Shown piece by piece: positions 1 to 64,000 of a DNA stretch of 64,000 nt. Source of the DNA: Amoebophrya sp. A120 (lineage: Eukaryota; Protista; Dinoflagellata); the NCBI GenBank assembly GCA_905178155.1, contig CAJINV010000001.1, forward strand, positions 7,323,794 to 7,387,793, given 5' to 3'. The position numbers and the translations under genes were made by a program. The number at the start of each line of letters is the position of its first letter. Within the stretch, counting starts at the first letter, position 1. The notes below the pieces were generated by a model. It was not told the origin of the DNA and did no database searches. It saw only the letters and a list, made by a program, of their open reading frames with translations.

Positions 1-584
1 TCGTGTGAAGCCGACATAGAGGCCGGTGCGGCGTCGTCTAAGAAATTCCCACGCTTGGTGATTGTATCAGAACGCCCTGCGTTCTTGGAACCGAGAAGTA
101 GAACTTCAACTTGCAAATCATTTTTTGCAAGTACTTTTTCAAAATGAGATCCTCGCTTAGCTCTGCGTGCAGAAAAATAACAAAAATAAACGCACGCAGC
201 TCGAAGCAAAGAAAAGATAAAGAAGCACTCAAAGAAAAAAAGTCACTCACGCAACTCTTCTGCTGAAGCTTCGCAGGTACAAAAGAAACGCCCACAAAAA
301 CTGTTTACTCCAAGTTAGCGAACAATAGGTCTGCGATCACGCAAATACATTGAGACTCATGTCTCTAGGTCGTACTTGTTTTGTTGTCGGTTGTATCATT
401 TGCTTTCTTTTTTTTCCTACACTCCTGCCCACTTGCGTGAACCAATTCGCAAGTTTTCCGGGCAAATGTTCGCGGCGAACTACTTCGAGTAGCATCTTCC
501 GGCACAATTCCGATAAGTCCATACTCGCACTTTATATCCGTGAGAAGTACAGCGAACTTTCCATCAACGCCTCGATCCACAACT

Positions 585-3500
585 TCATTGAAAGTTGCGC
601 GCCGGTATCATTGGCGGTCCCCCCTTTCCGCCGTCCGGAAACGGCCGGTGCCCGCCCATGAAGTGGTGCTCTCGCGGGGGTGCGGGGACGCCCCGGCTGT
701 CGGGTAGCATCGGGGGTGGCATCGGCGGCGGTGGCATCATTTGGTTTGGATCCATGCCACCTTTGCCGGCACCTCCGAACGGCGGCTGTGAAGACTGCTG
801 CATCATCGGTCCTCCGGTTCTTACGCCTGGTTGAAAGTTGTTGTTCATCGGCGGGCCTTGTTCCATGAAGTTTTTGTTCATCGGCTTGGACGACCCTTTC
901 ATTATCGGCTTTCCGCTGAACTTGTCTGGTGGAAGATCCCCTTTGCCCTTTCGAATGAAGTCGTCGATAAAGCTGCTCGGCGGTGGTGGCTCGCCTTTGA
1001 AGTCGCCCTTGCCGGCGAACATCGGAGGCTCGCCCTTGTTGCCCATATTGAAGCGGTCGCCGGGAAGATGCTGGTCGCCCGGCCTTTGCATCATCATTGG
1101 CGGCGGGCCGTTGCTGAAGTTGTGGCCCTTCTTCGAGGATTTGCTTCCGCCGCCAAACTGCGATTGCTGCACCGGGTTTCCGTCTTCATCGAGGCGGGGC
1201 GAAAACGCGTTCTCCCCTGGATGGAAGAAGCCGTCGCGCGGATCCCCGGGCGGCGGGGGCGATTTCGTTCCCTTCATCAGGTGGTTGCGCAAGTGCATGT
1301 CGCCTTTCACAGACATTGGATGCGGCTGATGTGACTGTGGAGGGGGTCCACTTGACGAAGCTCCCTTCATCATGTTCGGAGGGGGTACTCCTCGGTTCGG
1401 CGGCGGGCGGTCGAACCCAGGTTCAAAACTTCCGGGTTGACCACTGCGCATTTGGTGCACGGTAGACAGCATACGCTCACCAGAGGGCACCGGCGGTCCG
1501 CCGGGAAATTGGCTTCGGTCTGGTGGTTCTTGGAACGGAACATACTGGTTCTTGGAACCACCGTTATTTCCGCGGTTGTTTTCGCGTACCGCGGGCTCCT
1601 CCCCGAATAAGAAATCTTCGGGCGACGAATCGTGCCGCGGCGGACCGGCGTCGAAGCTCGGGCCGTTCCCATTGGTCCGAGACCCGGACGCTGTGTGGTG
1701 GTACCCGTTTCCGGAGCCTGAGGAGGGCGCGGAGGGCTGATGTGGTGGGGCTGGTCCGCCGCCTGGAACAAGCTGCGGGGGACCTCCGCTTCCCTTGCCG
1801 CCCCCCGGCATCATCATCTGCGGATGGTGCCCCCGTCGGTTGCTGAAATTCGGATTTTGGCTGCCGGGTGGCTCCATCAGCTCCGGATCCGACATGTTGT
1901 ACGGACCGTCGCGCGAGGGAAAGTGCTGTCGCGGGTCGAGCAAATCCGGCGTCCCGGACATTGGCGGCGGATAGCTGTTCGGAAGCATCGGCGGTCCACC
2001 TCGCTCGCCTCGCGCACTGTGGATCAGATTGGGGTCATGTTGTTCGTGGTGCGCCGATCGCGGGTCGAGGTTGTTCGAATGGAAGTTGGATGATCCTTTC
2101 CCACTGCCCCCGCGCTGCGGATTCAGCGGCGGGTACTGCTGCGGGTCCTGGAAGTGGTTGTCCAATCGGGGCTGTGCCTGCTGCTCGTGGCTGCTCAAAT
2201 ACTGCTGCTGCTGCTCCCTGGGCGCCGCCCCGCGGTCGCGCCGGCGCCCGTCGCGCCGCCCGGAGATGTTGAAGCGTACCACCGGCAGGTTCTCGTCTTC
2301 CCCGCTCGGCTGGTTGGTGTCGTTGTAATTCTCTCCGGGTCCGGACTGTGGGGGCATCAGGTCCGGGGTCAGGTTCACCATCCGCGGATCGCCGTTGCCG
2401 CCGCCCATGAGGTCCAAATTGTGCTGTTGCAGTGCGGCCATCCTCCGGTCCTCGTAGCGCTCGTGGGGATGCTGGTGCTGCTCGCGGTTGATGTAGTAGT
2501 CACCGCCCTTTGATGCCCCTCCACCTTTGCCCCCTTTGCCACCCTTATTCCTGGGCGGGTACAGCTCGCGCTCTTTCCTCCGTAAAGGTCTTTTGTTGTT
2601 GTCCTTGCGCTCGCTGAACAGGCCGATGGTGCACTCGGCAAGCCAGTGCTGCGTGGAAAATTCCTTGTCGTATGAAATCAAAGCCTGAATCGGATGGTTG
2701 AAGTCCCGCTCGGCGTTGCGGCGCAGCAGCGCGTTCCCAACCGCCAGCTTCCCAAGTTTCCCGCTACGGCACACCTCGTACGCACGCCGGCACTCGTAAC
2801 TGTAGGGTGTAGAAGATTTCAGGCTTTGAATTTGTCTCCTAGATGTCCATGTCGCTCTTGATCTAGTACAACTACAAGTAGTAAGCTTAGTAGGTACGGA
2901 CGCAGCAACTAAAGCAAGATGACGAGTAAACGTAAACGGCTTCTCGGCAGACGCCGAAATCAATGAGTAAATCGAAACAAAACAACTGATTTATACGTGA
3001 GCCTCTCCTGCCCTTTTGCGTTTGTTCCCAGAATTCGATCGATTTCAAATGGGTCCTCTATCGACAGCCAGCACTTTTTGCGCATCAGTCCCCAGACCTG
3101 GTCCTGCCGTTGGTCCTCGTCTTCGTTTTCTACCTGCTCCTTGACGCCATAAAAATCCAATTTCTTCACGGAATTCCCCCGAACCGATACCATATTGATC
3201 CAGAAGTCGAAGTCGTAGGCTGTTTTCAAATAGTTTTTGCAAAATAATAGTTCGAAGGCAAAGATCGATGAAAGCAAGTTTCAGTCAGGAGAAAGGGCGG
3301 CCCCACAAAGCCCGATTACTTATCACAGGGAAACAAAATTCATCTTGTCCGAGATGAATTATACCGTAGTAGAAGAAGAACTCTTCGAGCAATTGAGCTA
3401 GCGACATGGAGTCGTCCAGCTCAAATTGCTCACAGACGTCCGCGGATTTCATGCCGAAATCCTCATAATCCAGGTACTGCACAATGGCACTGTCGTTGTC

Positions 3501-6467
3501 CATAGCCCGCGGCTTGGGCAGCATGAAGGTCATCGAGTTGGGTCGGGCGTTGCACCGGATAATGCGCTTCTCCTTTTCGGAGTCGCCGATGTTCCTGCTG
3601 GACTGCAGGACGGGCAGTACCTTGTTCTTCTGCAGGAAGTGGATCAGGAGCAGGTTGTAACTGTAGGAGGAAAGCGTCCCGGTCAGACTGTCGTTGATCC
3701 CCCGCTCCTTGGCCCAGTGCTTGATGATCAGCGCGAGCTGCTTCACCTTTGGGTTGAGTTGCGAGTAGAGCCGCAGAAGATTGGAGTTCTCGAAAACCAC
3801 CTGGTGTCCGCAGCTGATATCGAAGGTGACGATCATGGTGTCTACGATTTTCTTCGGCGACTGTTGTGCCTCTTGTTCCGTCTGATCTTCGTGGCCGCCT
3901 GCTTTAAGTACAATCTGTTCCTGTTCCTCGACCTGAATCCGTGCTTCGCATCGCAAAAGCGGAATCCGCGCGTTCTCGACGCGTTCCACGTAGAAGCCCT
4001 GCTTCTCGAGCACTGGCGCAAGTTTGCGCAGGCCCACCAGGATGCCACGCGTCACGCTCATGAAGTCGAACAGACCGTCCTTGCCGAGCATGCCACCGCT
4101 GCGGCGCTCCGGCTCGTTAGTGGAACTGCCACGTGGCGAGGTGCCGGTGCCGAGTCGGCGGATCTCCTGCTGGAACTCGCGACGCCAGTCGCACCAGAAA
4201 GCCTCGCGGTCGAGCGCCGCCTCTACATCCGGAGAAAAACGGATTCCTGTCGTATTGAGAAAGATACATAGCAGTTGAAAAAGGTCGGATCTTCGTGCAC
4301 GTAGGTGCATCTCATCAAAGTGCTCAGCCGCGCAAGACCGTCGAGAGCAGGAGCAGCAAGAATAATTCCTGCTGCTCCGCTAGAAGGTCAAGCTTCGAAA
4401 AGAATCAAATGAACCTGTAGAAAAAAAACTTAGTATACCGCAGTCCAAATCACTGCTCTTGGTCATGAATCCGTTGACGCAAGACCCGAAAAGGCGGATC
4501 CAGGCGCCGTGTTCGCCCCAGATGGATTTGATACTCGGCTCGAGTTTTTGCCGGAAGAAGTCCTTCATGACGGCCTCCCGTACCGGGTCCATGGCGCACT
4601 CCTCGCTCAGCTCCTCGAGAAACTGATCCGCGTCCTCCGGTACTTCCTCCATCTTTTTCCGTTGCTCCTCCTCCTCCTTCAGCCGGGCCGCCATCCGCTC
4701 CTTTTCCGCGTTGATGGTATCCGCATTCGCACCGCCGGCGGCACCAGCTTTGCCCATCGCGTCCAGGTTCGAAGTTTCGTGAAACGCGTTGTAGTCCACA
4801 CTTACCTTGCGCAGATTCCTCTTTTCCTTCTCCACCGCGGGCATGGGGGCCCACTTGCCCTGCTTCACCTTCTCCATCGTTTCCTTCATCTTCCAGCGCC
4901 ACCGGCCCCACCACTCGGCCCGCGCGCGACCCCGCGGCACCTCGCGGAACTTCGCACCGAGTTTGTTTTGGCGACTCGCATGAGGATCCCCATCTGCGGG
5001 TCCTGCCGCCGCGCCAGTTGATGTAGAAGTCCCGATCGGCCCCAGCGTGGGCGTGCCATGGAGATGATCCTGGAGGTCCCCACCGGCCACGCTGGTTGCG
5101 GCCTGGGAGGCGGTGTCCGCCGCGACTTTGCTCTCGCTGTCAACGCCGGCGCTCTCGCTTCGATTCTCCTTGGTCGTTGTGCCTTCGTTTTGCTGAACGT
5201 GTGGAACGGTAGTTTCCTTCGAGGCGATACCCATCAAGGAGCGCAGTGCAAAGGTGGCCTGCTCATTGATCGCGGAATTGCCCGCGCCGAGCGCGCTGTT
5301 CGGGTGTGGAGCCTGCTGTGGCTCCTGTTCTTTCTGTGGTGGTAGTTCCCGCGACTTGTCTGGAGACGAGGACAGAAGGTCTACAGGAACAACTTCAGGT
5401 GGAGCGGGAGGTGCAACCGGCTTCTTCTTCCGGAACTTGCGCACCACGTCGGTGATAGTGAACATGTCGACATCCTCTTCCCTGTCTTCCAGACGCCACT
5501 GCACGAGAAATTTCTTCTCGTCGTACCGAGAAGTAGTAGACGATGCATTTTTATTCCCGGCGGCCTGATTCATCAGTTTGTTCCTTGCGGCCACATCTCC
5601 GTCCGAGCCCTCGTTTATTCCGATTGACGCTTTACTCGTCCCAGCTACCGGTCCCTGTGGTTCCCCCGTCACGCTGATCCGCTCCCGCAACAACTTCTGC
5701 ATACCGCGCTTGAGAAAGAACTCCGCCACTTCGAGTCGGTTGCGCGCGATGTGGGGCGCGACCCGGGCGATCACCATGTGGCGCAGGACGCGCTGCAGCG
5801 ACACGCGGTAGGAGGGGATGCAGCTCGCGACGAGGACGTAGAGAATGTTTTCCATCAACCGGACGAGCCCGATACTGTAGGCTTCCACCTTCAGATTCGG
5901 GCAAAACTCCTCGTCGATGCAGGAGAGCAGTTGAATCAGCGTCTTGCAGATCTCCATGCGCTGGGTGGTGAACTGGAAAATTCTCTGCAGCGACACTTCG
6001 ATGCCGATTCCGGCCAGGACGTTGACCGGGTCGAAGTGCTCGGCCGCGCGCCGTTTTTCCGCCCGCGAACTTGCCTTCGTGAAGGTCAGCGTCTTCAGCT
6101 GCATGTGGTGCAGCCACTCGGAAAGTCGTTCCTGCGCACATAGTCCCCCGTTGTCCTCGACCACTTCCCGCTGCGGCTGGACCGTCGTCGCGATTACATC
6201 TTTTTTCCGCTCCACCCAGGGGAGCACGCGGGGGTCCTCACGAAAGATCGCGAGCGCCTCCAGCGTGTCTGGTCCGTATTGAATCTTCCATTTTCGAGCA
6301 AAGAAACTCACCTCAGGCTCCTTGGTCTCCTTTGCTTTCACCACCTGCTGCTGCACCGGGGGCGGGGGCTGCTGCTGCTGCTGGGCGGTCGTCGGCACAA
6401 TCAAAGCTTGAGACTGAAAACCAGGCTGCTGAGCTTGATTGAACTGCGGATGAGGGTTCATAATCAT
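585..6467 (-). CDS. Cid1/TUTase-like non-canonical poly(A/U) polymerase, about 1780 aa; exons 6467-4439, 4246-3365, 3219-2997, 2799-585
   Basis: Pol-beta NTase motif FGSCVNGFMTKSSDLDC, FDIS, IIKHWAKERGINDSLTGTLSSYSYNLLLIHFLQ, PAP-associated LSIEDPFE. Three GT-AG introns join the ORFs in frame (5349 nt total). Long P/G/Q-rich C-terminus. Confidence 0.88.
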
Positions 6468-8186
6468 TCATGCGCTGTACTATAGACATCTAATCCTTCT
6501 TGTAGACTCAGAGTAGTTGAAAAGAATCATACGACAAACGGATTTGAAAATTCATTCTGGGGTCAAAAAATAAATCGACGATACAACTGTTTTGGAGCGA
6601 TGGCAAGTCCAGTTACTTTTGTCGCCGTCGTGTGTCAGTACTACTTTAACTTCTGTATGTTCCTTTCATAACAAACTTGGAATTTACTTTATTTCGAACC
6701 TTCCAACACCGATAGACGCTTCCATCCGGTACTTGACTTGTCGTGGAGGAAGACTTCTACTACTGGTGCTATAGGCCGCTAACCTAGAAACGAACCAGGT
6801 AGCAAGAACAGCTACAGATTGCTCGTCCTGCTCGAAGAACGAAACATGAATCTCTCCTGCGTAATGCTGGAGGAAGTTCTAGTTGTTCTACTCTACGAAG
6901 ATAAAAACCATACTAGGCCTGCCTGTCGTGTCCGTGTTCTGGTTTGGTCTTGATTCGTATCGGTGACAGGATTGATAGATTTACCCGACACTACAGATAT
7001 TCACATTTCGCAGATCTGAGACTGCCTCCCTCGTATTTTGATCAAGCTGTGGTGTTCTTCAGTCACTTTGTAGCACAAGGGAACAGCTATTTCCATTTCG
7101 AAGAACAATAGTGCATCTTCTTCAATCACACACTTTACAGCACGGAGCGTCCTTAGACGCGCATTGGGATTGGCTTTTCGAAACGCTGCGGCCGCCTTTC
7201 GCTACGACGTGATTCTCATTCTTTCGACTTCAACAAGAAAACGCTTCCACAAGCAAAATCAAGCGACAAATAATCACAGTTTCTCTTGATCAATACTGTG
7301 TGCGCGCGCAGCGTCAGGATTTCACAGAAGTTCGCAAGGACATATCGCAGAAGATCGGTGAAGATATGGTCGCTTTTTTTTACCTTTTCTTTTCTCTAAG
7401 AAAAAACGCGGCTAGGAACTGATATACTTCCTTTTTTTCTCTGCGGTCGGAGCTAGTACCCCCTGACCTCTTCGTATCGTACTGGATACTGTAATTTCAA
7501 CTTGGCTTTTCCTGTTTCGCTCAAAAAAGCTGCACAGATTGCCGCTGCGTCTTCTTGTCGTGCTGTGATATTAATGCTCTTGCTTTGTTTTGGTCGCTTT
7601 TGTTGTCTTTGTCCCGTTCCGGATAATTCCCGTGGCAGCTCGAGGCGCATCTAGATTTCTACCAAGATGATCCCGGAGCTTTTGAAAATCACCACCACGT
7701 CGCTGAGAGCAGCGGCCCGGACCTCCTACAGTGACAAGTCTGGTGACGCTGCTTCAGCTTCTTGGCAACAGGAAGAGCGTGCAAGTGCATCGTAGAATAA
7801 AGTGTTCTTTCATCATAATAGACGTCCTGCTAGGCAAAAAAATGGAATCCTCTTTTTTCACCTTTATCTTGTAGGAAATAGAAAATCAAACACACAGTGG
7901 GTTTAAGCTGCGTCAGCTGTGGTATTAAAAACACCTCCTACCCGCAGCGTCTGGATAATCAGTACCATATCAGGGTTCGCATACGGAAAATTTACGTGCC
8001 GACTGGGATGAAGAAAAAACTACAGATATACCTTCGTGGTACTATACCAAGTATCAGGATACCTCGAAACCTGGCAGCTCCCCTATGAACAATTGATGAA
8101 TATTAGATACACTATACTCTTGGTTTTGGTAGTTAATGAATGAAGATCTTTGTCTTTCACTTTTTATTTTTGCCGCAATCCGCCTT

Positions 8187-10361
8187 CTAGCTCGTCAAGT
8201 GCAAAGTTGACCGCTTGATCTCCTTTTCCAAAGATTGGTTCTGCATTTCCAGGCCGAGTACCAACTGGTCATCCTCGATCTCCTTGGCGATTTCGCAAAA
8301 GTCGGGCAGCCCCTTGCCCGCCGAGCCATCAAAGTGCGCCACGATCGGACCCTTCTTAAAATTCCCGACAAACAACGTAACCACGATGCTGGTGCCCTCG
8401 GGGCACCGGATGTAGAATGCACAGCTACCGTCCTTCGTCGTGTTTTGCGAACCTGGTTCGTTTGTGCAGCAGTCCAAATGAAATAAGTAGTCGTTTATTC
8501 TTCACCTACGCATATGCTAGAGTACTAGACCTGCATCAAGATCAACATAAACATCACATAATTCGTCCGGCGGTGGAACAGGTACTGCTACAAAAAATAA
8601 ATCCTGAGGTGGGTAAGATCCAATTACCATTTGGGTAGAATTCCAAGAGGATCTCGCGGATGCCCGCTGCTGAAAAAATTGGTGAGTAGATTGAGCTGCC
8701 CCTCGGGAGGTTGGCCAACTTCTTCTATCGTACGCAAAAAGTGTTTCACTGTAAGGATCTTGCAAGTTTTGCATCACAAGTTTGTTCTACATCACAGAGA
8801 AGATTGGCCATGCGAGATTCCAAAGGGAAAACACAGCTAAAAATCTAGTGTCTTGCATGTGTAGCAAGGCAAACACTTCACTTCTAAGATACAGTTTCTG
8901 CATTACAAGTTTACAGTGAAACAGTTTTTTCTTGCGATATCTTCTCCATGTTGATTAATCGCCATTCCACTCGGGAGATGTTGCGGTTCGTCAGGATCTG
9001 ACGATGTTGTTGAACAATCACATGAGTTTTTATTGCTAAGTGTCATAAACGAACCCCAGGTTCAATCTTCTGCGCTGCTGGTGCTGCAGACTCCTGCAAA
9101 AGAAAAACCATAACCAACGTGAGCGAATCAAAATTCATTGATGATATAAAACACGATGGAAAAGTGACGGTACCTGAGCCTCCTGGTCAATGTGTGATCG
9201 CGTTGCGCCCGTGAAGATTTGTAATGAGCCCAGGTCTGACTGCACATACTGGATCTTTTCTACCTGTATCAAAAGCATCGAAGACGTCATTTTTCGTGCA
9301 GCAAGGAGGTAGCTGACGACGCACTAGCTCTTTACTTAGTTGCTCCGGCCTTGCTCTACTACCAGCACGTTGTTTTTTATTTTTAAGCGAGCAAATGAAT
9401 TCTACATGCAAGCTGCAAGTTGAAGTTCAAAGTTCTATAATCTGTGCATTACCTCGAGGATATCCACGGCTACCGTTACCGCGTCCTGTACGATCTCCGC
9501 ATCGAGCATGCAAAAGTTAGAGTGTCCGTGTCCCATGCGCCCGTCGTAGGTGTCCTCATCCGGCGCTCGCATATGCTTTCCGACCGAGAGTTGATACTTG
9601 ATTTTCGTGCCAGACGGGCACCACAGAAACAGAGAGCAGAATCCGCTGATTGTGGTCGACTCCCGGCCGTTTGGGAAAAATTCCAGCTGAATCCCATTGA
9701 TCCCTCTTGCGGAAAACTCCGGACTCCAGATACTCATGCCTGATTCCGAAACAATATTCTCTGATTTCGCTGCGGTGTGTGGGTAGTAAGTAAACCGTCG
9801 GCATTAATTTTTTTTGACTGGTTCGCGCCGGGTCATTGTAAGCATAGTATGACTATCATCTACATCAAAAGGACGCATCCCGTGGACATAATACATAGAA
9901 GTTCATCTATGCAACGAACCAAACCAAACGACTTCTACCTTTGTCTTGTGCCTTCATGCGGTCGCGGATGCCGGGGATTGTCCACTCCACCCGTCGCACG
10001 TCGTTCGAGGTGCCTTCCAAAGAGTTGCTGCTAGCGAGCAGAGACGCCATTTTCCGGCGCGCATTTCGGAGCTCGTCATCATGGTCCTCCAGCTTTCGGC
10101 GCAGAGAATTGTTGTCCTTCTCAAGGAACTTAACCTTCTCCATCACCTGTAAAAATAGAAATGATCCACGTAGGATATATGATTCGCGCATGCTTTCCTA
10201 TCCGCACATGCCTAAGCTTTCATTGTTTCAAAGAAACCTGCGCCATCCTCGAAATCACATGAACGTGCAAAAACCAACAGGAGTGCGAATTCTACCTCCC
10301 GCATCTCATTTTTAAATCGCACGTCGAGTTCGCCGACCTTGTATTCCAAATCGTCACCCAT
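8187..10361 (-). CDS. Coiled-coil protein with two tandem MATH/TRAF-like domains (multi-exon, one introner)
   Basis: Spliced ORF MGDDLEYKVGELD|VMEKVK...RVEWTI..|GMSIWSPEFSARGINGIQLEFFPNG..CSLFL and a second repeat RVEWRL..SIYSPIFSAAGIREILLEFYPNG..CAFYI. GT-AG introns plus introner 8726-8939. Confidence 0.75.
8726..8939. mobile_element. Introner element, family C (214 bp)
   Basis: TIRs TATCGTACGCAAAAAGTGTTTCACTGTAA / TATCGCAAGAAAAAACTGTTTCACTGTAA; direct repeat TCTTC at 8721-8725 and 8940-8944; removal gives MEK-KLANLPRG in frame. Confidence 0.9.
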
Positions 10362-11407
10362 CTTGTCGGATGACTTGTTGTTGTTGCTTGTGTGAGTCTA
10401 TAAGAAATTCGTGGCTTGACTACGCCACACAGTCGAACCTAGGAATGGGGCAGGGGAGGAGGAGATGAGTTTAGTCAGGTGTAGATAAGGTCTGCGAGAC
10501 TGTGTAAAAACTTTACACTCTTTGCCGCAGCGCCTGCGATGCATGTACTTAATTGCCTTCGCAGGTGGTAGCTGACATACGGAGGCTCTTCCTCTTTACT
10601 TGAAAGCGGAGAATATGAATATGATGAATGAGAACCGCAGAAGCGGAGAATCATCTACTTTGGCAGAGGAAAGACGAGGCTTTTAGATTTTTGGTAGACT
10701 AGTGGTGTCGAATGCGTGTTAGCAGGCGATGTCCGCGGTACGTTTTACTGAAGTAAGTAGAGAAAATCCGCGAGCGCCAACTTCGGCTGTCACAGTCACA
10801 GTCTGTCACCCTGGAGCAACAATTAACAAACGACGAACGACATTGAAGCAAGAACTGTTATTGTCTTCACAACTTTTCCAATCTTGTCTCTGTCTTCGGC
10901 GAACACCTGGTGTTTGTAGTCCTCGCAATCATACAGAAGTAACCGACTTAGAAGTGATGTTGGCATCGTTCAGAGATTCTCCTCGAATCTTGATCGTTGT
11001 CGTTCATTTTTTGAAAGTAGATCTGATTTCTTGATCAACTTGGCGTAGCCTGATGCTACCATTATTTGCTTCACGTTTGTTTCGACTCATCGCATTTACT
11101 GGCGTCCAAGTTCACCGATGAAAATCTATTCATCACATCATCATCATCATCACCACATACACACAAAACGGTCAGTCCGATATCTTCATGTGAGCTCTTG
11201 TTTGAAGTCTGGCGCAAATAATTCTCTAGGTCTTTATTCCTGCTAAGGAAGTGCATACCACTCCACGGAAGTAGTGCGAACATTGTTCATATCAGTGCAC
11301 GTCTTCACTTTTCGGCAGCACAGGGACGAGCTTCCTCCACAGCCGTCTTGTCACTGCTGAAGGTCCGAGGAATCACACCACGAAGGTACTGCACGCTCCT
11401 ACGAAGA

Positions 11408-12908
11408 TCAGCCGGGCTGTAGAACGGAGGCCAGATCGTCCAACTTCCCTTTGTTCGTGGCCCTCTCCCGCCGTTTTTTCGCGAGCTGCAGATCCGGCTT
11501 GAAGGCCCGCGTGGCTCCTACGAGCGACTTCTTCTCCACCAGTTCCTTTCTATTTCTTGGCAACCCGTGCATGTAGATGTAGTTGGTACTCGCACTGCTG
11601 CCATTCACGCTGTTCGCCGTGCCAGTCCCAGTAGACGCGCCGTCGTCATTCCCAAAAAGGAGGTCCCCCGGCCCCCGCTCGCGTTCTTTGCGCAGTTGCT
11701 CCCACGGGTTGGGGACCTGGCGGTTCTTCCTGGCTTGCTCGATCTCCTTCTGTCTCTTCTCCCGTCGCAGCCGCTTTGCTTCGTCCAGTTGGAAGTCCCG
11801 CACCAGCGTTTTTCCGCCCATGAACATGTCGTGCAGAAACCCCATGCGCTCGATTTCCTTCTGCGTTTTCTCCTGGTTATTTCCGCTGGTAGAGGAGGAG
11901 GAACCGCCGTTTTGAAAATTCAGCAACGTAGACGTGCCTGCAAACAATTCTCCGCCGTCTACTTCCGTTGTTCCGGCCTGCAGCTGTTCTTGCGAGTCCG
12001 GCACGGATTCGTGACCACCGTCGAGATTCTTCTTCACCAATCCTAGCGTTCGTCGACCGCCTGGGGAAAGATCCTCGGGTGCATTTTTCGCTCTTGGTAG
12101 CACATCAACGCTGGTCGCGGTGCGCGCGGTGCAACGGAACAGGCTTTCATCGTGGAGGTTTTCGTCCTGAAGAGTTTGGATGGCCAAGCGTTTTTTTGCT
12201 GTGATTTGATCTGTTGTCAGAAATGTAGCCACAGGTAACGAGTGAGAATATGAGCTGCAGTAAACGAAGCGAGATTAGCCACAGTATTAAACGAAGGCAA
12301 CAAATCAATCTAATCAAGTACTCCGTCCTCCAAACCGTCATCTAATCCGAGCCCGTAGATGCTGTCCTCATTGAAGACACCCCCGAAGAAGTTGTGTCCC
12401 CCAACGGTCTGGCTCATACCCACCGGGATCGGGCCTTCCAGGTCCGACTTCGCAAACCTGCGTCGGTGGCGCTTTCCCGGGGACGCGGAACGGGGAATAA
12501 GTGTGTTCCTCGGCCGGGATAACTGCATGGTGAAAAGCCGCATCTGCTCCTCGGACACGCGCTTCTTCCCGTTCTTACTGGGGGAGGTCATCAACCGCTT
12601 CGTCATCAAGTTGCGCTCGTCGACGGTCTGATAATTGTCAAATGCAACTTTTTTTTTCCGAGCATTGCTTGTCAAAGTACTTACTGCGCTGGAGAAAGAG
12701 AAAGCGCAAGTTCGTCCACGTTGCACACCACATCAAACTAAACAAAAAGAATCATAAACACCACAAGTACGTGCACAACTTCTTGTATTTTTGCGGTGCA
12801 GTAATTCTGGAAGGCGGCAAGCGATCTCGACCGGGGGCGCGTTCTGTGCTCGTCATTGCCCGGAGAGAGCTGCAAAGAAGCTATCTTCTCCTGCAAAAAA
12901 TCTTGCAT
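11408..12908 (-). CDS. Hypothetical basic protein (3 exons)
   Basis: Consecutive minus-strand ORFs 12738-12965, 12310-12726 and 11408-12232 separated by short AT-richer gaps with plausible GT-AG sites; no recognisable domain. Confidence 0.55.
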
Positions 12909-13574
12909 TTTGATCTCTTCTACTTGTTTTTTTACACGTAGACTGGCAAGACTTGCGAAACACAATAGGGCGATTGCTGTGAAGTGAAGCGATGACGTAA
13001 ATTTGATCTACGTACTTGATGTGGTGCTTCTCAATATACTTACACGCTCCTATGGAGGAACATCCCGGATGGTTTCCCTTTCGACATGCGAATGCGGTTC
13101 TTTATATGAAAAATGACAGCACTTCCAAATTCTAGGCAAAAGCACGACACGGACCACTTAGCGGGACGAGCATACGAGACGATATGGATAAAGTGCGAGT
13201 GTAACACCTATAATTACACGAAAACGATTGCGACTTAACGACCAGCTCGAAATCTCACAAAGACAAAGCGACTAGGGAGCAAGCGCCACGATAGCCTAAT
13301 CCGTGCTAGCGTGCACTGGGCAGGAACATGCGCGAGCGGACTTCGGACATAGCACAACAGCAACTTCGGTATCGGAGGTATGCCGGTTTTTCTTTTTGAA
13401 CAAGACAGAAGTAGAGGCAGAGTGAGCTACTGGGTCTGCAGATGCGGCTGCGTCAGCCATGTAGTGCTTGCTACCCTGCGTGCCTGTGAACATCAAACAT
13501 ATAGATATCCATCACGCGCGCGCCTATCGAAGATCAATCGGCAACCCACGAAACACGCACAGACATAGATACTT

Positions 13575-14810
13575 ACGTCCGCCCGCCAACGGAGGCGAAA
13601 GTTGATCCAGAGAACTAAACGCACAAAAGATGGCGGAGCAGCCAAAGGGCGAGCGCCAAAATCATGTGCCACGAATTACGCCGCACTAGACCCAGCAAGC
13701 CGCCCGCTTTCGGCGCCGGCAGATGCGCGCCCGCCCTCCTTTGTGCAGCCGGGCAGCCCGCGGCCGGGGCGCCGATGACAGAGCACATGCACCCAAGGGG
13801 CGCGCCTCTGCGCGCGCGGCGGGCGCGCGGAAAAAGCCCGCTTGCCGGGCCACAACGCAAGCGCCCCGCCAGCAGTTTCTGGGGAAACTGACCGCGGCCG
13901 GCCTTCACGAGCACACATCAAAGAAGGGCGGCGGCAAAGGGCGCGCGCCCGGCGGGGCGCGCAGAGAGGGGGCGGGGGGGGGACGGGGCGGCCGCGCAGG
14001 CGGCCCACGCGGCTGCCCCGCAAGGGCGCGAATTCCCCCGCGCAACTTTGGCGGGTTTCTCTCCGACTGGGGGGCGGCCATTGGCCGCCTCCATGGCCTT
14101 GAACTTTTTGCCCGGCGCGGCCTTTTTCACGCGGACCATAATCGCGCGCCGCGGCCGGCAAATCGAAGACACGCCCCGCCGCCTGCGCAGGCTTGGGCCG
14201 GGCGCCCCCCCGCAGACAATGCGCCGGCAGGCACAGGCATTCCGGGGGCCTACCAAAGCGGGCCGCTAGCCCGGCAGGCGGTGCTTGCATGCCCACCACA
14301 ACAAGAGGCCACGCGCGCCCGCCTCGGGAGCCTTGTCCCTGCCGCTCCCGAACGCCGCCCCCCCGCCATCAGGCGGGCGGGCCGGGGGCGCGACGTCTTG
14401 GCGGCCATCGCCGCCTTCCCGCCTGTACTGGAGCCGGTGCCGGCAGACAAAGCAACCAAGCCCGCCCCCCGATCCGGCCGCCCGTCGCGGAGGCGCATGC
14501 GGCAAATTGTCTCAAGCCCTTGGCGCCCCGTCAAAACAGCGCCTGCGCGGACAAGCGCGCCGCTGCCGTGGTCCCGGCCGTTTCGGGCGCGAATCTTCCC
14601 GGCTGCGCACGCGGCCCCTCTGCCGGCGCTTTGAATTTGCTTAGCAATGGCCGCGATACGCATCGCGGAGGCCCGGCCTTCAGACCGCGGCATTTGTTGC
14701 CGTCGTCCTCAAAGTCATCGCCATCCGGGCCGTGAAGCTGCGCGCCTTTGTTGATGTTGTGCGTGCGTCACGTTGCGGAATACTTACACCCCGCGCGGGC
14801 GCTTTTTCTG
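13575..14810 (-). mobile_element. GC-rich decayed DNA-transposon relic, piggyBac-like (boundaries approximate)
   Basis: 73-83% GC in hand-counted lines. Minus-strand fragments in piggyBac order: RPPECLCL (P..lclDE), GKKFKAMEAANG (G.efK.mad..sG), LVKAGRGQFPQKLL (VKta...fP..l). Frameshifts and a stop; no TTAA ends found. Confidence 0.45.
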
Positions 14811-14970
14811 TGCTGGTTGCACTTGAACACAAGACAAACCCTGAGATGTCATTTGCGCCGAATCAGCAGCCGCTATCATGCAGCGAATCAGTTCTGTGCC
14901 GATTTCACTGTACGTGAAGCAGCACCAACATCGTACTCATCATCTTGCTGTCCTCGTGCTATTCTTTCTA

Positions 14971-17316
14971 TCACGACAGCGTTAGCGCGTCAAACAAGTA
15001 CACTTTGAGACACCGCACCAGCCGCGTCACGTCTGCGGGTGTGTTATAGACATACAGACTAACGCGAATGTACCCCGAGCGGTAGCTCGTATGTATGCCA
15101 GAGTTTGATAAGCGCTGATGCGCCTTTTCCGTCGTGATCTTCACACTTGTATCCAGTTCAAAACTCTTCTTACTTTTCTTCATCGCACCGAAGCGCAGGC
15201 CGATGATGTGCGGCGAGTGGTGCTTCGGGTAGGTGATCTGCAGGAATTTGTCGAAGGACAGTGACTTCTTCTCGATTTCGGCATTTAGCTCCCGTATCTC
15301 CTCCTTCAGCTGCTTCATTAGCTCCTCGCACTTCTTTTGAATGGTTTCAACTTTCCAATGGTTGATGATCAAATCCAAACTCGCGAGCAGTGCCGGCATC
15401 ACGATCGGGTTCCCCGGTCGCCCGCCCATGTCTAAACGTAACCCGGCGCCTGCTCGAAACGCCGGCTCGTAGAGGGCTTTTTCAAAAACTTCGCAGATCG
15501 GTGGTTTCTCCTTCACTATCTCGGGAGTAGAGGGTGATTGCGCTTTTGCTTTCGGAGAAGACGGCGAGGCTTTGTTGTTTTTTCCAGGTGAGCCGGTCCC
15601 CTCTTCCTTTTTCGCCTTCTTCGTAGCCGGACCTTCTAGTGGCACCAGGCTCATCCGCGCCGCGTCGGAAAGCGATTTTCTCGCTCTCGCAGCCGCACCG
15701 CCAGCCTTCGCGTTTCCCCCGAGAAACCGCGCAGGGGAAAGTGACTCAACCTCCTGCTCCGAAAGTTCGTCCCTCTTGCCTGTTGCGTTCAGCAAAAATG
15801 GCAAGCAAGCGCCGTCGACACATCCAATCCTGTTCCGCTCGTGGTGGTCTAGAGTTCGCAGCACGCTGTGCGCATGCGAGCTCTTCGTACTCTGCTGCTG
15901 CAAGCTCAAGTTTTTCTTCCGCGAAGAGTTCACGTACATCAAGCTGATCCCGTAGAGCCCCAGCAGCCACTTGTGCGTCGTGCACACAATCGCGTCTGCT
16001 CGGCGAGCTACCGAGCCTGGAACCGGTATGACACCGAGCGACTGGGTCAAGTCGAGCACGAAATAACAGTCCTCCGCCAACTCCGCTGCGACTTTTTGCA
16101 AATCGATCATCCGCCCGTCGATCCACCGGCTCTGCATGAGCGCCACGAGTTTCACGTGCTTTTTCTGCATTTTGTACGCCTGGATCACCAAATCCGTCAG
16201 GTCGTCGTCTTCGTTCGTGGTTTTCACCACGAGGAAATCCACGTCCAGCGTTTGCTCCCGCACCAGCAGCTCCTGCCAAGGGTACACATTACTTGTGTAC
16301 TGCTCCTCCACCACCAGCACGAGCCGCTTGATGGGGTCCAGTCGCGTATCCTATGTAAAAACGTCCCCACCCCATAGTCAAGATGGGGGATTGGCTAGAC
16401 AAACCCACAAGTTTTGGCTGTCTTGCATGACAGATTTGGACTCGTAGCGTAGTGCTGTTTGAGCTAGCTCAGCAGCATCACAGACCTAGTATATCATGCT
16501 GATTGGAGCATGACAAATTGCAGAACACGATTGGAAAATGCTTCTCATGGGGATCCGCATGAGAAACAATTTCAGCATGCAGATTTGCAATACAACTATG
16601 GTCTGGGGACGTTTTTACATAGGATATCGCAACCCGGTGATTTTCCGAACGGTGTCCTCGTTTCTCCACTGCTCCTTATGACATGCAAAAATGTCTGGGT
16701 CTGGAAACTTGTGATGCAAGTCAGTCAATAAGAAATGCAGTGTAATGCGCCACCAAGCATGACAAGTTTCTTCGCGCTTCTGTGCTGCGTATTCCGCATG
16801 AGAAACTGCGTTTTTGCATGACAGGCGAGAGAGGCTGTTTGTGGCCACGCAATACAGAGTTAAGGGCCATGCCAGATCAGCATGACAGATCTCGCAATCT
16901 TCCAGACCCAGACATTTTTGCATTTGATACTCCTGGAAGTTGTACGCCAGCGTGCTCAGGTGCGTGGACGCGGCACTGGCGATCGCAATATCCTCCGGTA
17001 GCGCGGTGGGGATCAATTTAGAAAACAGTTCCCGCAACGGGGTCTCGTCGTCTTCGCCGAGCAGCCAGGGCGACTCCTGCTTGAGGATGGCTTCCTGTGC
17101 GGCCTTGATGCAAAAATGCGGCGAAATGCTGCGGCCCGCGGTGTTCAGCCAAACTGCAGTACTCTGCTCCTGGGCTTCTTGAAATTGCTCTTCGATGCGG
17201 GTGCCCCGTTCTTTCTCGACGCCTTTCGCATTTGCTGCCGTGGAACTGGAACTTTTTGCGGCTGCAGCTCCGCCGCGTGTTGACCCAGCAGGGGCGGCTT
17301 GACGCTTGGGGCCCAT
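14971..17316 (-). CDS. Class-V PLP-dependent aminotransferase / cysteine desulfurase-like; exons 17316-16930, 16671-16627, 16341-14971
   Basis: WLNTAGRS, EQYTSNVYPWQ, VLDLTQSLG, ADAIVCTTHKWLLG (PLP lysine), YIRVSLYVYNTPADV. Frame restored by removing two introners. Confidence 0.88.
16347..16626. mobile_element. Introner element, family B (280 bp)
   Basis: TIR TATCCTATGTAAAAACGTCCCCA; DR TCGCG (16342-16346) / TCGCA (16627-16631); colinear with 59773-60057. Confidence 0.92.
16677..16929. mobile_element. Introner element, family A1 (253 bp)
   Basis: TIR TAT(G/C)A(C/A)ATGCAAAAATGTCTGGGTCTGGAA; DR CTCCT at 16672-16676 and 16930-16934; colinear with 52300-52551. Confidence 0.92.
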
Positions 17317-17789
17317 TTTAAACAAAGATGCTAGACGGGAAAAACCAAATTATCGTGGGATCATTCAAGTTATTTTTACCATAACCATCTTGTCATTCTT
17401 GTTCGAGACGCAAAAGGGTTTATTAGGGGCCTCTCGAGTGACAACGAAGACGGGTCTACTCAGGGAACACTGGTTTTTTTGGTTCGTTACTGCTGTGAGT
17501 GACAGTGAAGACATTCCGGTTGCGCCGATGCGATTACGTTGACATTCTCTTTTCTTGTTTTGGTCTACGTATCTATTACGTTCGTTCGATGAAAGTCTCA
17601 CACTCAAGGGGCGGGCCTTTTTGTGCTCACAACAGGCTTTCACTGTGGGACCAACAAGCGACACCAGTTTATTCTGCGAACGAACGTTGGAATTTGCGGA
17701 AAGGAATCAATTGACAGGCGATAACATCCGAGCGAAGTCGTCAACACCGCCATGACGCAGGCCTGCAACACACCTGGCGAAAGCCCGCG

Positions 17790-19055
17790 CTATTCCGGAA
17801 CCCTAGCGATGGCGTTTTCCTTTTCTAGGTGAACGCCATAAAGCAACTGCTCCAGCTGGTTCCCATCTGGCTGCGCCATAATTTGGTTTTCGATGCGGAC
17901 CAGATCTTTCTCCTTCTCGATTATGGCCTTCTTTCGCTTCTTCAACGTTTCCAAGTCTTGCGCCACGCCTTCGGCGCCACGCGTCAGCCGGACCTGTGGG
18001 TTCATATATTAATTTTCCCTGAGGCTCACCTGATACAAGTCATCGGCCGCAAAAGTCATCTTTGTCTTCACGCGGCAATTAGCGCTGCAAAAACGTCTGA
18101 TTCATACAGCCGTGCCGTCGAAATGATCTTCCCTCTACTTACCGCATATTCCTCCAGTGCTCGGCGGCCGGGACCTTGGCTCCCGGCCTGTTCCGCAATC
18201 TGCTGCACCTGCGAAAGATCATGCTGCAGATTGGCTTTCAGCGCGGTGTTGTGCGCCTCCGGTTTTACCATCCGGACGTGCCGGAGCTGGGCCAATCCGA
18301 CCTCGTGTCTGAGGCGAGCCTGTCGCAGTACCTCGGCGGCTTGGGCACGCTGCTCGAACTCCTTCACCTTAGTGTTTATTTTGCGTTGAGTAGAACTACT
18401 AGAGTCTCACCACGATTCGATGTAACAAAACAACACTTCAAGGAGCGAGAAAACTCATTCCAAGAACAGATTCAAATGATGCGACACGTGCTGCAGAACA
18501 CTTTTAATTCAACATGCACAAATCCAATCCTCGTACAATGCTGTCCTTGTTGATGGCATTCCACTGTTTCTCGGCGTTCTTGACAATTTCCGACGCAAAC
18601 TGGCACACTTTTTGCAGCTTCGGATCGGTGCCTTGTGCGGTGAGTAAAGAGTTCGAGTACTTCTCCAGCACGGTCCGAAACTTCGCTGCGATTTTCGATT
18701 CTCGCCACCGATCAGCCGGAGCCGCTGCTGGACTACTACCTGTGCTTGTTCGCGGTGCGATAGAAGACGAACTACTTGAAGCTCCCCCAATTTGGCCTGG
18801 TATGACATGTTGAAGCGTCTGGTGTAACGGCGTGTTTCCCTCGTTCCCGCTTGGCAGAGCACCACCACCGGATGATGACGAACCGCTGGGTCGCCTGTCT
18901 ATTGATAGAGCCGCTGACGTAGGCCGGTGCATCGGAGGAAGCGACGGAGGTCGCATGCTACCGAAAGAATGACTCGAGGAGCTACCACCCATCGTTAGAT
19001 TTCCCGTAGAAGTCGCTCCACCTCCACCTCCGAAAGCTGCTACAGAGTCCGCCAT
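17790..19055 (-). CDS. Hypothetical protein, S/G-rich N-terminus and coiled-coil C-terminus (3 or more exons; 3' end uncertain)
   Basis: MADSVAAF... joined via GT-AG introns KDSI|VKEFEQ and EEYA|VRLTRG. Confidence 0.65.
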
Positions 19056-19410
19056 AGTTGATGTTTGTTTTTCCTCAGATGCTAGCTCAATCCCTTATTC
19101 TTATTGGAAGTGCTTCTGTATCTATTGCGAAAACAAGGCTGCCAGTGGAGAATGCGAATCTCGTGGACTGCATTACAGCAGTACTATTGATTCCCCTATT
19201 CCATTCTATCACAGCAGTGCCAGTGTCTCCCTTTCCAGAGGTGATCGGCTCGACACTTCTAAGAAAACACACAGCGCTTTTCGCTCATGCCTGTGACAAA
19301 CGACCAGCAAATAAAAAAAGCGATCCGATGAAAACGACCTCGAAAACGATTCGGAACAACGACAGGAGTCCAATCGGTTCTGCAACAACATAGGTTGCTG
19401 CTTATATATA

Positions 19411-21371
19411 CAGTGGGGCTGAATCGATAAAAATCGAACCTGGGCCCCCAGGATCGCCACGGAGGGCCAACGCTGGCAAGTAGCTGGGCTGCCGACGCCA
19501 CGAAGCGGAGTGGCAAGGAAGCAACGGCCAAAGCTGGCGCCCGAAGAACCCCGCCCTCTCGGACCGGGCCCGGCGCCGGCCCACCTTTGCGGACCGGGCC
19601 CGGGACCGGGCCCGATCGCCGGCGGCCTCCCTCACCGGCCAAAGCGGTGGGGGCGCTGCAAGCGTGTTCACCCTGCGGCAAAGTTGCCGCGCTGCGCGCG
19701 CACCCCTGCTAGCGGGCCGGCGGGGCGCTTCAAGCGGCCCAAGGCAAGGAAGCCGAGGGGCGCGCGGCGCGCCGGCCCGGCCTCGCCCGCCGGCCCCGGG
19801 GAAAAGCAAGGGGCGCTCTGCCGCCTTGCGCCACTTAGTGACTGACTCGGTTTGTGTCTGGGCCTTATTTGGCTCAAGGATTTGAGTAAAATACGCAGGA
19901 GATGGAGTCGCAAGATACATGCTGCTTCAACTACAACCCGAAAAAAGACGGGGGCGCCCGGGCCGGTTAGAGCTTGCGGCACGAACCCCCATCGGCCGCG
20001 CTGCCGCGCAACCCCTGCCATTGGGCGGGGGGATGGATTAGCGGCAGAGTTGCGCACTCTCGCGCCCTGGGTCGCGGGCCGCTCCTTTCCAATTTTAAGC
20101 GCTCCCTCCGTCCCCACGAAACAAAGGCGCCCCGCCATGCCGATCCTCTTCTTCCGGAGAATGTCCGCCATTGGCCCCCGGAGGTCGGCCGTGTCGCGGC
20201 ATGCTGGTGGCGCGCCCCGCGGGCGGAATTTCCAAAGGGGGGCCACCGGGCGCGCCCCGCTCCCTGCGTGCCCGTAGCCACTTCGGTTCGGGTGGTACGC
20301 AGCCGCTCCCGCCCCGCGAAGACCCTGCGCCATTTCTGCTCGCAACCTTCGCCCGCCGCCGACTCCGCCAGCGCCACGCCCTGCCTTGGGCTGAAATCCT
20401 TCGCCGCGCGGGCGCCGGCTCTGAAATGGCAGGGCGGAGTGCCGGCACTGGCTTCGACTCCGTATCTTTTCAAGTTCGAGATATATCCCGAAAGGCCCGA
20501 ACCGAATCCAAAAAATTGCGAAAGTTCCGACACACGGGCCACGCCCGCGCCCGGCAGGGAAGCCGCCCGCGCGCGACCGCGCCGGGTTGGCTGTCCGGCG
20601 TCGCCGCCGCCATCTGCGGCAGGCTGCGCGCTGCCTAGCACAGCGCCACAGCAGCAGCGAAATTGCTGGGGGGCGCAGTCTTACTCTCACCTTCTGGACG
20701 GCGAAAACGCGCTGGCAGTTTCCCCCGGTTGGCCGGCAATTTCCAACATTTTCAGGAAAGGAGAATATAACTTCAGGCAATGCCTTGAGCCCTGGCGCGC
20801 TTTCGCCGCGGCCGCTGGAGCTTTTCTACGGCCGCCGGATACAAGTCTCGCCACGGCGAATCTTGTTTCCGCGGAGCGGCGCGCAGGCCCCCCGAAGCCG
20901 CGCACCGAAAACACTGCGCGACCAGACGGGCCCGGCCCCCGTGGCTGCTAGCCGGCCGCATACGAAGGCCACAGGCGCGCCCGCGAAAACATTCGCGCGC
21001 CCCCGCTACTGCTTTGGGAAAATGAAGAATCTCGGGGGGGCGGCAGGAGGCTTGCGGCTTGGGCGCATTTTGCCAGAAAATCCCGGCCCTTCCGTCCCTC
21101 GGAATGGGGTCGATCGAATACCTCCAAAGCAGCAGCGCACTGCGCTGCGCAGCAGGCGGGATTTCCGTCCACTTTGATGGCAACAGAGCAGCAACGCCCC
21201 GCCTTTCACCCGCTCGCGCCGCGGCTCGTTGGGGGCCACCGGCATCCCCCGCGCCCGCCGTCCAGCAGGCGCCACACCTTTGGCGCTTTATAGCTTTCCC
21301 TTATGTTGAGAAAAAGCAATCAACAAGCACCACTCGCAACCCGTTCGATTTTTTTCGATCTCGGTCATGCT
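19411..21371 (-). mobile_element. GC-rich decayed Tc1/mariner (IS630-Tc1-mariner) transposon, about 2 kb
   Basis: TATATATA followed by CAGTGGGG (typical Tc1 end). 19423-19439 matches 21343-21359 inverted at 16/17. Minus-strand ghost motifs in order: HTH-like/FSPRQ, RLCFVGTEG (FsDE), RWGF..GPGAPVFF, SPAYFTQILEP, LLFPGAG (FqqDg), RLPCLGPLE (SPDLNPIE). Confidence 0.65.
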
Positions 21372-21865
21372 TTCTTCGACAGAGGGGAACACGCGTTGCT
21401 TCTTTCTCGGTATACTCAGAGGACAACTCAAAACGATTTCCCAGAGCGAGTTGCTTTCTATCTTGTATATCTTCCGTGCGGGTGAAAATTGAAATTCGAA
21501 ACGCAGGCAGAAATCGGAAATTATTAGTCGCGCGATATCAAAACGCTTTTTTTGTCATTGCCATCCTTCTTGAACATTTTTCCTTCTTCCTGTGTCATCC
21601 TGGTGGGTCGCTGTTGTAGTCGTCTTCGTTGTAAGTCTCATATCAGAGAAAAATTGTGAGACCGCTAGCCGCTATGATCTTCGTTATCGTTGTACTTGTC
21701 GAAGTAAAAGTAAAATCCGGTATTGGATTGCCTCTGGTCTTCCACCGGTGTCGCACGACTTTTATCCGTTTACCAATACCAACATATCATAAGCATAACT
21801 TTGTAAAAATTTTCTACACGAAAACACGCTACACATTGTTCATCCCAACATCATTCGCTCCTTTT

Positions 21866-23014
21866 TCACGACCGCAAGTTGAGGGAAAATTCGACCCGCT
21901 GCAGCTGCGGCGGAGGCGGAAGTACCGGCGCCGCGGCACGCGCTGCCGCCTCGAAGGCCTGATCCACGGGCTTCCGACAGCTGGGACAGTGTCCCTTGTT
22001 TCGGAGCCAGGGGCGAATGCAGTCCGCGTGGAAGATGTGGTTGCAGGGCAGGATCAGCAGCTGCGGCAGTAACTCTTGCGTGCAGTCTTCAAAGCAAATC
22101 GTGCACTGGACCTTGGACTCTTCCTCCGTCCTCCCAGGAAAATCCGCGGCCGTAGGGCACGGCAGCGTGTCGATCACCTTCGGGTCGGCCGCAAATTTAC
22201 CTACGTCGATGGAGGTGATGTGTGTGCCGAGTGTGCCATTTGCCCCCAACTGCAGCTGGTTTGAATCCCCACCGCCGGCGTCGTCGCTAGCCGAGCTGGA
22301 AATCGTGCTGTGCACGTCCCAGATGGCGCCGGTCTGGTCGGTGTACGTAGATGAGGAGGAGTCTCCAGAGCTTGGTGTCTGTTGTCGACTCACGTTGCGT
22401 GTTGCGACGCTGCTGCTGTTCTCGACTCCGTCTGGACGCGGTTCTCGCCGCGCCTCACGAGACCTGTGGGAAGACGACTGCAGTTCCTGGCGGGCGAAGT
22501 TTGCGATTTCCTCCCGGATTACCTCGCGCAAAACGTCCCGAACCGTCGTGCCGCGCGGCGCCGAGCGCGGGGCCGGCGCCGACGCGGGGCTCGGAAGGCT
22601 TGCGGCGGGGGGGCTGCGTTGCTCGTAGGAACTGCGGTAGTTGTTCTGCTGCTCAGGTGCGGGTGAGGGAACGGCAGGCGAGGTGTGGTTGCTGCTGGTG
22701 TTACTAGTGGTCAGCCTGCTGTCGGGAGAGGCGGCAATCGTCGATGGTCGCGTACTAGATCGGAAATTTTGTTGCTCCCGCTGGTTTTGATTGAAATTCG
22801 AACTCGCGGAAGCAGTCGGTACAGACGCCGGGCCGGGTCTTTTGGTGCTGTTGCGGCAGAGCTCGCTCTTGCAGTGCCGACAGAGGTAGTCGTGGGGATC
22901 GTTCATCGTGCGGGTGCCACTAGGCGAGTTGTCGGCCGTCACGCTCCGGGCAGGGAAGTACCGGTCCCGGACATCGCAATACAGCATGCCCGGAAGCTCG
23001 CCGCGAAACGGCAT
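21866..23014 (-). CDS. RING-H2 zinc-finger protein (putative E3 ubiquitin ligase)
   Basis: CTICFEDC..LPCNHIFHADCIRPWL..CPSCR. Likely start MPFRGELPGMLY at 23014; may extend to 23548. Confidence 0.85.
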   Translation of the reverse strand: MPFRGELPGMLYCDVRDRYFPARSVTADNSPSGTRTMNDPHDYLCRHCKSELCRNSTKRPGPASVPTASASSNFNQNQREQQNFRSSTRPSTIAASPDSRLTTSNTSSNHTSPAVPSPAPEQQNNYRSSYEQRSPPAASLPSPASAPAPRSAPRGTTVRDVLREVIREEIANFARQELQSSSHRSREARREPRPDGVENSSSVATRNVSRQQTPSSGDSSSSTYTDQTGAIWDVHSTISSSASDDAGGGDSNQLQLGANGTLGTHITSIDVGKFAADPKVIDTLPCPTAADFPGRTEEESKVQCTICFEDCTQELLPQLLILPCNHIFHADCIRPWLRNKGHCPSCRKPVDQAFEAAARAAAPVLPPPPQLQRVEFSLNLRS

Positions 23015-23046
23015 GGTTATCGGCGCGGTTGTATTGCTGAAATCTA

Positions 23047-23548
23047 TTAAATGGCGTGCTTCTTCAGCTTCTGCTTTCGTCGGGCGCCTCGTCGATGGTG
23101 GGTCTGTGTATAATGTGTAAAGGCGATAATTTTCTCTTTGTCTTTCATGATAAGGCTCGAAAATAATAATCAATGAGACTTTGCTTACAGTTTCATCCCC
23201 AACCCGGAAACTGAATACAAAGGAAAAGCACATGATGTAAATGATAGCGTGCACGCACCTGACAATAGCCAGCAGCGGAGGTGGAAATGGGGATGATGAC
23301 GTTGTTATTCGGCGTTTTGCGGCTAAGCTGCGGCTGCAGCTCTCCTAGTACGCGAAAAACAGCTTTTCCCGGACGTAGCGCAGCCAGGACCAGAACGGAA
23401 AGATGGAGGTTTGGTAGTAGTTGGCCAGGTAAATCAGGTTGCGGATCACGAGGAAAAGGAACAGAAACCACATCAAAAAATCTGTGAACTCGAACGCAAC
23501 GACCTGTTGCGCGTCGATGTTGAACAAGTCAGACAGGGCGGTGGACAT
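23047..23548 (-). CDS. Small two-TM hypothetical protein, or the 5' exons of the RING gene
   Basis: MSTALSDLF..hydrophobic segment; a 93-nt GT-AG intron removes an in-frame TAG and joins CVHAIIYIMCFSFVF; a second GT-AG intron would end the protein at KLKKHAI*. Confidence 0.45.
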
Positions 23549-24221
23549 TGTTTTGTTTTTGGTGATGTCGCTGGCTGCGAAGAATGCTTCTTTGGCTTTA
23601 CAGGAATAAAGAAACGGTGTGCTCGAGACCGACGTCGTACTAGGTTCTTAGATGTGGACGAGGAAAACTAAACAGCGAACTTATGGCTAGTGATGAAAAT
23701 TTCTGTCATTACACGCGAAGATGAAGACGTAGCGATCTACTTCTACTTCTTACTTACTTGTTGTCGCCCGGACGAACCTCCACCTGTTTAGAGTTTGTCA
23801 TACATCGGTGAGACGCCTTGTTGTACTTGGCGCAGTGCTCAGATGTCATTTCTCGGAGATGGCGATTATGATCTCGTGACAATTTCAGATTGTTGAAGAT
23901 CCTTTTCAGGAGACCAATTTTGATCATCATCCATGCGAAAGATACGATCTAGCCTTCATCATAAGCGTGATTGGAAACAAGAACACCGACTCCAGTCATA
24001 GTTGAACCTGAGATGAGCTTGTTTTGGCGTTCTTCTTCTGATATTTTCCGATCCTAATGATCTACGCTAGATTTAGTCAGATTTCTTTATCGTGTTTGAG
24101 TTTGCTTCTGTTTCCTTGTCATCCTCATTGTCATGCTCATGCCCCATACTTTTTTGCAAAGAAAGGCTGGGTCCCACCAAAGCTAAAAACTGCGGGCACT
24201 TAAGTAGTACTTTTCGAAATG

Positions 24222-27200
24222 CTAGTATCCGTCATAAGAACTGCTCGCTGACTCTTTCGAGCCGCCTTTTTTCTCTTGTTCCCTTTCGTCTTCTAAGTCT
24301 GCTCCGCCCTTCTCCTGCGCAGACTCGCCCGCTAACTGGTTCATTTCCTCAGGTCTTTCACTTTCAACTGGATTTGCACCCGTTTCGCTGGTGCTAGTAT
24401 TCGGAACTAAAAACACGTCAGCTTTTCCGTCGGGAAAAATCTGGAAGGTGACGCGCACTAGATCGGACAGCTTTTTGAGCGCGACCGGTTTATCGCTTGT
24501 TGTGTGCTGAGCCTGAGTCTTCTTACTTTTCTGCGCCCGAAGTACTTCCGTTGTTCGTTCCTTATACTTCTCCAGACTAATGTTTCCTTGAGCCAACTCG
24601 CGGTCCAGAAACCTGACTTGCTGCTCCTCCTCGGAGCACTCCTTGCAATGTACAACAAGCGACTGCGCAAGCGCCGCGTCGCGCGCATTGGTCTCTTCCG
24701 CGAAGTCGATCAGATCTTTCGCAAAGGCCTTCAGAAAAAACTTCGTGTAAATCTCAGCGCTAACCACAGTGTCCCAGTTCCGCAAGACATCCGGATCTGC
24801 GTCTTCATAGCTTGCGGCGATCTTGAAGTTTATTTGATTCTCGTTTTACGCGTGCTAGTTTTACTTTTATCCAAAAAGGTCGCTTACGTGTCAAATGATA
24901 AAATGACAATGTCGATCTCCACAGTATTAATTCATTATATCGAGGACCGCAACACAAGTACCTGCAACTCCACAAGCAGCGCACGGAGCTCGCAGTACTG
25001 CCAGCGCACAAACCCGGCCTCCAGAATAGTGAACTTCAGGTGTACAAAACTGCGACCGTAGCGTTTTTTGTGGCACTGCAAAATAGTGCCCTGCAGCGTG
25101 TACATATGCTCCTGGCTTTTCAAGAATGTCGCGATGGTATTGGTGAAGATTGTGTTCACGTTCGTCGCTCCAGCAACGGGATTTCCAAAACTGCTTTGGT
25201 CCAAAACCCGGTCGCAAAGCTTCGTATCGTTGTAGAAGCATTCGCTCGTGAACGCCTGACCGGGTGGCAGGAATTGCTCCGTGGTTGTCCGCAGCTCGGT
25301 GGGTGGATCTAAGGTGGAAGCACCGCCAAACTCCGCTCCCGCAGCAAGCGAAGGCTCTCCCGCGCGTTCGGCCGTTGCCTTTCCCTTTCGTTTCAATTTC
25401 AGTCTTCCGCTTCGTACCTCGAGCCACTTTGAATAAAAACTTGGTCGGCAGGCGTCCACAGCATCCAACCCGGAAACCAAGCAAATCTGCTGCAGGGTTG
25501 TGTACAAGTGGAATTTCTCCCGGGTCTCACAAAACGTCACAACAACGTAAACTTCGTCCGCCGCGGCCACACCTGGTGCCATCACCCACGTCGCGCGAAT
25601 CCGAGCCTTTACAACCTGATTTTTTTTCCCAGTACGCTCATCTTCGTCTACTTTCTGATTCTGTTGACATAGCAAAAGTGGTCTTCGGACCACCTAGAAT
25701 TTCAAGAATTGAATCATGAAACTTTCCAACTTCTAAAATTTTTCCGCTAGGTCACACCTCCCTCTTCCAGCCGTTTGCCTTGTCAATTTCCTTCCGCAAC
25801 GCCACAAGAGACGTTGCCGCCGTGGTGCCTTTGCTTCCACAGGGGTTTGGAATCTGAATCGTCACAACAGAGGAGGCACTTTTATCCTCTGTAGCCTGGT
25901 AGGGATCCAAGAACCCGACACCTTCCGGTCTTGTCCCGGCTTCGCTCCAAACATCCAGATCGTGGATAACATCGAGATACTTCTCCGTCGCCTCCACCTC
26001 CGAAGCAGACGCAGCGCCTTTAGCAGGCGGGCCAGTGGTCAAATACCCGGGTCGTGGCGTTCCGGAAACAAACAGCGAGTGCAGCGGCTGGCACAGTAAC
26101 AATCCATTGTGTACTGTTTGCGTGTCCGCGTCTGTGGTCGCGCCTGAAGCAGTTTGCTCCCCCTCCTCCGCCGTAATGCCAAGATCCTTTTCCACATTCA
26201 CGCACGCAATCAGCAATTGCTTCTTTCGTATCTGCTTCTTCTGCCACCGGTCCCGCAGCAGCGCGCAGCCCTGTTCCACGAGCAACCCGATGGTAGCAGG
26301 TTTAGAAGCCGTACTAGAACCTGCTGCAAAATTCAGCCCTGCTGACGTTCCGGCACCAGATGTTGCAGCGAGGTGAACGTGCTCTAAATGCTGCTGCGCC
26401 GTTCGCTTGTTGGACGGTCGGCGCTTCGGCGTTGTTGCTACTGGACTGGTAGCCGCGTCCTTGCTCATCATGGTCGAGGGGCTATCTGAAGATTTTTCCT
26501 GGTCTCCGGCAGCTCCGGGCGAATTTGGAGCAGAGGCACCGGTATTCATCTCCGAGGCATGATTCTGATCTCCCGAAAGGGGCCCGGAACTCGTACCCAT
26601 TCCGCCGATTTTATTGGGTGCCACTGTCATCCGCTTGCTGCGATTCACCGCCGCAGCGGCGGCCGCAGCAGTGGAAAACAAGCTGTTCCGCCGAGTTTTG
26701 TTTCCACTCGCCGTCGTTGTGTTTTTCTGCTGCTCCAGGGCGCGCTGCTCCACCAGGTACTCCCATAACTGCTCGTGCCGCCGGTCTTGTTGGACCACAC
26801 GCTCCAGGTACTGCCGTTCGGTCCGAAAGAAGTTAGCTACCACCTCCGTAGATTCGATCTGGAGAGTGGCGGGAGTAGGGTGCTGCGGTGGGTTCTTAGG
26901 TTGTGAGAATGTTGTTCCGCTTAAAGCATTGGGGCTGCTCTGCTCTCGAGGTAGTTCTGAGTAGTCTTTTTGTTCTTCTGCAGAATCTTCTGCTTCCTCC
27001 GCTTCCCGACCAGTCGGTTCTTGCTCTTGCGGATTGGCTGCAGTTTCCTCGCAGCTTGTGTTCGCAGCCTCGGCTGCAAGAGCAGCCAGGCGGTCATTCC
27101 TGCTGCTGATAAGCGCCTCGAGCTCCCGCCGTTTTTGCTCCAAGTGCTCTTCGTGCTTCAGCTGCCGCTGCTCCTCTTCGTCCCCCTTTTTGTCTAGATT

Positions 27201-28784
27201 CCGGTGCGCGTTCCTCGTCACGCGCAACCATTTACGCATTCTAGCGAGAAGCTTTCGGCGAAAAAACAGTTCGAGTTGCGCCGCGTGCTTCCCCAAAAGT
27301 CCGACCTCCTGGGCTGACCGCCACAGTTGCACATTGGAATTCGCTTCGTGCTGCGATGTGGTGGTCAGTGAGTCTGCGTGAATCGTGCCGCGCCGAGACG
27401 GTTGGTGTGCGGCATCGGAATTGATGTGGTCTCCCTGCTGCGTAGAAGTTGAACCTCGAGATGAACAGGCTCCTCCCTGCTCTGCTGCCTTGTCGGCTGT
27501 ATTGACAGTTGTCCCGTGAATGGTGCTGCGCCGCAAGGGAGAACTCGCGCGTGGATCGAACTCCACATCATCCTGCAGTGGCGAGTGGTAGCCACCACCA
27601 CCGGAACTATTCTTATTCACGTTGTCGTCTTTCGCCCCGTTGTATTTTGATAGTATACTGTCCTCTTCTACGTGCTCGACGAGAACGGCGGACGCTTTCA
27701 AATCCAAGAAGTCGACTTCGGCTTCCTCTGTGACGGATTCGTATGATATTTTCGTTGCCTCCAGCGCAAATTCCACCAGTTTGTTCAACAGCCGCGCTCC
27801 GGCCACGCAGCCGCACTCATTCTGAAACTCCCGCTCGTCTAACTTGCGCGCTGCGCCCGCAAGTAACTGCTTGTCCCTTTCCAAAGTCTTACGCGTGGGT
27901 TTAGTTCTCTCCTCCGGAATCGCCTCGATGGCGTTTACCGCCTGCAAAACCGACCGTCGCCAATGCGGGTGCTCGAGTTTCGCGAAACGACTTGCGCCAT
28001 TCGGCGAGGCTGCCGCCGTCGCCGTTCCTGCAGGTGACGCGGAGCTGCTCTGCTGGTTTCCCCTTTCATCCACATTCGTACTGTTTGATGATGCGTCGAT
28101 TACATGATTGCCCATTCCGGGATTCGCTTCCGTCAGCTGCGCCCGCAAGCGATTTCCCATCGCTGCACATTCTGCGCGCAGCTTCGTCTCTGCCGGCTCG
28201 AGGTTGCCAAGACGGGAGATTTCCGCGCGCTTCTGAAGAACCTGCTCCCTTTTCTTGTTTATCGCCCTCTGTAGATCCTCCACCCCCGGATCCTTTTGCT
28301 CCTCGAGGACGTTCTGGGAAGTGGTATGTGGCTGATTCTGTCCGTAGTTGTTCATTTGCAAATTGTCAAGGCCTGTAGAACATGGTAAATCCTGCTCCTG
28401 CAGGAGGGTTGCTTTTGATGAAATATCGCCACCGCGCTGGTGATGTTGAACGAGGCTTGCCTTGCCCGAAACCTCAGGCTTTGCCTCTTTCCCATCGCGC
28501 GGTCCATTGTTGCGCTGCGCGCTCAACAACGCAGCCGCCAGCGCATCGCGCCGCCGCTGCAGCTGCTTCAGCCGGTGCTGGTCTCGTTTTTCCTGCAGCG
28601 CCGCACGCTCTTCCAAGTATACCAACTGCTCTTGCTGCTTGCGTGCCTCAAGCGTCTCGCGCCGAATCCGGTCGCGAACGCGCCGCGCGGCATCCCGGTA
28701 TTTCCGCTTCCGGTCTTCTAATTGTGCCCAGGCAACCTCACGAGGAGAACCAAGCAGACGCGGGAGAAAAGCCTGGTCGGCCAT
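24222..28784 (-). CDS. Large hypothetical coiled-coil / low-complexity protein (3 or more exons)
   Basis: 1016-aa ORF linked to 25693-24962 by GAG|GTGTGA..TCTAG|GTG and to the 24.8-kb exon by CAG|GTAC..CAAG|ATC. Confidence 0.65.
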
Positions 28785-29172
28785 CTTTTCTGGTACGTAC
28801 ACGACGCAAAGGAAAAAAGGCTAATATGCATGATCGATTTCAAGTAGAACCTGTCGCCTTCAAGTTCTTCACACAGAACAAGCAACGAGGACAGGCGGAC
28901 AAGTTTGCGGCAAAACGACAGAGACGACCTTGCCAGGAGAGAACACCGGATGCGACGCCCGCGCGAAAGAGGAACAAATATCGCGGCTTCACACGATGAT
29001 GGGGCGAGCTGATCAATCTCGCTCAATTGCGTTTTTTTTTTGTCGTAGTCGCTTTGAAGCAATCCCTTTCCTCGTAGGAATCCTGAATTTGTGTGATGCT
29101 TTCCGCAATGATGTATGTCGTGCCCGAGAAAAAAATTCGACACAGAACTCATTGCGCTATCTGCGCGACCAG

Positions 29173-29968
29173 TTATAGGTATCCATCTCTGTGCCGCCAG
29201 CGATCTAAAAGGCTTTGGTAGCGGCAGGGTACCGTGAAATTTCGGAATTTGTTCTGTCCCACGCAAAGCCACATCATGAGCTGCCGTCGGCTGCTGCACT
29301 CCGGTGCCCCGAACGTCTCCAACGTTTTCGCGTAACTCCTATCCCTGCACTGGTCTTGAAACTCCGTGAAAAAAGTGCGAAGCGCTTTCCTCTCCTGAAA
29401 AACCGAAAAATGTACTCTTTGGGCTTCTGCAGTAGGCCGGTGAATTGTTCAACAACAGGGGCAGTACACATCCACATAAACATTAATACCGAACAACCTA
29501 AAGAAGCACGAATATTACCTCGTCCGTTGGTTGTTCTGGTGCGTAGGCTGCCGTAGTCCACAGCAGAAGCCACTGTGCGCCGCAGACAGTATTCGGTTGG
29601 TTTGTGCAGTTGTTATAATCGTTTGGCTCGACCTCTACTTCTGGTGATTCTTCCGCCCGAACAGGCGCAGAAGCGAAGTCGCGCAATCCCTGTCGTTGAA
29701 ACCTCTTGATGTTTTCCGCCGCCTGTCTCTGCAAACTGTTGACGAAGGTATGACTTTCCGCTGGACCACTGTCCGGTGCAGATCCCGGCAAATTTGTTGG
29801 CAGTATTTTTTGGGCGAATACAGAAAATGCGCTCGTGAAAGAGCTCCAATTGGTGACTGACGGCTCGGCTGCAGAGTCCCGTGAAAGCGAAGTACCAGAA
29901 TTCGTTGCGCCACCCTCTGCCACCTGAGGGCGCATCAGGGGCTGGCTCTGCAGAAAAGACATCAACAT
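29173..29968 (-). CDS. Erv1/ALR-like sulfhydryl-oxidase-fold protein; exons 29968-29519, 29394-29173
   Basis: GAQWLLLWTTAAYAPEQPTDE|ERKALRTFF...SSRRQLMMWLCVGQN..C..LLDRW matches the Erv/ALR helical pattern. Exon 2 frame is absent from the ORF track and was translated by hand. Confidence 0.75.
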
Positions 29969-32355
29969 TTTTCTTGCGGCGAGGCGAAGGCAAGATACAC
30001 GTATCCACGTGACGCAGAGCACAGGCGACAGCTTTCAAACGCCACTCCGTGCAGCGACCATCTCTGTTTGTCCTTCCACCGAGTGCACTTCTCTTTGGCG
30101 CGATACGAATCTACACAAAGATATAAACAGAAGCTTTCTGCTAAGTGTCAGTTATGAGCAGAATTGTTGACAAGATAAAGAGCTCCACCTACTGGAAACG
30201 CATCAAAAATCCGCTGGTGCTGTCAATTCAAAACACTCCTCCAGATGGTGTCTTCAGGAAAACGCAACAGGTCCGACTGCAGCTTGTCCATCAATGCTCA
30301 ACAAAGCACACCGATAGCACTTGCTTTCATAATTTTCATTTTTCACAAACTCGTACATTATTATTTGCATCTAGATTTACAGGTTCGCAATGACACCTCA
30401 ATTCGTCGTACTTGTAGTGACGACGGGTAAGCAACATTACCGAGCGAACGAAAATTTCGATTTTTTGGAGAGCGGTCGAAGGGACACAAGGATCGGGGAA
30501 CACCGCCGCGGGATCGTGTGCTCGGTGGGAACTTCCTTATAATAATGATCGTTTTTTTGCAAAAGAACGCCAATGGATCAGCAGGGTGTGATCTTGAAAA
30601 TCTTTCCGTTTCTTAGTCTACAGGGTCGTTTGTGATCACCTTTCGATGCAATACATAAACCCTACTCTACATAAGTAAAACGTTAACGTTACAAATGCTG
30701 CTCCCTACAACTCTAGAACAAAAGTAGAACTAATTCTGGAAGAGTTTGTTGCAAATGCACCTGCATCAGGCTCAGATCTTCTTATTGTCCATACGTGGAT
30801 GTAAACATCGTTATAGGTTGATCGTTCGTCCGAGCTAGTTCCTCTGCCTAAATGCATAGGCAAGAGAGCTCGACTCAATGAATCTTTTGTACTTAATGCA
30901 AGTTGATCATCTACTTCTTGACTTTAGTCATTCGGCATCATCTTCGACCCGGGATTTTCTGAAGCACCAATTCCGAAATTATCGTGGGCGCACGCTAGTT
31001 ATCGGCTGCTGACCTGATGTGAGAGATCTGGATTAGTTACCAACCTTCATCGTGCTGTCATCTGATCCCCGGTCCGATTTCGTGATCAATCTGCGTGCCG
31101 TGCTGCCGGGACTTTATGAGAAACAGTCTCCACAATCGTCTCGTGGTGGCCTGCTGCAGCTCCGACCTTGCTCTACTTCAATTTCTTTCTTCTATTATCT
31201 CGCTTGATGCGTGAAGGCTATCACGTTGCAAGCTGAAATTTCTTCGACGGCTAAATGCTGTATTAGGGTCGAAAAGATGGCTAGAAGAAATCTGAGTCGA
31301 AGTATTCGCTGAATGGAATTTTTACCTACATGTCACGGACCGATACTCTAGTCTAACTATACTCCCATAGAATTATCGTGATGATGACAAAGTAAGTAGA
31401 AAGAAAGGTGATCTCACTTACGGATAAGTACATCAAAAATCGACCTCACAGACGCGCTGTCCGTCCTAGTTCTGGGCTAGTACGGAGACGTCGTAGAGGT
31501 CAGGAAAGGCGTATGTTGCTTCGCCCTGGCGTGGTTGTGTGTTTTCATATTCTATCGTCACTATTTCACTTCGATAAATAAACCTCTGTCGCGTGTGTCG
31601 TCGCTTCGTCTGTCGAGGCTATTCTTGTCTGTAGTTTGGTGATCAATCCACTATAGAACTTTTTCATAAAAACGAGCGCGGTTCATTTTAAAACTGCACC
31701 TGTTTGATGGTGTTCTGTTCCCTGCTGTCCATGGCGTGGCGCAGCAGTCATTTAGTCTTTCGATTTAACTTCTAGCATGAAGAACTGATGTTGGCAGATC
31801 AGATGAATCAAGTGTACTAATAAATCAAAGGCTGATGGAAGGTTGAAAGTTTTCGGCACGGATACTATGACAGACGTTGTAAAAAGAGTATAAGAAAAAT
31901 GGAATAAAAGGTCGTAGAAATAATCACCCATATTCTCGTACGCCTCACTGTGAACTTGTTCTACACTTAGAATGCCAGGAACATATAATTCAAGGCACCA
32001 ACACTACTACGTTATAATTTGGTCGGCTGCTCAACCTGTTCTGTTCGCAGGATATCAATCTCCTTGCGTGAGAACCCAACCAAGTACAGCGTGTGACTTT
32101 CTTCACTGAACTATGAACCTTAGTCACAGCCGAAAGTGTAATAGAGCAGCTAGAATCTCTATGTTTCATCTTCTCCCCTGTTACACTGGCAGAGGATGGC
32201 GCTTTTGTGCTGTGCCTCTCGTTCAGACACTGCACCATTGGTTTCTAGTCTATTTAACACTAAACCCGACAAAAGCTTTGTCTTTCCGTTCTTTATTGCT
32301 GACAATGTCCTTAAAAGGTAACTTCTCGCGGTGGCGGCGGATGGCGGTATGTAAT

Positions 32356-35300
32356 TTACCACTGGCCTCCGGACTGGTTGCCGCCGGTAGGTGCGGACAG
32401 TAGAGCAGCGAGTGCGGAGCCCAAGTCGCCGTCACTCATCGAGCTGGCGCCCTGGTTGCTGTTGTTGTTGTTGCCCCAGTTGTTGCCTTGGTTGCCCCAG
32501 TCGTTCTGCTGCTGCGCCTGAGAGTAGTCTCCAGATTTGTCTTGTTGTCCTTGAAGAACCTATGCGTCATATCATGTGGAAAAAAAAATTGAAAATAATT
32601 TCTACCATGCGTGTCAAGCCCAAGCCCACGACTTTTATTTCTCCCCTATTTTTGCCCCGGCAGTGCTTTACCGAAAAAGTAGATGCGCATCAACGACCGA
32701 AAAGATGAGAAAATTTCATGCCGACTACAAATTCTATCAGGACTCTTGCTTTTCATCATGATGCAACCGATGATAAATTCACCATCTAGAGTAGTTGTGA
32801 GCAAATATGTAGTGGATTCTCATTCGTTTTCTTGCTCTAGTATAACAGACTTTCTTGTGACACAGAAGAAACAGTACACATCGAAACACGGACCTTCTTC
32901 ATCATCACCGAAAAGAAACCGACCTTTGCTCATTCCGGTCCAAGTAGCACCAACCCACCACACCGACCAACAACCGATTTGCGCAATTACCGGACCAACG
33001 ACTTGCGATTTCCTTTTTCTGTTTCCCAGCCGAACGATGAAGAAACAAAACGAAAAGCAACGAACCCGAGACGAAACTGTTTCTTTTTACTACGCGTTGT
33101 GCTTGTGTTGAAAAACTGTATACCTGGTTGAAGACGTTGGCCCACCAGTCGCCATCGTCCTGGTTGTAGTTTTTGCCGCCCCCCTTGTTGCCGCCACCAT
33201 AGGGTCCATGGGTGTTATACCCCTTGCCATTGCCGCCCTTGCCACTACCGCCAGTCGGACCGTAGTATACTTCTGGCGTGTGCGTGTTACCGCGATCGAA
33301 GCTACCGGAGCCACCGTAATGATCATCGTGGTAGCTGTTGTGCCTGATATAGAGTTGTGAGTTCTTGGTCGAGATGACTTCCGTGGTGTTCGAATAGCCG
33401 CATTCCCTGCTGCACATAATTGCCAAACGATACCGATTGTGATGCTACCACGTAAAGGGAATTTATTGCGGAAAAAAAATAAGTAAAGCAAGCAGCTGCG
33501 TGGAAGTACCCCTTGTGGTGGTGGTAGTTGTTCATCTTTCCTTTTCCCTTTCCCTTCTTGCCGTATCCACCCTTGTGGTCGCCGCCCTTTGGCCCGTTGG
33601 CGTCGAGCTTGGCAATCGCTTGGAAAAGGTTTTGCGTCATGTCGGCCTTCAAAGCGACAATATCATCCATATCGTTTCCGGTAATCACTACCGATGCGGC
33701 AGCGCCGTTGTCGTCCTGGTTAACGCGGATCGCCATGTCTCTCTCTGCTGCGTATTGTCGAAATCGTCGGATCGCCTCACCCTGCTTGCCCACTAAAAGG
33801 CCAACGTATTTTTGCGGCACCTGCGGTGAAGGAGTTTTTGGATCGCGGAAAAATATGACCCTGCGTTTTGCTTTGCACTTGCCTTGCTTGTCAATCAATC
33901 TGCCCATGTTGAGAATTATCGTACGAGAGACGAGCGTATTTTGCAGCAAAAAAAACCCTCTACCTCGAAAGTGTCAGAAAGCGTGTGCTTTGACGCGTCA
34001 ACGAATGCAATTCCCTTTCCGCTTCCGCCCTTGATGCCGACACCTCCTCCAACGAACCCTCCTCTAACTTCTCCATTATCACCAACCTTTCCTCGTGGTG
34101 TGTAGCCCATGTCTTTCCCTTTACCTGTTTGATATGTTATTTCGGAATAAACTTGGTTTACGAAGGACAAGACCACCGCTCCTCGGCACCAGAGCCGACT
34201 CGCAGCATGGATTGTGCTTAAAATGAAAATTTTGCATGCAATGCCAAATTTGCAGCAAAGTTCCTTGTGTGCTGTCAATAATCATGTTCTTTTCCATGCG
34301 AAAATGTAAATGATCACTATGAGGCTGACAAACATAAGAAAACATCACAACATCGCATGTGCAAGCACATGGTTCCATGGAGAGGGGCCAGAGTTAACAT
34401 GATCTCCTTCCTCCCGTTAGATTCTATACCGTGGTATCCACCACCTCCTCCCTTATAACCACTATTCCCACCATGATGGTGGTGATGATCCTGATCCCCC
34501 TTACCTGATTTGTGGCCCTTTGACGGGGCGGACTTCCCGCCATGCGGGTGGTCATCATCCTCCAAAAACTCCAGTCCCGGCATCTTATCCGGCTTGAACG
34601 GTGCGGCAGGCACTAATCCCGCTTGCACATTCTTCAAATACTCTTGGTACCCCTCGGACGCTTGTCTCCCCGACACAACCATTTTCGAAATTACATCCAC
34701 GGTTTTGTCGACCTGTGCGTTTTCACGTTAGTACAGGGTATATAAATGCTGGATTTCGTTTCTTCAAAAAAGGATCCAGCATCTCGATCTCCTACAACTA
34801 GGTATAATTCTCATTGCAGCCTAGTAAGGAGCCGTAGCGCCGCTACGATCGTATAGTACCTGCTCTAAGCTTCCAGAGACGTGTGCGACGGAGAACCCAT
34901 CGTTAGCCGTTTCCTGCATGACTTCAATGGATGCGCCAGTGTGCTTTCTTATTTTCTGGAGCGTCACCCCCGCTGCGCCAATAATCATACCTGAAGAAAT
35001 TTCCGTGTATTTACTTTGCAACGTGAAGCTGCTGTATCCCTAATAAGTAGCATAGAGCAAAGAATTCAGATGCGTATAATCATGACGGAGCGTTATAATA
35101 ATAGCCCGTGAAAAATCCACCCAAAGGTAATTGCAAATCAACTTAATCTGTGAGCCACATACCGACGTATTTCTGCGGGATCTGCACTTCCTTGGAGGCG
35201 TTCATTTTTGATTCTTCGGAGAGAGTGTCCACTTTTGCCTTGCACTCGCCGACGGACTCGTCGGTTTCGCCCCGAACGGTGCAAACGGAGTATCCCTTCT

Positions 35301-36829
35301 CTTTGGTCTCCTGGTTAATCGCGATGCTGCACGCGAAGTTTGCCTTCAGCTCGCGAATCGTCGAACCTAGCAAGCGATAAATTAATTTCATTTGTCTGTC
35401 GCCCGAAGTTAGTGGTCTGGCGCTGCTACTGAAATTCTAGAGCTCCCTTTTCGACTTCCTCCTCTTACAGCTGGCGAACTACCGGGTCGGCTGATAAGCA
35501 CCGTGAGAGAAGAAGATGATGCGTGTTGCATTAGTGTTGCCGGCGAGGGTCCCTGGCAAGCTATGTATTCCGCAGATGGTCGCGACAGCTTCGTCTTCCG
35601 TGGCTGTGGGTACTTAGGTAGTTGCTGCTTCCGTAGTTTTTTGATACTCGCAGTAGTTCGTTGAGCTGCTTTCTGCCGTCCTTTTTTCTTTGCTGTATTT
35701 TCGGTCGTGTTGTTTCTTCGAGAACGCCAACCGTTCTTCCGTTTTTCAGCGAGCACCGCCTTTCAGGTGATTCGCCGCCCCGGTTCTTGTTTCTATGCGC
35801 TTTCAAAGAGGGCTTTCGCAAAGCACGATATGCACGCTCAGTGCTATGAAGCAGGCTCGTGGTTGCCCACACAGAGATGTTTTTTCGGATCTTCCCGATT
35901 TTGATTTTTTCTTGAAAGAACCGGAGCTTGACTAACACCATGCATACACAAGCCAGATCGAGCTGATCCACAGGGCAGAAAAACATGCAAACCGCAACTG
36001 TTACTCTAGTTGCGGATATTGACGTTCTTGTCATTCATAAATGTGAAACTACACATCGCGCCCGTCAAAAAGATCCTTCGGCTGCGTCCAGTTTCTTCGT
36101 GCTGTGAACGCAATAAAGGTAGAAACGAGCCAGAAACAAAAGATCTTGCTTCGCACTATTGCTGCCATCCCGATCCCTCTAATCATCGTCGACTGAGCAG
36201 CGTCGAGCGGGATCAATCTTAACTGGCGCGCTAGCTCCTTGTATATTCACATAAATACCCGTGGTCCGGTCGGGTTCGATCTCCTTGATCAACAACTACT
36301 TGTCCTTGTGCGCGATCGCAATCAATGCATGACATCAGCTGTCACCAATTTTTTACAAATTCCCATGGATCAGTCTTCAATAACATTCTATGCAAACCGG
36401 ATGGATAGATACAGGGACAACATCATCTTCCTCTCTCACAGCGCCGCTCGGCCCTCCGGATGATCGCATAGCACAACGCGCCAGTTGCAGGAGCTCGTTC
36501 TAACTTTAATCTAAAGGGAGCTTTGTCATGATCATCATCATTCGGGCAGACGGGTATATTAATTAGCGGTAGAATTTCAATTTCTTCAAAATCATCTTTT
36601 ATCACATTTGAATTTTTCGGTTGGAAGTTTCTTGTCGCGTTTTGACGTTGTAGTACTAGATCAATCAGTATCAGTATCAAAAGCAAAAAAATAGCTAACC
36701 ATCGGGCCCGATGATCCTGGGCACGCACGATTGCGGGATGGAAAAGATCTTCACGACGGAGCCCATAGACTCGTCGTCGACGGAAAAGTCCTGCACCTGC
36801 GGACTCTGTTCCTCTTGCTGCTCTGCCAT
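32356..36829 (-). CDS. Three-KH-domain RNA-binding protein with GKG-rich low-complexity regions (about 8 exons)
   Basis: IPQSCVPRIIGPDG|STIRELK, IPQKYVG|MIIGAAGVTLQKI, VPQKYVGLLVGKQGEAIRRF. Exon 1 is 36829-36700; last exon ends GGQW* at 32356. Confidence 0.85.
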
Positions 36830-38536
36830 TTTGCCAGAAATTTTTTCCGAGAAGCTGTGATCACGGATGGATCGCTACTTCGAGATCCGGTCGTGACAAA
36901 AGATCTACTCTTGCGTGCTGTCTCTGCGGCTCCCAGGCAGTGGTCTCGAGTCTGATTGATGATCCAGAGGGTCCCCGATGAGGTACTAGTACCAGGTTCC
37001 GTCTGATGTGTGATGTGATCCAGTGGAGTGGTCTTGTTCAAGCGTGATCTTTTTCAAGAGTTGCTTCTTTCTTGCTTTGTCAATAACGTCTACTTCTGGT
37101 CTTCTAGGCAGCTGCTGTACAACACAACAAATGCTTATCTTCTAGAAATGTTATCGGAGAAACAGATTGTACGGTCGAAATTATACGCTTTGTCGATGAA
37201 TAGCTCACAGTTAATATTCTTGTCGCGCTCTTGTTCTTCGGAATAAAATTAGATTAGTATCCAGATGCCACGTGTTCACAGGTCGAGAATTCTACAGAAA
37301 ATATCTAAAGGTTGAAGAGTTCTTGTGCGTTTCTTCCGACAGAGAGCGAAAGAAAAGTAGTACCAGTTGTAGTTGAAAGATTGCCAAGCAGCTTAATCGA
37401 AGCGAAAACCCGATCAAGTTTTGTACAAAACAAGATCAGACTCACAGCGAAAAAAGCCGGTCCCTGTATCAATTTGGTGGAATAGGATCCACAGCGCGCG
37501 TAACTCAGTGGTGATTTGTGGCCTTTGATCAAATTTATTTGCTTGCGATGTGTGTCTGTCGATTTTCAGACGCGTCTGGATCTTTAGAGATTTGGTATTT
37601 GGATCAAAATAGCAGAAAGAGGTTAGACTTGAACTAACAACCGACTTTTGTTCTTCTCAATCAGCGTTAATAAATCAAGTTTCCTTCTGATTTCGATCGC
37701 TACAATTTGCTCGAACTTGTGGGATCGATTTCTCGATTTCAAAGTACAACTGCTAAAAGTTTTGCTAAATACGAAAGCTAAATTTTTTTGCTGCTGCTGG
37801 AAAAAAAACCAATTTCAATCACAATTTTACAGCGTATAACCAAGAACCTCTCTAAACTACTAGATATCAAAAACAAAAGTAAAAAAGACGAAAGATTATG
37901 AAATTCAAGCACTACGTTTCGGTTTGGGGGAAGGCTCTCTCTGCAGGCATTTCATTCAGTATGGGAATTATGCTCTACCAAAGAAATAAGCCACAGGACA
38001 CACCTTCAATACCGTATAAAAATCTACTGCACCATACAAAACAAGCATGCCTACTGTTGATAAACCGATCGCTCATCTTGAACGGGCTTCTTCATCACCT
38101 GACGCGGCACCGAGCAAAAAAAGGTCTATCACTCAGCCTCAGCTCGTCAAGTAGATCAATTTCAATGCGCAATGCTTACAGAAGATCCTCTGATCAATAT
38201 ATAACCCGATTTCATCTACTATTAAAACTTATTCATTGGAGTATGTCTTCTCACTGATCGCCGACCACTAGCAGGCTGCGGACTCACTCTTTGCACTGCC
38301 TTGCAACAAACCGATAAATTTCTGCTTTCTCCGCGTGAGATAGGGTGGACCTTCTTTCTGCATAATTTCTTCGTCTCTAAAATTCTTTCAAATGAACAGT
38401 CTCGACCACCGAAATCAAGAGAGCCCTCAAGGCGCCGTTGCTCAGTCATGAAATTACTTATTGTCGCACAGTCCTTGATCGTGAGTCTTTTCTAGCTAGC
38501 TAGGGCCGCAAAAATAGCGCATCGACCAAGATGAAA

Positions 38537-40945
38537 TTACCCATTTGTCAAGCGACCGAGCGTAGTTTGCTTCTCATGCAGCAACATGTGCAAGCGATGG
38601 CTCTCGACGTCGTGCGCCCGCTCCGCAGCCTCTATTTCTTGCTGCAGGGCCTGAGCCTGCGAGCTCAGCATCTGCTCCCGAAAGCGCAAGAGCTCTAGTG
38701 CCGGATCGTCCGAGGGCAAGGCTTTCAGCTGTTTCTGCGTCTCCAGGACATGGGCTTTCTCGCGGATGTCTGCCACCAGGTTTTTGATTTTCTCCTGCAT
38801 CGACCCCAAAGCCACCTGTACGTCCTCCCGTTCTGCAGCTAGTTTCTGCTCCGTTTCCTCCAGTTCCGGCTTCAGCGCTTTTGTGATTTTCGTGCACAGT
38901 GTGGCATTCTCTCCGCGCAGCCGCAGCGTCTCGATTCGATCGATTACGGGCATCACGGAAATCTTCGCGTCCTTCTCGTTCGCCTTTCCGAGCGCCCCTG
39001 TGAGTTCGTTAACTAATCTTATGCAAGAATAAGAGTTATAACTCATCACCTTCACCTTCAACGGTTGCGCATATGAATATTTATGGCGGTTCTACAAGAA
39101 CACTCACTGCGAAAAGCAGAAATATTTCGGTCTTTGAAAAGCAGAAACGTCGAGGTGCCTATACCATTCTCTATGACGAGTCCCTTGTCGATCTGTTGAA
39201 TTCGTGTCTGCAGTTGGTTCACAAGTTGGTCCTGCTCCTGGGCTAATGTCTTCAGCCGCTCGCATTCGCTGTGACCACTTTTGTACTCCGCCCGGACGCG
39301 CTGCCGCAGCTCCACGAGAATCTCTGCCAGCTGCGCGACTTGCGTCGGTGTCCGCAGGGAGTCTTCGCGAATCTTCTCGCACTTCTGGTGCACCGAGAAC
39401 AGCCGCACGAGATTCTCCCGGGCTTTCTGGTACCGGGCGTCGCAGCACTGCATCTTCAGGTACAGGTCGTGGGGGTTGTTCGAGCCGGCGAAGTATAGGT
39501 CCACGTCCACTTCGGTGAGATTATGCAATGCAAAAGCATCGCACTAGTATAAATTGCATTACAACTTAGCCCAGCATTACAAATTAAATTTGTAATGCTG
39601 ATTTACTTTGAAAAAGAGATTTGTAATGCAGAAATGCAATTACAACGAGTACGATACTTTTGCACAGGATAGAGATCGGGGAACACCAACTCCTGCAGCT
39701 GCCGCTCCGTCCGGTTGTTCTCGTCCAAGAGTTGCAGCTTTTCCTGCTCGAGACGCTGTTTCTCGTCCTTCATGGCGTCCAAGGCGATCCGCCCATCGTT
39801 CAGCTTTTCCAGGATCTTGGCAATTTCCTCCAACTTCGTCGCGTTGCGGTACTTCAGCTGCGCCGTCCAATCTTTCTCCCGCGGCGTCTTCCGGATCCGC
39901 CGCAACTCGCCGATCTGTTGTCCAGGTCATACGGTTGATGTTCTCCTTCCCGCAGGAGTTAGTACTTAAGTATGTTTGTTTGTCACGCTAGTCTGGAAAA
40001 GCAAAAAATAAGCGAAGCAACTCCAGGAACGGTATTAGAACATGACAACCGCCCCCGTACTACCTGCATCGTAAACGGGTACGCCCCTTTTGCGAGCTCC
40101 TCGTTTTGCCCAACATCATCCGAATGCACTGACGGAAATCCGATACTGCTGAACCGGTTTCGCACAACTGCGCCATCGCGGTCACCACTCCCAGGGCGGT
40201 CTGACGGGACCGCGGTGAGAAAAGTGGCGGTTTCATCGGCATCCAAATCAAACCGTCGGGCTTGGAGCGCTTTGACCAAAATGTTGTGTCGCCCCTCCAC
40301 GAAGTAAGACACCACGTGCGGCGTGTGCACAGGCTCGATTTTCACCGTCAGGGAGAGCACCGGCAAGTCGGAGGACGTCGTGAACGTCTTCCGAAATATG
40401 CAGGGAGTTTCTGCTACGTCGCCCGATGATGTACTAGTACTTGCATATGCACTCGCATTGTATCTCCAGGAGAAACAGAGCACGCGGTCGTCCGCTTGCT
40501 CCGCAAATTGTCGGTAGACGTCCATCCATCTGCTGTGGTTGAGGTGCAGCCGTTCCTGTGCCTGCTGCGACGAAGCCGGACTGGCGCTAATATCCTCGAC
40601 AAGAAGCTCCTGCGGAATAAGCCACAGCTGGAACTGCGTCTCCGGCTCCGCGAAGTAGTTCTCTGTAGCAGTGGCATCTGCGTTTTTCTCCTCGGGAATT
40701 CGTGCGACCCGCTCGAAAAAGATGCGGTCCGGCCGGAATTTCGGTAGCAGGGTTGGTCTGCGGAAGTGCAACCGGTCCACCTTGCGGGGGGACTCCGCTT
40801 CCTCATCCTGCTGGGTGCAGACGAACAGCTCGCGCCGGTCATTGTCATTCGGGTCCTGGGTTCCGCCCCGGTCGAGAACGAGCAATAGTGTAAAGAATTC
40901 CGGTCGCCGAAGCCGCAGCTGCTCAATCTCAAATGCGCACAACAT
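38537..40945 (-). CDS. Hypothetical protein with C-terminal coiled coil (4 exons, one introner); start uncertain
   Basis: ORFs join as FTMQ|IGELRR, FPDL|TEVD (introner) and IEN|GALGK. Confidence 0.65.
39522..39671. mobile_element. Introner element, family D (150 bp)
   Basis: Imperfect TIRs TATGCAATGCAAAAGCATCGCACT / TATCCTGTGCAAAAGTATCGTACT; DR GAGAT at 39517-39521 and 39672-39676; internal 14-bp palindrome 39572-39600. Confidence 0.85.
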
Positions 40946-41289
40946 CGATCATCTTGCGAAGCAGTGAGTCAAGTCGGCAAATCGTGATTGCTGAAAATCA
41001 TGAAAATATTTCCACTCAGGGACAACTAATTCGTGCTAGCGGTATCTTTAAAGGTGCCTGGGCCAAGCGATATTCGGCTCTGCGAAGGACTGCAACATTT
41101 GCGTTCTCTCTTCCCTCCGCTGATTATTAGACTTCACTCAATCTCAATCTCAAATCATCTCCTTCACAAAAATGGTGCAATCGACACTGCGATCACATCG
41201 ATCGCCGAAATGCAGTGGCTTGCTGCTGAACAGAATTCGTCAAAGCTTCGACCATGATCATTTCCAAAACCTTCGCCCGCTCTGTGTCG

Positions 41290-42130
41290 CAACACCACTG
41301 CCCGTATCTCAGGGCCCGAACCCACGAAGGCCACGGGGGCGTTGGCTGCGAAGGAACCGGCAACCACCTGGCATGCCCGGCGCCTGGCTAAAGGTCGCGC
41401 GCACATCGCTCAGAAGCCGAATGCAGGCGCTGCGCGGAAGTGGCCCGCCCATCCACCACCGGCTTCGGGCCGGGGCCGGGGCCCGAAGAAACCTACTTCC
41501 CACCCAACGCGGGCCCCACTTGCAGCCCGGCGGAGGGCCAAAGGCACTGCGAGCGACTTGGGCGCCCTTGGCGATCAGCCTGATAGGCCGCGGCCGCGCG
41601 CCCCCCGCCAGCTAAGCCGTGCCGCCGGGGGCTTCAGGTGCAGCCATACTCTGGAAGCATTCTGGCGCAGCCGCCCCCCGCGCTTCAGCGGGGGAGGGGA
41701 AAGCACGCGCAACCTTGGGCCCCGGGGAGAGCTTGAATACCATTCCGCCGCATCGATTGACCCCGTGCATCCGTTGTCTCGGCGTCGTGGTCTTCGGGCG
41801 TATGGGGCCCGATACCGCCAGACCCCACAGGCCCCAAAGCGCCACGCCCTGCCGCTTCATTTGTTCGCCCGGCCAGAATCGCGGCGCGGGGCCATGGCAA
41901 TGAGCCGCGAGTCGTCCAGCGGAGCGTGCGCAGTCCCCGCCCTTGAAACCACAAAACCGCGCGGCCGTCTGCCGCACCTGCGGCCACAAGGTGTCGGGGG
42001 ACCGTCCTGGCCTGGGCATCGACAACCAGCGGCGTTCGAGCTCCGGGATGCCCGGAATAAGGAAGGCGCCGCGGAGGGCCGGCCTGGCGCGCCAGGCGGT
42101 TTTTCGGCATGCGCACCAAATGGCCTAGGA
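41290..42130 (+). mobile_element. GC-rich decayed element, possibly Merlin/ISXO2-like transposase relic (boundaries approximate)
   Basis: 73-78% GC in hand-counted lines. Plus-strand SGRGRGPKKP ... AKGTASD ... GGFRCSHTLEAFWR resembles ISXO2 GRGRG..K / pGt.i.sD / GvhTntiEgfW. Confidence 0.35.
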
Positions 42131-42813
42131 ATGAAGTCTGCATGTAGCGAGTGGAAATCTCGACGGTGTCTAATCGTAGTCGTCTCCAATGCAAATGACT
42201 CAGGTCACTAGAAGTGGTGGATGGGTCAGGCACTAGAAGTGGCGCCGCCGTCGCCTCAACATTGTTGGATCTTCCGGACACCTACCGCGAACACTCATTT
42301 CTTTTCTCGTGGTCGTGGTGCCTTCGATCCGAGAAAATCACGCGTCAAGAAAGCATACGTGGCGATGCGGCAATGCTTTTCATTTAAAAAAAATCCAAGT
42401 CGCGGAAATTCTTGTACATTGTGTCCGAAGCAGACCTCGTGAGCTTTTGCGTCGAGGACATTTTGCAGCTCAAAGCTCCATGATGTAAATTCATACGCCG
42501 ACTCAATCTACGTTTACACACAGCTCAACTTCGACAGACTCAATACTGCTCGTTTGGGTATAAGAAATTCGTAGCCCGAAACAAAAAGATAAAATCAAGA
42601 ATGAAGTTCGGCTATCAAGTGCTAGCGAAACTAGTCGAGAAACAAATCTAAGCCTGGTAACTGGCCCTCCGCCGACTTCTATGACTGATGTATGTGGTAT
42701 ATGTTCAGAAAAACGCAAAATCAAAAAGCAGCAATCCTGGATTGGAGCTCCATGGATACATTCGAAAAAATCAAAGGATAGCTCAAAAAACGTCAGACGC
42801 TCAGCCGCCCCAT

Positions 42814-45800
42814 TTACCGGTACCCGCTGCCGCTCCGGCGTTGCAGCTTTTGGTACAATTTGTTAACGAACGCCGGGTAGCTCTCGTAGTCGCAGGTTTC
42901 GTCCTCGACCAAGAAGTGCGTCTTCAAGCCCAGGTGGTCTTTTGCCAGTACAGTCTGACGGTCTCGAACGAACAAAATCTCTGCAGAGTAGAAGTTCATT
43001 TCGCGCCGCACGTCTTTCAAAAACGCCGTCACCACGCGAGCGAGCTCCCGGCACCGCCGCAGTTCCTCCGGCGTTAACCGTATTATCGGCGTCTGGTCTT
43101 CTAATGTGGCTTCCGCGATTTCATCTCCCTCGTCCTCATCGAGTGCTTCTGCGAGATCATTCAGGTCCGTATCAATTTCTAAGTCGCTCTTCGCTTTCCT
43201 CCAACGATGGTCCGGTCGAGCGCGTTTGACGTTCCTCTCCGCTTCATGCTGGCAACTCGAGTGAAACACACCAGAGTGGTTCGGGGTGCCGACACCAACC
43301 CGAGTGGGTGCGCCGTTCACGCGGCGAGCACGCAAATCATCGCCGGTCAGGATTTCCAAAAACTTTTTCTTCGCTCGGGTCGGACTTGGTGACTTGTTAC
43401 TAGCGCTTTTCTTCTTGCTTGTCGGCGATTTGCCTGGAGAAGGGGCCGGCTTTTTCGCGGGCGGTGACTTCAAAGCGGGTTTGTCCGGTGCTTTCGGGGT
43501 TTGCGCAGCTTTCTTCTTGGCCCACGGAAACTGCGACTCGATGGGACTTCCCTGATCCGGATCTTTGTGGCCGAATTTCGAATGCACAAACCTCCCGTCT
43601 CCCCCGTGCGCGGACCCAAAATCGGTCGTGTGAGACTCCGTCCATGCGCGGTCATTAGATGATGTTTGTTCATCAACATCCGGAGAGTGCGCATGTTGCT
43701 GTTGCTGCGCTGTGGTGAAGTTCTTGCTCTTCATGGTGATTCCGCTTTGCTCAGCCCGGTCAATATTATCCGCATCTCCTTTCGACGAGCCACACTTGTC
43801 ATGTGCCGCAGCCTTCTCCAGACATGTTTCGACGGATTTCCGGAATCGCAAGAACCGCCTCAAAATTTCTTCCATGGAACTCAACGCCGGCGGCTCGGGT
43901 TGCCCCGCTGAAAATCCCTCATCCTCCGTTTCCGTCAGGTTGCTCCACAACTCTTCCTCTGAGGCGGAGGTAGTGTCAGGGAATCCCTGCAGCGAAAGGC
44001 CGGAGGAACTGCTTTCCATATCCCAGTCCGGGGGCACCATGTAAGGGGATTGACAAGCAAGGGTGCTTTTATTGTAAGGGTCCGCTGCAGGAGCACCCTC
44101 TCCCACTTTGCCGTGTTCTCCAGTTGTGCCCTTCGTTGTTTTCATAGGTGAGGACATTGGATGTTGAAGAGAAACTGCTGTTGACGCACGAGAATTATTT
44201 CGGTCGTTCTTCAGGTTTCGCACCTCCCGCTCGGCGAGTTCCCTCGCCCGGGCCACTTTCTGCCACTCCCACAGGTGGTTGCTTGGGGCCGCGAAATAGG
44301 CCTCGTTGATCAAGAGCATCATGCGCTGGCCGTCGAAAAACACCACCAGCGGGTCGTTTTTGCCTTGCACCACATCCCGCCAATTCAATGACACCGGCCC
44401 GGAGTGCGGTCCCAGGCAGCGCGGGTACACGAAGTAGGTCATCTGTGCCAGCGACATCCTCCGCCGCGGGACCAAACTATCCAGTGCGTGAAACCGCTTC
44501 TTTGCCGACAAAACCAGCAGGGGCACGTTCCGCAGGTTGCTCGGAAGGTACACGTGTCGGGGGCGAAATCGAAGGTGGCCCTCGGTCAGGGCGAAGTACG
44601 TGTGGGACCACTCCGTTAGACACCACTCGAGTTCGTCTTTAGCTACCTTACCGAGCCGGTACTTTGCGAGGAACAGCGCGGCTGCGTTCCACCTGCGCTC
44701 GCGCACCAGCTCCGTGTAATACCGCAGGAGCTTTTGCATCCCGCGTGATTTTTTCTTTCCTGCTGTTTGTCTCGCTGACGCAGTTGCTCCGAACAGCTTC
44801 TTTGCGAGCTCTTGGGCGAGATCTGGCTTAGGCGGTTCTTTCGTGCCAGAAGAAAACGCTGATGCTCCTTGCTTTTGCCTTTGTTTCTGTTGCGCTGTAA
44901 GTGCACTAGAGTGCGATGCCCGCTGGTGGAGATTTTTCACTCTTGAGTTTTTGCTTCTGTCTTGGTCTTTCAAAGAGTTTCTCCTGTCGCCTTCTGCGCG
45001 TTCCTTGTCCAGCCGTAAGAGCTTCACCATCACCACCATCAACGGCCACAGGTTTACCTGCTCGTACAAATTCCGCAGGCCGTGCCCGACGGGAATCACC
45101 TGTAAGGTTCGGACATATGTGATCAGAAAGTGGAAATCGCTGTTGGATGTTCGCGGAATCAAGAAAATGATATCAAGTTGAACATTAATTGCCAGCATTG
45201 AACAAGCACTTTACCGAGTGGCAGATCCGAAGTCTCCTTTTCCCTGTGTGGTTTTCACGATACAGTAGTACGCACTGCATATTCAGATTCTTGTTCGCCT
45301 TGTAGCTCGCATTTTTGGCGCCGTTCTGGCCCCTATCCTTCAGATGCCCGGCCGAAATCACCACTTCGCCACCATTGAGGTACTGCCTCTCATACGTTTT
45401 CAAGACCGCGGATCTGGAATAAATGCAAGGAGAAACAAAACTAATTGATTGCATGGCCATTCACAACGTCAAAAGGAAAATTGAAATCACATGATCCATC
45501 GGGCGCAAACAAACTAACTATGGACACATCAAACGCAATTTGCTACTCTGTAGTCCCCGCTGCACTGCCCGACCCCAGCGGCCCGTTCTTGGCGACCGAC
45601 GGAGACGTTGAGACTCGCGCGACATGCAAGAAAAGAACCAACTGCGTAAGTGTAGATTTGTGTTGCAGAGGATGCAAGATGCCTACACTTGTCATGCTGG
45701 ACATGCATCAGAGGTTCTTCTCGTAAGTGTTTTCACGTACTAGCTACGCATGAGAGGTTTTCTCTGCCATCCAGAGCAAATTTGTGATGCTGTTCTTCAA

Positions 45801-48800
45801 AGAAAGTTACACTTACACACTTTTTTTCTTGGATATGCGACCGGCTCGGTGCAGACACTCCTCACCGTCCTTCCCGTTGGAGCCATCCGGAAGCAGAATG
45901 TCGTCTTATCCTGAGGAAAAACGTACCCACGCCAGAGTTGTAATGCAGATTTGCAAAGACGGGAAGACTTGTAATGCGTATCCACATGAGAGCCATTTCC
46001 AGTCGTGTTTTGGAATTTGTGATGCTGTGAATAGGATGAGAAGATGAATCTGTGATGCGGCTGCACTTCCTAACCTGCACTACACTGCATAGTGCAACTT
46101 GTCACGCGTGACTCACAAAACTCCTAGGCTTGTGTTGCAAAATCCCCATCCTGACTCTGGTGTGGGTACGTTTTTACTCAGGATACGTCTGCGGTGCGAC
46201 TTTCGACTGATCGAAAAGCTCCACGCCAGGCTGCACGTCGTGCGCAATCGACTCCATGATCTCGTAATTGTTTCCGCACCGCATCCGTACGGTGCACCGG
46301 GACAACCCGTACCGCCACTCGTGAAAAAATTCCTGTAGTGTGTATTTCAACAACAGCGACACCTGCTGAATGCGACGGCAGAACCGCTCTCGGGAGGCAA
46401 ATTTTTCTTCTATTGCGCCACTGTCGCGCTTGTTTAGGCTTCGTCGTCGTCCCTTCCTCGTCTTATTTTCGAAAACCACTCGAGGGCAGGTATGATTCGC
46501 CACTCCGTCTTGCAATGTGAGCTGGTTGCGGGTAAGTGAGCTCAGTCCGAGACCAGTGCATTGCAGAGTATTCTGTCCTGTCCCAAATGTTGTCTCAGAT
46601 CCCGCAGAAGAACTGCTCGCTCTTCTCGCACCAACATTCCCCCCACTATTCCTCCCGACCACAGGATGGATTGTTTCTGGATCGTTTCCCTCAAGCCAGT
46701 TTGGATCCAACAGAATGGAATCTCGCGTGAAACTGTAGCGGTTGCCGTCACTGATGGTTGCATTCTGCAGCTGGTGCTGTTGTTCAAAGATGGACTCCTG
46801 TTCGTGGGTGCCATTGTTCGCAGCTTCACCAGCTTCGGTATTACGTCTTGCCTCATCTTCTGTCGAGCTCGAGTCTACTTGAAGTGACTCTGTGGCACTA
46901 AGACTGGAGGCAGAACTCTTTTCGTCTCCCGCACTGCTTGCGTGGTACGGCCGCGTTGGCGACTTCTCATTGTACAGAAAGTTCATGCTCCGGAAACGAA
47001 AACTCTTCTCTGGGGAAGTTAAGTCTAGCGTTTTGTCTTGCAGATAGACTACTTTATCTTCCCGTGCGCGCTCCTGTGACTTGGCTTCTTGGTCTTTAGT
47101 ATCTGCAGGCTTGCTACAACTTCCATCGCTCGTCGACCAGATCTGATTGTACTCTGGCTCGATGAAAAGCCGCCCGCCTGTCTCCTCGCACAGCTCTTTA
47201 ATGGTTTCTTCCAGACTACTTTTATCCTCGCTGCGATGGAAGTCCTCTCCGTCATCGCTTTTACCCCGCCCCAATGCCGACGTGGTGCTCAAATCGCACA
47301 CGTCTAGGGACACCGCGTTGGTACGGAAAGCAGATTGGAGCTCTGTTTCTATGGTGGAAAGAGGTTGCGCAAGTGCATCTAGGTCCAGCAACGTGTCCGC
47401 GAATTGCCGGTTCTTCAGCCACAAAACTGCACCACCGCCGGCCTCACCGACAATATCCGCCGCAGCATGTAGCACTGATAGCGATCGGATGGGGCCCTCG
47501 TGGGTCTGGAATGTTTCCATATTGTGATCGGCATTTCGTTTGTCCTGGAGAACATCATGATTCCCTGGTAGTACAGCTGCTCCTCTTTCACTATTCTTGC
47601 CGCCCTCAGGCTGATCTGGACACTGCTCCGCCAGGGGACAAGCTTTGTGGTTCGAGGCGGGTTCTTGCGGTAGCAAAGGTGGAACCAAGAAGGCTGAAGT
47701 CGTGCCCATCTCGCCCACAAGTTGTTGCGGCATGGGAAATTCTATCTTTTTGGCAGCAGACATCTTTAGTCCAAGTCCGCTTTTATTTACGTCGGCTACT
47801 TCTACCGGCAAAACTTCACTTTTTCTTTTCGCGGTAGGTGCCGGAGGGGGACACACGACGGGAGCTGCAGTGTTGTCATGACCAGCCTTCTCCGATTCTT
47901 GAAATAAAGTGTTGAAATTCACAATATCACCCCGCTGCTGTTCAGTAGAGTCTAGCGGCGTGGAACCGCCCCTGCTGCCTCGGTGACTGGTGGTTTGGTG
48001 GCTCGGCCGCCGCGAGCTGGGCGCGGATGTTGAACTACTGCCAGCCTTATCCTGATCCGCAAACAGCTTCACCAGTAGCGTGTCGTCGAGCAGCAGCGAG
48101 CGAAGCTGCTTTACCGAAAAGCAGAGCCGTTGCCGTACCTCCCCCGGACACGGGCAAAAGGCGTCCGTGTGAGGACAGACAGCAAGCCCAAACTCGTCGC
48201 GCTCGGACCGCTTCAGGAAATAGACGCTCTCACTGTCGTAGACGACCAGGACAATGCGAAGATTCTCGAACAACAGTGACTCGTCATCACCGCTGGAATT
48301 CTTGGACGGAAGCTCGTTTTTGACCACAGAATCTCTTCGCCCCGTTTGTGCAGTTCCATCTTCTGTGCTATTCGAGCAATTATGCAATGTTTTGTAGTTC
48401 CTGCTGCCGTCCACAACGCCGTTACGATCCTGTGTCTTATTTTCGTCACTTTCCGCACCAGGAAAGAGAACCCTGCTCGCATTCATCTCAGCCGCAGACC
48501 TGCTGCTTGAAGCGGACGAAGCAGAAGAGGCCGAGCAGGACAACAAATCCACTGTTTTCACAGGAGAAAAATTGGAACTCACTTCCAAGTCACTGGATGG
48601 AACCGTGGTGCTGCCTCCTTCGTTTTCCGAGGTCGTACTGAAGGAATTGTCCGAGAAAACGCTGCCGCGCCTTGGCTTGGTTGCTTCCCGTCCTTGCTTG
48701 GCGCAGTCGATCAGTTCTTGCGCCTGCTGTTCCTGTTGTACCAGTTGCAAGTGGTCGCGCTGCTCTTTACTTTCCACCATGTAGTCTGCTGGATTCAATG

Positions 48801-49611
48801 CCCAAGCTGTTGTTGTTCCCACGCCGTTTCCGCCTCGCTCGGCGTGCAACTGTTCCACCTCTTCCGTGGCGACGTACTGCAGGAGCCATTCCCCCACCGA
48901 GCCTAGCAGACTGCGGTCCACCACGAGGCACACCGGCGCCGGCTCGCAGTAGTTCGCGGAGTCTGCGCCGCCCACGCCGGTATCGGTATACTTCACCGGG
49001 TCGTCGTCGTGCAACTTGTCCACCTCGTAATCCACGCACTCGTAGGGCGGAAGAAGATCAACATCCTCGTCTTCCGCACTCTGGGCTTCAAAAATCATGC
49101 GGTACTTCAGATTGGGGTCACTCACGTGGAACCGCTCCGTGCAGAGGGCGCAGGTAATGTCGTACTCGCCGTCTCGGTTGTTGTCCGTCAGGTGCATCTC
49201 GAAAAACGACGTGACGAAACACTCACACGCCGGACACCGGAGCGGTGCGCGGGCGCCCATCGTGACGACAGGTGCAGTCCGGTGCTTCGCAGTAGTAGTA
49301 GACGGGTCTCCTTCAGCAGTTTGCTTGGAGCCATCTCTACTGGTCTTGGTAGAAGAGGAACTACTACTACTTCCGCCCGAGCTGAAATTCGTCTTACCCT
49401 GTTGCAGCAAGATGCTCCTCCGGTCCACCGGCTCAAAGTTGACCCAGAGCGGGACTGCGCAGTCGTTAGTCACGCTCGGCGCCACGCTCATGGAGGTGGT
49501 GATGACCGTGTCCCGAACACACATGGCGTTGTTGGTCGGCCGCGGCAACGCGTCCGGCTGCAACCGATACATCTGTACCGGCGGAGAGCTGTTTGTCACG
49601 CGCCGCGCCAT
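42814..49611 (-). CDS. Sec24-like (Sec23/Sec24 family) COPII coat protein, about 2000 aa with long low-complexity insertions
   Basis: Zn finger RCPACECFVTSF..CALC, trunk-like GGRLF, beta-sandwich MQCVLLY..GKRRLRI, LPSNLRNVPLL, YPRCL, C-terminal FLVED..SYPAFVNKL. Two introners and two GT-AG introns join the ORFs. Confidence 0.78.
45623..45835. mobile_element. Introner element, family C (213 bp, degenerate, opposite orientation to 8726-8939)
   Basis: Ends CATGCAAGAAAA..CGTAAGTGTA / TATCCAAGAAAA..TGTAAGTGTA; DR CGCGA / TGCGA; reverse complement aligns with the interior of 8726-8939; removal gives EPVA-RVSTSP. Confidence 0.8.
45907..46185. mobile_element. Introner element, family B (279 bp, opposite orientation to the other B copies)
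   Basis: TIR TATCCTGAG(G/T)AAAAACGTACCCAC(G/A)CCAGAGT; DR CGTCT; reverse complement colinear with 59437-59715. Confidence 0.93.
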
Positions 49612-50447
49612 AAAAACCTATTTTGTGGGGGAAAAATGAACAAAAACGGGATCGAATTCAGTGCAGTCGTATTGATGTTCCTGTTCGTGATGGAGTTCCC
49701 TCTCTCTCCCAGTGGTTTTGGGTTAGATCCACCATTTTCAAAAAAAGAAAGATCGTCGAGCCGTAGCCCCTACAAGAGGAAAAAATAGCTGCGATGAAAT
49801 CCGTGTAGTGCGAGGCCGTGATACACCGGGAAAAGTTACCGATAATTACCAACCGATTAGACTTGAGTTTGCTGACAACAACGACATCCAAAAAGCAAAC
49901 CCGAACCTACAACGGCAACGACCCAAATGCGAATCCCGACGAAGGTAAACGACATTGCAATTCCAAACGAAGTGCTTCTGCTACGAGTGTTTCCGACTCC
50001 TGGCAAAGTAGGATCACCATCAAATATTGTGACCGATACACACATTCACTTCGCGACCGCAAGCGAAAGTACCAATGGTGTTGCGATCGCCACGAAATAA
50101 GTCTACAAAAAGGTAATATCACACCCACGACGGTCCCTCGACCTGAAGGAAGCTCGAAATGAGCTTTGCAAAAGACCTAGCAGCACTGTTAGCAGGTCTG
50201 AACGTCGAACCGTTACTGTAACAGGTCCTGGGGACGAACTGCATTCTCAACCACGAATGGGAGTTACATCATGATTTGCAATGACTTGCATAAAGCATTC
50301 GAAGTCAAAAGAAAACCGTTTTCTGACTGGAGAAAAAAGTATGACTCAATTGATTTTCGGGCTAAGATCACTCCTGACACCAAGAAACAATGAAACCGGC
50401 GTTCACGTTCTGTTCCCACACTTCATTTTGTACAAAATTTATTCTGC

Positions 50448-52969
50448 TCACGGTGCCTTGACTTCGGCCAATGAGACATCGGACTCGACCGGCGGGGCGC
50501 CGGCAATGTGCGCCAACTGCTTCTATCACACAGAAAAAAGCTGGCAGGTCATATTTGTAATGCAAAAATAAATAGACAAAAAAACTTGTATCGCGTATCC
50601 TAAACAGCATGCTATGAGGCCGCCCATGACAGATCTCTCTGCGTATTTATTTTTGCATTACAAATATGCCCTGCCAGTTTTTTTCTGTGGGATAGCTTCA
50701 GATACGCACTGAGGTGAGTCAAGCCGTCCCCCAAGAACCGCTTGCGCTCGGAGACGAAGTCAACTGCGGTCCGCAACTCCCTCCGTCGCTTTTTCAAGTC
50801 CAGCTGTTTCTGCAGCAATTCCTCTTGCTCGTTCAGCTGGTGCGTTTTCTCGAGCGCCAACTTCGCACTCTTCTCTGAAAACACCGCTCGGAGCGAACTG
50901 GTGAAAGTCAGAACAATGGGTATAGAATTTCGCTGTTTTCCAACTTTCGTTTCCCCATTGACATACAAAAATAATGCACCAGCTAACACTCACTACGATG
51001 TAGCAAAATAAAAACACACTTCTTACTCGAGCGATTTGTTCTCCTCGGCTTGCAACTGCGTGAGTTCGCTCTTCAGTCGGGTCAGCATGCTCTCGCCCTC
51101 TTTGTCCTGTTCCGGCTCCTTAGCCCAGCTCATGTCCTTTTCCATGGCTACTGGGTCGTACTTCGTCTTTTTCGCCGACGTTTTGCTGCTTTTCTTTGCG
51201 TGCTTCTGCAACTTGCTCGTCCCATGTCTCAACATTTCCGTCCCAGCATTACTCCTTCCGGCTTCTTCTTGTTTTTTCTTGTCCGCCTTGATGGCGTGAT
51301 GGTCGTCGGACCTTCGCACGGAGAGAAAGCTCGTTGCACCGGCTCCTCCTGCTTGGTTGGCGGCGAGCAGGCTTTGCTGCTGCTCTTTTTGCCCCGCTTC
51401 GGCGTCGAACACGGGTGGCGCATCCGCACGCATCTCGGATGGCAAGACGCTTTGCACCGGCTCCGTCGGCGCTTCGTGCTGGATGTCGGTGCTCTTCATG
51501 TCCAACCGCAACAAATCCACCTCCGGTGCCCTGCTCGCCTCGCTGATGTCCCGAGTTTCACTGTCAATCTTGCTCGCAAAGTCCGCGCCGGTAATCACCT
51601 TTTTCTGCAGCGCCCCGATGATTTTGCGCAACCCGTCGTCCTCCGCGAGAATCTGTACATGTGTAGAAAAGTACAAAGAAGTGGTTGAAAAAACCCTCTT
51701 CTACCTTTTTGTTCGGTTATTTCTCGTCAAAAAATGGCGGATCAGACATGAAGAAACACGACCACGAGCAACAACCAGAAGACAAATAAGTACTTACCTG
51801 CTGCCCCTGCACTTGCAAAATTTCGCTATCTTTCACCAACGCGTTATTCTCCTTCCGCAGCTCCTCGTTCTGTTTCCGTACCTCCTCGATCTCGGCCTTT
51901 TCCACCTGCAACTTCTTCTCCAGCTCGGCTTTGCTCCGTTCCAGTCGCGACCGGTCGTGGGTGGCCAGCTGCGCGATCCGAGCATTATCAAATGCAAAAG
52001 TGTCTGGGTCTGGAAGGTTGGAACTTGTGATGCTAACTTTGGACGCTAAAACAATCTGTATTGCATGACCAGCAAGAGGAGTCTAGTTTGTGCTACGCGG
52101 GGAGGGCGTTTGTCATGCGGAGTAGGCATCAGGAAGCCCTCTAAAAATATGTGAAGATGCTAGGTCGTGCATTACAGACATCCTGGGTCATGCAAAACAT
52201 GCATGACAAATCTCAAAATCTTCCTGACCCAGACATTTTTGCATTTGATAAGCATTCAGCTTCAACACTTCCACCTGCATCTTGTTCACCGTCTCGGTTT
52301 ATCAAATGTAAAAATGTCTGGGTCTGGAAACTTGTGATGCTGGGCGGCGTCTCATGATGAGGCCACAAATGCTGGCTCAGCATGACAAGTTTCTGAGCTT
52401 CTAGGTGTTGCCTATTCTGCATGACAAACTGCGTTTCTGCATCACAGAAAAATGCAGCTCTTGGGTAACGTGCATGACAGATTTAAGAGTCATGCCAGAC
52501 AAGCATGACAAACATGCATTCTTCCAGACCCAGACACTTTTGCACTTGATACGGTTGCCGGCGTCATCACCGTCTTCACGTCGGGTAGCTCCGCGTCGAC
52601 TTTGGTGAGTGTCAAACTTGCAGACGAGGTTGAGGCAGAGGACGCGGCACTGGAGCTGGCCCCATTAGTGGCAGACTTTCGCTGCTTACCTTGTTGCTGG
52701 GCCGCGTGGTTCAGGTTCTTGTTGTTGTTGGCTACAACATTCGAAGAGCTGTTCTTTGCCTTCCTCGTCTTCTTGTCCGCCTCACTGGTGCCGCTTGTTG
52801 CCGCGAGCCCGAAATTTTTCTTGCTCCTTTGCACTTTTGTGGTCGTCCCTGACGTGGTGCGAAGGGCAGTGGCTGAAGAAGTAGACGCAAGAGCTCCGAC
52901 ACTCGCCACGAGCGCAGCGGTTCGCGGCGCCAGCCGCAGGCATCGGCTCGACGATGAAATTGCGACCAT
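50448..52969 (-). CDS. Hypothetical coiled-coil protein with N-terminal hydrophobic (signal-like) segment; three introners
   Basis: MVAISS..AALVASVGALAST; joins PAT|ETVNK, LNA|RIAQL, GQQ|ILAED and AYLK|QLAHIAG..KAP*. Confidence 0.7.
50524..50694. mobile_element. Introner element, family E, fold-back type (171 bp)
   Basis: About 51-bp TIR TATC(A/C)CACAGAAAAAA(G/A)CTGGCAGG(T/G)CATATTTGTAATGCAAAAATAAATA; DR GCTTC at 50519-50523 and 50695-50699. Confidence 0.9.
51986..52250. mobile_element. Introner element, family A2 (265 bp)
   Basis: TIR TATCAAATGCAAAA(G/A)TGTCTGGGTC(T/A)GGAA; DR AGCAT. Confidence 0.92.
52300..52551. mobile_element. Introner element, family A1 (252 bp)
   Basis: Family A TIRs; DR CGGTT at 52295-52299 and 52552-52556. 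Confidence 0.92.
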
Positions 52970-53979
52970 TAGTTGGGCACCGCGGTCCTTTCTTTGCACA
53001 ACAGAAGTAATGATCACACGACTACGGCGCGAACTCTCAGTCCGTTGTGTAACCTACATCTGTCATCTGCACCCGATCGGCGTGCGAAGACAACCGATCC
53101 CCTAGTTCGCTTCGAGTTCGACCGGTCAGACAGTACTTTTCTTCTCTTTGCTTGAACTGCCCTGCAGCTTCTCTTTCAAAGAGCCCCTTCATCGTTTTGC
53201 AGACATCCTTCTACTAACTACCTTGTTAGCAACTCTCGTTTTATGCCGATGCCGCCTTTCATGCTCGCGCCGCGTGTCTCTCGCATTCTTGGTGGGCAGT
53301 AACTTCTTCAACTCAGATGCAGGTACAACACTGAACCCTGGTCGGAATGCAAGAGAGCGATAGCACGAGACGTCGTCGGCATCCAGACGACACCCACGCA
53401 GAGGACACATCCAAAATGCAGCCTGTAGTGCCGCAGTTTGTGTTTTTCTTTTTGGTTTCGTCATTTCATTGCGTATTTTACAAGCAGTTGCGTACTACAT
53501 TTCATGTTCATCGCTGCGTATACATTCGATTGCAAAGTCCCGGTTTGGCGAACCAGACTCTGCTCAACACGGCTCGACCACCTTCGGTTTTGCTATCACT
53601 GAAGCGCTCTTTGTCTCCTACACGCTTCCTGCAACCGAGCCGCTCATTCATTCAAAGCATAGCAGATACCATCAACCGTGCACAGTAATTGACACCAACT
53701 ACCTGTATGCCAAATCATAGATAAAGTAAAAGCAAGAGAAACCGACATGCTGCCGATGTGCAAGCACACTGTGCTATGTTTCTGTTTGGAAGTTCTTTGC
53801 AAAAAGTTCTGACCTTTGTAGTGTTTGTGTTTCTACTTAACATCATTGTGTTTCTGTTTCTAAGATTCAATAGTTTCTAAACTCGATGAAATTCATCAGT
53901 TTCCTGACCAGGCGACGGCTCTATTTTTCGTTTTAATTTCTTCACACCCGACTCAGCCAGAGAGATCGCGATCTCCTGC

Positions 53980-56900
53980 TCACACCGGCTGCCGGGGTTT
54001 CTTGTCGTAGGGCACGCCGTTCCGGTCGAGGTAAATGCCGAAGACCTTTGCGTCCTTTTCCCGCTCCAGCTCGTCGTAATCGATCTTCTCCACCTTGCGC
54101 TGAACCATCAGTGGCTGCGACCGGAACATTATTTGCTTTCCAACCTTCTTGTGCACCGGTGCCTGCGACCGCAGCAAACTCTCCTTCAGACGCTTTTCCC
54201 GCTCCCGTGCGTGCGCCTCTATGCGGGCCTGTCGCACCCGGTCGCGACGGTCGCGCTCCTGAAAAATTTGCGAGATCAATGCAGCTCCGATTCCGAATAG
54301 CGTTGATGTTCAAAAAAGTGATCGCCCTAGTATGTGCTTACAGCTGAACCGAGATTGAAGACGAATCGCATAATATGTTCATCTTCGACATAAATCCGGC
54401 TCACAAGATTCATGTAAGTACAACTCGTACCTTTTCTTTTTCTAATCTGGGCACGAGATCCTTGTCCCCTTGCACTTCTTCGTTATCCAGCGTTCCAAAT
54501 AATTCCTCGAGCTTGTTCTCGATCTGGCTGAGCATCTGCAGGGGGTCTCGTGCCTCGGTATCGAACCCGCACACTTGAAATACGCCCAGGACCTGGAGTT
54601 TATTCATTGTTTCTTCGGTAATAAATCGAAGCAGCGTGCTCCACGCGGCCTTATTAGTGCAATGAAAACTGATACTACCAGATTTCTGATACTACGTACC
54701 AGAAATCACCAACTCCTTCAAAAAACGCTCAAGTGAGTACTTACCTCCGCACTGAGGTCCGCAAGCAACTGTGCTTGGCTGACCTCCTCTGCTCCCTCCT
54801 CTTTGGGCTGTTCTTCTTTCTCCTCCTTTCCTGCCCGCCCCTTGCGTGCGTTCTCGATCTCCTGCAAAGCCTGTGCACATTTCTGCTTCTTCTCCAGTAT
54901 TTGCTTTTCCGTGTTCTCGATGCCCTCCTTTAATGCGTGGGTTTTCGCCTCCATCACCCGCCTTGCCTCCTCAAACTTTTCCTCGATCTCTTCCATAGCC
55001 TGCGATAAAATCGTGCGACATTTCAACACCATCACGACGACCACAGGTGGTTTCATTATCGACGCTATCATTTCATCTACTTCATGCAGGTAACATTAGC
55101 TGCAAACTCCTCCGGCAACAACAGAAACCACAAAACATGTACCTCTTCTGTCTCTTGGGCATTCTGGATGAGAAACAGATTCGCTTCCTCCAAATTCGTG
55201 AAGATGTCCAGAAGATGCTTCGGCTCCTTAAAATACAGCTCCTGTTTTGTCAGATATAGGAATGCTAGATGCAGGCACTGAATTCTTTTGTACTCGTTTT
55301 TCCCACCGTGCGGAGCTGCATAATTCCTTGCAACAACAATGTCGCTGGAGAAGAAAAATGTGCAATAACAATACGTCATCTTCGTCCTGGGGGGGCTGCC
55401 TTGGAAGAACGTCTTCTGTGTATTCCCTCTCCAGGACCTCCTGGCCTGGGTGGTATTTTTTCTTCAGTTTTTTTCGTTTGTTCTCAATATCGTTCCGCCG
55501 ATCCTCTGCTTTCGCCTGGAGCATCGACTCCTCTTTTTTCGACAGTTTCTTCCCCTTCTTCATAGCCTCCACGAACGGGTCGGGAATGCTATCTTCGTAT
55601 ATCTGGTGTGTGAGTTGTGGGACTCGCAATGAAAATTTCAATTTCAGAAGCTCGTCAAGCTCTCATCAAGAACATCAATTCAATGCAAAGCTTGCAGCTT
55701 TTGTATTTCTTCATCTACATTTTGGCCCAGCAAAGAAAAATAGTACCGCTAGCTCAGCCTTTATTCTCGCTTCTATGTCGTCGTTGCGCTTGTTCATCCA
55801 GATGTTCTTCTTGCGCTCGGCTTCCCTGCAAATTTTGTTCATTAACCTTTGTCTTGAATTTTTCGAAAGAGCCTGTCTCCCTCAGTCTCGAAAGAAGACT
55901 TATTTCAAAGCAGCACTAATAAGTTTGATCTCCCCCAGTAATGTCAAAATATCTATATATCAAAAACCGTTATATACAATCTTCTAAGCTCCGCCTGCTT
56001 CTGCTTCCACTCCACTGGCGTCAAGTGGTCTAGGAACTTGCGAAATTTGACGCACTCTTCCTTTTGCTCCTTGTACTTGGAAATCTCAGACTGAATCTGC
56101 GCAATTTTTCCCCGTAGGTGCTTGATCTTCTGAAGCCGCTCCTGCTTCACTTTCGTCATCTCCTCCGCGTGTCGCATGGCTTTGTGCGCTTTGGCGTCGT
56201 TCGCTTGCAGAAACGTATCGAACCTCGTAACCTGAATCAAAATCGATGGCGAATACCGAAAGGTGAAGATGATCAAGAGTGATGCTACGTTCATGCAGCC
56301 ATCAGAACCTGATCAAGAGTGGAGGTGGACTGAAAAAAAGGTGTAAAGAGTACGTCTTCATCCAACATCTGTTGGGATTTTTTCAAGGCCGTTTCCTTTG
56401 CGCGCGCCTTCTCGTCGAGCTTCAGGATCTCCGCCTTCTTCACGTCGAGTGACATTTGTACCTTGAAAACAATAGTGTTTTTATTTTCGTCGGAGCCAGA
56501 AAATAAACCTCTTTTTTTTCGAAGAACGATTATGCTGTCACGAAATCATGCGCACCGCAGGCACGGTGGAGACCGCCCAGCAAATGCTGATGCTCCAGCG
56601 CTTTGCAAATCATCTTCAGAAAAAAAGAATGACGCGTGCGCTTCTTAAGGTGAGCGATCAAAGCCTCCCACATTCAGAAATAAAAAAAGAAGTCCTATAC
56701 TTTCTTACCAGGAACATTTCTCTTTTCTTTGCAACGAAGTCCGTGGTATTTTCCCTTTCTCTCGGGACCGCCTTCTTGTCTATTACCTCGTGCTTTCCGG
56801 CCTCCTCTTTTTTGCCGCCTTCTTCGCGGAGTCGCTTCGACGGGATAAGCCGGCATGACGCAGTTTTCTTCTCCCACACCTTCTGATTTTTCTTCAGTTC

Positions 56901-57020
56901 GCGCTCCTCGGCTTTCCTGCGCTTCTCCTCTTCACGGAGCAGAAATATCTCTTCGTCAGGCGGTAGCCGGAACGGGTTCTCCACCGTCACGTGCGCGGAG
57001 GAGGAGGACGCAGACGCCAT
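53980..57020 (-). CDS. CFAP100: Cilia- and flagella-associated protein 100-like (CCDC37/38, DUF4200), multi-exon
   Basis: NPFRLPPDEEIF, KVWEK, DFVAKKREMFL|VQMSLDVKK, FDTFLQAND, ELYFKEPKHLLDIFTNLEEANLFLIQNAQE, KKVGKQIMFRSQP. Confidence 0.82.
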
Positions 57021-58247
57021 TTTGCAGAACGCCCGGCGTCACGGACTTGCAGACTCCGGTAGGCAAAAACGGCTTTCTGGCCACCTAGTATGTATGATCT
57101 GCTGTGTGCTGTGTGCTCTGTGATTCTTCCGTCTTCCCGAAAAACTACTTTCAGCGGGTGCTGTCCCCTGCGCCGCTACGACATGGCTGTTTTTACCCTG
57201 CTGGGAACTCTGCGGAAGGATTCCGCGACAGCTGCCGGCGTGCACCTCTACTACCGGGCACAACAAGATTACGCCGCTCTTCCTCTGTCTAGAGGGCCTC
57301 GTCTACGCTAGAGAATTTCGATGTAGTGAAGTCCGTGCATGGATCAAGAAAAGAAAAAAAACGAATGGCGGACGATATTAACGATTGTCATACCATAGCA
57401 ATCAATGCCGATGCTCCATGAGAAAAACCCGCACCATCTCTCTCGCTCCGCGGAATCCGGAGATGCTACCGTGCGACATTTCCCTCGACGACAACTCCCT
57501 CTTCGAGATGGTACGAACGCACCACGATCGGTCCTTGGCATTGATGGTGCTCTCTGAACGATTTGATAACGACCACTTTCTTTCCCAGATGCCACGCAAG
57601 GAAGTGAGTCGTCGGTGGGAATCCGAAACAAAAAACACAATGAACGGCATCGACCGCAACACTACCCGGGGCGGCCCTACAACATGCTAAACATCAATCT
57701 CGTGTACTCATGTTGTCGGCCATCTGACAGCGCGAGTTGTACAGTCATGCGGGGTAGCTGTTTGTGCGTGAAGTTACTGGGGAGAAAGTCGATACACTCG
57801 GGGGCGGGAAAACCACAGAAAAGAAGAACTCCTGGCGTCTTACTAGGTATAGGCAGCGACATACTCTTCATACTTTTGATGTTCCGAATACTTCTCACTT
57901 GTTCGTCTTCGCGTGCGACACACTTCTTTCAATGCAGACTGCATACGAAAGGTAGCGGCGCGCGGTTAAAACCAAAATGACGGCAAGGATGTGCGGTTAG
58001 TCCATGCTGAATAGAAGTACATACATATCTTTCCAGGATTGATGTTGTTTTTCGCAGAAACGAACTTCACGTAGTATTCAGAATCGATATATTTGAAAGA
58101 TCGCAAAAAGTCAACTAGAATTAGTTCTGCAGAGCGCTACTCCCTCGGCGAGCCGCATCCTTGACAGCGGGCGGACTGGCGAGCAATCGGCTCCTGCTGG
58201 CTGCGCGGGGAGGGGGACGGGGCCGGCTTCTTCTCGCAAATTAGAAC

Positions 58248-61200
58248 TCAAGCATTGCTTGCCATCAGCCGCTGAGCTTCCTCGTCCTGCTCTTCCTCCG
58301 CATGGCTACTGTGCTTCGTGCGCCGCGTTAAAGCATCTTGCCCAGCTTCTGCATCGCGAACAGGACCTGCAGATTTGGTCCCGTACTTATATCGATGCCA
58401 CCAAGACCCCTTTACGCCATCGTCGTCGTCGTTCAAGAGAACTTCTTGCTGGGTCGCATTCGGGATGAAGTACGGCAACATTACCAGGGAAAACATCGGC
58501 AGCACCGTGCCGATCACGCTTGCAAGCCACAAATTACCGAACTCCCCCGCTGTAATGAATAAATTTTCACAGGATAGGTATAGAAGGTTCGTTGTCAAAA
58601 GTGTGCGCAGGCACCGGAAATTTTTGATAGATGAGCATGCCTGGTTTTGACTGCCGAAACTTGAATATACTACAAATAAATAGGCACCATTGACCAGCCT
58701 GTGCTCAAATGCAACGCGTCAGTACCGTCTTTTTTGCTGCCGTCGGGCTGCACGTGAAGGGCTTCTAGAACGTAGGCGCCGAAAATCTGCCCCACTCCAT
58801 TGCCGATGTTGTGACAACCTGAGAGTATCATGCCCTCCTATGTCACAGAATGAATGAGCAAGTTAGTTAATAGCTCAATCAGAATTTGCATTTCGCATTC
58901 TCCATAGAATAGAATAAGACTACTTTTTTCGGAACAACCGAACCAACAAGCACTGGAACTACTCCATTTTCGTGGTAGTACGTCGAAATATTAAGTAATT
59001 TCGTTGCGTACCAGCGAGCAGCGCATACATGGTCGCTTCGCAGCCCTTGGGACAGAGTTGAGACAGCAGGACCACGCCAGGTAGCCACATCCACTGATGC
59101 ACGATTGAGAGGATGACCGAGCCGCCCAGGATAAACAAGTGGTCGGGGATCCCCAGCACGTGCTTGCTGACCCGTGTAAACACCAAGATCCCCAACAGCG
59201 CAAACACGCACTGCGCGACGTTGGCCACCATGAAGAGCTTGTGATAGCGCCACGTCTTCAGGCGCTGGTTGTAGATGAGCATCCCCACCAGGTTGAACAC
59301 CGACGCGACGATCCCGATGCCGGTGGTATAGAACCAGATGCTGAAGTGCGGTCCGTCCGGGTACTCCTCTTCGGAGTCTGTGAAGAAGTAGAAAGTCGCG
59401 CCCTCGATGCTCATCGACATGGCGGTCTGCAGGAACTATCCTGAGTAAAAACGTACCCACACCAGAGTCAGGATGGGGATTTTGCAACACAAACCTAGGA
59501 CTTTTGTGAGTCACGCATCACAAGCTGCAGTCCGTAGCGTGGTGCAGGTTCGCAAGGCCAGCTGCATCAGAAATCCATCTGCTCATCCTGTTTACAGCAT
59601 TACAAATTCCAAAACACGACTCGAAATGGCTCTCCTGCGGATGCGCATTACAAGTCTTCCTGTCTTTGCAAATCTGCATTACAACTCTGGTGTGGGTACG
59701 TTTTTACTCAGGGTAGGAACGTGAAAAAGTTCATGTTCGCGATGGCCGGCGAACAGAACAGCTGGAAGCAGATATCCTGATTAAAAACGTCCCCACACCA
59801 GAGTCAAGTTGGCAAATCTGCTAGACAAATCACACAGCTTTGGTTGTTTGGCATGACAAGTTTGTCCTCGTAGTGTAATCCTGTTTCGCTAGCTCAGAAG
59901 CATTACACATCTAGCCTACCATGCTGATTCTAGCATCACAAATTCCAAAACACGTAGAGAAAACGGAAATGCTTCTCATAGGGCTCCGCATGAGAAACTT
60001 TTTTGGCATGCAGATTTGCACGACAACTCTGGGGTGGGTACGTTTTTACTCAGGATAGCAGAAGAGGGCCATGACGGACACGCAGATGGCGAACCCAAAG
60101 TTCGCTCGCGTGGAGAGGCTCTCCATCAAACCGCTGCCGACCAGCGCTAGTGCGCAGAACCCCATGAAAAAGGACAAAAACACCAACTCGGGAGCAACGC
60201 GCCTTGTTGTTTTTTCATTCGAGCGGCGAAGCGACGAATTATTTGCTCCGGGCGAAGAAGATGCTGCTGGGTACAAATTTATAATTTCAGAAGTACTAGT
60301 CCCGCCGTGTGGATGAACAGGAACGCGACGGGAATCCTCGGCATCTGCGGAAGGCTCGGCCGCGGAAGTTCCAATTCCTGTGTGCGGCCGCTCGTGCTGC
60401 TGCTGTTGCTCTTGGTCCACTCGCGGTTCCACTTGTTCGCCGTCGTCTTTGCGCTCCTGCAGCCAGTTGCGAAACAACGGGTAGAGCATCAGGGAAGACA
60501 CAAACAATACGACGACCGACGGGAAGAACGGCCCGAGATTTTCCAAAACGTAGCCGATGGTAAGCGTCCCGAGAAAAGCCCCGATGCTGATGCCGCCCCA
60601 CACGAACGTCATCAGGTCAGGACCGTGCTCCGGGCGCTCGCGCATCGCCTCGGCGTACCGTGCCTCGGTGAGCAGGTCGCACACGCTCACTTGCAGGTAC
60701 GCCGTGAAGTAACAGAACACAAACAGGTTGAGCGGCAAGTAGTTCGGGAGTGCCGAATGATCGGCTTTGGACCCCAATTCGTAGTGCAGAAGCCCCTGCA
60801 CACCGACGTAGCCGGAAGCGCACATGGCCACCAGGGTGACCAGCACCATGTAACTGTTTTTGTGGTAGCCGAAAATCGGGCACCGGTCCGACAGCACGCC
60901 AAACAGCGGCTTGAGCGCCCAGGGCGCCAGCGTGACGGCCTTGTAGATCTGGATCCGCGGCCCGGAAACCTGGTAGAACTTCAGCGCAAAGTCGATGGAC
61001 GTGGCCAGGTAGCTAAAGACGAACCCCTTCAACACGTGCTATCAATTGTAAAAATGTCTGGGTCTGGAAGAGTCATGCTGTTTCTGCATGACGCAGAAGG
61101 TCTGGCATGGAAGCTCTGGCATCACAGCTTTCGAGAAGCCCCTGCGATGCCGAATCCGCATGACAAATCCCTGACTTTGGTGACAGAAAGTGGGAACTTT

Positions 61201-61699
61201 TGCTGCCTATGCATGAGAGATTTTTCTGTGTTCTGAAATGCGCATCACAAGTTTGTACTCTTCCAGACCCAGACATTTTTACATTTGATACGTGCTGGGA
61301 CAGTACCAGAATGGCGCAAAGCCGCCAGCCGTACGTGTCTACCAGCAGCTGCAGCCAGGACGTCAACCGCGCGAACTGCGCCACCGGATCCAGATACCGC
61401 AGCCACGGCACCAGTTCATCTTCTTTCCCCTTCATTTCCCTCGTCCCCGACTGCCCGTGTTCTTGTTCGCCGCCGAGGCTCTGCCTACTGCTCGCGGACG
61501 CCGCGGCGTGCGGTCCGCGGCTGTCGCGGCCGTCTTCGAACGCATCCCCCTCCGCAATGGTCGGATCGACAGCGAAGTTGTGATACTGGCTAGTAGTACT
61601 CCGCGTCAAAACCGACCCGGACTCGGTCGACGAGCGCCCGCCGTCTTTCGGCTTCGCGACTACAGTCGGGAGCAGCTCCTCGTCGTCCGAGGCCACCAT
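58248..61699 (-). CDS. BT1-family folate/biopterin transporter (MFS); three introners and two GT-AG introns
   Basis: QHVLKG, PWALKPLFGVLSD..PIFGYHKNSY, DLLTEARYA, LSQLCPKGCEATMYALLAG, NLWL. Confidence 0.92.
59437..59715. mobile_element. Introner element, family B (279 bp)
   Basis: TIR TA(T/C)CCTGAGTAAAAACGTACCCACACCAGAGT; DR GGAAC. Confidence 0.93.
59773..60057. mobile_element. Introner element, family B (285 bp)
   Basis: Family B TIRs; DR GCAGA at 59768-59772 and 60058-60062. Confidence 0.93.
61040..61290. mobile_element. Introner element, family A2 (251 bp, opposite orientation to 51986-52250)
   Basis: TIR TATCAA(T/A)TGTAAAAATGTCTGGGTCTGGAAGAGT; DR CGTGC; removal gives SQHV-LKGF. Confidence 0.93.
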
Positions 61700-63621
61700 G
61701 GTACGTACTAGAAGTAAGTGCCTGGATCACGAAAAAACGCGGATCCTAAGGAACATAGCTGCACTAACCTTCCCCTTTGCTCTCGCCCTCAGTACAATCA
61801 GTGCGCAGCGCGGAGAAGAGAGAAGTCCTACGGGAGCCTAATCGGTGTTAAAAACGCGTGGAAAAAAAGAAGCATCCTCGCCTCTGTCCCTGAGAAAACA
61901 GAAAAATATAAATTTCGGGAAACCATATTCATGACCAGGCTCAACAAGAATCATGGGCGACCAACATACAAAAAACGTCATTGTCGCTCAGTCTCTTGCA
62001 CTCCTGTCTCCACCCTTGAGAGGACGAAAGACAAACAATACGATCGCGCCCTCACGACAGCAAACCGATGTAGAGTTGACGACCCACTGGTAGCTGCACA
62101 AGGAGCAACTGTCCATCTTTATCCGTACCCGACGACCCACAACCACACTTCAAGAACAAGGCCAAAGCAGAGCAAGAACCAGCTGCGCGTGTTGTAAAAA
62201 TGGTCGAGAATGATCTCTTCGACGTCGACCCAAAAGTAACCGGCCTTTATTTGGAGTTGTAAAACAAAATAAATGAAATCGTAGCTCGCTCTGACCTTTG
62301 CAGTACCATTTTCGCGTTGCAAGCAACCTTGGTTCTTTTGCGGCGTCGCACGAACAGACCTCACGTCCGTGCTTGAAAGTTGAAGTTCGGGATCGAGTTA
62401 CGTCCCACGCCGTCGAGTACGAGTACGATTACCATTACGAATGCGATTACTTAATGTTAAAACTTAAAGTTAAACTAGTCGAAGTACTAAATAATAAATC
62501 ATTCATCGTTTGATTGTAATACTGATGTGATGCTTCTTTTTCCTGTGCTTGCTCTGTATCATGCACACACCATCTCGATGACAGATTCCACATTGTAGAA
62601 AAAAGAGTGCGAGATTCCGTTGTATTTGCAGACCATATAACAAACAGGAAGAGATAAAATTAATACGAGAATGCTGAGTAACGGAAGAGAATAATGTAGC
62701 TGAAAAGTGTAAGCAAACAAAATAAATTGCGTATAATGCGTCCTGAATTTTTGACGTGCTAAACTACAGAGATGATGAGAAAACAAGCAAAACGAACTTC
62801 AACTTTTTGTTACTTGTAAGTTGACGCGAACATAAAAATTGTATGTGAAAAAACAAAAATGCTGCAAAATTTTACAGGACGTCACTCCCCTACATGCTAG
62901 TGGCGTTTTGCGGCAATAGACTAGTACTTTGACTTTCGTGATAGGATTGCCCTATCCTTCTGCTTGAATGCATCACATAAAATGTGCGAGATGAAAGCCA
63001 GAACTGCAACTACCAATTGATTCAAAAGCAGATGACAATGAAAACGATACACATGTCTCCTCGTAGTCGTCGGGTCTCGAAGACCCAAAGAAGAGTTCAG
63101 CTCCACTGCTTCGTTGGGTGTGCAGGATAAAAAACACTTTCACCATCACTCTTTCGCAATTCTGTTTCGGAGCAGGCTTATTTCTGCCGTGCAAGGAACG
63201 CAGTGAGAGCCATGAAAACTGTTCAATTCATGCATTTTTTTGCATGCATCATGGTACGAAAGGATGGTGCTAGTAGTATAATGGCTTTTTTTGTTGGTTA
63301 CCCTGAGCGCCCCACTTAGTCCGTATTAAGCCCATTCTGCTCCATCTCTCATCCAACGCAAAAACACCTCCGCACTACTAATCAAGATGGCATCCTCGGC
63401 CCCTGCGAAACGTGTTCGCCGCGGCGGAGCTCAAGTAATGTGCCGAACGATGAGCAGAGACACTGTCATGCTAGCTCATATCTTAGTGATTGCGATAATT
63501 CCTTCTATTTCTACTGTATCTGGTGCAAACAATTAGTCCGGGATTTTTCACATTGTAGTTCATACGCAAAAATACAAATAGCATCAGTAGCTCGAAGCGT
63601 GCTGTGCTGCAGAAGCAAGCA

Positions 63622-64000
63622 CTATTGGGGTCTCCTCTTGATTAGGAAGCGCAGTGTTTTTCCGATGGATACGTCCGCCTGCCCACCCTGTAATTGCGCG
63701 TTACTTTGTCTCGCAGAAGCACAAGAAACCGAGTCCTCCCCGTCCCCGCCCTCCATGGCCGAAAACAGACCCGTGGCCGCCCGCACATCCGGATCCGCGC
63801 GCCTCAAATTGTCGTATTGTTGTTGCTGTGCCGGCGTGCAGTCCCCGGGCAACGTATTCGCGCCGTTCCGGATGCCAGGGCCCCGCACCGGAGCGGACAT
63901 GGACCGAGGCAAGGCTGCAGGCGGGGTCGCCGCCGGCAGAGCTGCGTCATCGCGGTCCGCCGCTTCCCCGTCCATCGGTTCGCCCCCCGCAGCAGCCGCG
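63622..64000 (-). CDS. Probable 3' end of a gene beginning beyond the window
   Basis: Coding-like minus-strand ORF near the window edge, on the same strand as all other genes. Confidence 0.4.
   Translation of the reverse strand, partial: AAAAGGEPMDGEAADRDDAALPAATPPAALPRSMSAPVRGPGIRNGANTLPGDCTPAQQQQYDNLRRADPDVRAATGLFSAMEGGDGEDSVSCASARQSNAQLQGGQADVSIGKTLRFLIKRRPQ

Follow-up and report, generated by a model that had tools for sequence, protein, structure and literature searches.

The analysed window, a 64-kb stretch of the Amoebophrya genome with a mean GC content of 52.1%, contains three islands of 68-73% GC, numbered 1 to 3 here. The islands and the features recognised within them or at their edges are as follows:

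13575-14810, no strand assigned: GC island 1, with a core at 13661-14660 of 72.7% GC; a single-copy, non-coding sequence in an intergenic spacer flanked by two minus-strand ORFs.
19403-21371, no strand assigned: GC island 2, taken to include the inverted repeat at its boundaries; the GC core at 19441-21300 has 67.8% GC; single-copy.
19423-19439, plus strand: left arm of the island 2 boundary repeat (inverted, 17 nt), following TATATATA and CAGTG.
21343-21359, minus strand: right arm of this island 2 boundary repeat, with 1 mismatch.
41290-42130, no strand assigned: GC island 3, with 70.0% GC over 41301-42120.
41870-42165, minus strand: frame-broken fragment of a LINE-like retroelement ORF, 88% identical to an intact copy (L004, on G000:C48).

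A first-pass annotation of this DNA had described three sharply bounded GC-rich islands, and both their composition and their abrupt edges were verified: GC falls from about 0.7 to about 0.45 over 50-100 nt. The five 60-nt lines that had been counted by hand (50, 51, 47, 24 and 28 G/C of 60) were all exact. The accompanying figure of 73-85% GC holds for the lines chosen but not for whole islands (68-73%); over the extents originally drawn, islands 1, 2 and 3 average 70.4, 67.5 and 69.7% GC. As first noted, the remaining A/T is concentrated in AA/TT runs: observed/expected (obs/exp) ratios for AA/TT were 1.6-2.7, and isolated A/T made up 31-34% of island A/T bases compared to the 46-53% expected. 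Our recount of TA dinucleotides in 13681-14700 gave exactly 7, where about 7 had been reported. The low TA is not a peculiarity of the islands, however, as their obs/exp ratio of 0.43-0.58 matches the genome-wide value of 0.59.

The islands are not artefacts of assembly. Two read sets derived from a single DNA sample gave contigs that match island 1 from 14000 onward and island 2 over its first 600 nt, at single-copy depth and free of differences or gaps (0 of each); judged by their lengths, these contigs also cover the remainder of both islands. No codon periodicity was detected in the islands, compared to a range of 0.2-0.4 in a neighbouring ORF, and searches of the islands for Rfam families and tRNAs found nothing. 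RNA contigs were present at a depth of 3-7 on island 1 and 5-7 on island 2, comparable to or above the depth on one neighbouring ORF. The islands are non-coding and weakly transcribed, and are located in spacers within a co-directional gene array.

As had been judged by eye, islands 1-3 are dissimilar, being no more alike than shuffled sequence, and none of them has tandem structure. A genome search with island 1 at the DNA level returned only island 1 itself, and the one frame tested had no protein-level paralog; island 2 likewise had no relative in the genome at the DNA level or, in one frame, at the protein level. With no relative to compare, the history of islands 1 and 2 cannot be read.

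Each island had been said to retain transposase motifs in the right order, and all three had been taken for unrelated DNA-transposon relics. When 49 stop-free pieces of islands 1-3 were compared with Pfam (cut-off E ≤ 1), none matched a transposase and no family scored better than E = 0.19; among the 20 pieces taken from island 2, no transposase family (DDE_3, Transposase_1 and HTH_Tnp_Tc3_2 included) reached E ≤ 1, the sole match being to DUF2576 (E = 0.19). The reported Tc1-type remnant of SPDLNPIE fared no better: no such string or variant with up to 3 mismatches occurs in any of the three islands, and PF13358 (DDE_3) had 0 hits in the whole genome. The sole identifiable ancestry is that of the LINE-like fragment in island 3. 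What was first observed therefore stands as to the GC islands, the counts and the clustering of A/T, and falls as to the transposase motifs. Three decayed DNA transposons should stay out of any annotation, whichever explanation of the islands holds.

Island 2 may recall a Tc1/mariner element in that it starts with TA and CAGTG and is bounded on either side by an arm of the 17-nt inverted repeat. The arms are 94% complementary and are located at both GC edges, and 0 of 300 flank shuffles reach the score of the pair; the outer 12 nt, including CAGTG, have no mirror at the right end. On the other hand, island 2 shows no transposase homology in any frame, no further copy of the arm or of the whole end was found in the 115.5 Mb genome, and a target duplication is not evident, the left flank being TA-rich with no evident matching TA junction on the right. 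With transposase remnant, DDE_3, TA duplication and other copies all missing, a Tc1/mariner origin is not supported. Island 2 is, as far as can be read from its ends, an insert bounded by an inverted repeat.

The right ~300 nt of island 3 (~90 codons) belong to a multi-copy ORF family with 14 genome hits, three of them with in-frame stops; the left ~590 nt have no assigned origin. The fragment carries a 4-nt insertion and an 8-nt deletion and is read in three frames. Its homology extends ~35 nt beyond the GC edge, and L004 and island 3 have the same upstream 40 nt. In addition to this family membership, likeness to non-LTR (LINE-like) elements comes from the collinearity of long family members with a protein whose weak reverse transcriptase (RT) match precedes the segment that they share: in P0001, RVT_1 matched residues 987-1123 (E = 0.0016; 18.6 bits, a weak match below the cut-off), and the family segment follows at 1315-1396. 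Over 676 aa, P0001 shares 41% identity with an open frame of 2049 aa on C12, an alignment in which motifs resembling endonuclease and RT were recognised by eye only; the C12 frame itself had no match in Pfam. Unlike recognised elements of this class, the family is very divergent, with an RVT_1 score below the cut-off, and the fragment is short. The right 300 nt of island 3 are thus probably a piece of a multi-copy, divergent LINE-like retroelement. This parent is natively 60-65% GC, with a GC3 of 0.72-0.79, and 64.7% GC over the stretch matched by island 3.

Compared to L004, island 3 showed 16 changes from A/T to G/C (W>S) and 4 in the reverse direction (S>W), a single 300-nt comparison that offers 20 informative sites (p = 0.012). 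At codon positions 1, 2 and 3 the W>S/S>W counts were 3/1, 8/0 and 4/3; former positions 1 and 2 have therefore also been driven GC-ward. Where outgroups (four or five) resolve a site, the derived sequence is that of island 3, as with the replacements I>R, V>A and L>R. A:T>G:C transitions affected 7 of 34 ApC/GpT sites compared to 4 of 75 other A/T sites (odds ratio 4.6, p = 0.033), and 5 of the 16 W>S changes were transversions.

Five unrelated islands share a dinucleotide signature, with obs/exp ratios of 0.54-0.72 for AC/GT, 1.6-2.3 for AA/TT and 1.19-1.34 for GpC (0.54, 2.26 and 1.34 in island 1). Among trinucleotides, GAC/GTC (0.52), ACC/GGT (0.51) and ACG/CGT (0.59) were depleted in the islands, compared to ~0.95 in controls. 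Intact transposable element (TE) ORFs at 65-66% GC had an AC/GT ratio of ~1.0 and no signature; host ORFs were also without it, and ApC was not depleted at host four-fold sites. Only 14 of 532 composition windows carried the signature. Twelve of these lie on the five islands and the other two on a 41-nt minisatellite. Because the minisatellite has it at a GC of only 56-59%, the signature may have been inherited from repeat units and not made by mutation; the core motif of the 41-nt unit is not enriched in islands 1-3.

One possibility is that the islands consist of ordinary non-coding DNA that was GC-rich from the start (old repeats, non-coding parts of TEs or decayed minisatellites) and brought the signature from its source. 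Consistent with this, a further island, E, is made up of a GC-rich tandem array that matches the 5' part of an RT element elsewhere in the genome at 97-100% identity, a native GC of 64-70% extends over kilobases in some intact TE ORFs, and the parent of island 3 was already GC-rich in the matched stretch. The minisatellite shows that the signature can occur at ordinary GC, and the edges of the islands are sharp, with an insert-like boundary inverted repeat on island 2. Island E, at least, is a natively GC-rich part of a retroelement. However, native composition leaves the 16:4 asymmetry and the ApC/GpT enrichment of island 3 unexplained, GC-rich intact ORFs lack the signature, and islands 1-3 have neither tandem structure nor the core motif in excess; we consider this explanation rather unlikely. 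Stable hotspots of GC-biased gene conversion (gBGC) could also be proposed, in which recombination-associated repair would act in favour of G/C alleles over tracts of 1-2 kb and of any sequence. Their size (0.8-2 kb) and W>S bias, transversions included, would suit a fixation bias, and gBGC tracts in yeast, birds and mammals likewise show kb-scale, W>S-biased evolution of non-functional DNA. A GC-rich equilibrium is seen at synonymous sites too: third codon positions of unrelated RT families tend towards 0.66-0.79 GC, and four-fold-site GC of host genes (0.59-0.72) equals island composition. Nevertheless, island edges are abrupt and not graded, so strong a dependence on ApC/GpT context is not known for gBGC, four-fold sites lack the signature, and sex and recombination are undocumented in Amoebophrya. 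Such hotspots are improbable. That the islands are functional GC-rich elements under selection, such as ncRNA genes, spacer or processing signals, or chromatin or replication elements, would agree with RNA on islands 1 and 2 at or above the level of the neighbouring ORF, with their regular spacer placement in the co-directional array and with an excess of G over C on the sense strand in five of five islands. Yet no Rfam family matches, no sequence is common to the islands, one island holds a broken retroelement piece, and read-through of a polycistron-like array accounts for the RNA. This is the least probable of the explanations.

The first-pass annotation had itself suggested a programmed defence, a “reverse RIP” in which transposon DNA is recognised and mutated from A/T to G/C, for example via 5hmU or an adenine deaminase. 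As in fungal RIP, the island changes are directional and specific to a dinucleotide context, ruin a mobile-element copy and shift base composition; such transitions relative to an unmutated copy were found in island 3 compared to L004, in that one pair only. The signature is common to unrelated islands. Short repeats seem to be spared, as had been claimed: short AT-rich introner-like repeats showed no GC drive and an equilibrium GC of ~0.5. In core dinoflagellates 5hmU marks repeats (PMC11572971, PMC11071213); older work put 5hmU in TA and TC contexts, and the genome gave two sub-threshold Tet_JBP hits. In contrast, RIP changes C:G to T:A at CpA while the islands changed A:T to G:C at ApC/GpT, and RIP is in addition dependent on duplication and tied to the sexual cycle. 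TE ancestry was undetected in two of the three islands, and a repeat-sensing trigger would find no repeat to act on in islands 1 and 2, each being single-copy; the 5hmU evidence stems from core dinoflagellates and extends to Amoebophrya by analogy. Nor is long transposon DNA mutated as a rule. RT-bearing copies of 3.7 kb at 74-99% identity had ordinary GC (51-66%), and their differences were near-symmetric (225:225, 147:145, 123:123 and 198:226), with 4 of 7 pairs within about 15% of symmetry and two closer pairs more uneven. Second codon positions of the RT elements had an equilibrium GC of 0.51, a GC-ward drive at all positions comparable to island 3 was absent from kb-long retroelement copies, diverged and truncated ones included, and near-identical GC-rich TE parts are present. 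General action on duplicated or long repeated DNA is thus contradicted by the RT pairs and by single-copy islands 1 and 2, and a programmed defence is highly unlikely. From the original interpretation, GC-ward change (in the island 3 fragment, 16:4) and the sparing of short introner-like repeats survive; the transposon relics and the rule for long TEs do not.

The explanation that we favour, tentatively, is that the islands are dead or non-coding inserts, partly natively GC-rich, that have also been subject to a local, context-specific A:T>G:C mutational bias. They would be discrete, functionless DNA, either dead inserts or fragments of genes or TEs, in the spacers of a co-directional gene array transcribed by read-through. 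Part of the GC-richness would be inherited, as the composition of the LINE-like parent suggests. A:T>G:C changes would have been added later, mainly at A followed by C (T after G on the other strand), so that isolated A/T would be lost, GpC would rise and A/T would be left mainly in AA/TT runs, giving 68-73% GC and no codon periodicity. By analogy, candidate causes include poor repair or error-prone copying of the island segments. We favour a local bias over a programmed anti-transposon system because ApC/GpT is the context of errors that escape mismatch repair: in mismatch repair-defective E. coli, A:T>G:C transitions dominate and occur at 5'NAC3'/5'GTN3' (Foster et al., bioRxiv 10.1101/346874). 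Both the five-island signature and the island 3 odds ratio agree with this context: it is the base change and nearest neighbour in which the islands are depleted and for which the changes of island 3 are enriched. The bacterial pattern differs in being genome-wide in repair-defective cells, whereas here it would have to be confined to kb-sized segments of a eukaryote. Weighing against the favoured explanation, polarity comes from the single 300-nt pair, islands 1 and 2 are without a relative, the minisatellite may point to a signature inherited from repeat units, the five transversions have no place in a spectrum of mismatch-repair escape, the E. coli rule is applied to an alveolate by analogy, and the signature is missing from island B and from two GC-rich tandem arrays.

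It is plausible that a local, context-biased, GC-ward process acted on some dead DNA; that one common process made islands 1 and 2 like island 3, and by what mechanism, is what we infer. A localised ApC>GpC/GpT>GpC hypermutation regime in kb-sized segments of dead or foreign DNA, spanning ~5% of the Amoebophrya genome, is a doubtful extension. It might be caused by marked chromatin (e.g. 5hmU-modified) shielded from mismatch repair, or by an enzyme acting on A or T, and if true it would be a GC-ward counterpart of RIP, erasing inserts past recognition. A local ApC/GpT process, if real, would account for ~5% of a compact parasite genome being anonymous 70% GC DNA and for most repeats resisting classification, and would represent a rare eukaryotic mutational bias that is regionally confined and can be tested against DNA modification and repair. 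Should the islands be no more than old, natively GC-rich repeats, the finding reduces to an annotation note. GC blocks of this type occurred about once per 25 kb in the 214 kb sampled from the genome.

Composition scanning of the window, which averages 52.1% GC, placed the cores of the three intergenic islands at the following positions:

13661-14660, GC core of island 1, 72.7% GC
19441-21300, GC core of island 2, 67.8% GC
41301-42120, GC core of island 3, 70.0% GC

At the island edges, GC drops from about 0.7 to about 0.45 within 50-100 nt. The A/T bases inside are clustered (AA/TT observed/expected 1.6-2.7), and isolated A/T makes up 31-34% of them versus the 46-53% expected. The five 60-nt GC line counts in the first-pass annotation were exact on recount. 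Its tally of 7 TA dinucleotides was equally exact, but this depletion is merely the genome-wide value. The islands are also dissimilar to each other, as it had claimed: similarity among them, and to 34 RT-bearing loci, was noise, no better than that of shuffled sequence. Islands 1-3 contained no tandem repeats by TRF and no enrichment of a 41-nt minisatellite core motif, and target copies of 34-43 bp did not flank them.

Every large ORF with codon periodicity in the window is on the minus strand, and the entire 64 kb is one co-directional gene run in which introner-like repeats are present. Islands 1, 2 and 3 occupy spacers of 1.9-2.6 kb, each between two minus-strand ORFs. Four-fold sites of the window ORFs are 59-72% GC with more G than C on the sense strand, and the same skew was found in five islands (islands 1-3 and two on contig C2). 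Codon periodicity was absent from the islands and present in an adjacent ORF, which rules out hidden protein genes or bacterial DNA. No tRNA-like or known RNA was found in them.

Of the words sampled from 13500-21400, two read sets from one DNA sample contained 95-96%. Contigs of these runs matched 14000-16371 and 16906-19999 free of differences and gaps; being 7.5 and 22.6 kb long, they extend by length over the remainder of islands 1 and 2. Their depth (43-44x and 22-27x) equalled that of the flanks. Exact contigs at single-copy depth rule out a basecalling artefact and an assembly artefact, the latter a possibility that the first-pass annotation had raised. A third run is identified as RNA by a contig that skips two introns. 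Inside islands 1 and 2 its contigs reached depth 3-7, as compared to 12 for a neighboring gene and 0-3 for parts of a 449-aa ORF; transcription reading through a polycistron-like array would account for the island RNA. In 14000-19999, a raw RNA run from 2026 labelled as the same species (X9) matched only a high-copy repeat, at 95-99% likeness, which points to another strain or to very shallow sequencing.

The islands had been read as transposon relics retaining transposase motifs in the right order. We could not recover these motifs. Forty-nine stop-free pieces of the three islands gave no transposase at E <= 1, and their only Pfam matches were to three unrelated families (E 0.19-0.92); the ORF of L004, an intact sister copy of part of island 3, was run as one extra piece. 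Ten pieces from two further islands gave insignificant Pfam matches only (best E = 0.029). No island string came within three mismatches of the proposed SPDLNPIE motif, variants included, and DDE_3 had no match in the whole genome (an assembly of 115,520,608 bases). Paralogs of islands 1 and 2 were found neither at the DNA level nor at the protein level, where one frame of each was searched. Among islands 1-3, a structural hallmark was seen in island 2 only: an inverted repeat of 17 nt, with one mismatch, at both GC edges, reached by 0 of 300 flank shuffles. As neither the repeat arm nor the CAGTG end occurs anywhere else in the genome, island 2 is an inverted-repeat-bounded single-copy insert outside any detectable family.

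Part of island 3 could be traced to a family:

41870-42165 (about 300 nt, right end of island 3), minus strand, probable retroelement fragment, 88% identity to L004 on G000:C48
G000:C48:10622-12274, family locus L004
G000:C12:511212-517358, family loci L051 and L054

At L004 the homologous sequence opens an intact 551-aa ORF; the island 3 copy carries an insertion of 4 nt and a deletion of 8 nt and falls into three reading frames. The ORF family has 14 matches in the genome, one of them within a 2049-aa open frame on G000:C12. For the family frames Pfam gave nothing above cut-off, so that a first reading as a LINE tail failed, and protein searches of the atlas and by word index drew no match. 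An exhaustive search then restored this reading in part, through the family protein P0001. Some 190 residues N-terminal to the segment common to the family, P0001 matches RVT_1 weakly (E = 0.0016, below cut-off), and it is 41% identical to the 2049-aa frame over 676 residues. Putative endonuclease-like and RT-like motifs can be recognised by eye in that alignment. The family probably represents a very divergent lineage of LINE-like retroelements. Taken together, the weak RVT_1 match, the collinearity and the motifs make such an element, rather than a DNA transposon, the most likely source of the fragment. GC-richness is native to this family (60-65% overall, GC3 0.72-0.79); its stop-bearing, pseudogene-like members keep normal periodicity and are uninformative. 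Its conserved segment starts SFLGHL, and the tail of the L004 ORF appears AP2-like by eye.

Comparison of island 3 with the homologous L004 block covered 109 A/T and 180 G/C sites. Island 3 had G/C where L004 had A/T at 16 sites, versus 4 changes in the reverse sense (p = 0.012; 3/1, 8/0 and 4/3 at L004 codon positions 1, 2 and 3). Family outgroups show island 3 to be derived at I>R, V>A and L>R. Transitions were found at 7 of 34 ApC/GpT sites versus 4 of 75 other A/T sites (OR 4.6, p = 0.033). This context equals that of the A:T>G:C transition hotspots, 5'NAC3'/5'GTN3', of mismatch-repair-defective E. coli (bioRxiv 10.1101/346874).

A compositional signature with the same context is common to the five unrelated, non-tandem islands. 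In a 214-kb sample of the genome, blocks that lacked periodicity and reached 0.68 GC or more occurred about once per 25 kb and made up 5.2% of it. Strand-symmetric observed/expected values in the five islands were 0.54-0.72 for AC/GT, 1.6-2.3 for AA/TT and 1.19-1.34 for GC; ApC-containing trinucleotides were halved and AAA/TTT stood at 3.9. AC/GT was well above the island range in host ORFs (0.84-1.02), AT-rich DNA (0.91-0.99) and intact TE ORFs of 63-66% GC (0.97-1.05), which lack the signature. Of 532 windows, 14 carried it, 12 on the five islands and 2 on a minisatellite:

G000:C5:4009380-4010300 (L047:9380-10000 and L048:1-300), degenerate 41-nt minisatellite, 75% matches, 56-59% GC, AC/GT-poor and AA/TT-rich

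The reading we tentatively favor is that the islands are separate segments of dead DNA, already GC-rich in part at the outset, on which a local ApC/GpT-biased, GC-ward substitution process would later have acted. The main rival, inherited composition with no later process, we consider rather unlikely. It gains from the minisatellite, which bears the same signature, and from the thinness of the polarity evidence, the GC-ward and context-biased spectrum of island 3 coming from one pair and 20 sites. It could be speculated instead that the islands are dead exons relaxed to synonymous-site equilibrium. Their composition fits (GC4 0.59-0.72; third-position equilibrium GC 0.74), yet this explanation is weakened because ApC is not depleted at host four-fold sites. 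Gene conversion hotspots are an improbable source, and that the islands are functional is the least probable reading of all.

A programmed defence that drives long transposon DNA from A/T to G/C, the original proposal, we regard as very improbable. RT-bearing loci are abundant (106 matches in the genome), and the 30 examined are 51-66% GC. Pairs of 74-99% identity differ near-symmetrically (225:225, 147:145, 123:123 and 198:226; two closer pairs are more uneven), and in polarised triplets the equilibrium GC is 0.74 at third and 0.51 at second positions, the ordinary coding pattern. RT elements of kilobase length are undriven, and a defence against transposons is not shown. Equilibrium GC is about 0.5 in short, AT-rich repeats of the introner-like kind, as their proposed sparing would require, but nothing special happening to most DNA fits equally. 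Two GC-rich tandem arrays and island B, a further GC island, lack the signature. Tandem arrays of high GC were recorded at these loci:

G000:C5:4028861-4030000 (L049 8861-10000) and L017:1-640, tandem array, 70% GC, matching the 5' portion of an RT-bearing element from a different contig at 97-100% identity
G000:C1:7316834-7319033 (stitched C1 43041-45240), 2.2-kb tandem array, 70% GC, about 5 kb upstream of the window

The former is a natively GC-rich, young retroelement part, 97-100% identical between loci, and this also speaks against the defence. Internal copies of the latter are 68-81% alike, and the island signature is missing from it.

5hmU marks repeats in core dinoflagellates (PMC11572971, PMC11071213), and any link of it to the islands is only contextual. 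Two loci with sub-threshold Tet_JBP (PF12851) matches are candidate thymine or cytosine dioxygenase genes:

G000:C1:13511038-13511472, Tet_JBP match, E = 8e-6
G000:C9:385277-385516, Tet_JBP match, E = 3e-4

Other repeats were recorded in the window and the sample:

window 16347-16930, composite AT-rich repeat, 584 nt, 46% GC
L046:777-857 and L046:2247-2310, dispersed short repeats (60-80 nt), copy numbers at least 8 and at least 14, 81-90% identity

The L046 repeats lie one within a 73% GC island and the other just beyond its edge; that at 777-857 includes a GTGAC...GTCAC hairpin. Summed word depth over the 584-nt repeat is 10^5-10^6 versus 43 in its flanks. Many contigs rejoin its end (16929/16930) to its start (16346/16347), some with zero letters between, which suggests head-to-tail copies or circles, or a repeat-graph artefact. 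Its sub-parts 1-280 and 331-584 also occur separately elsewhere.
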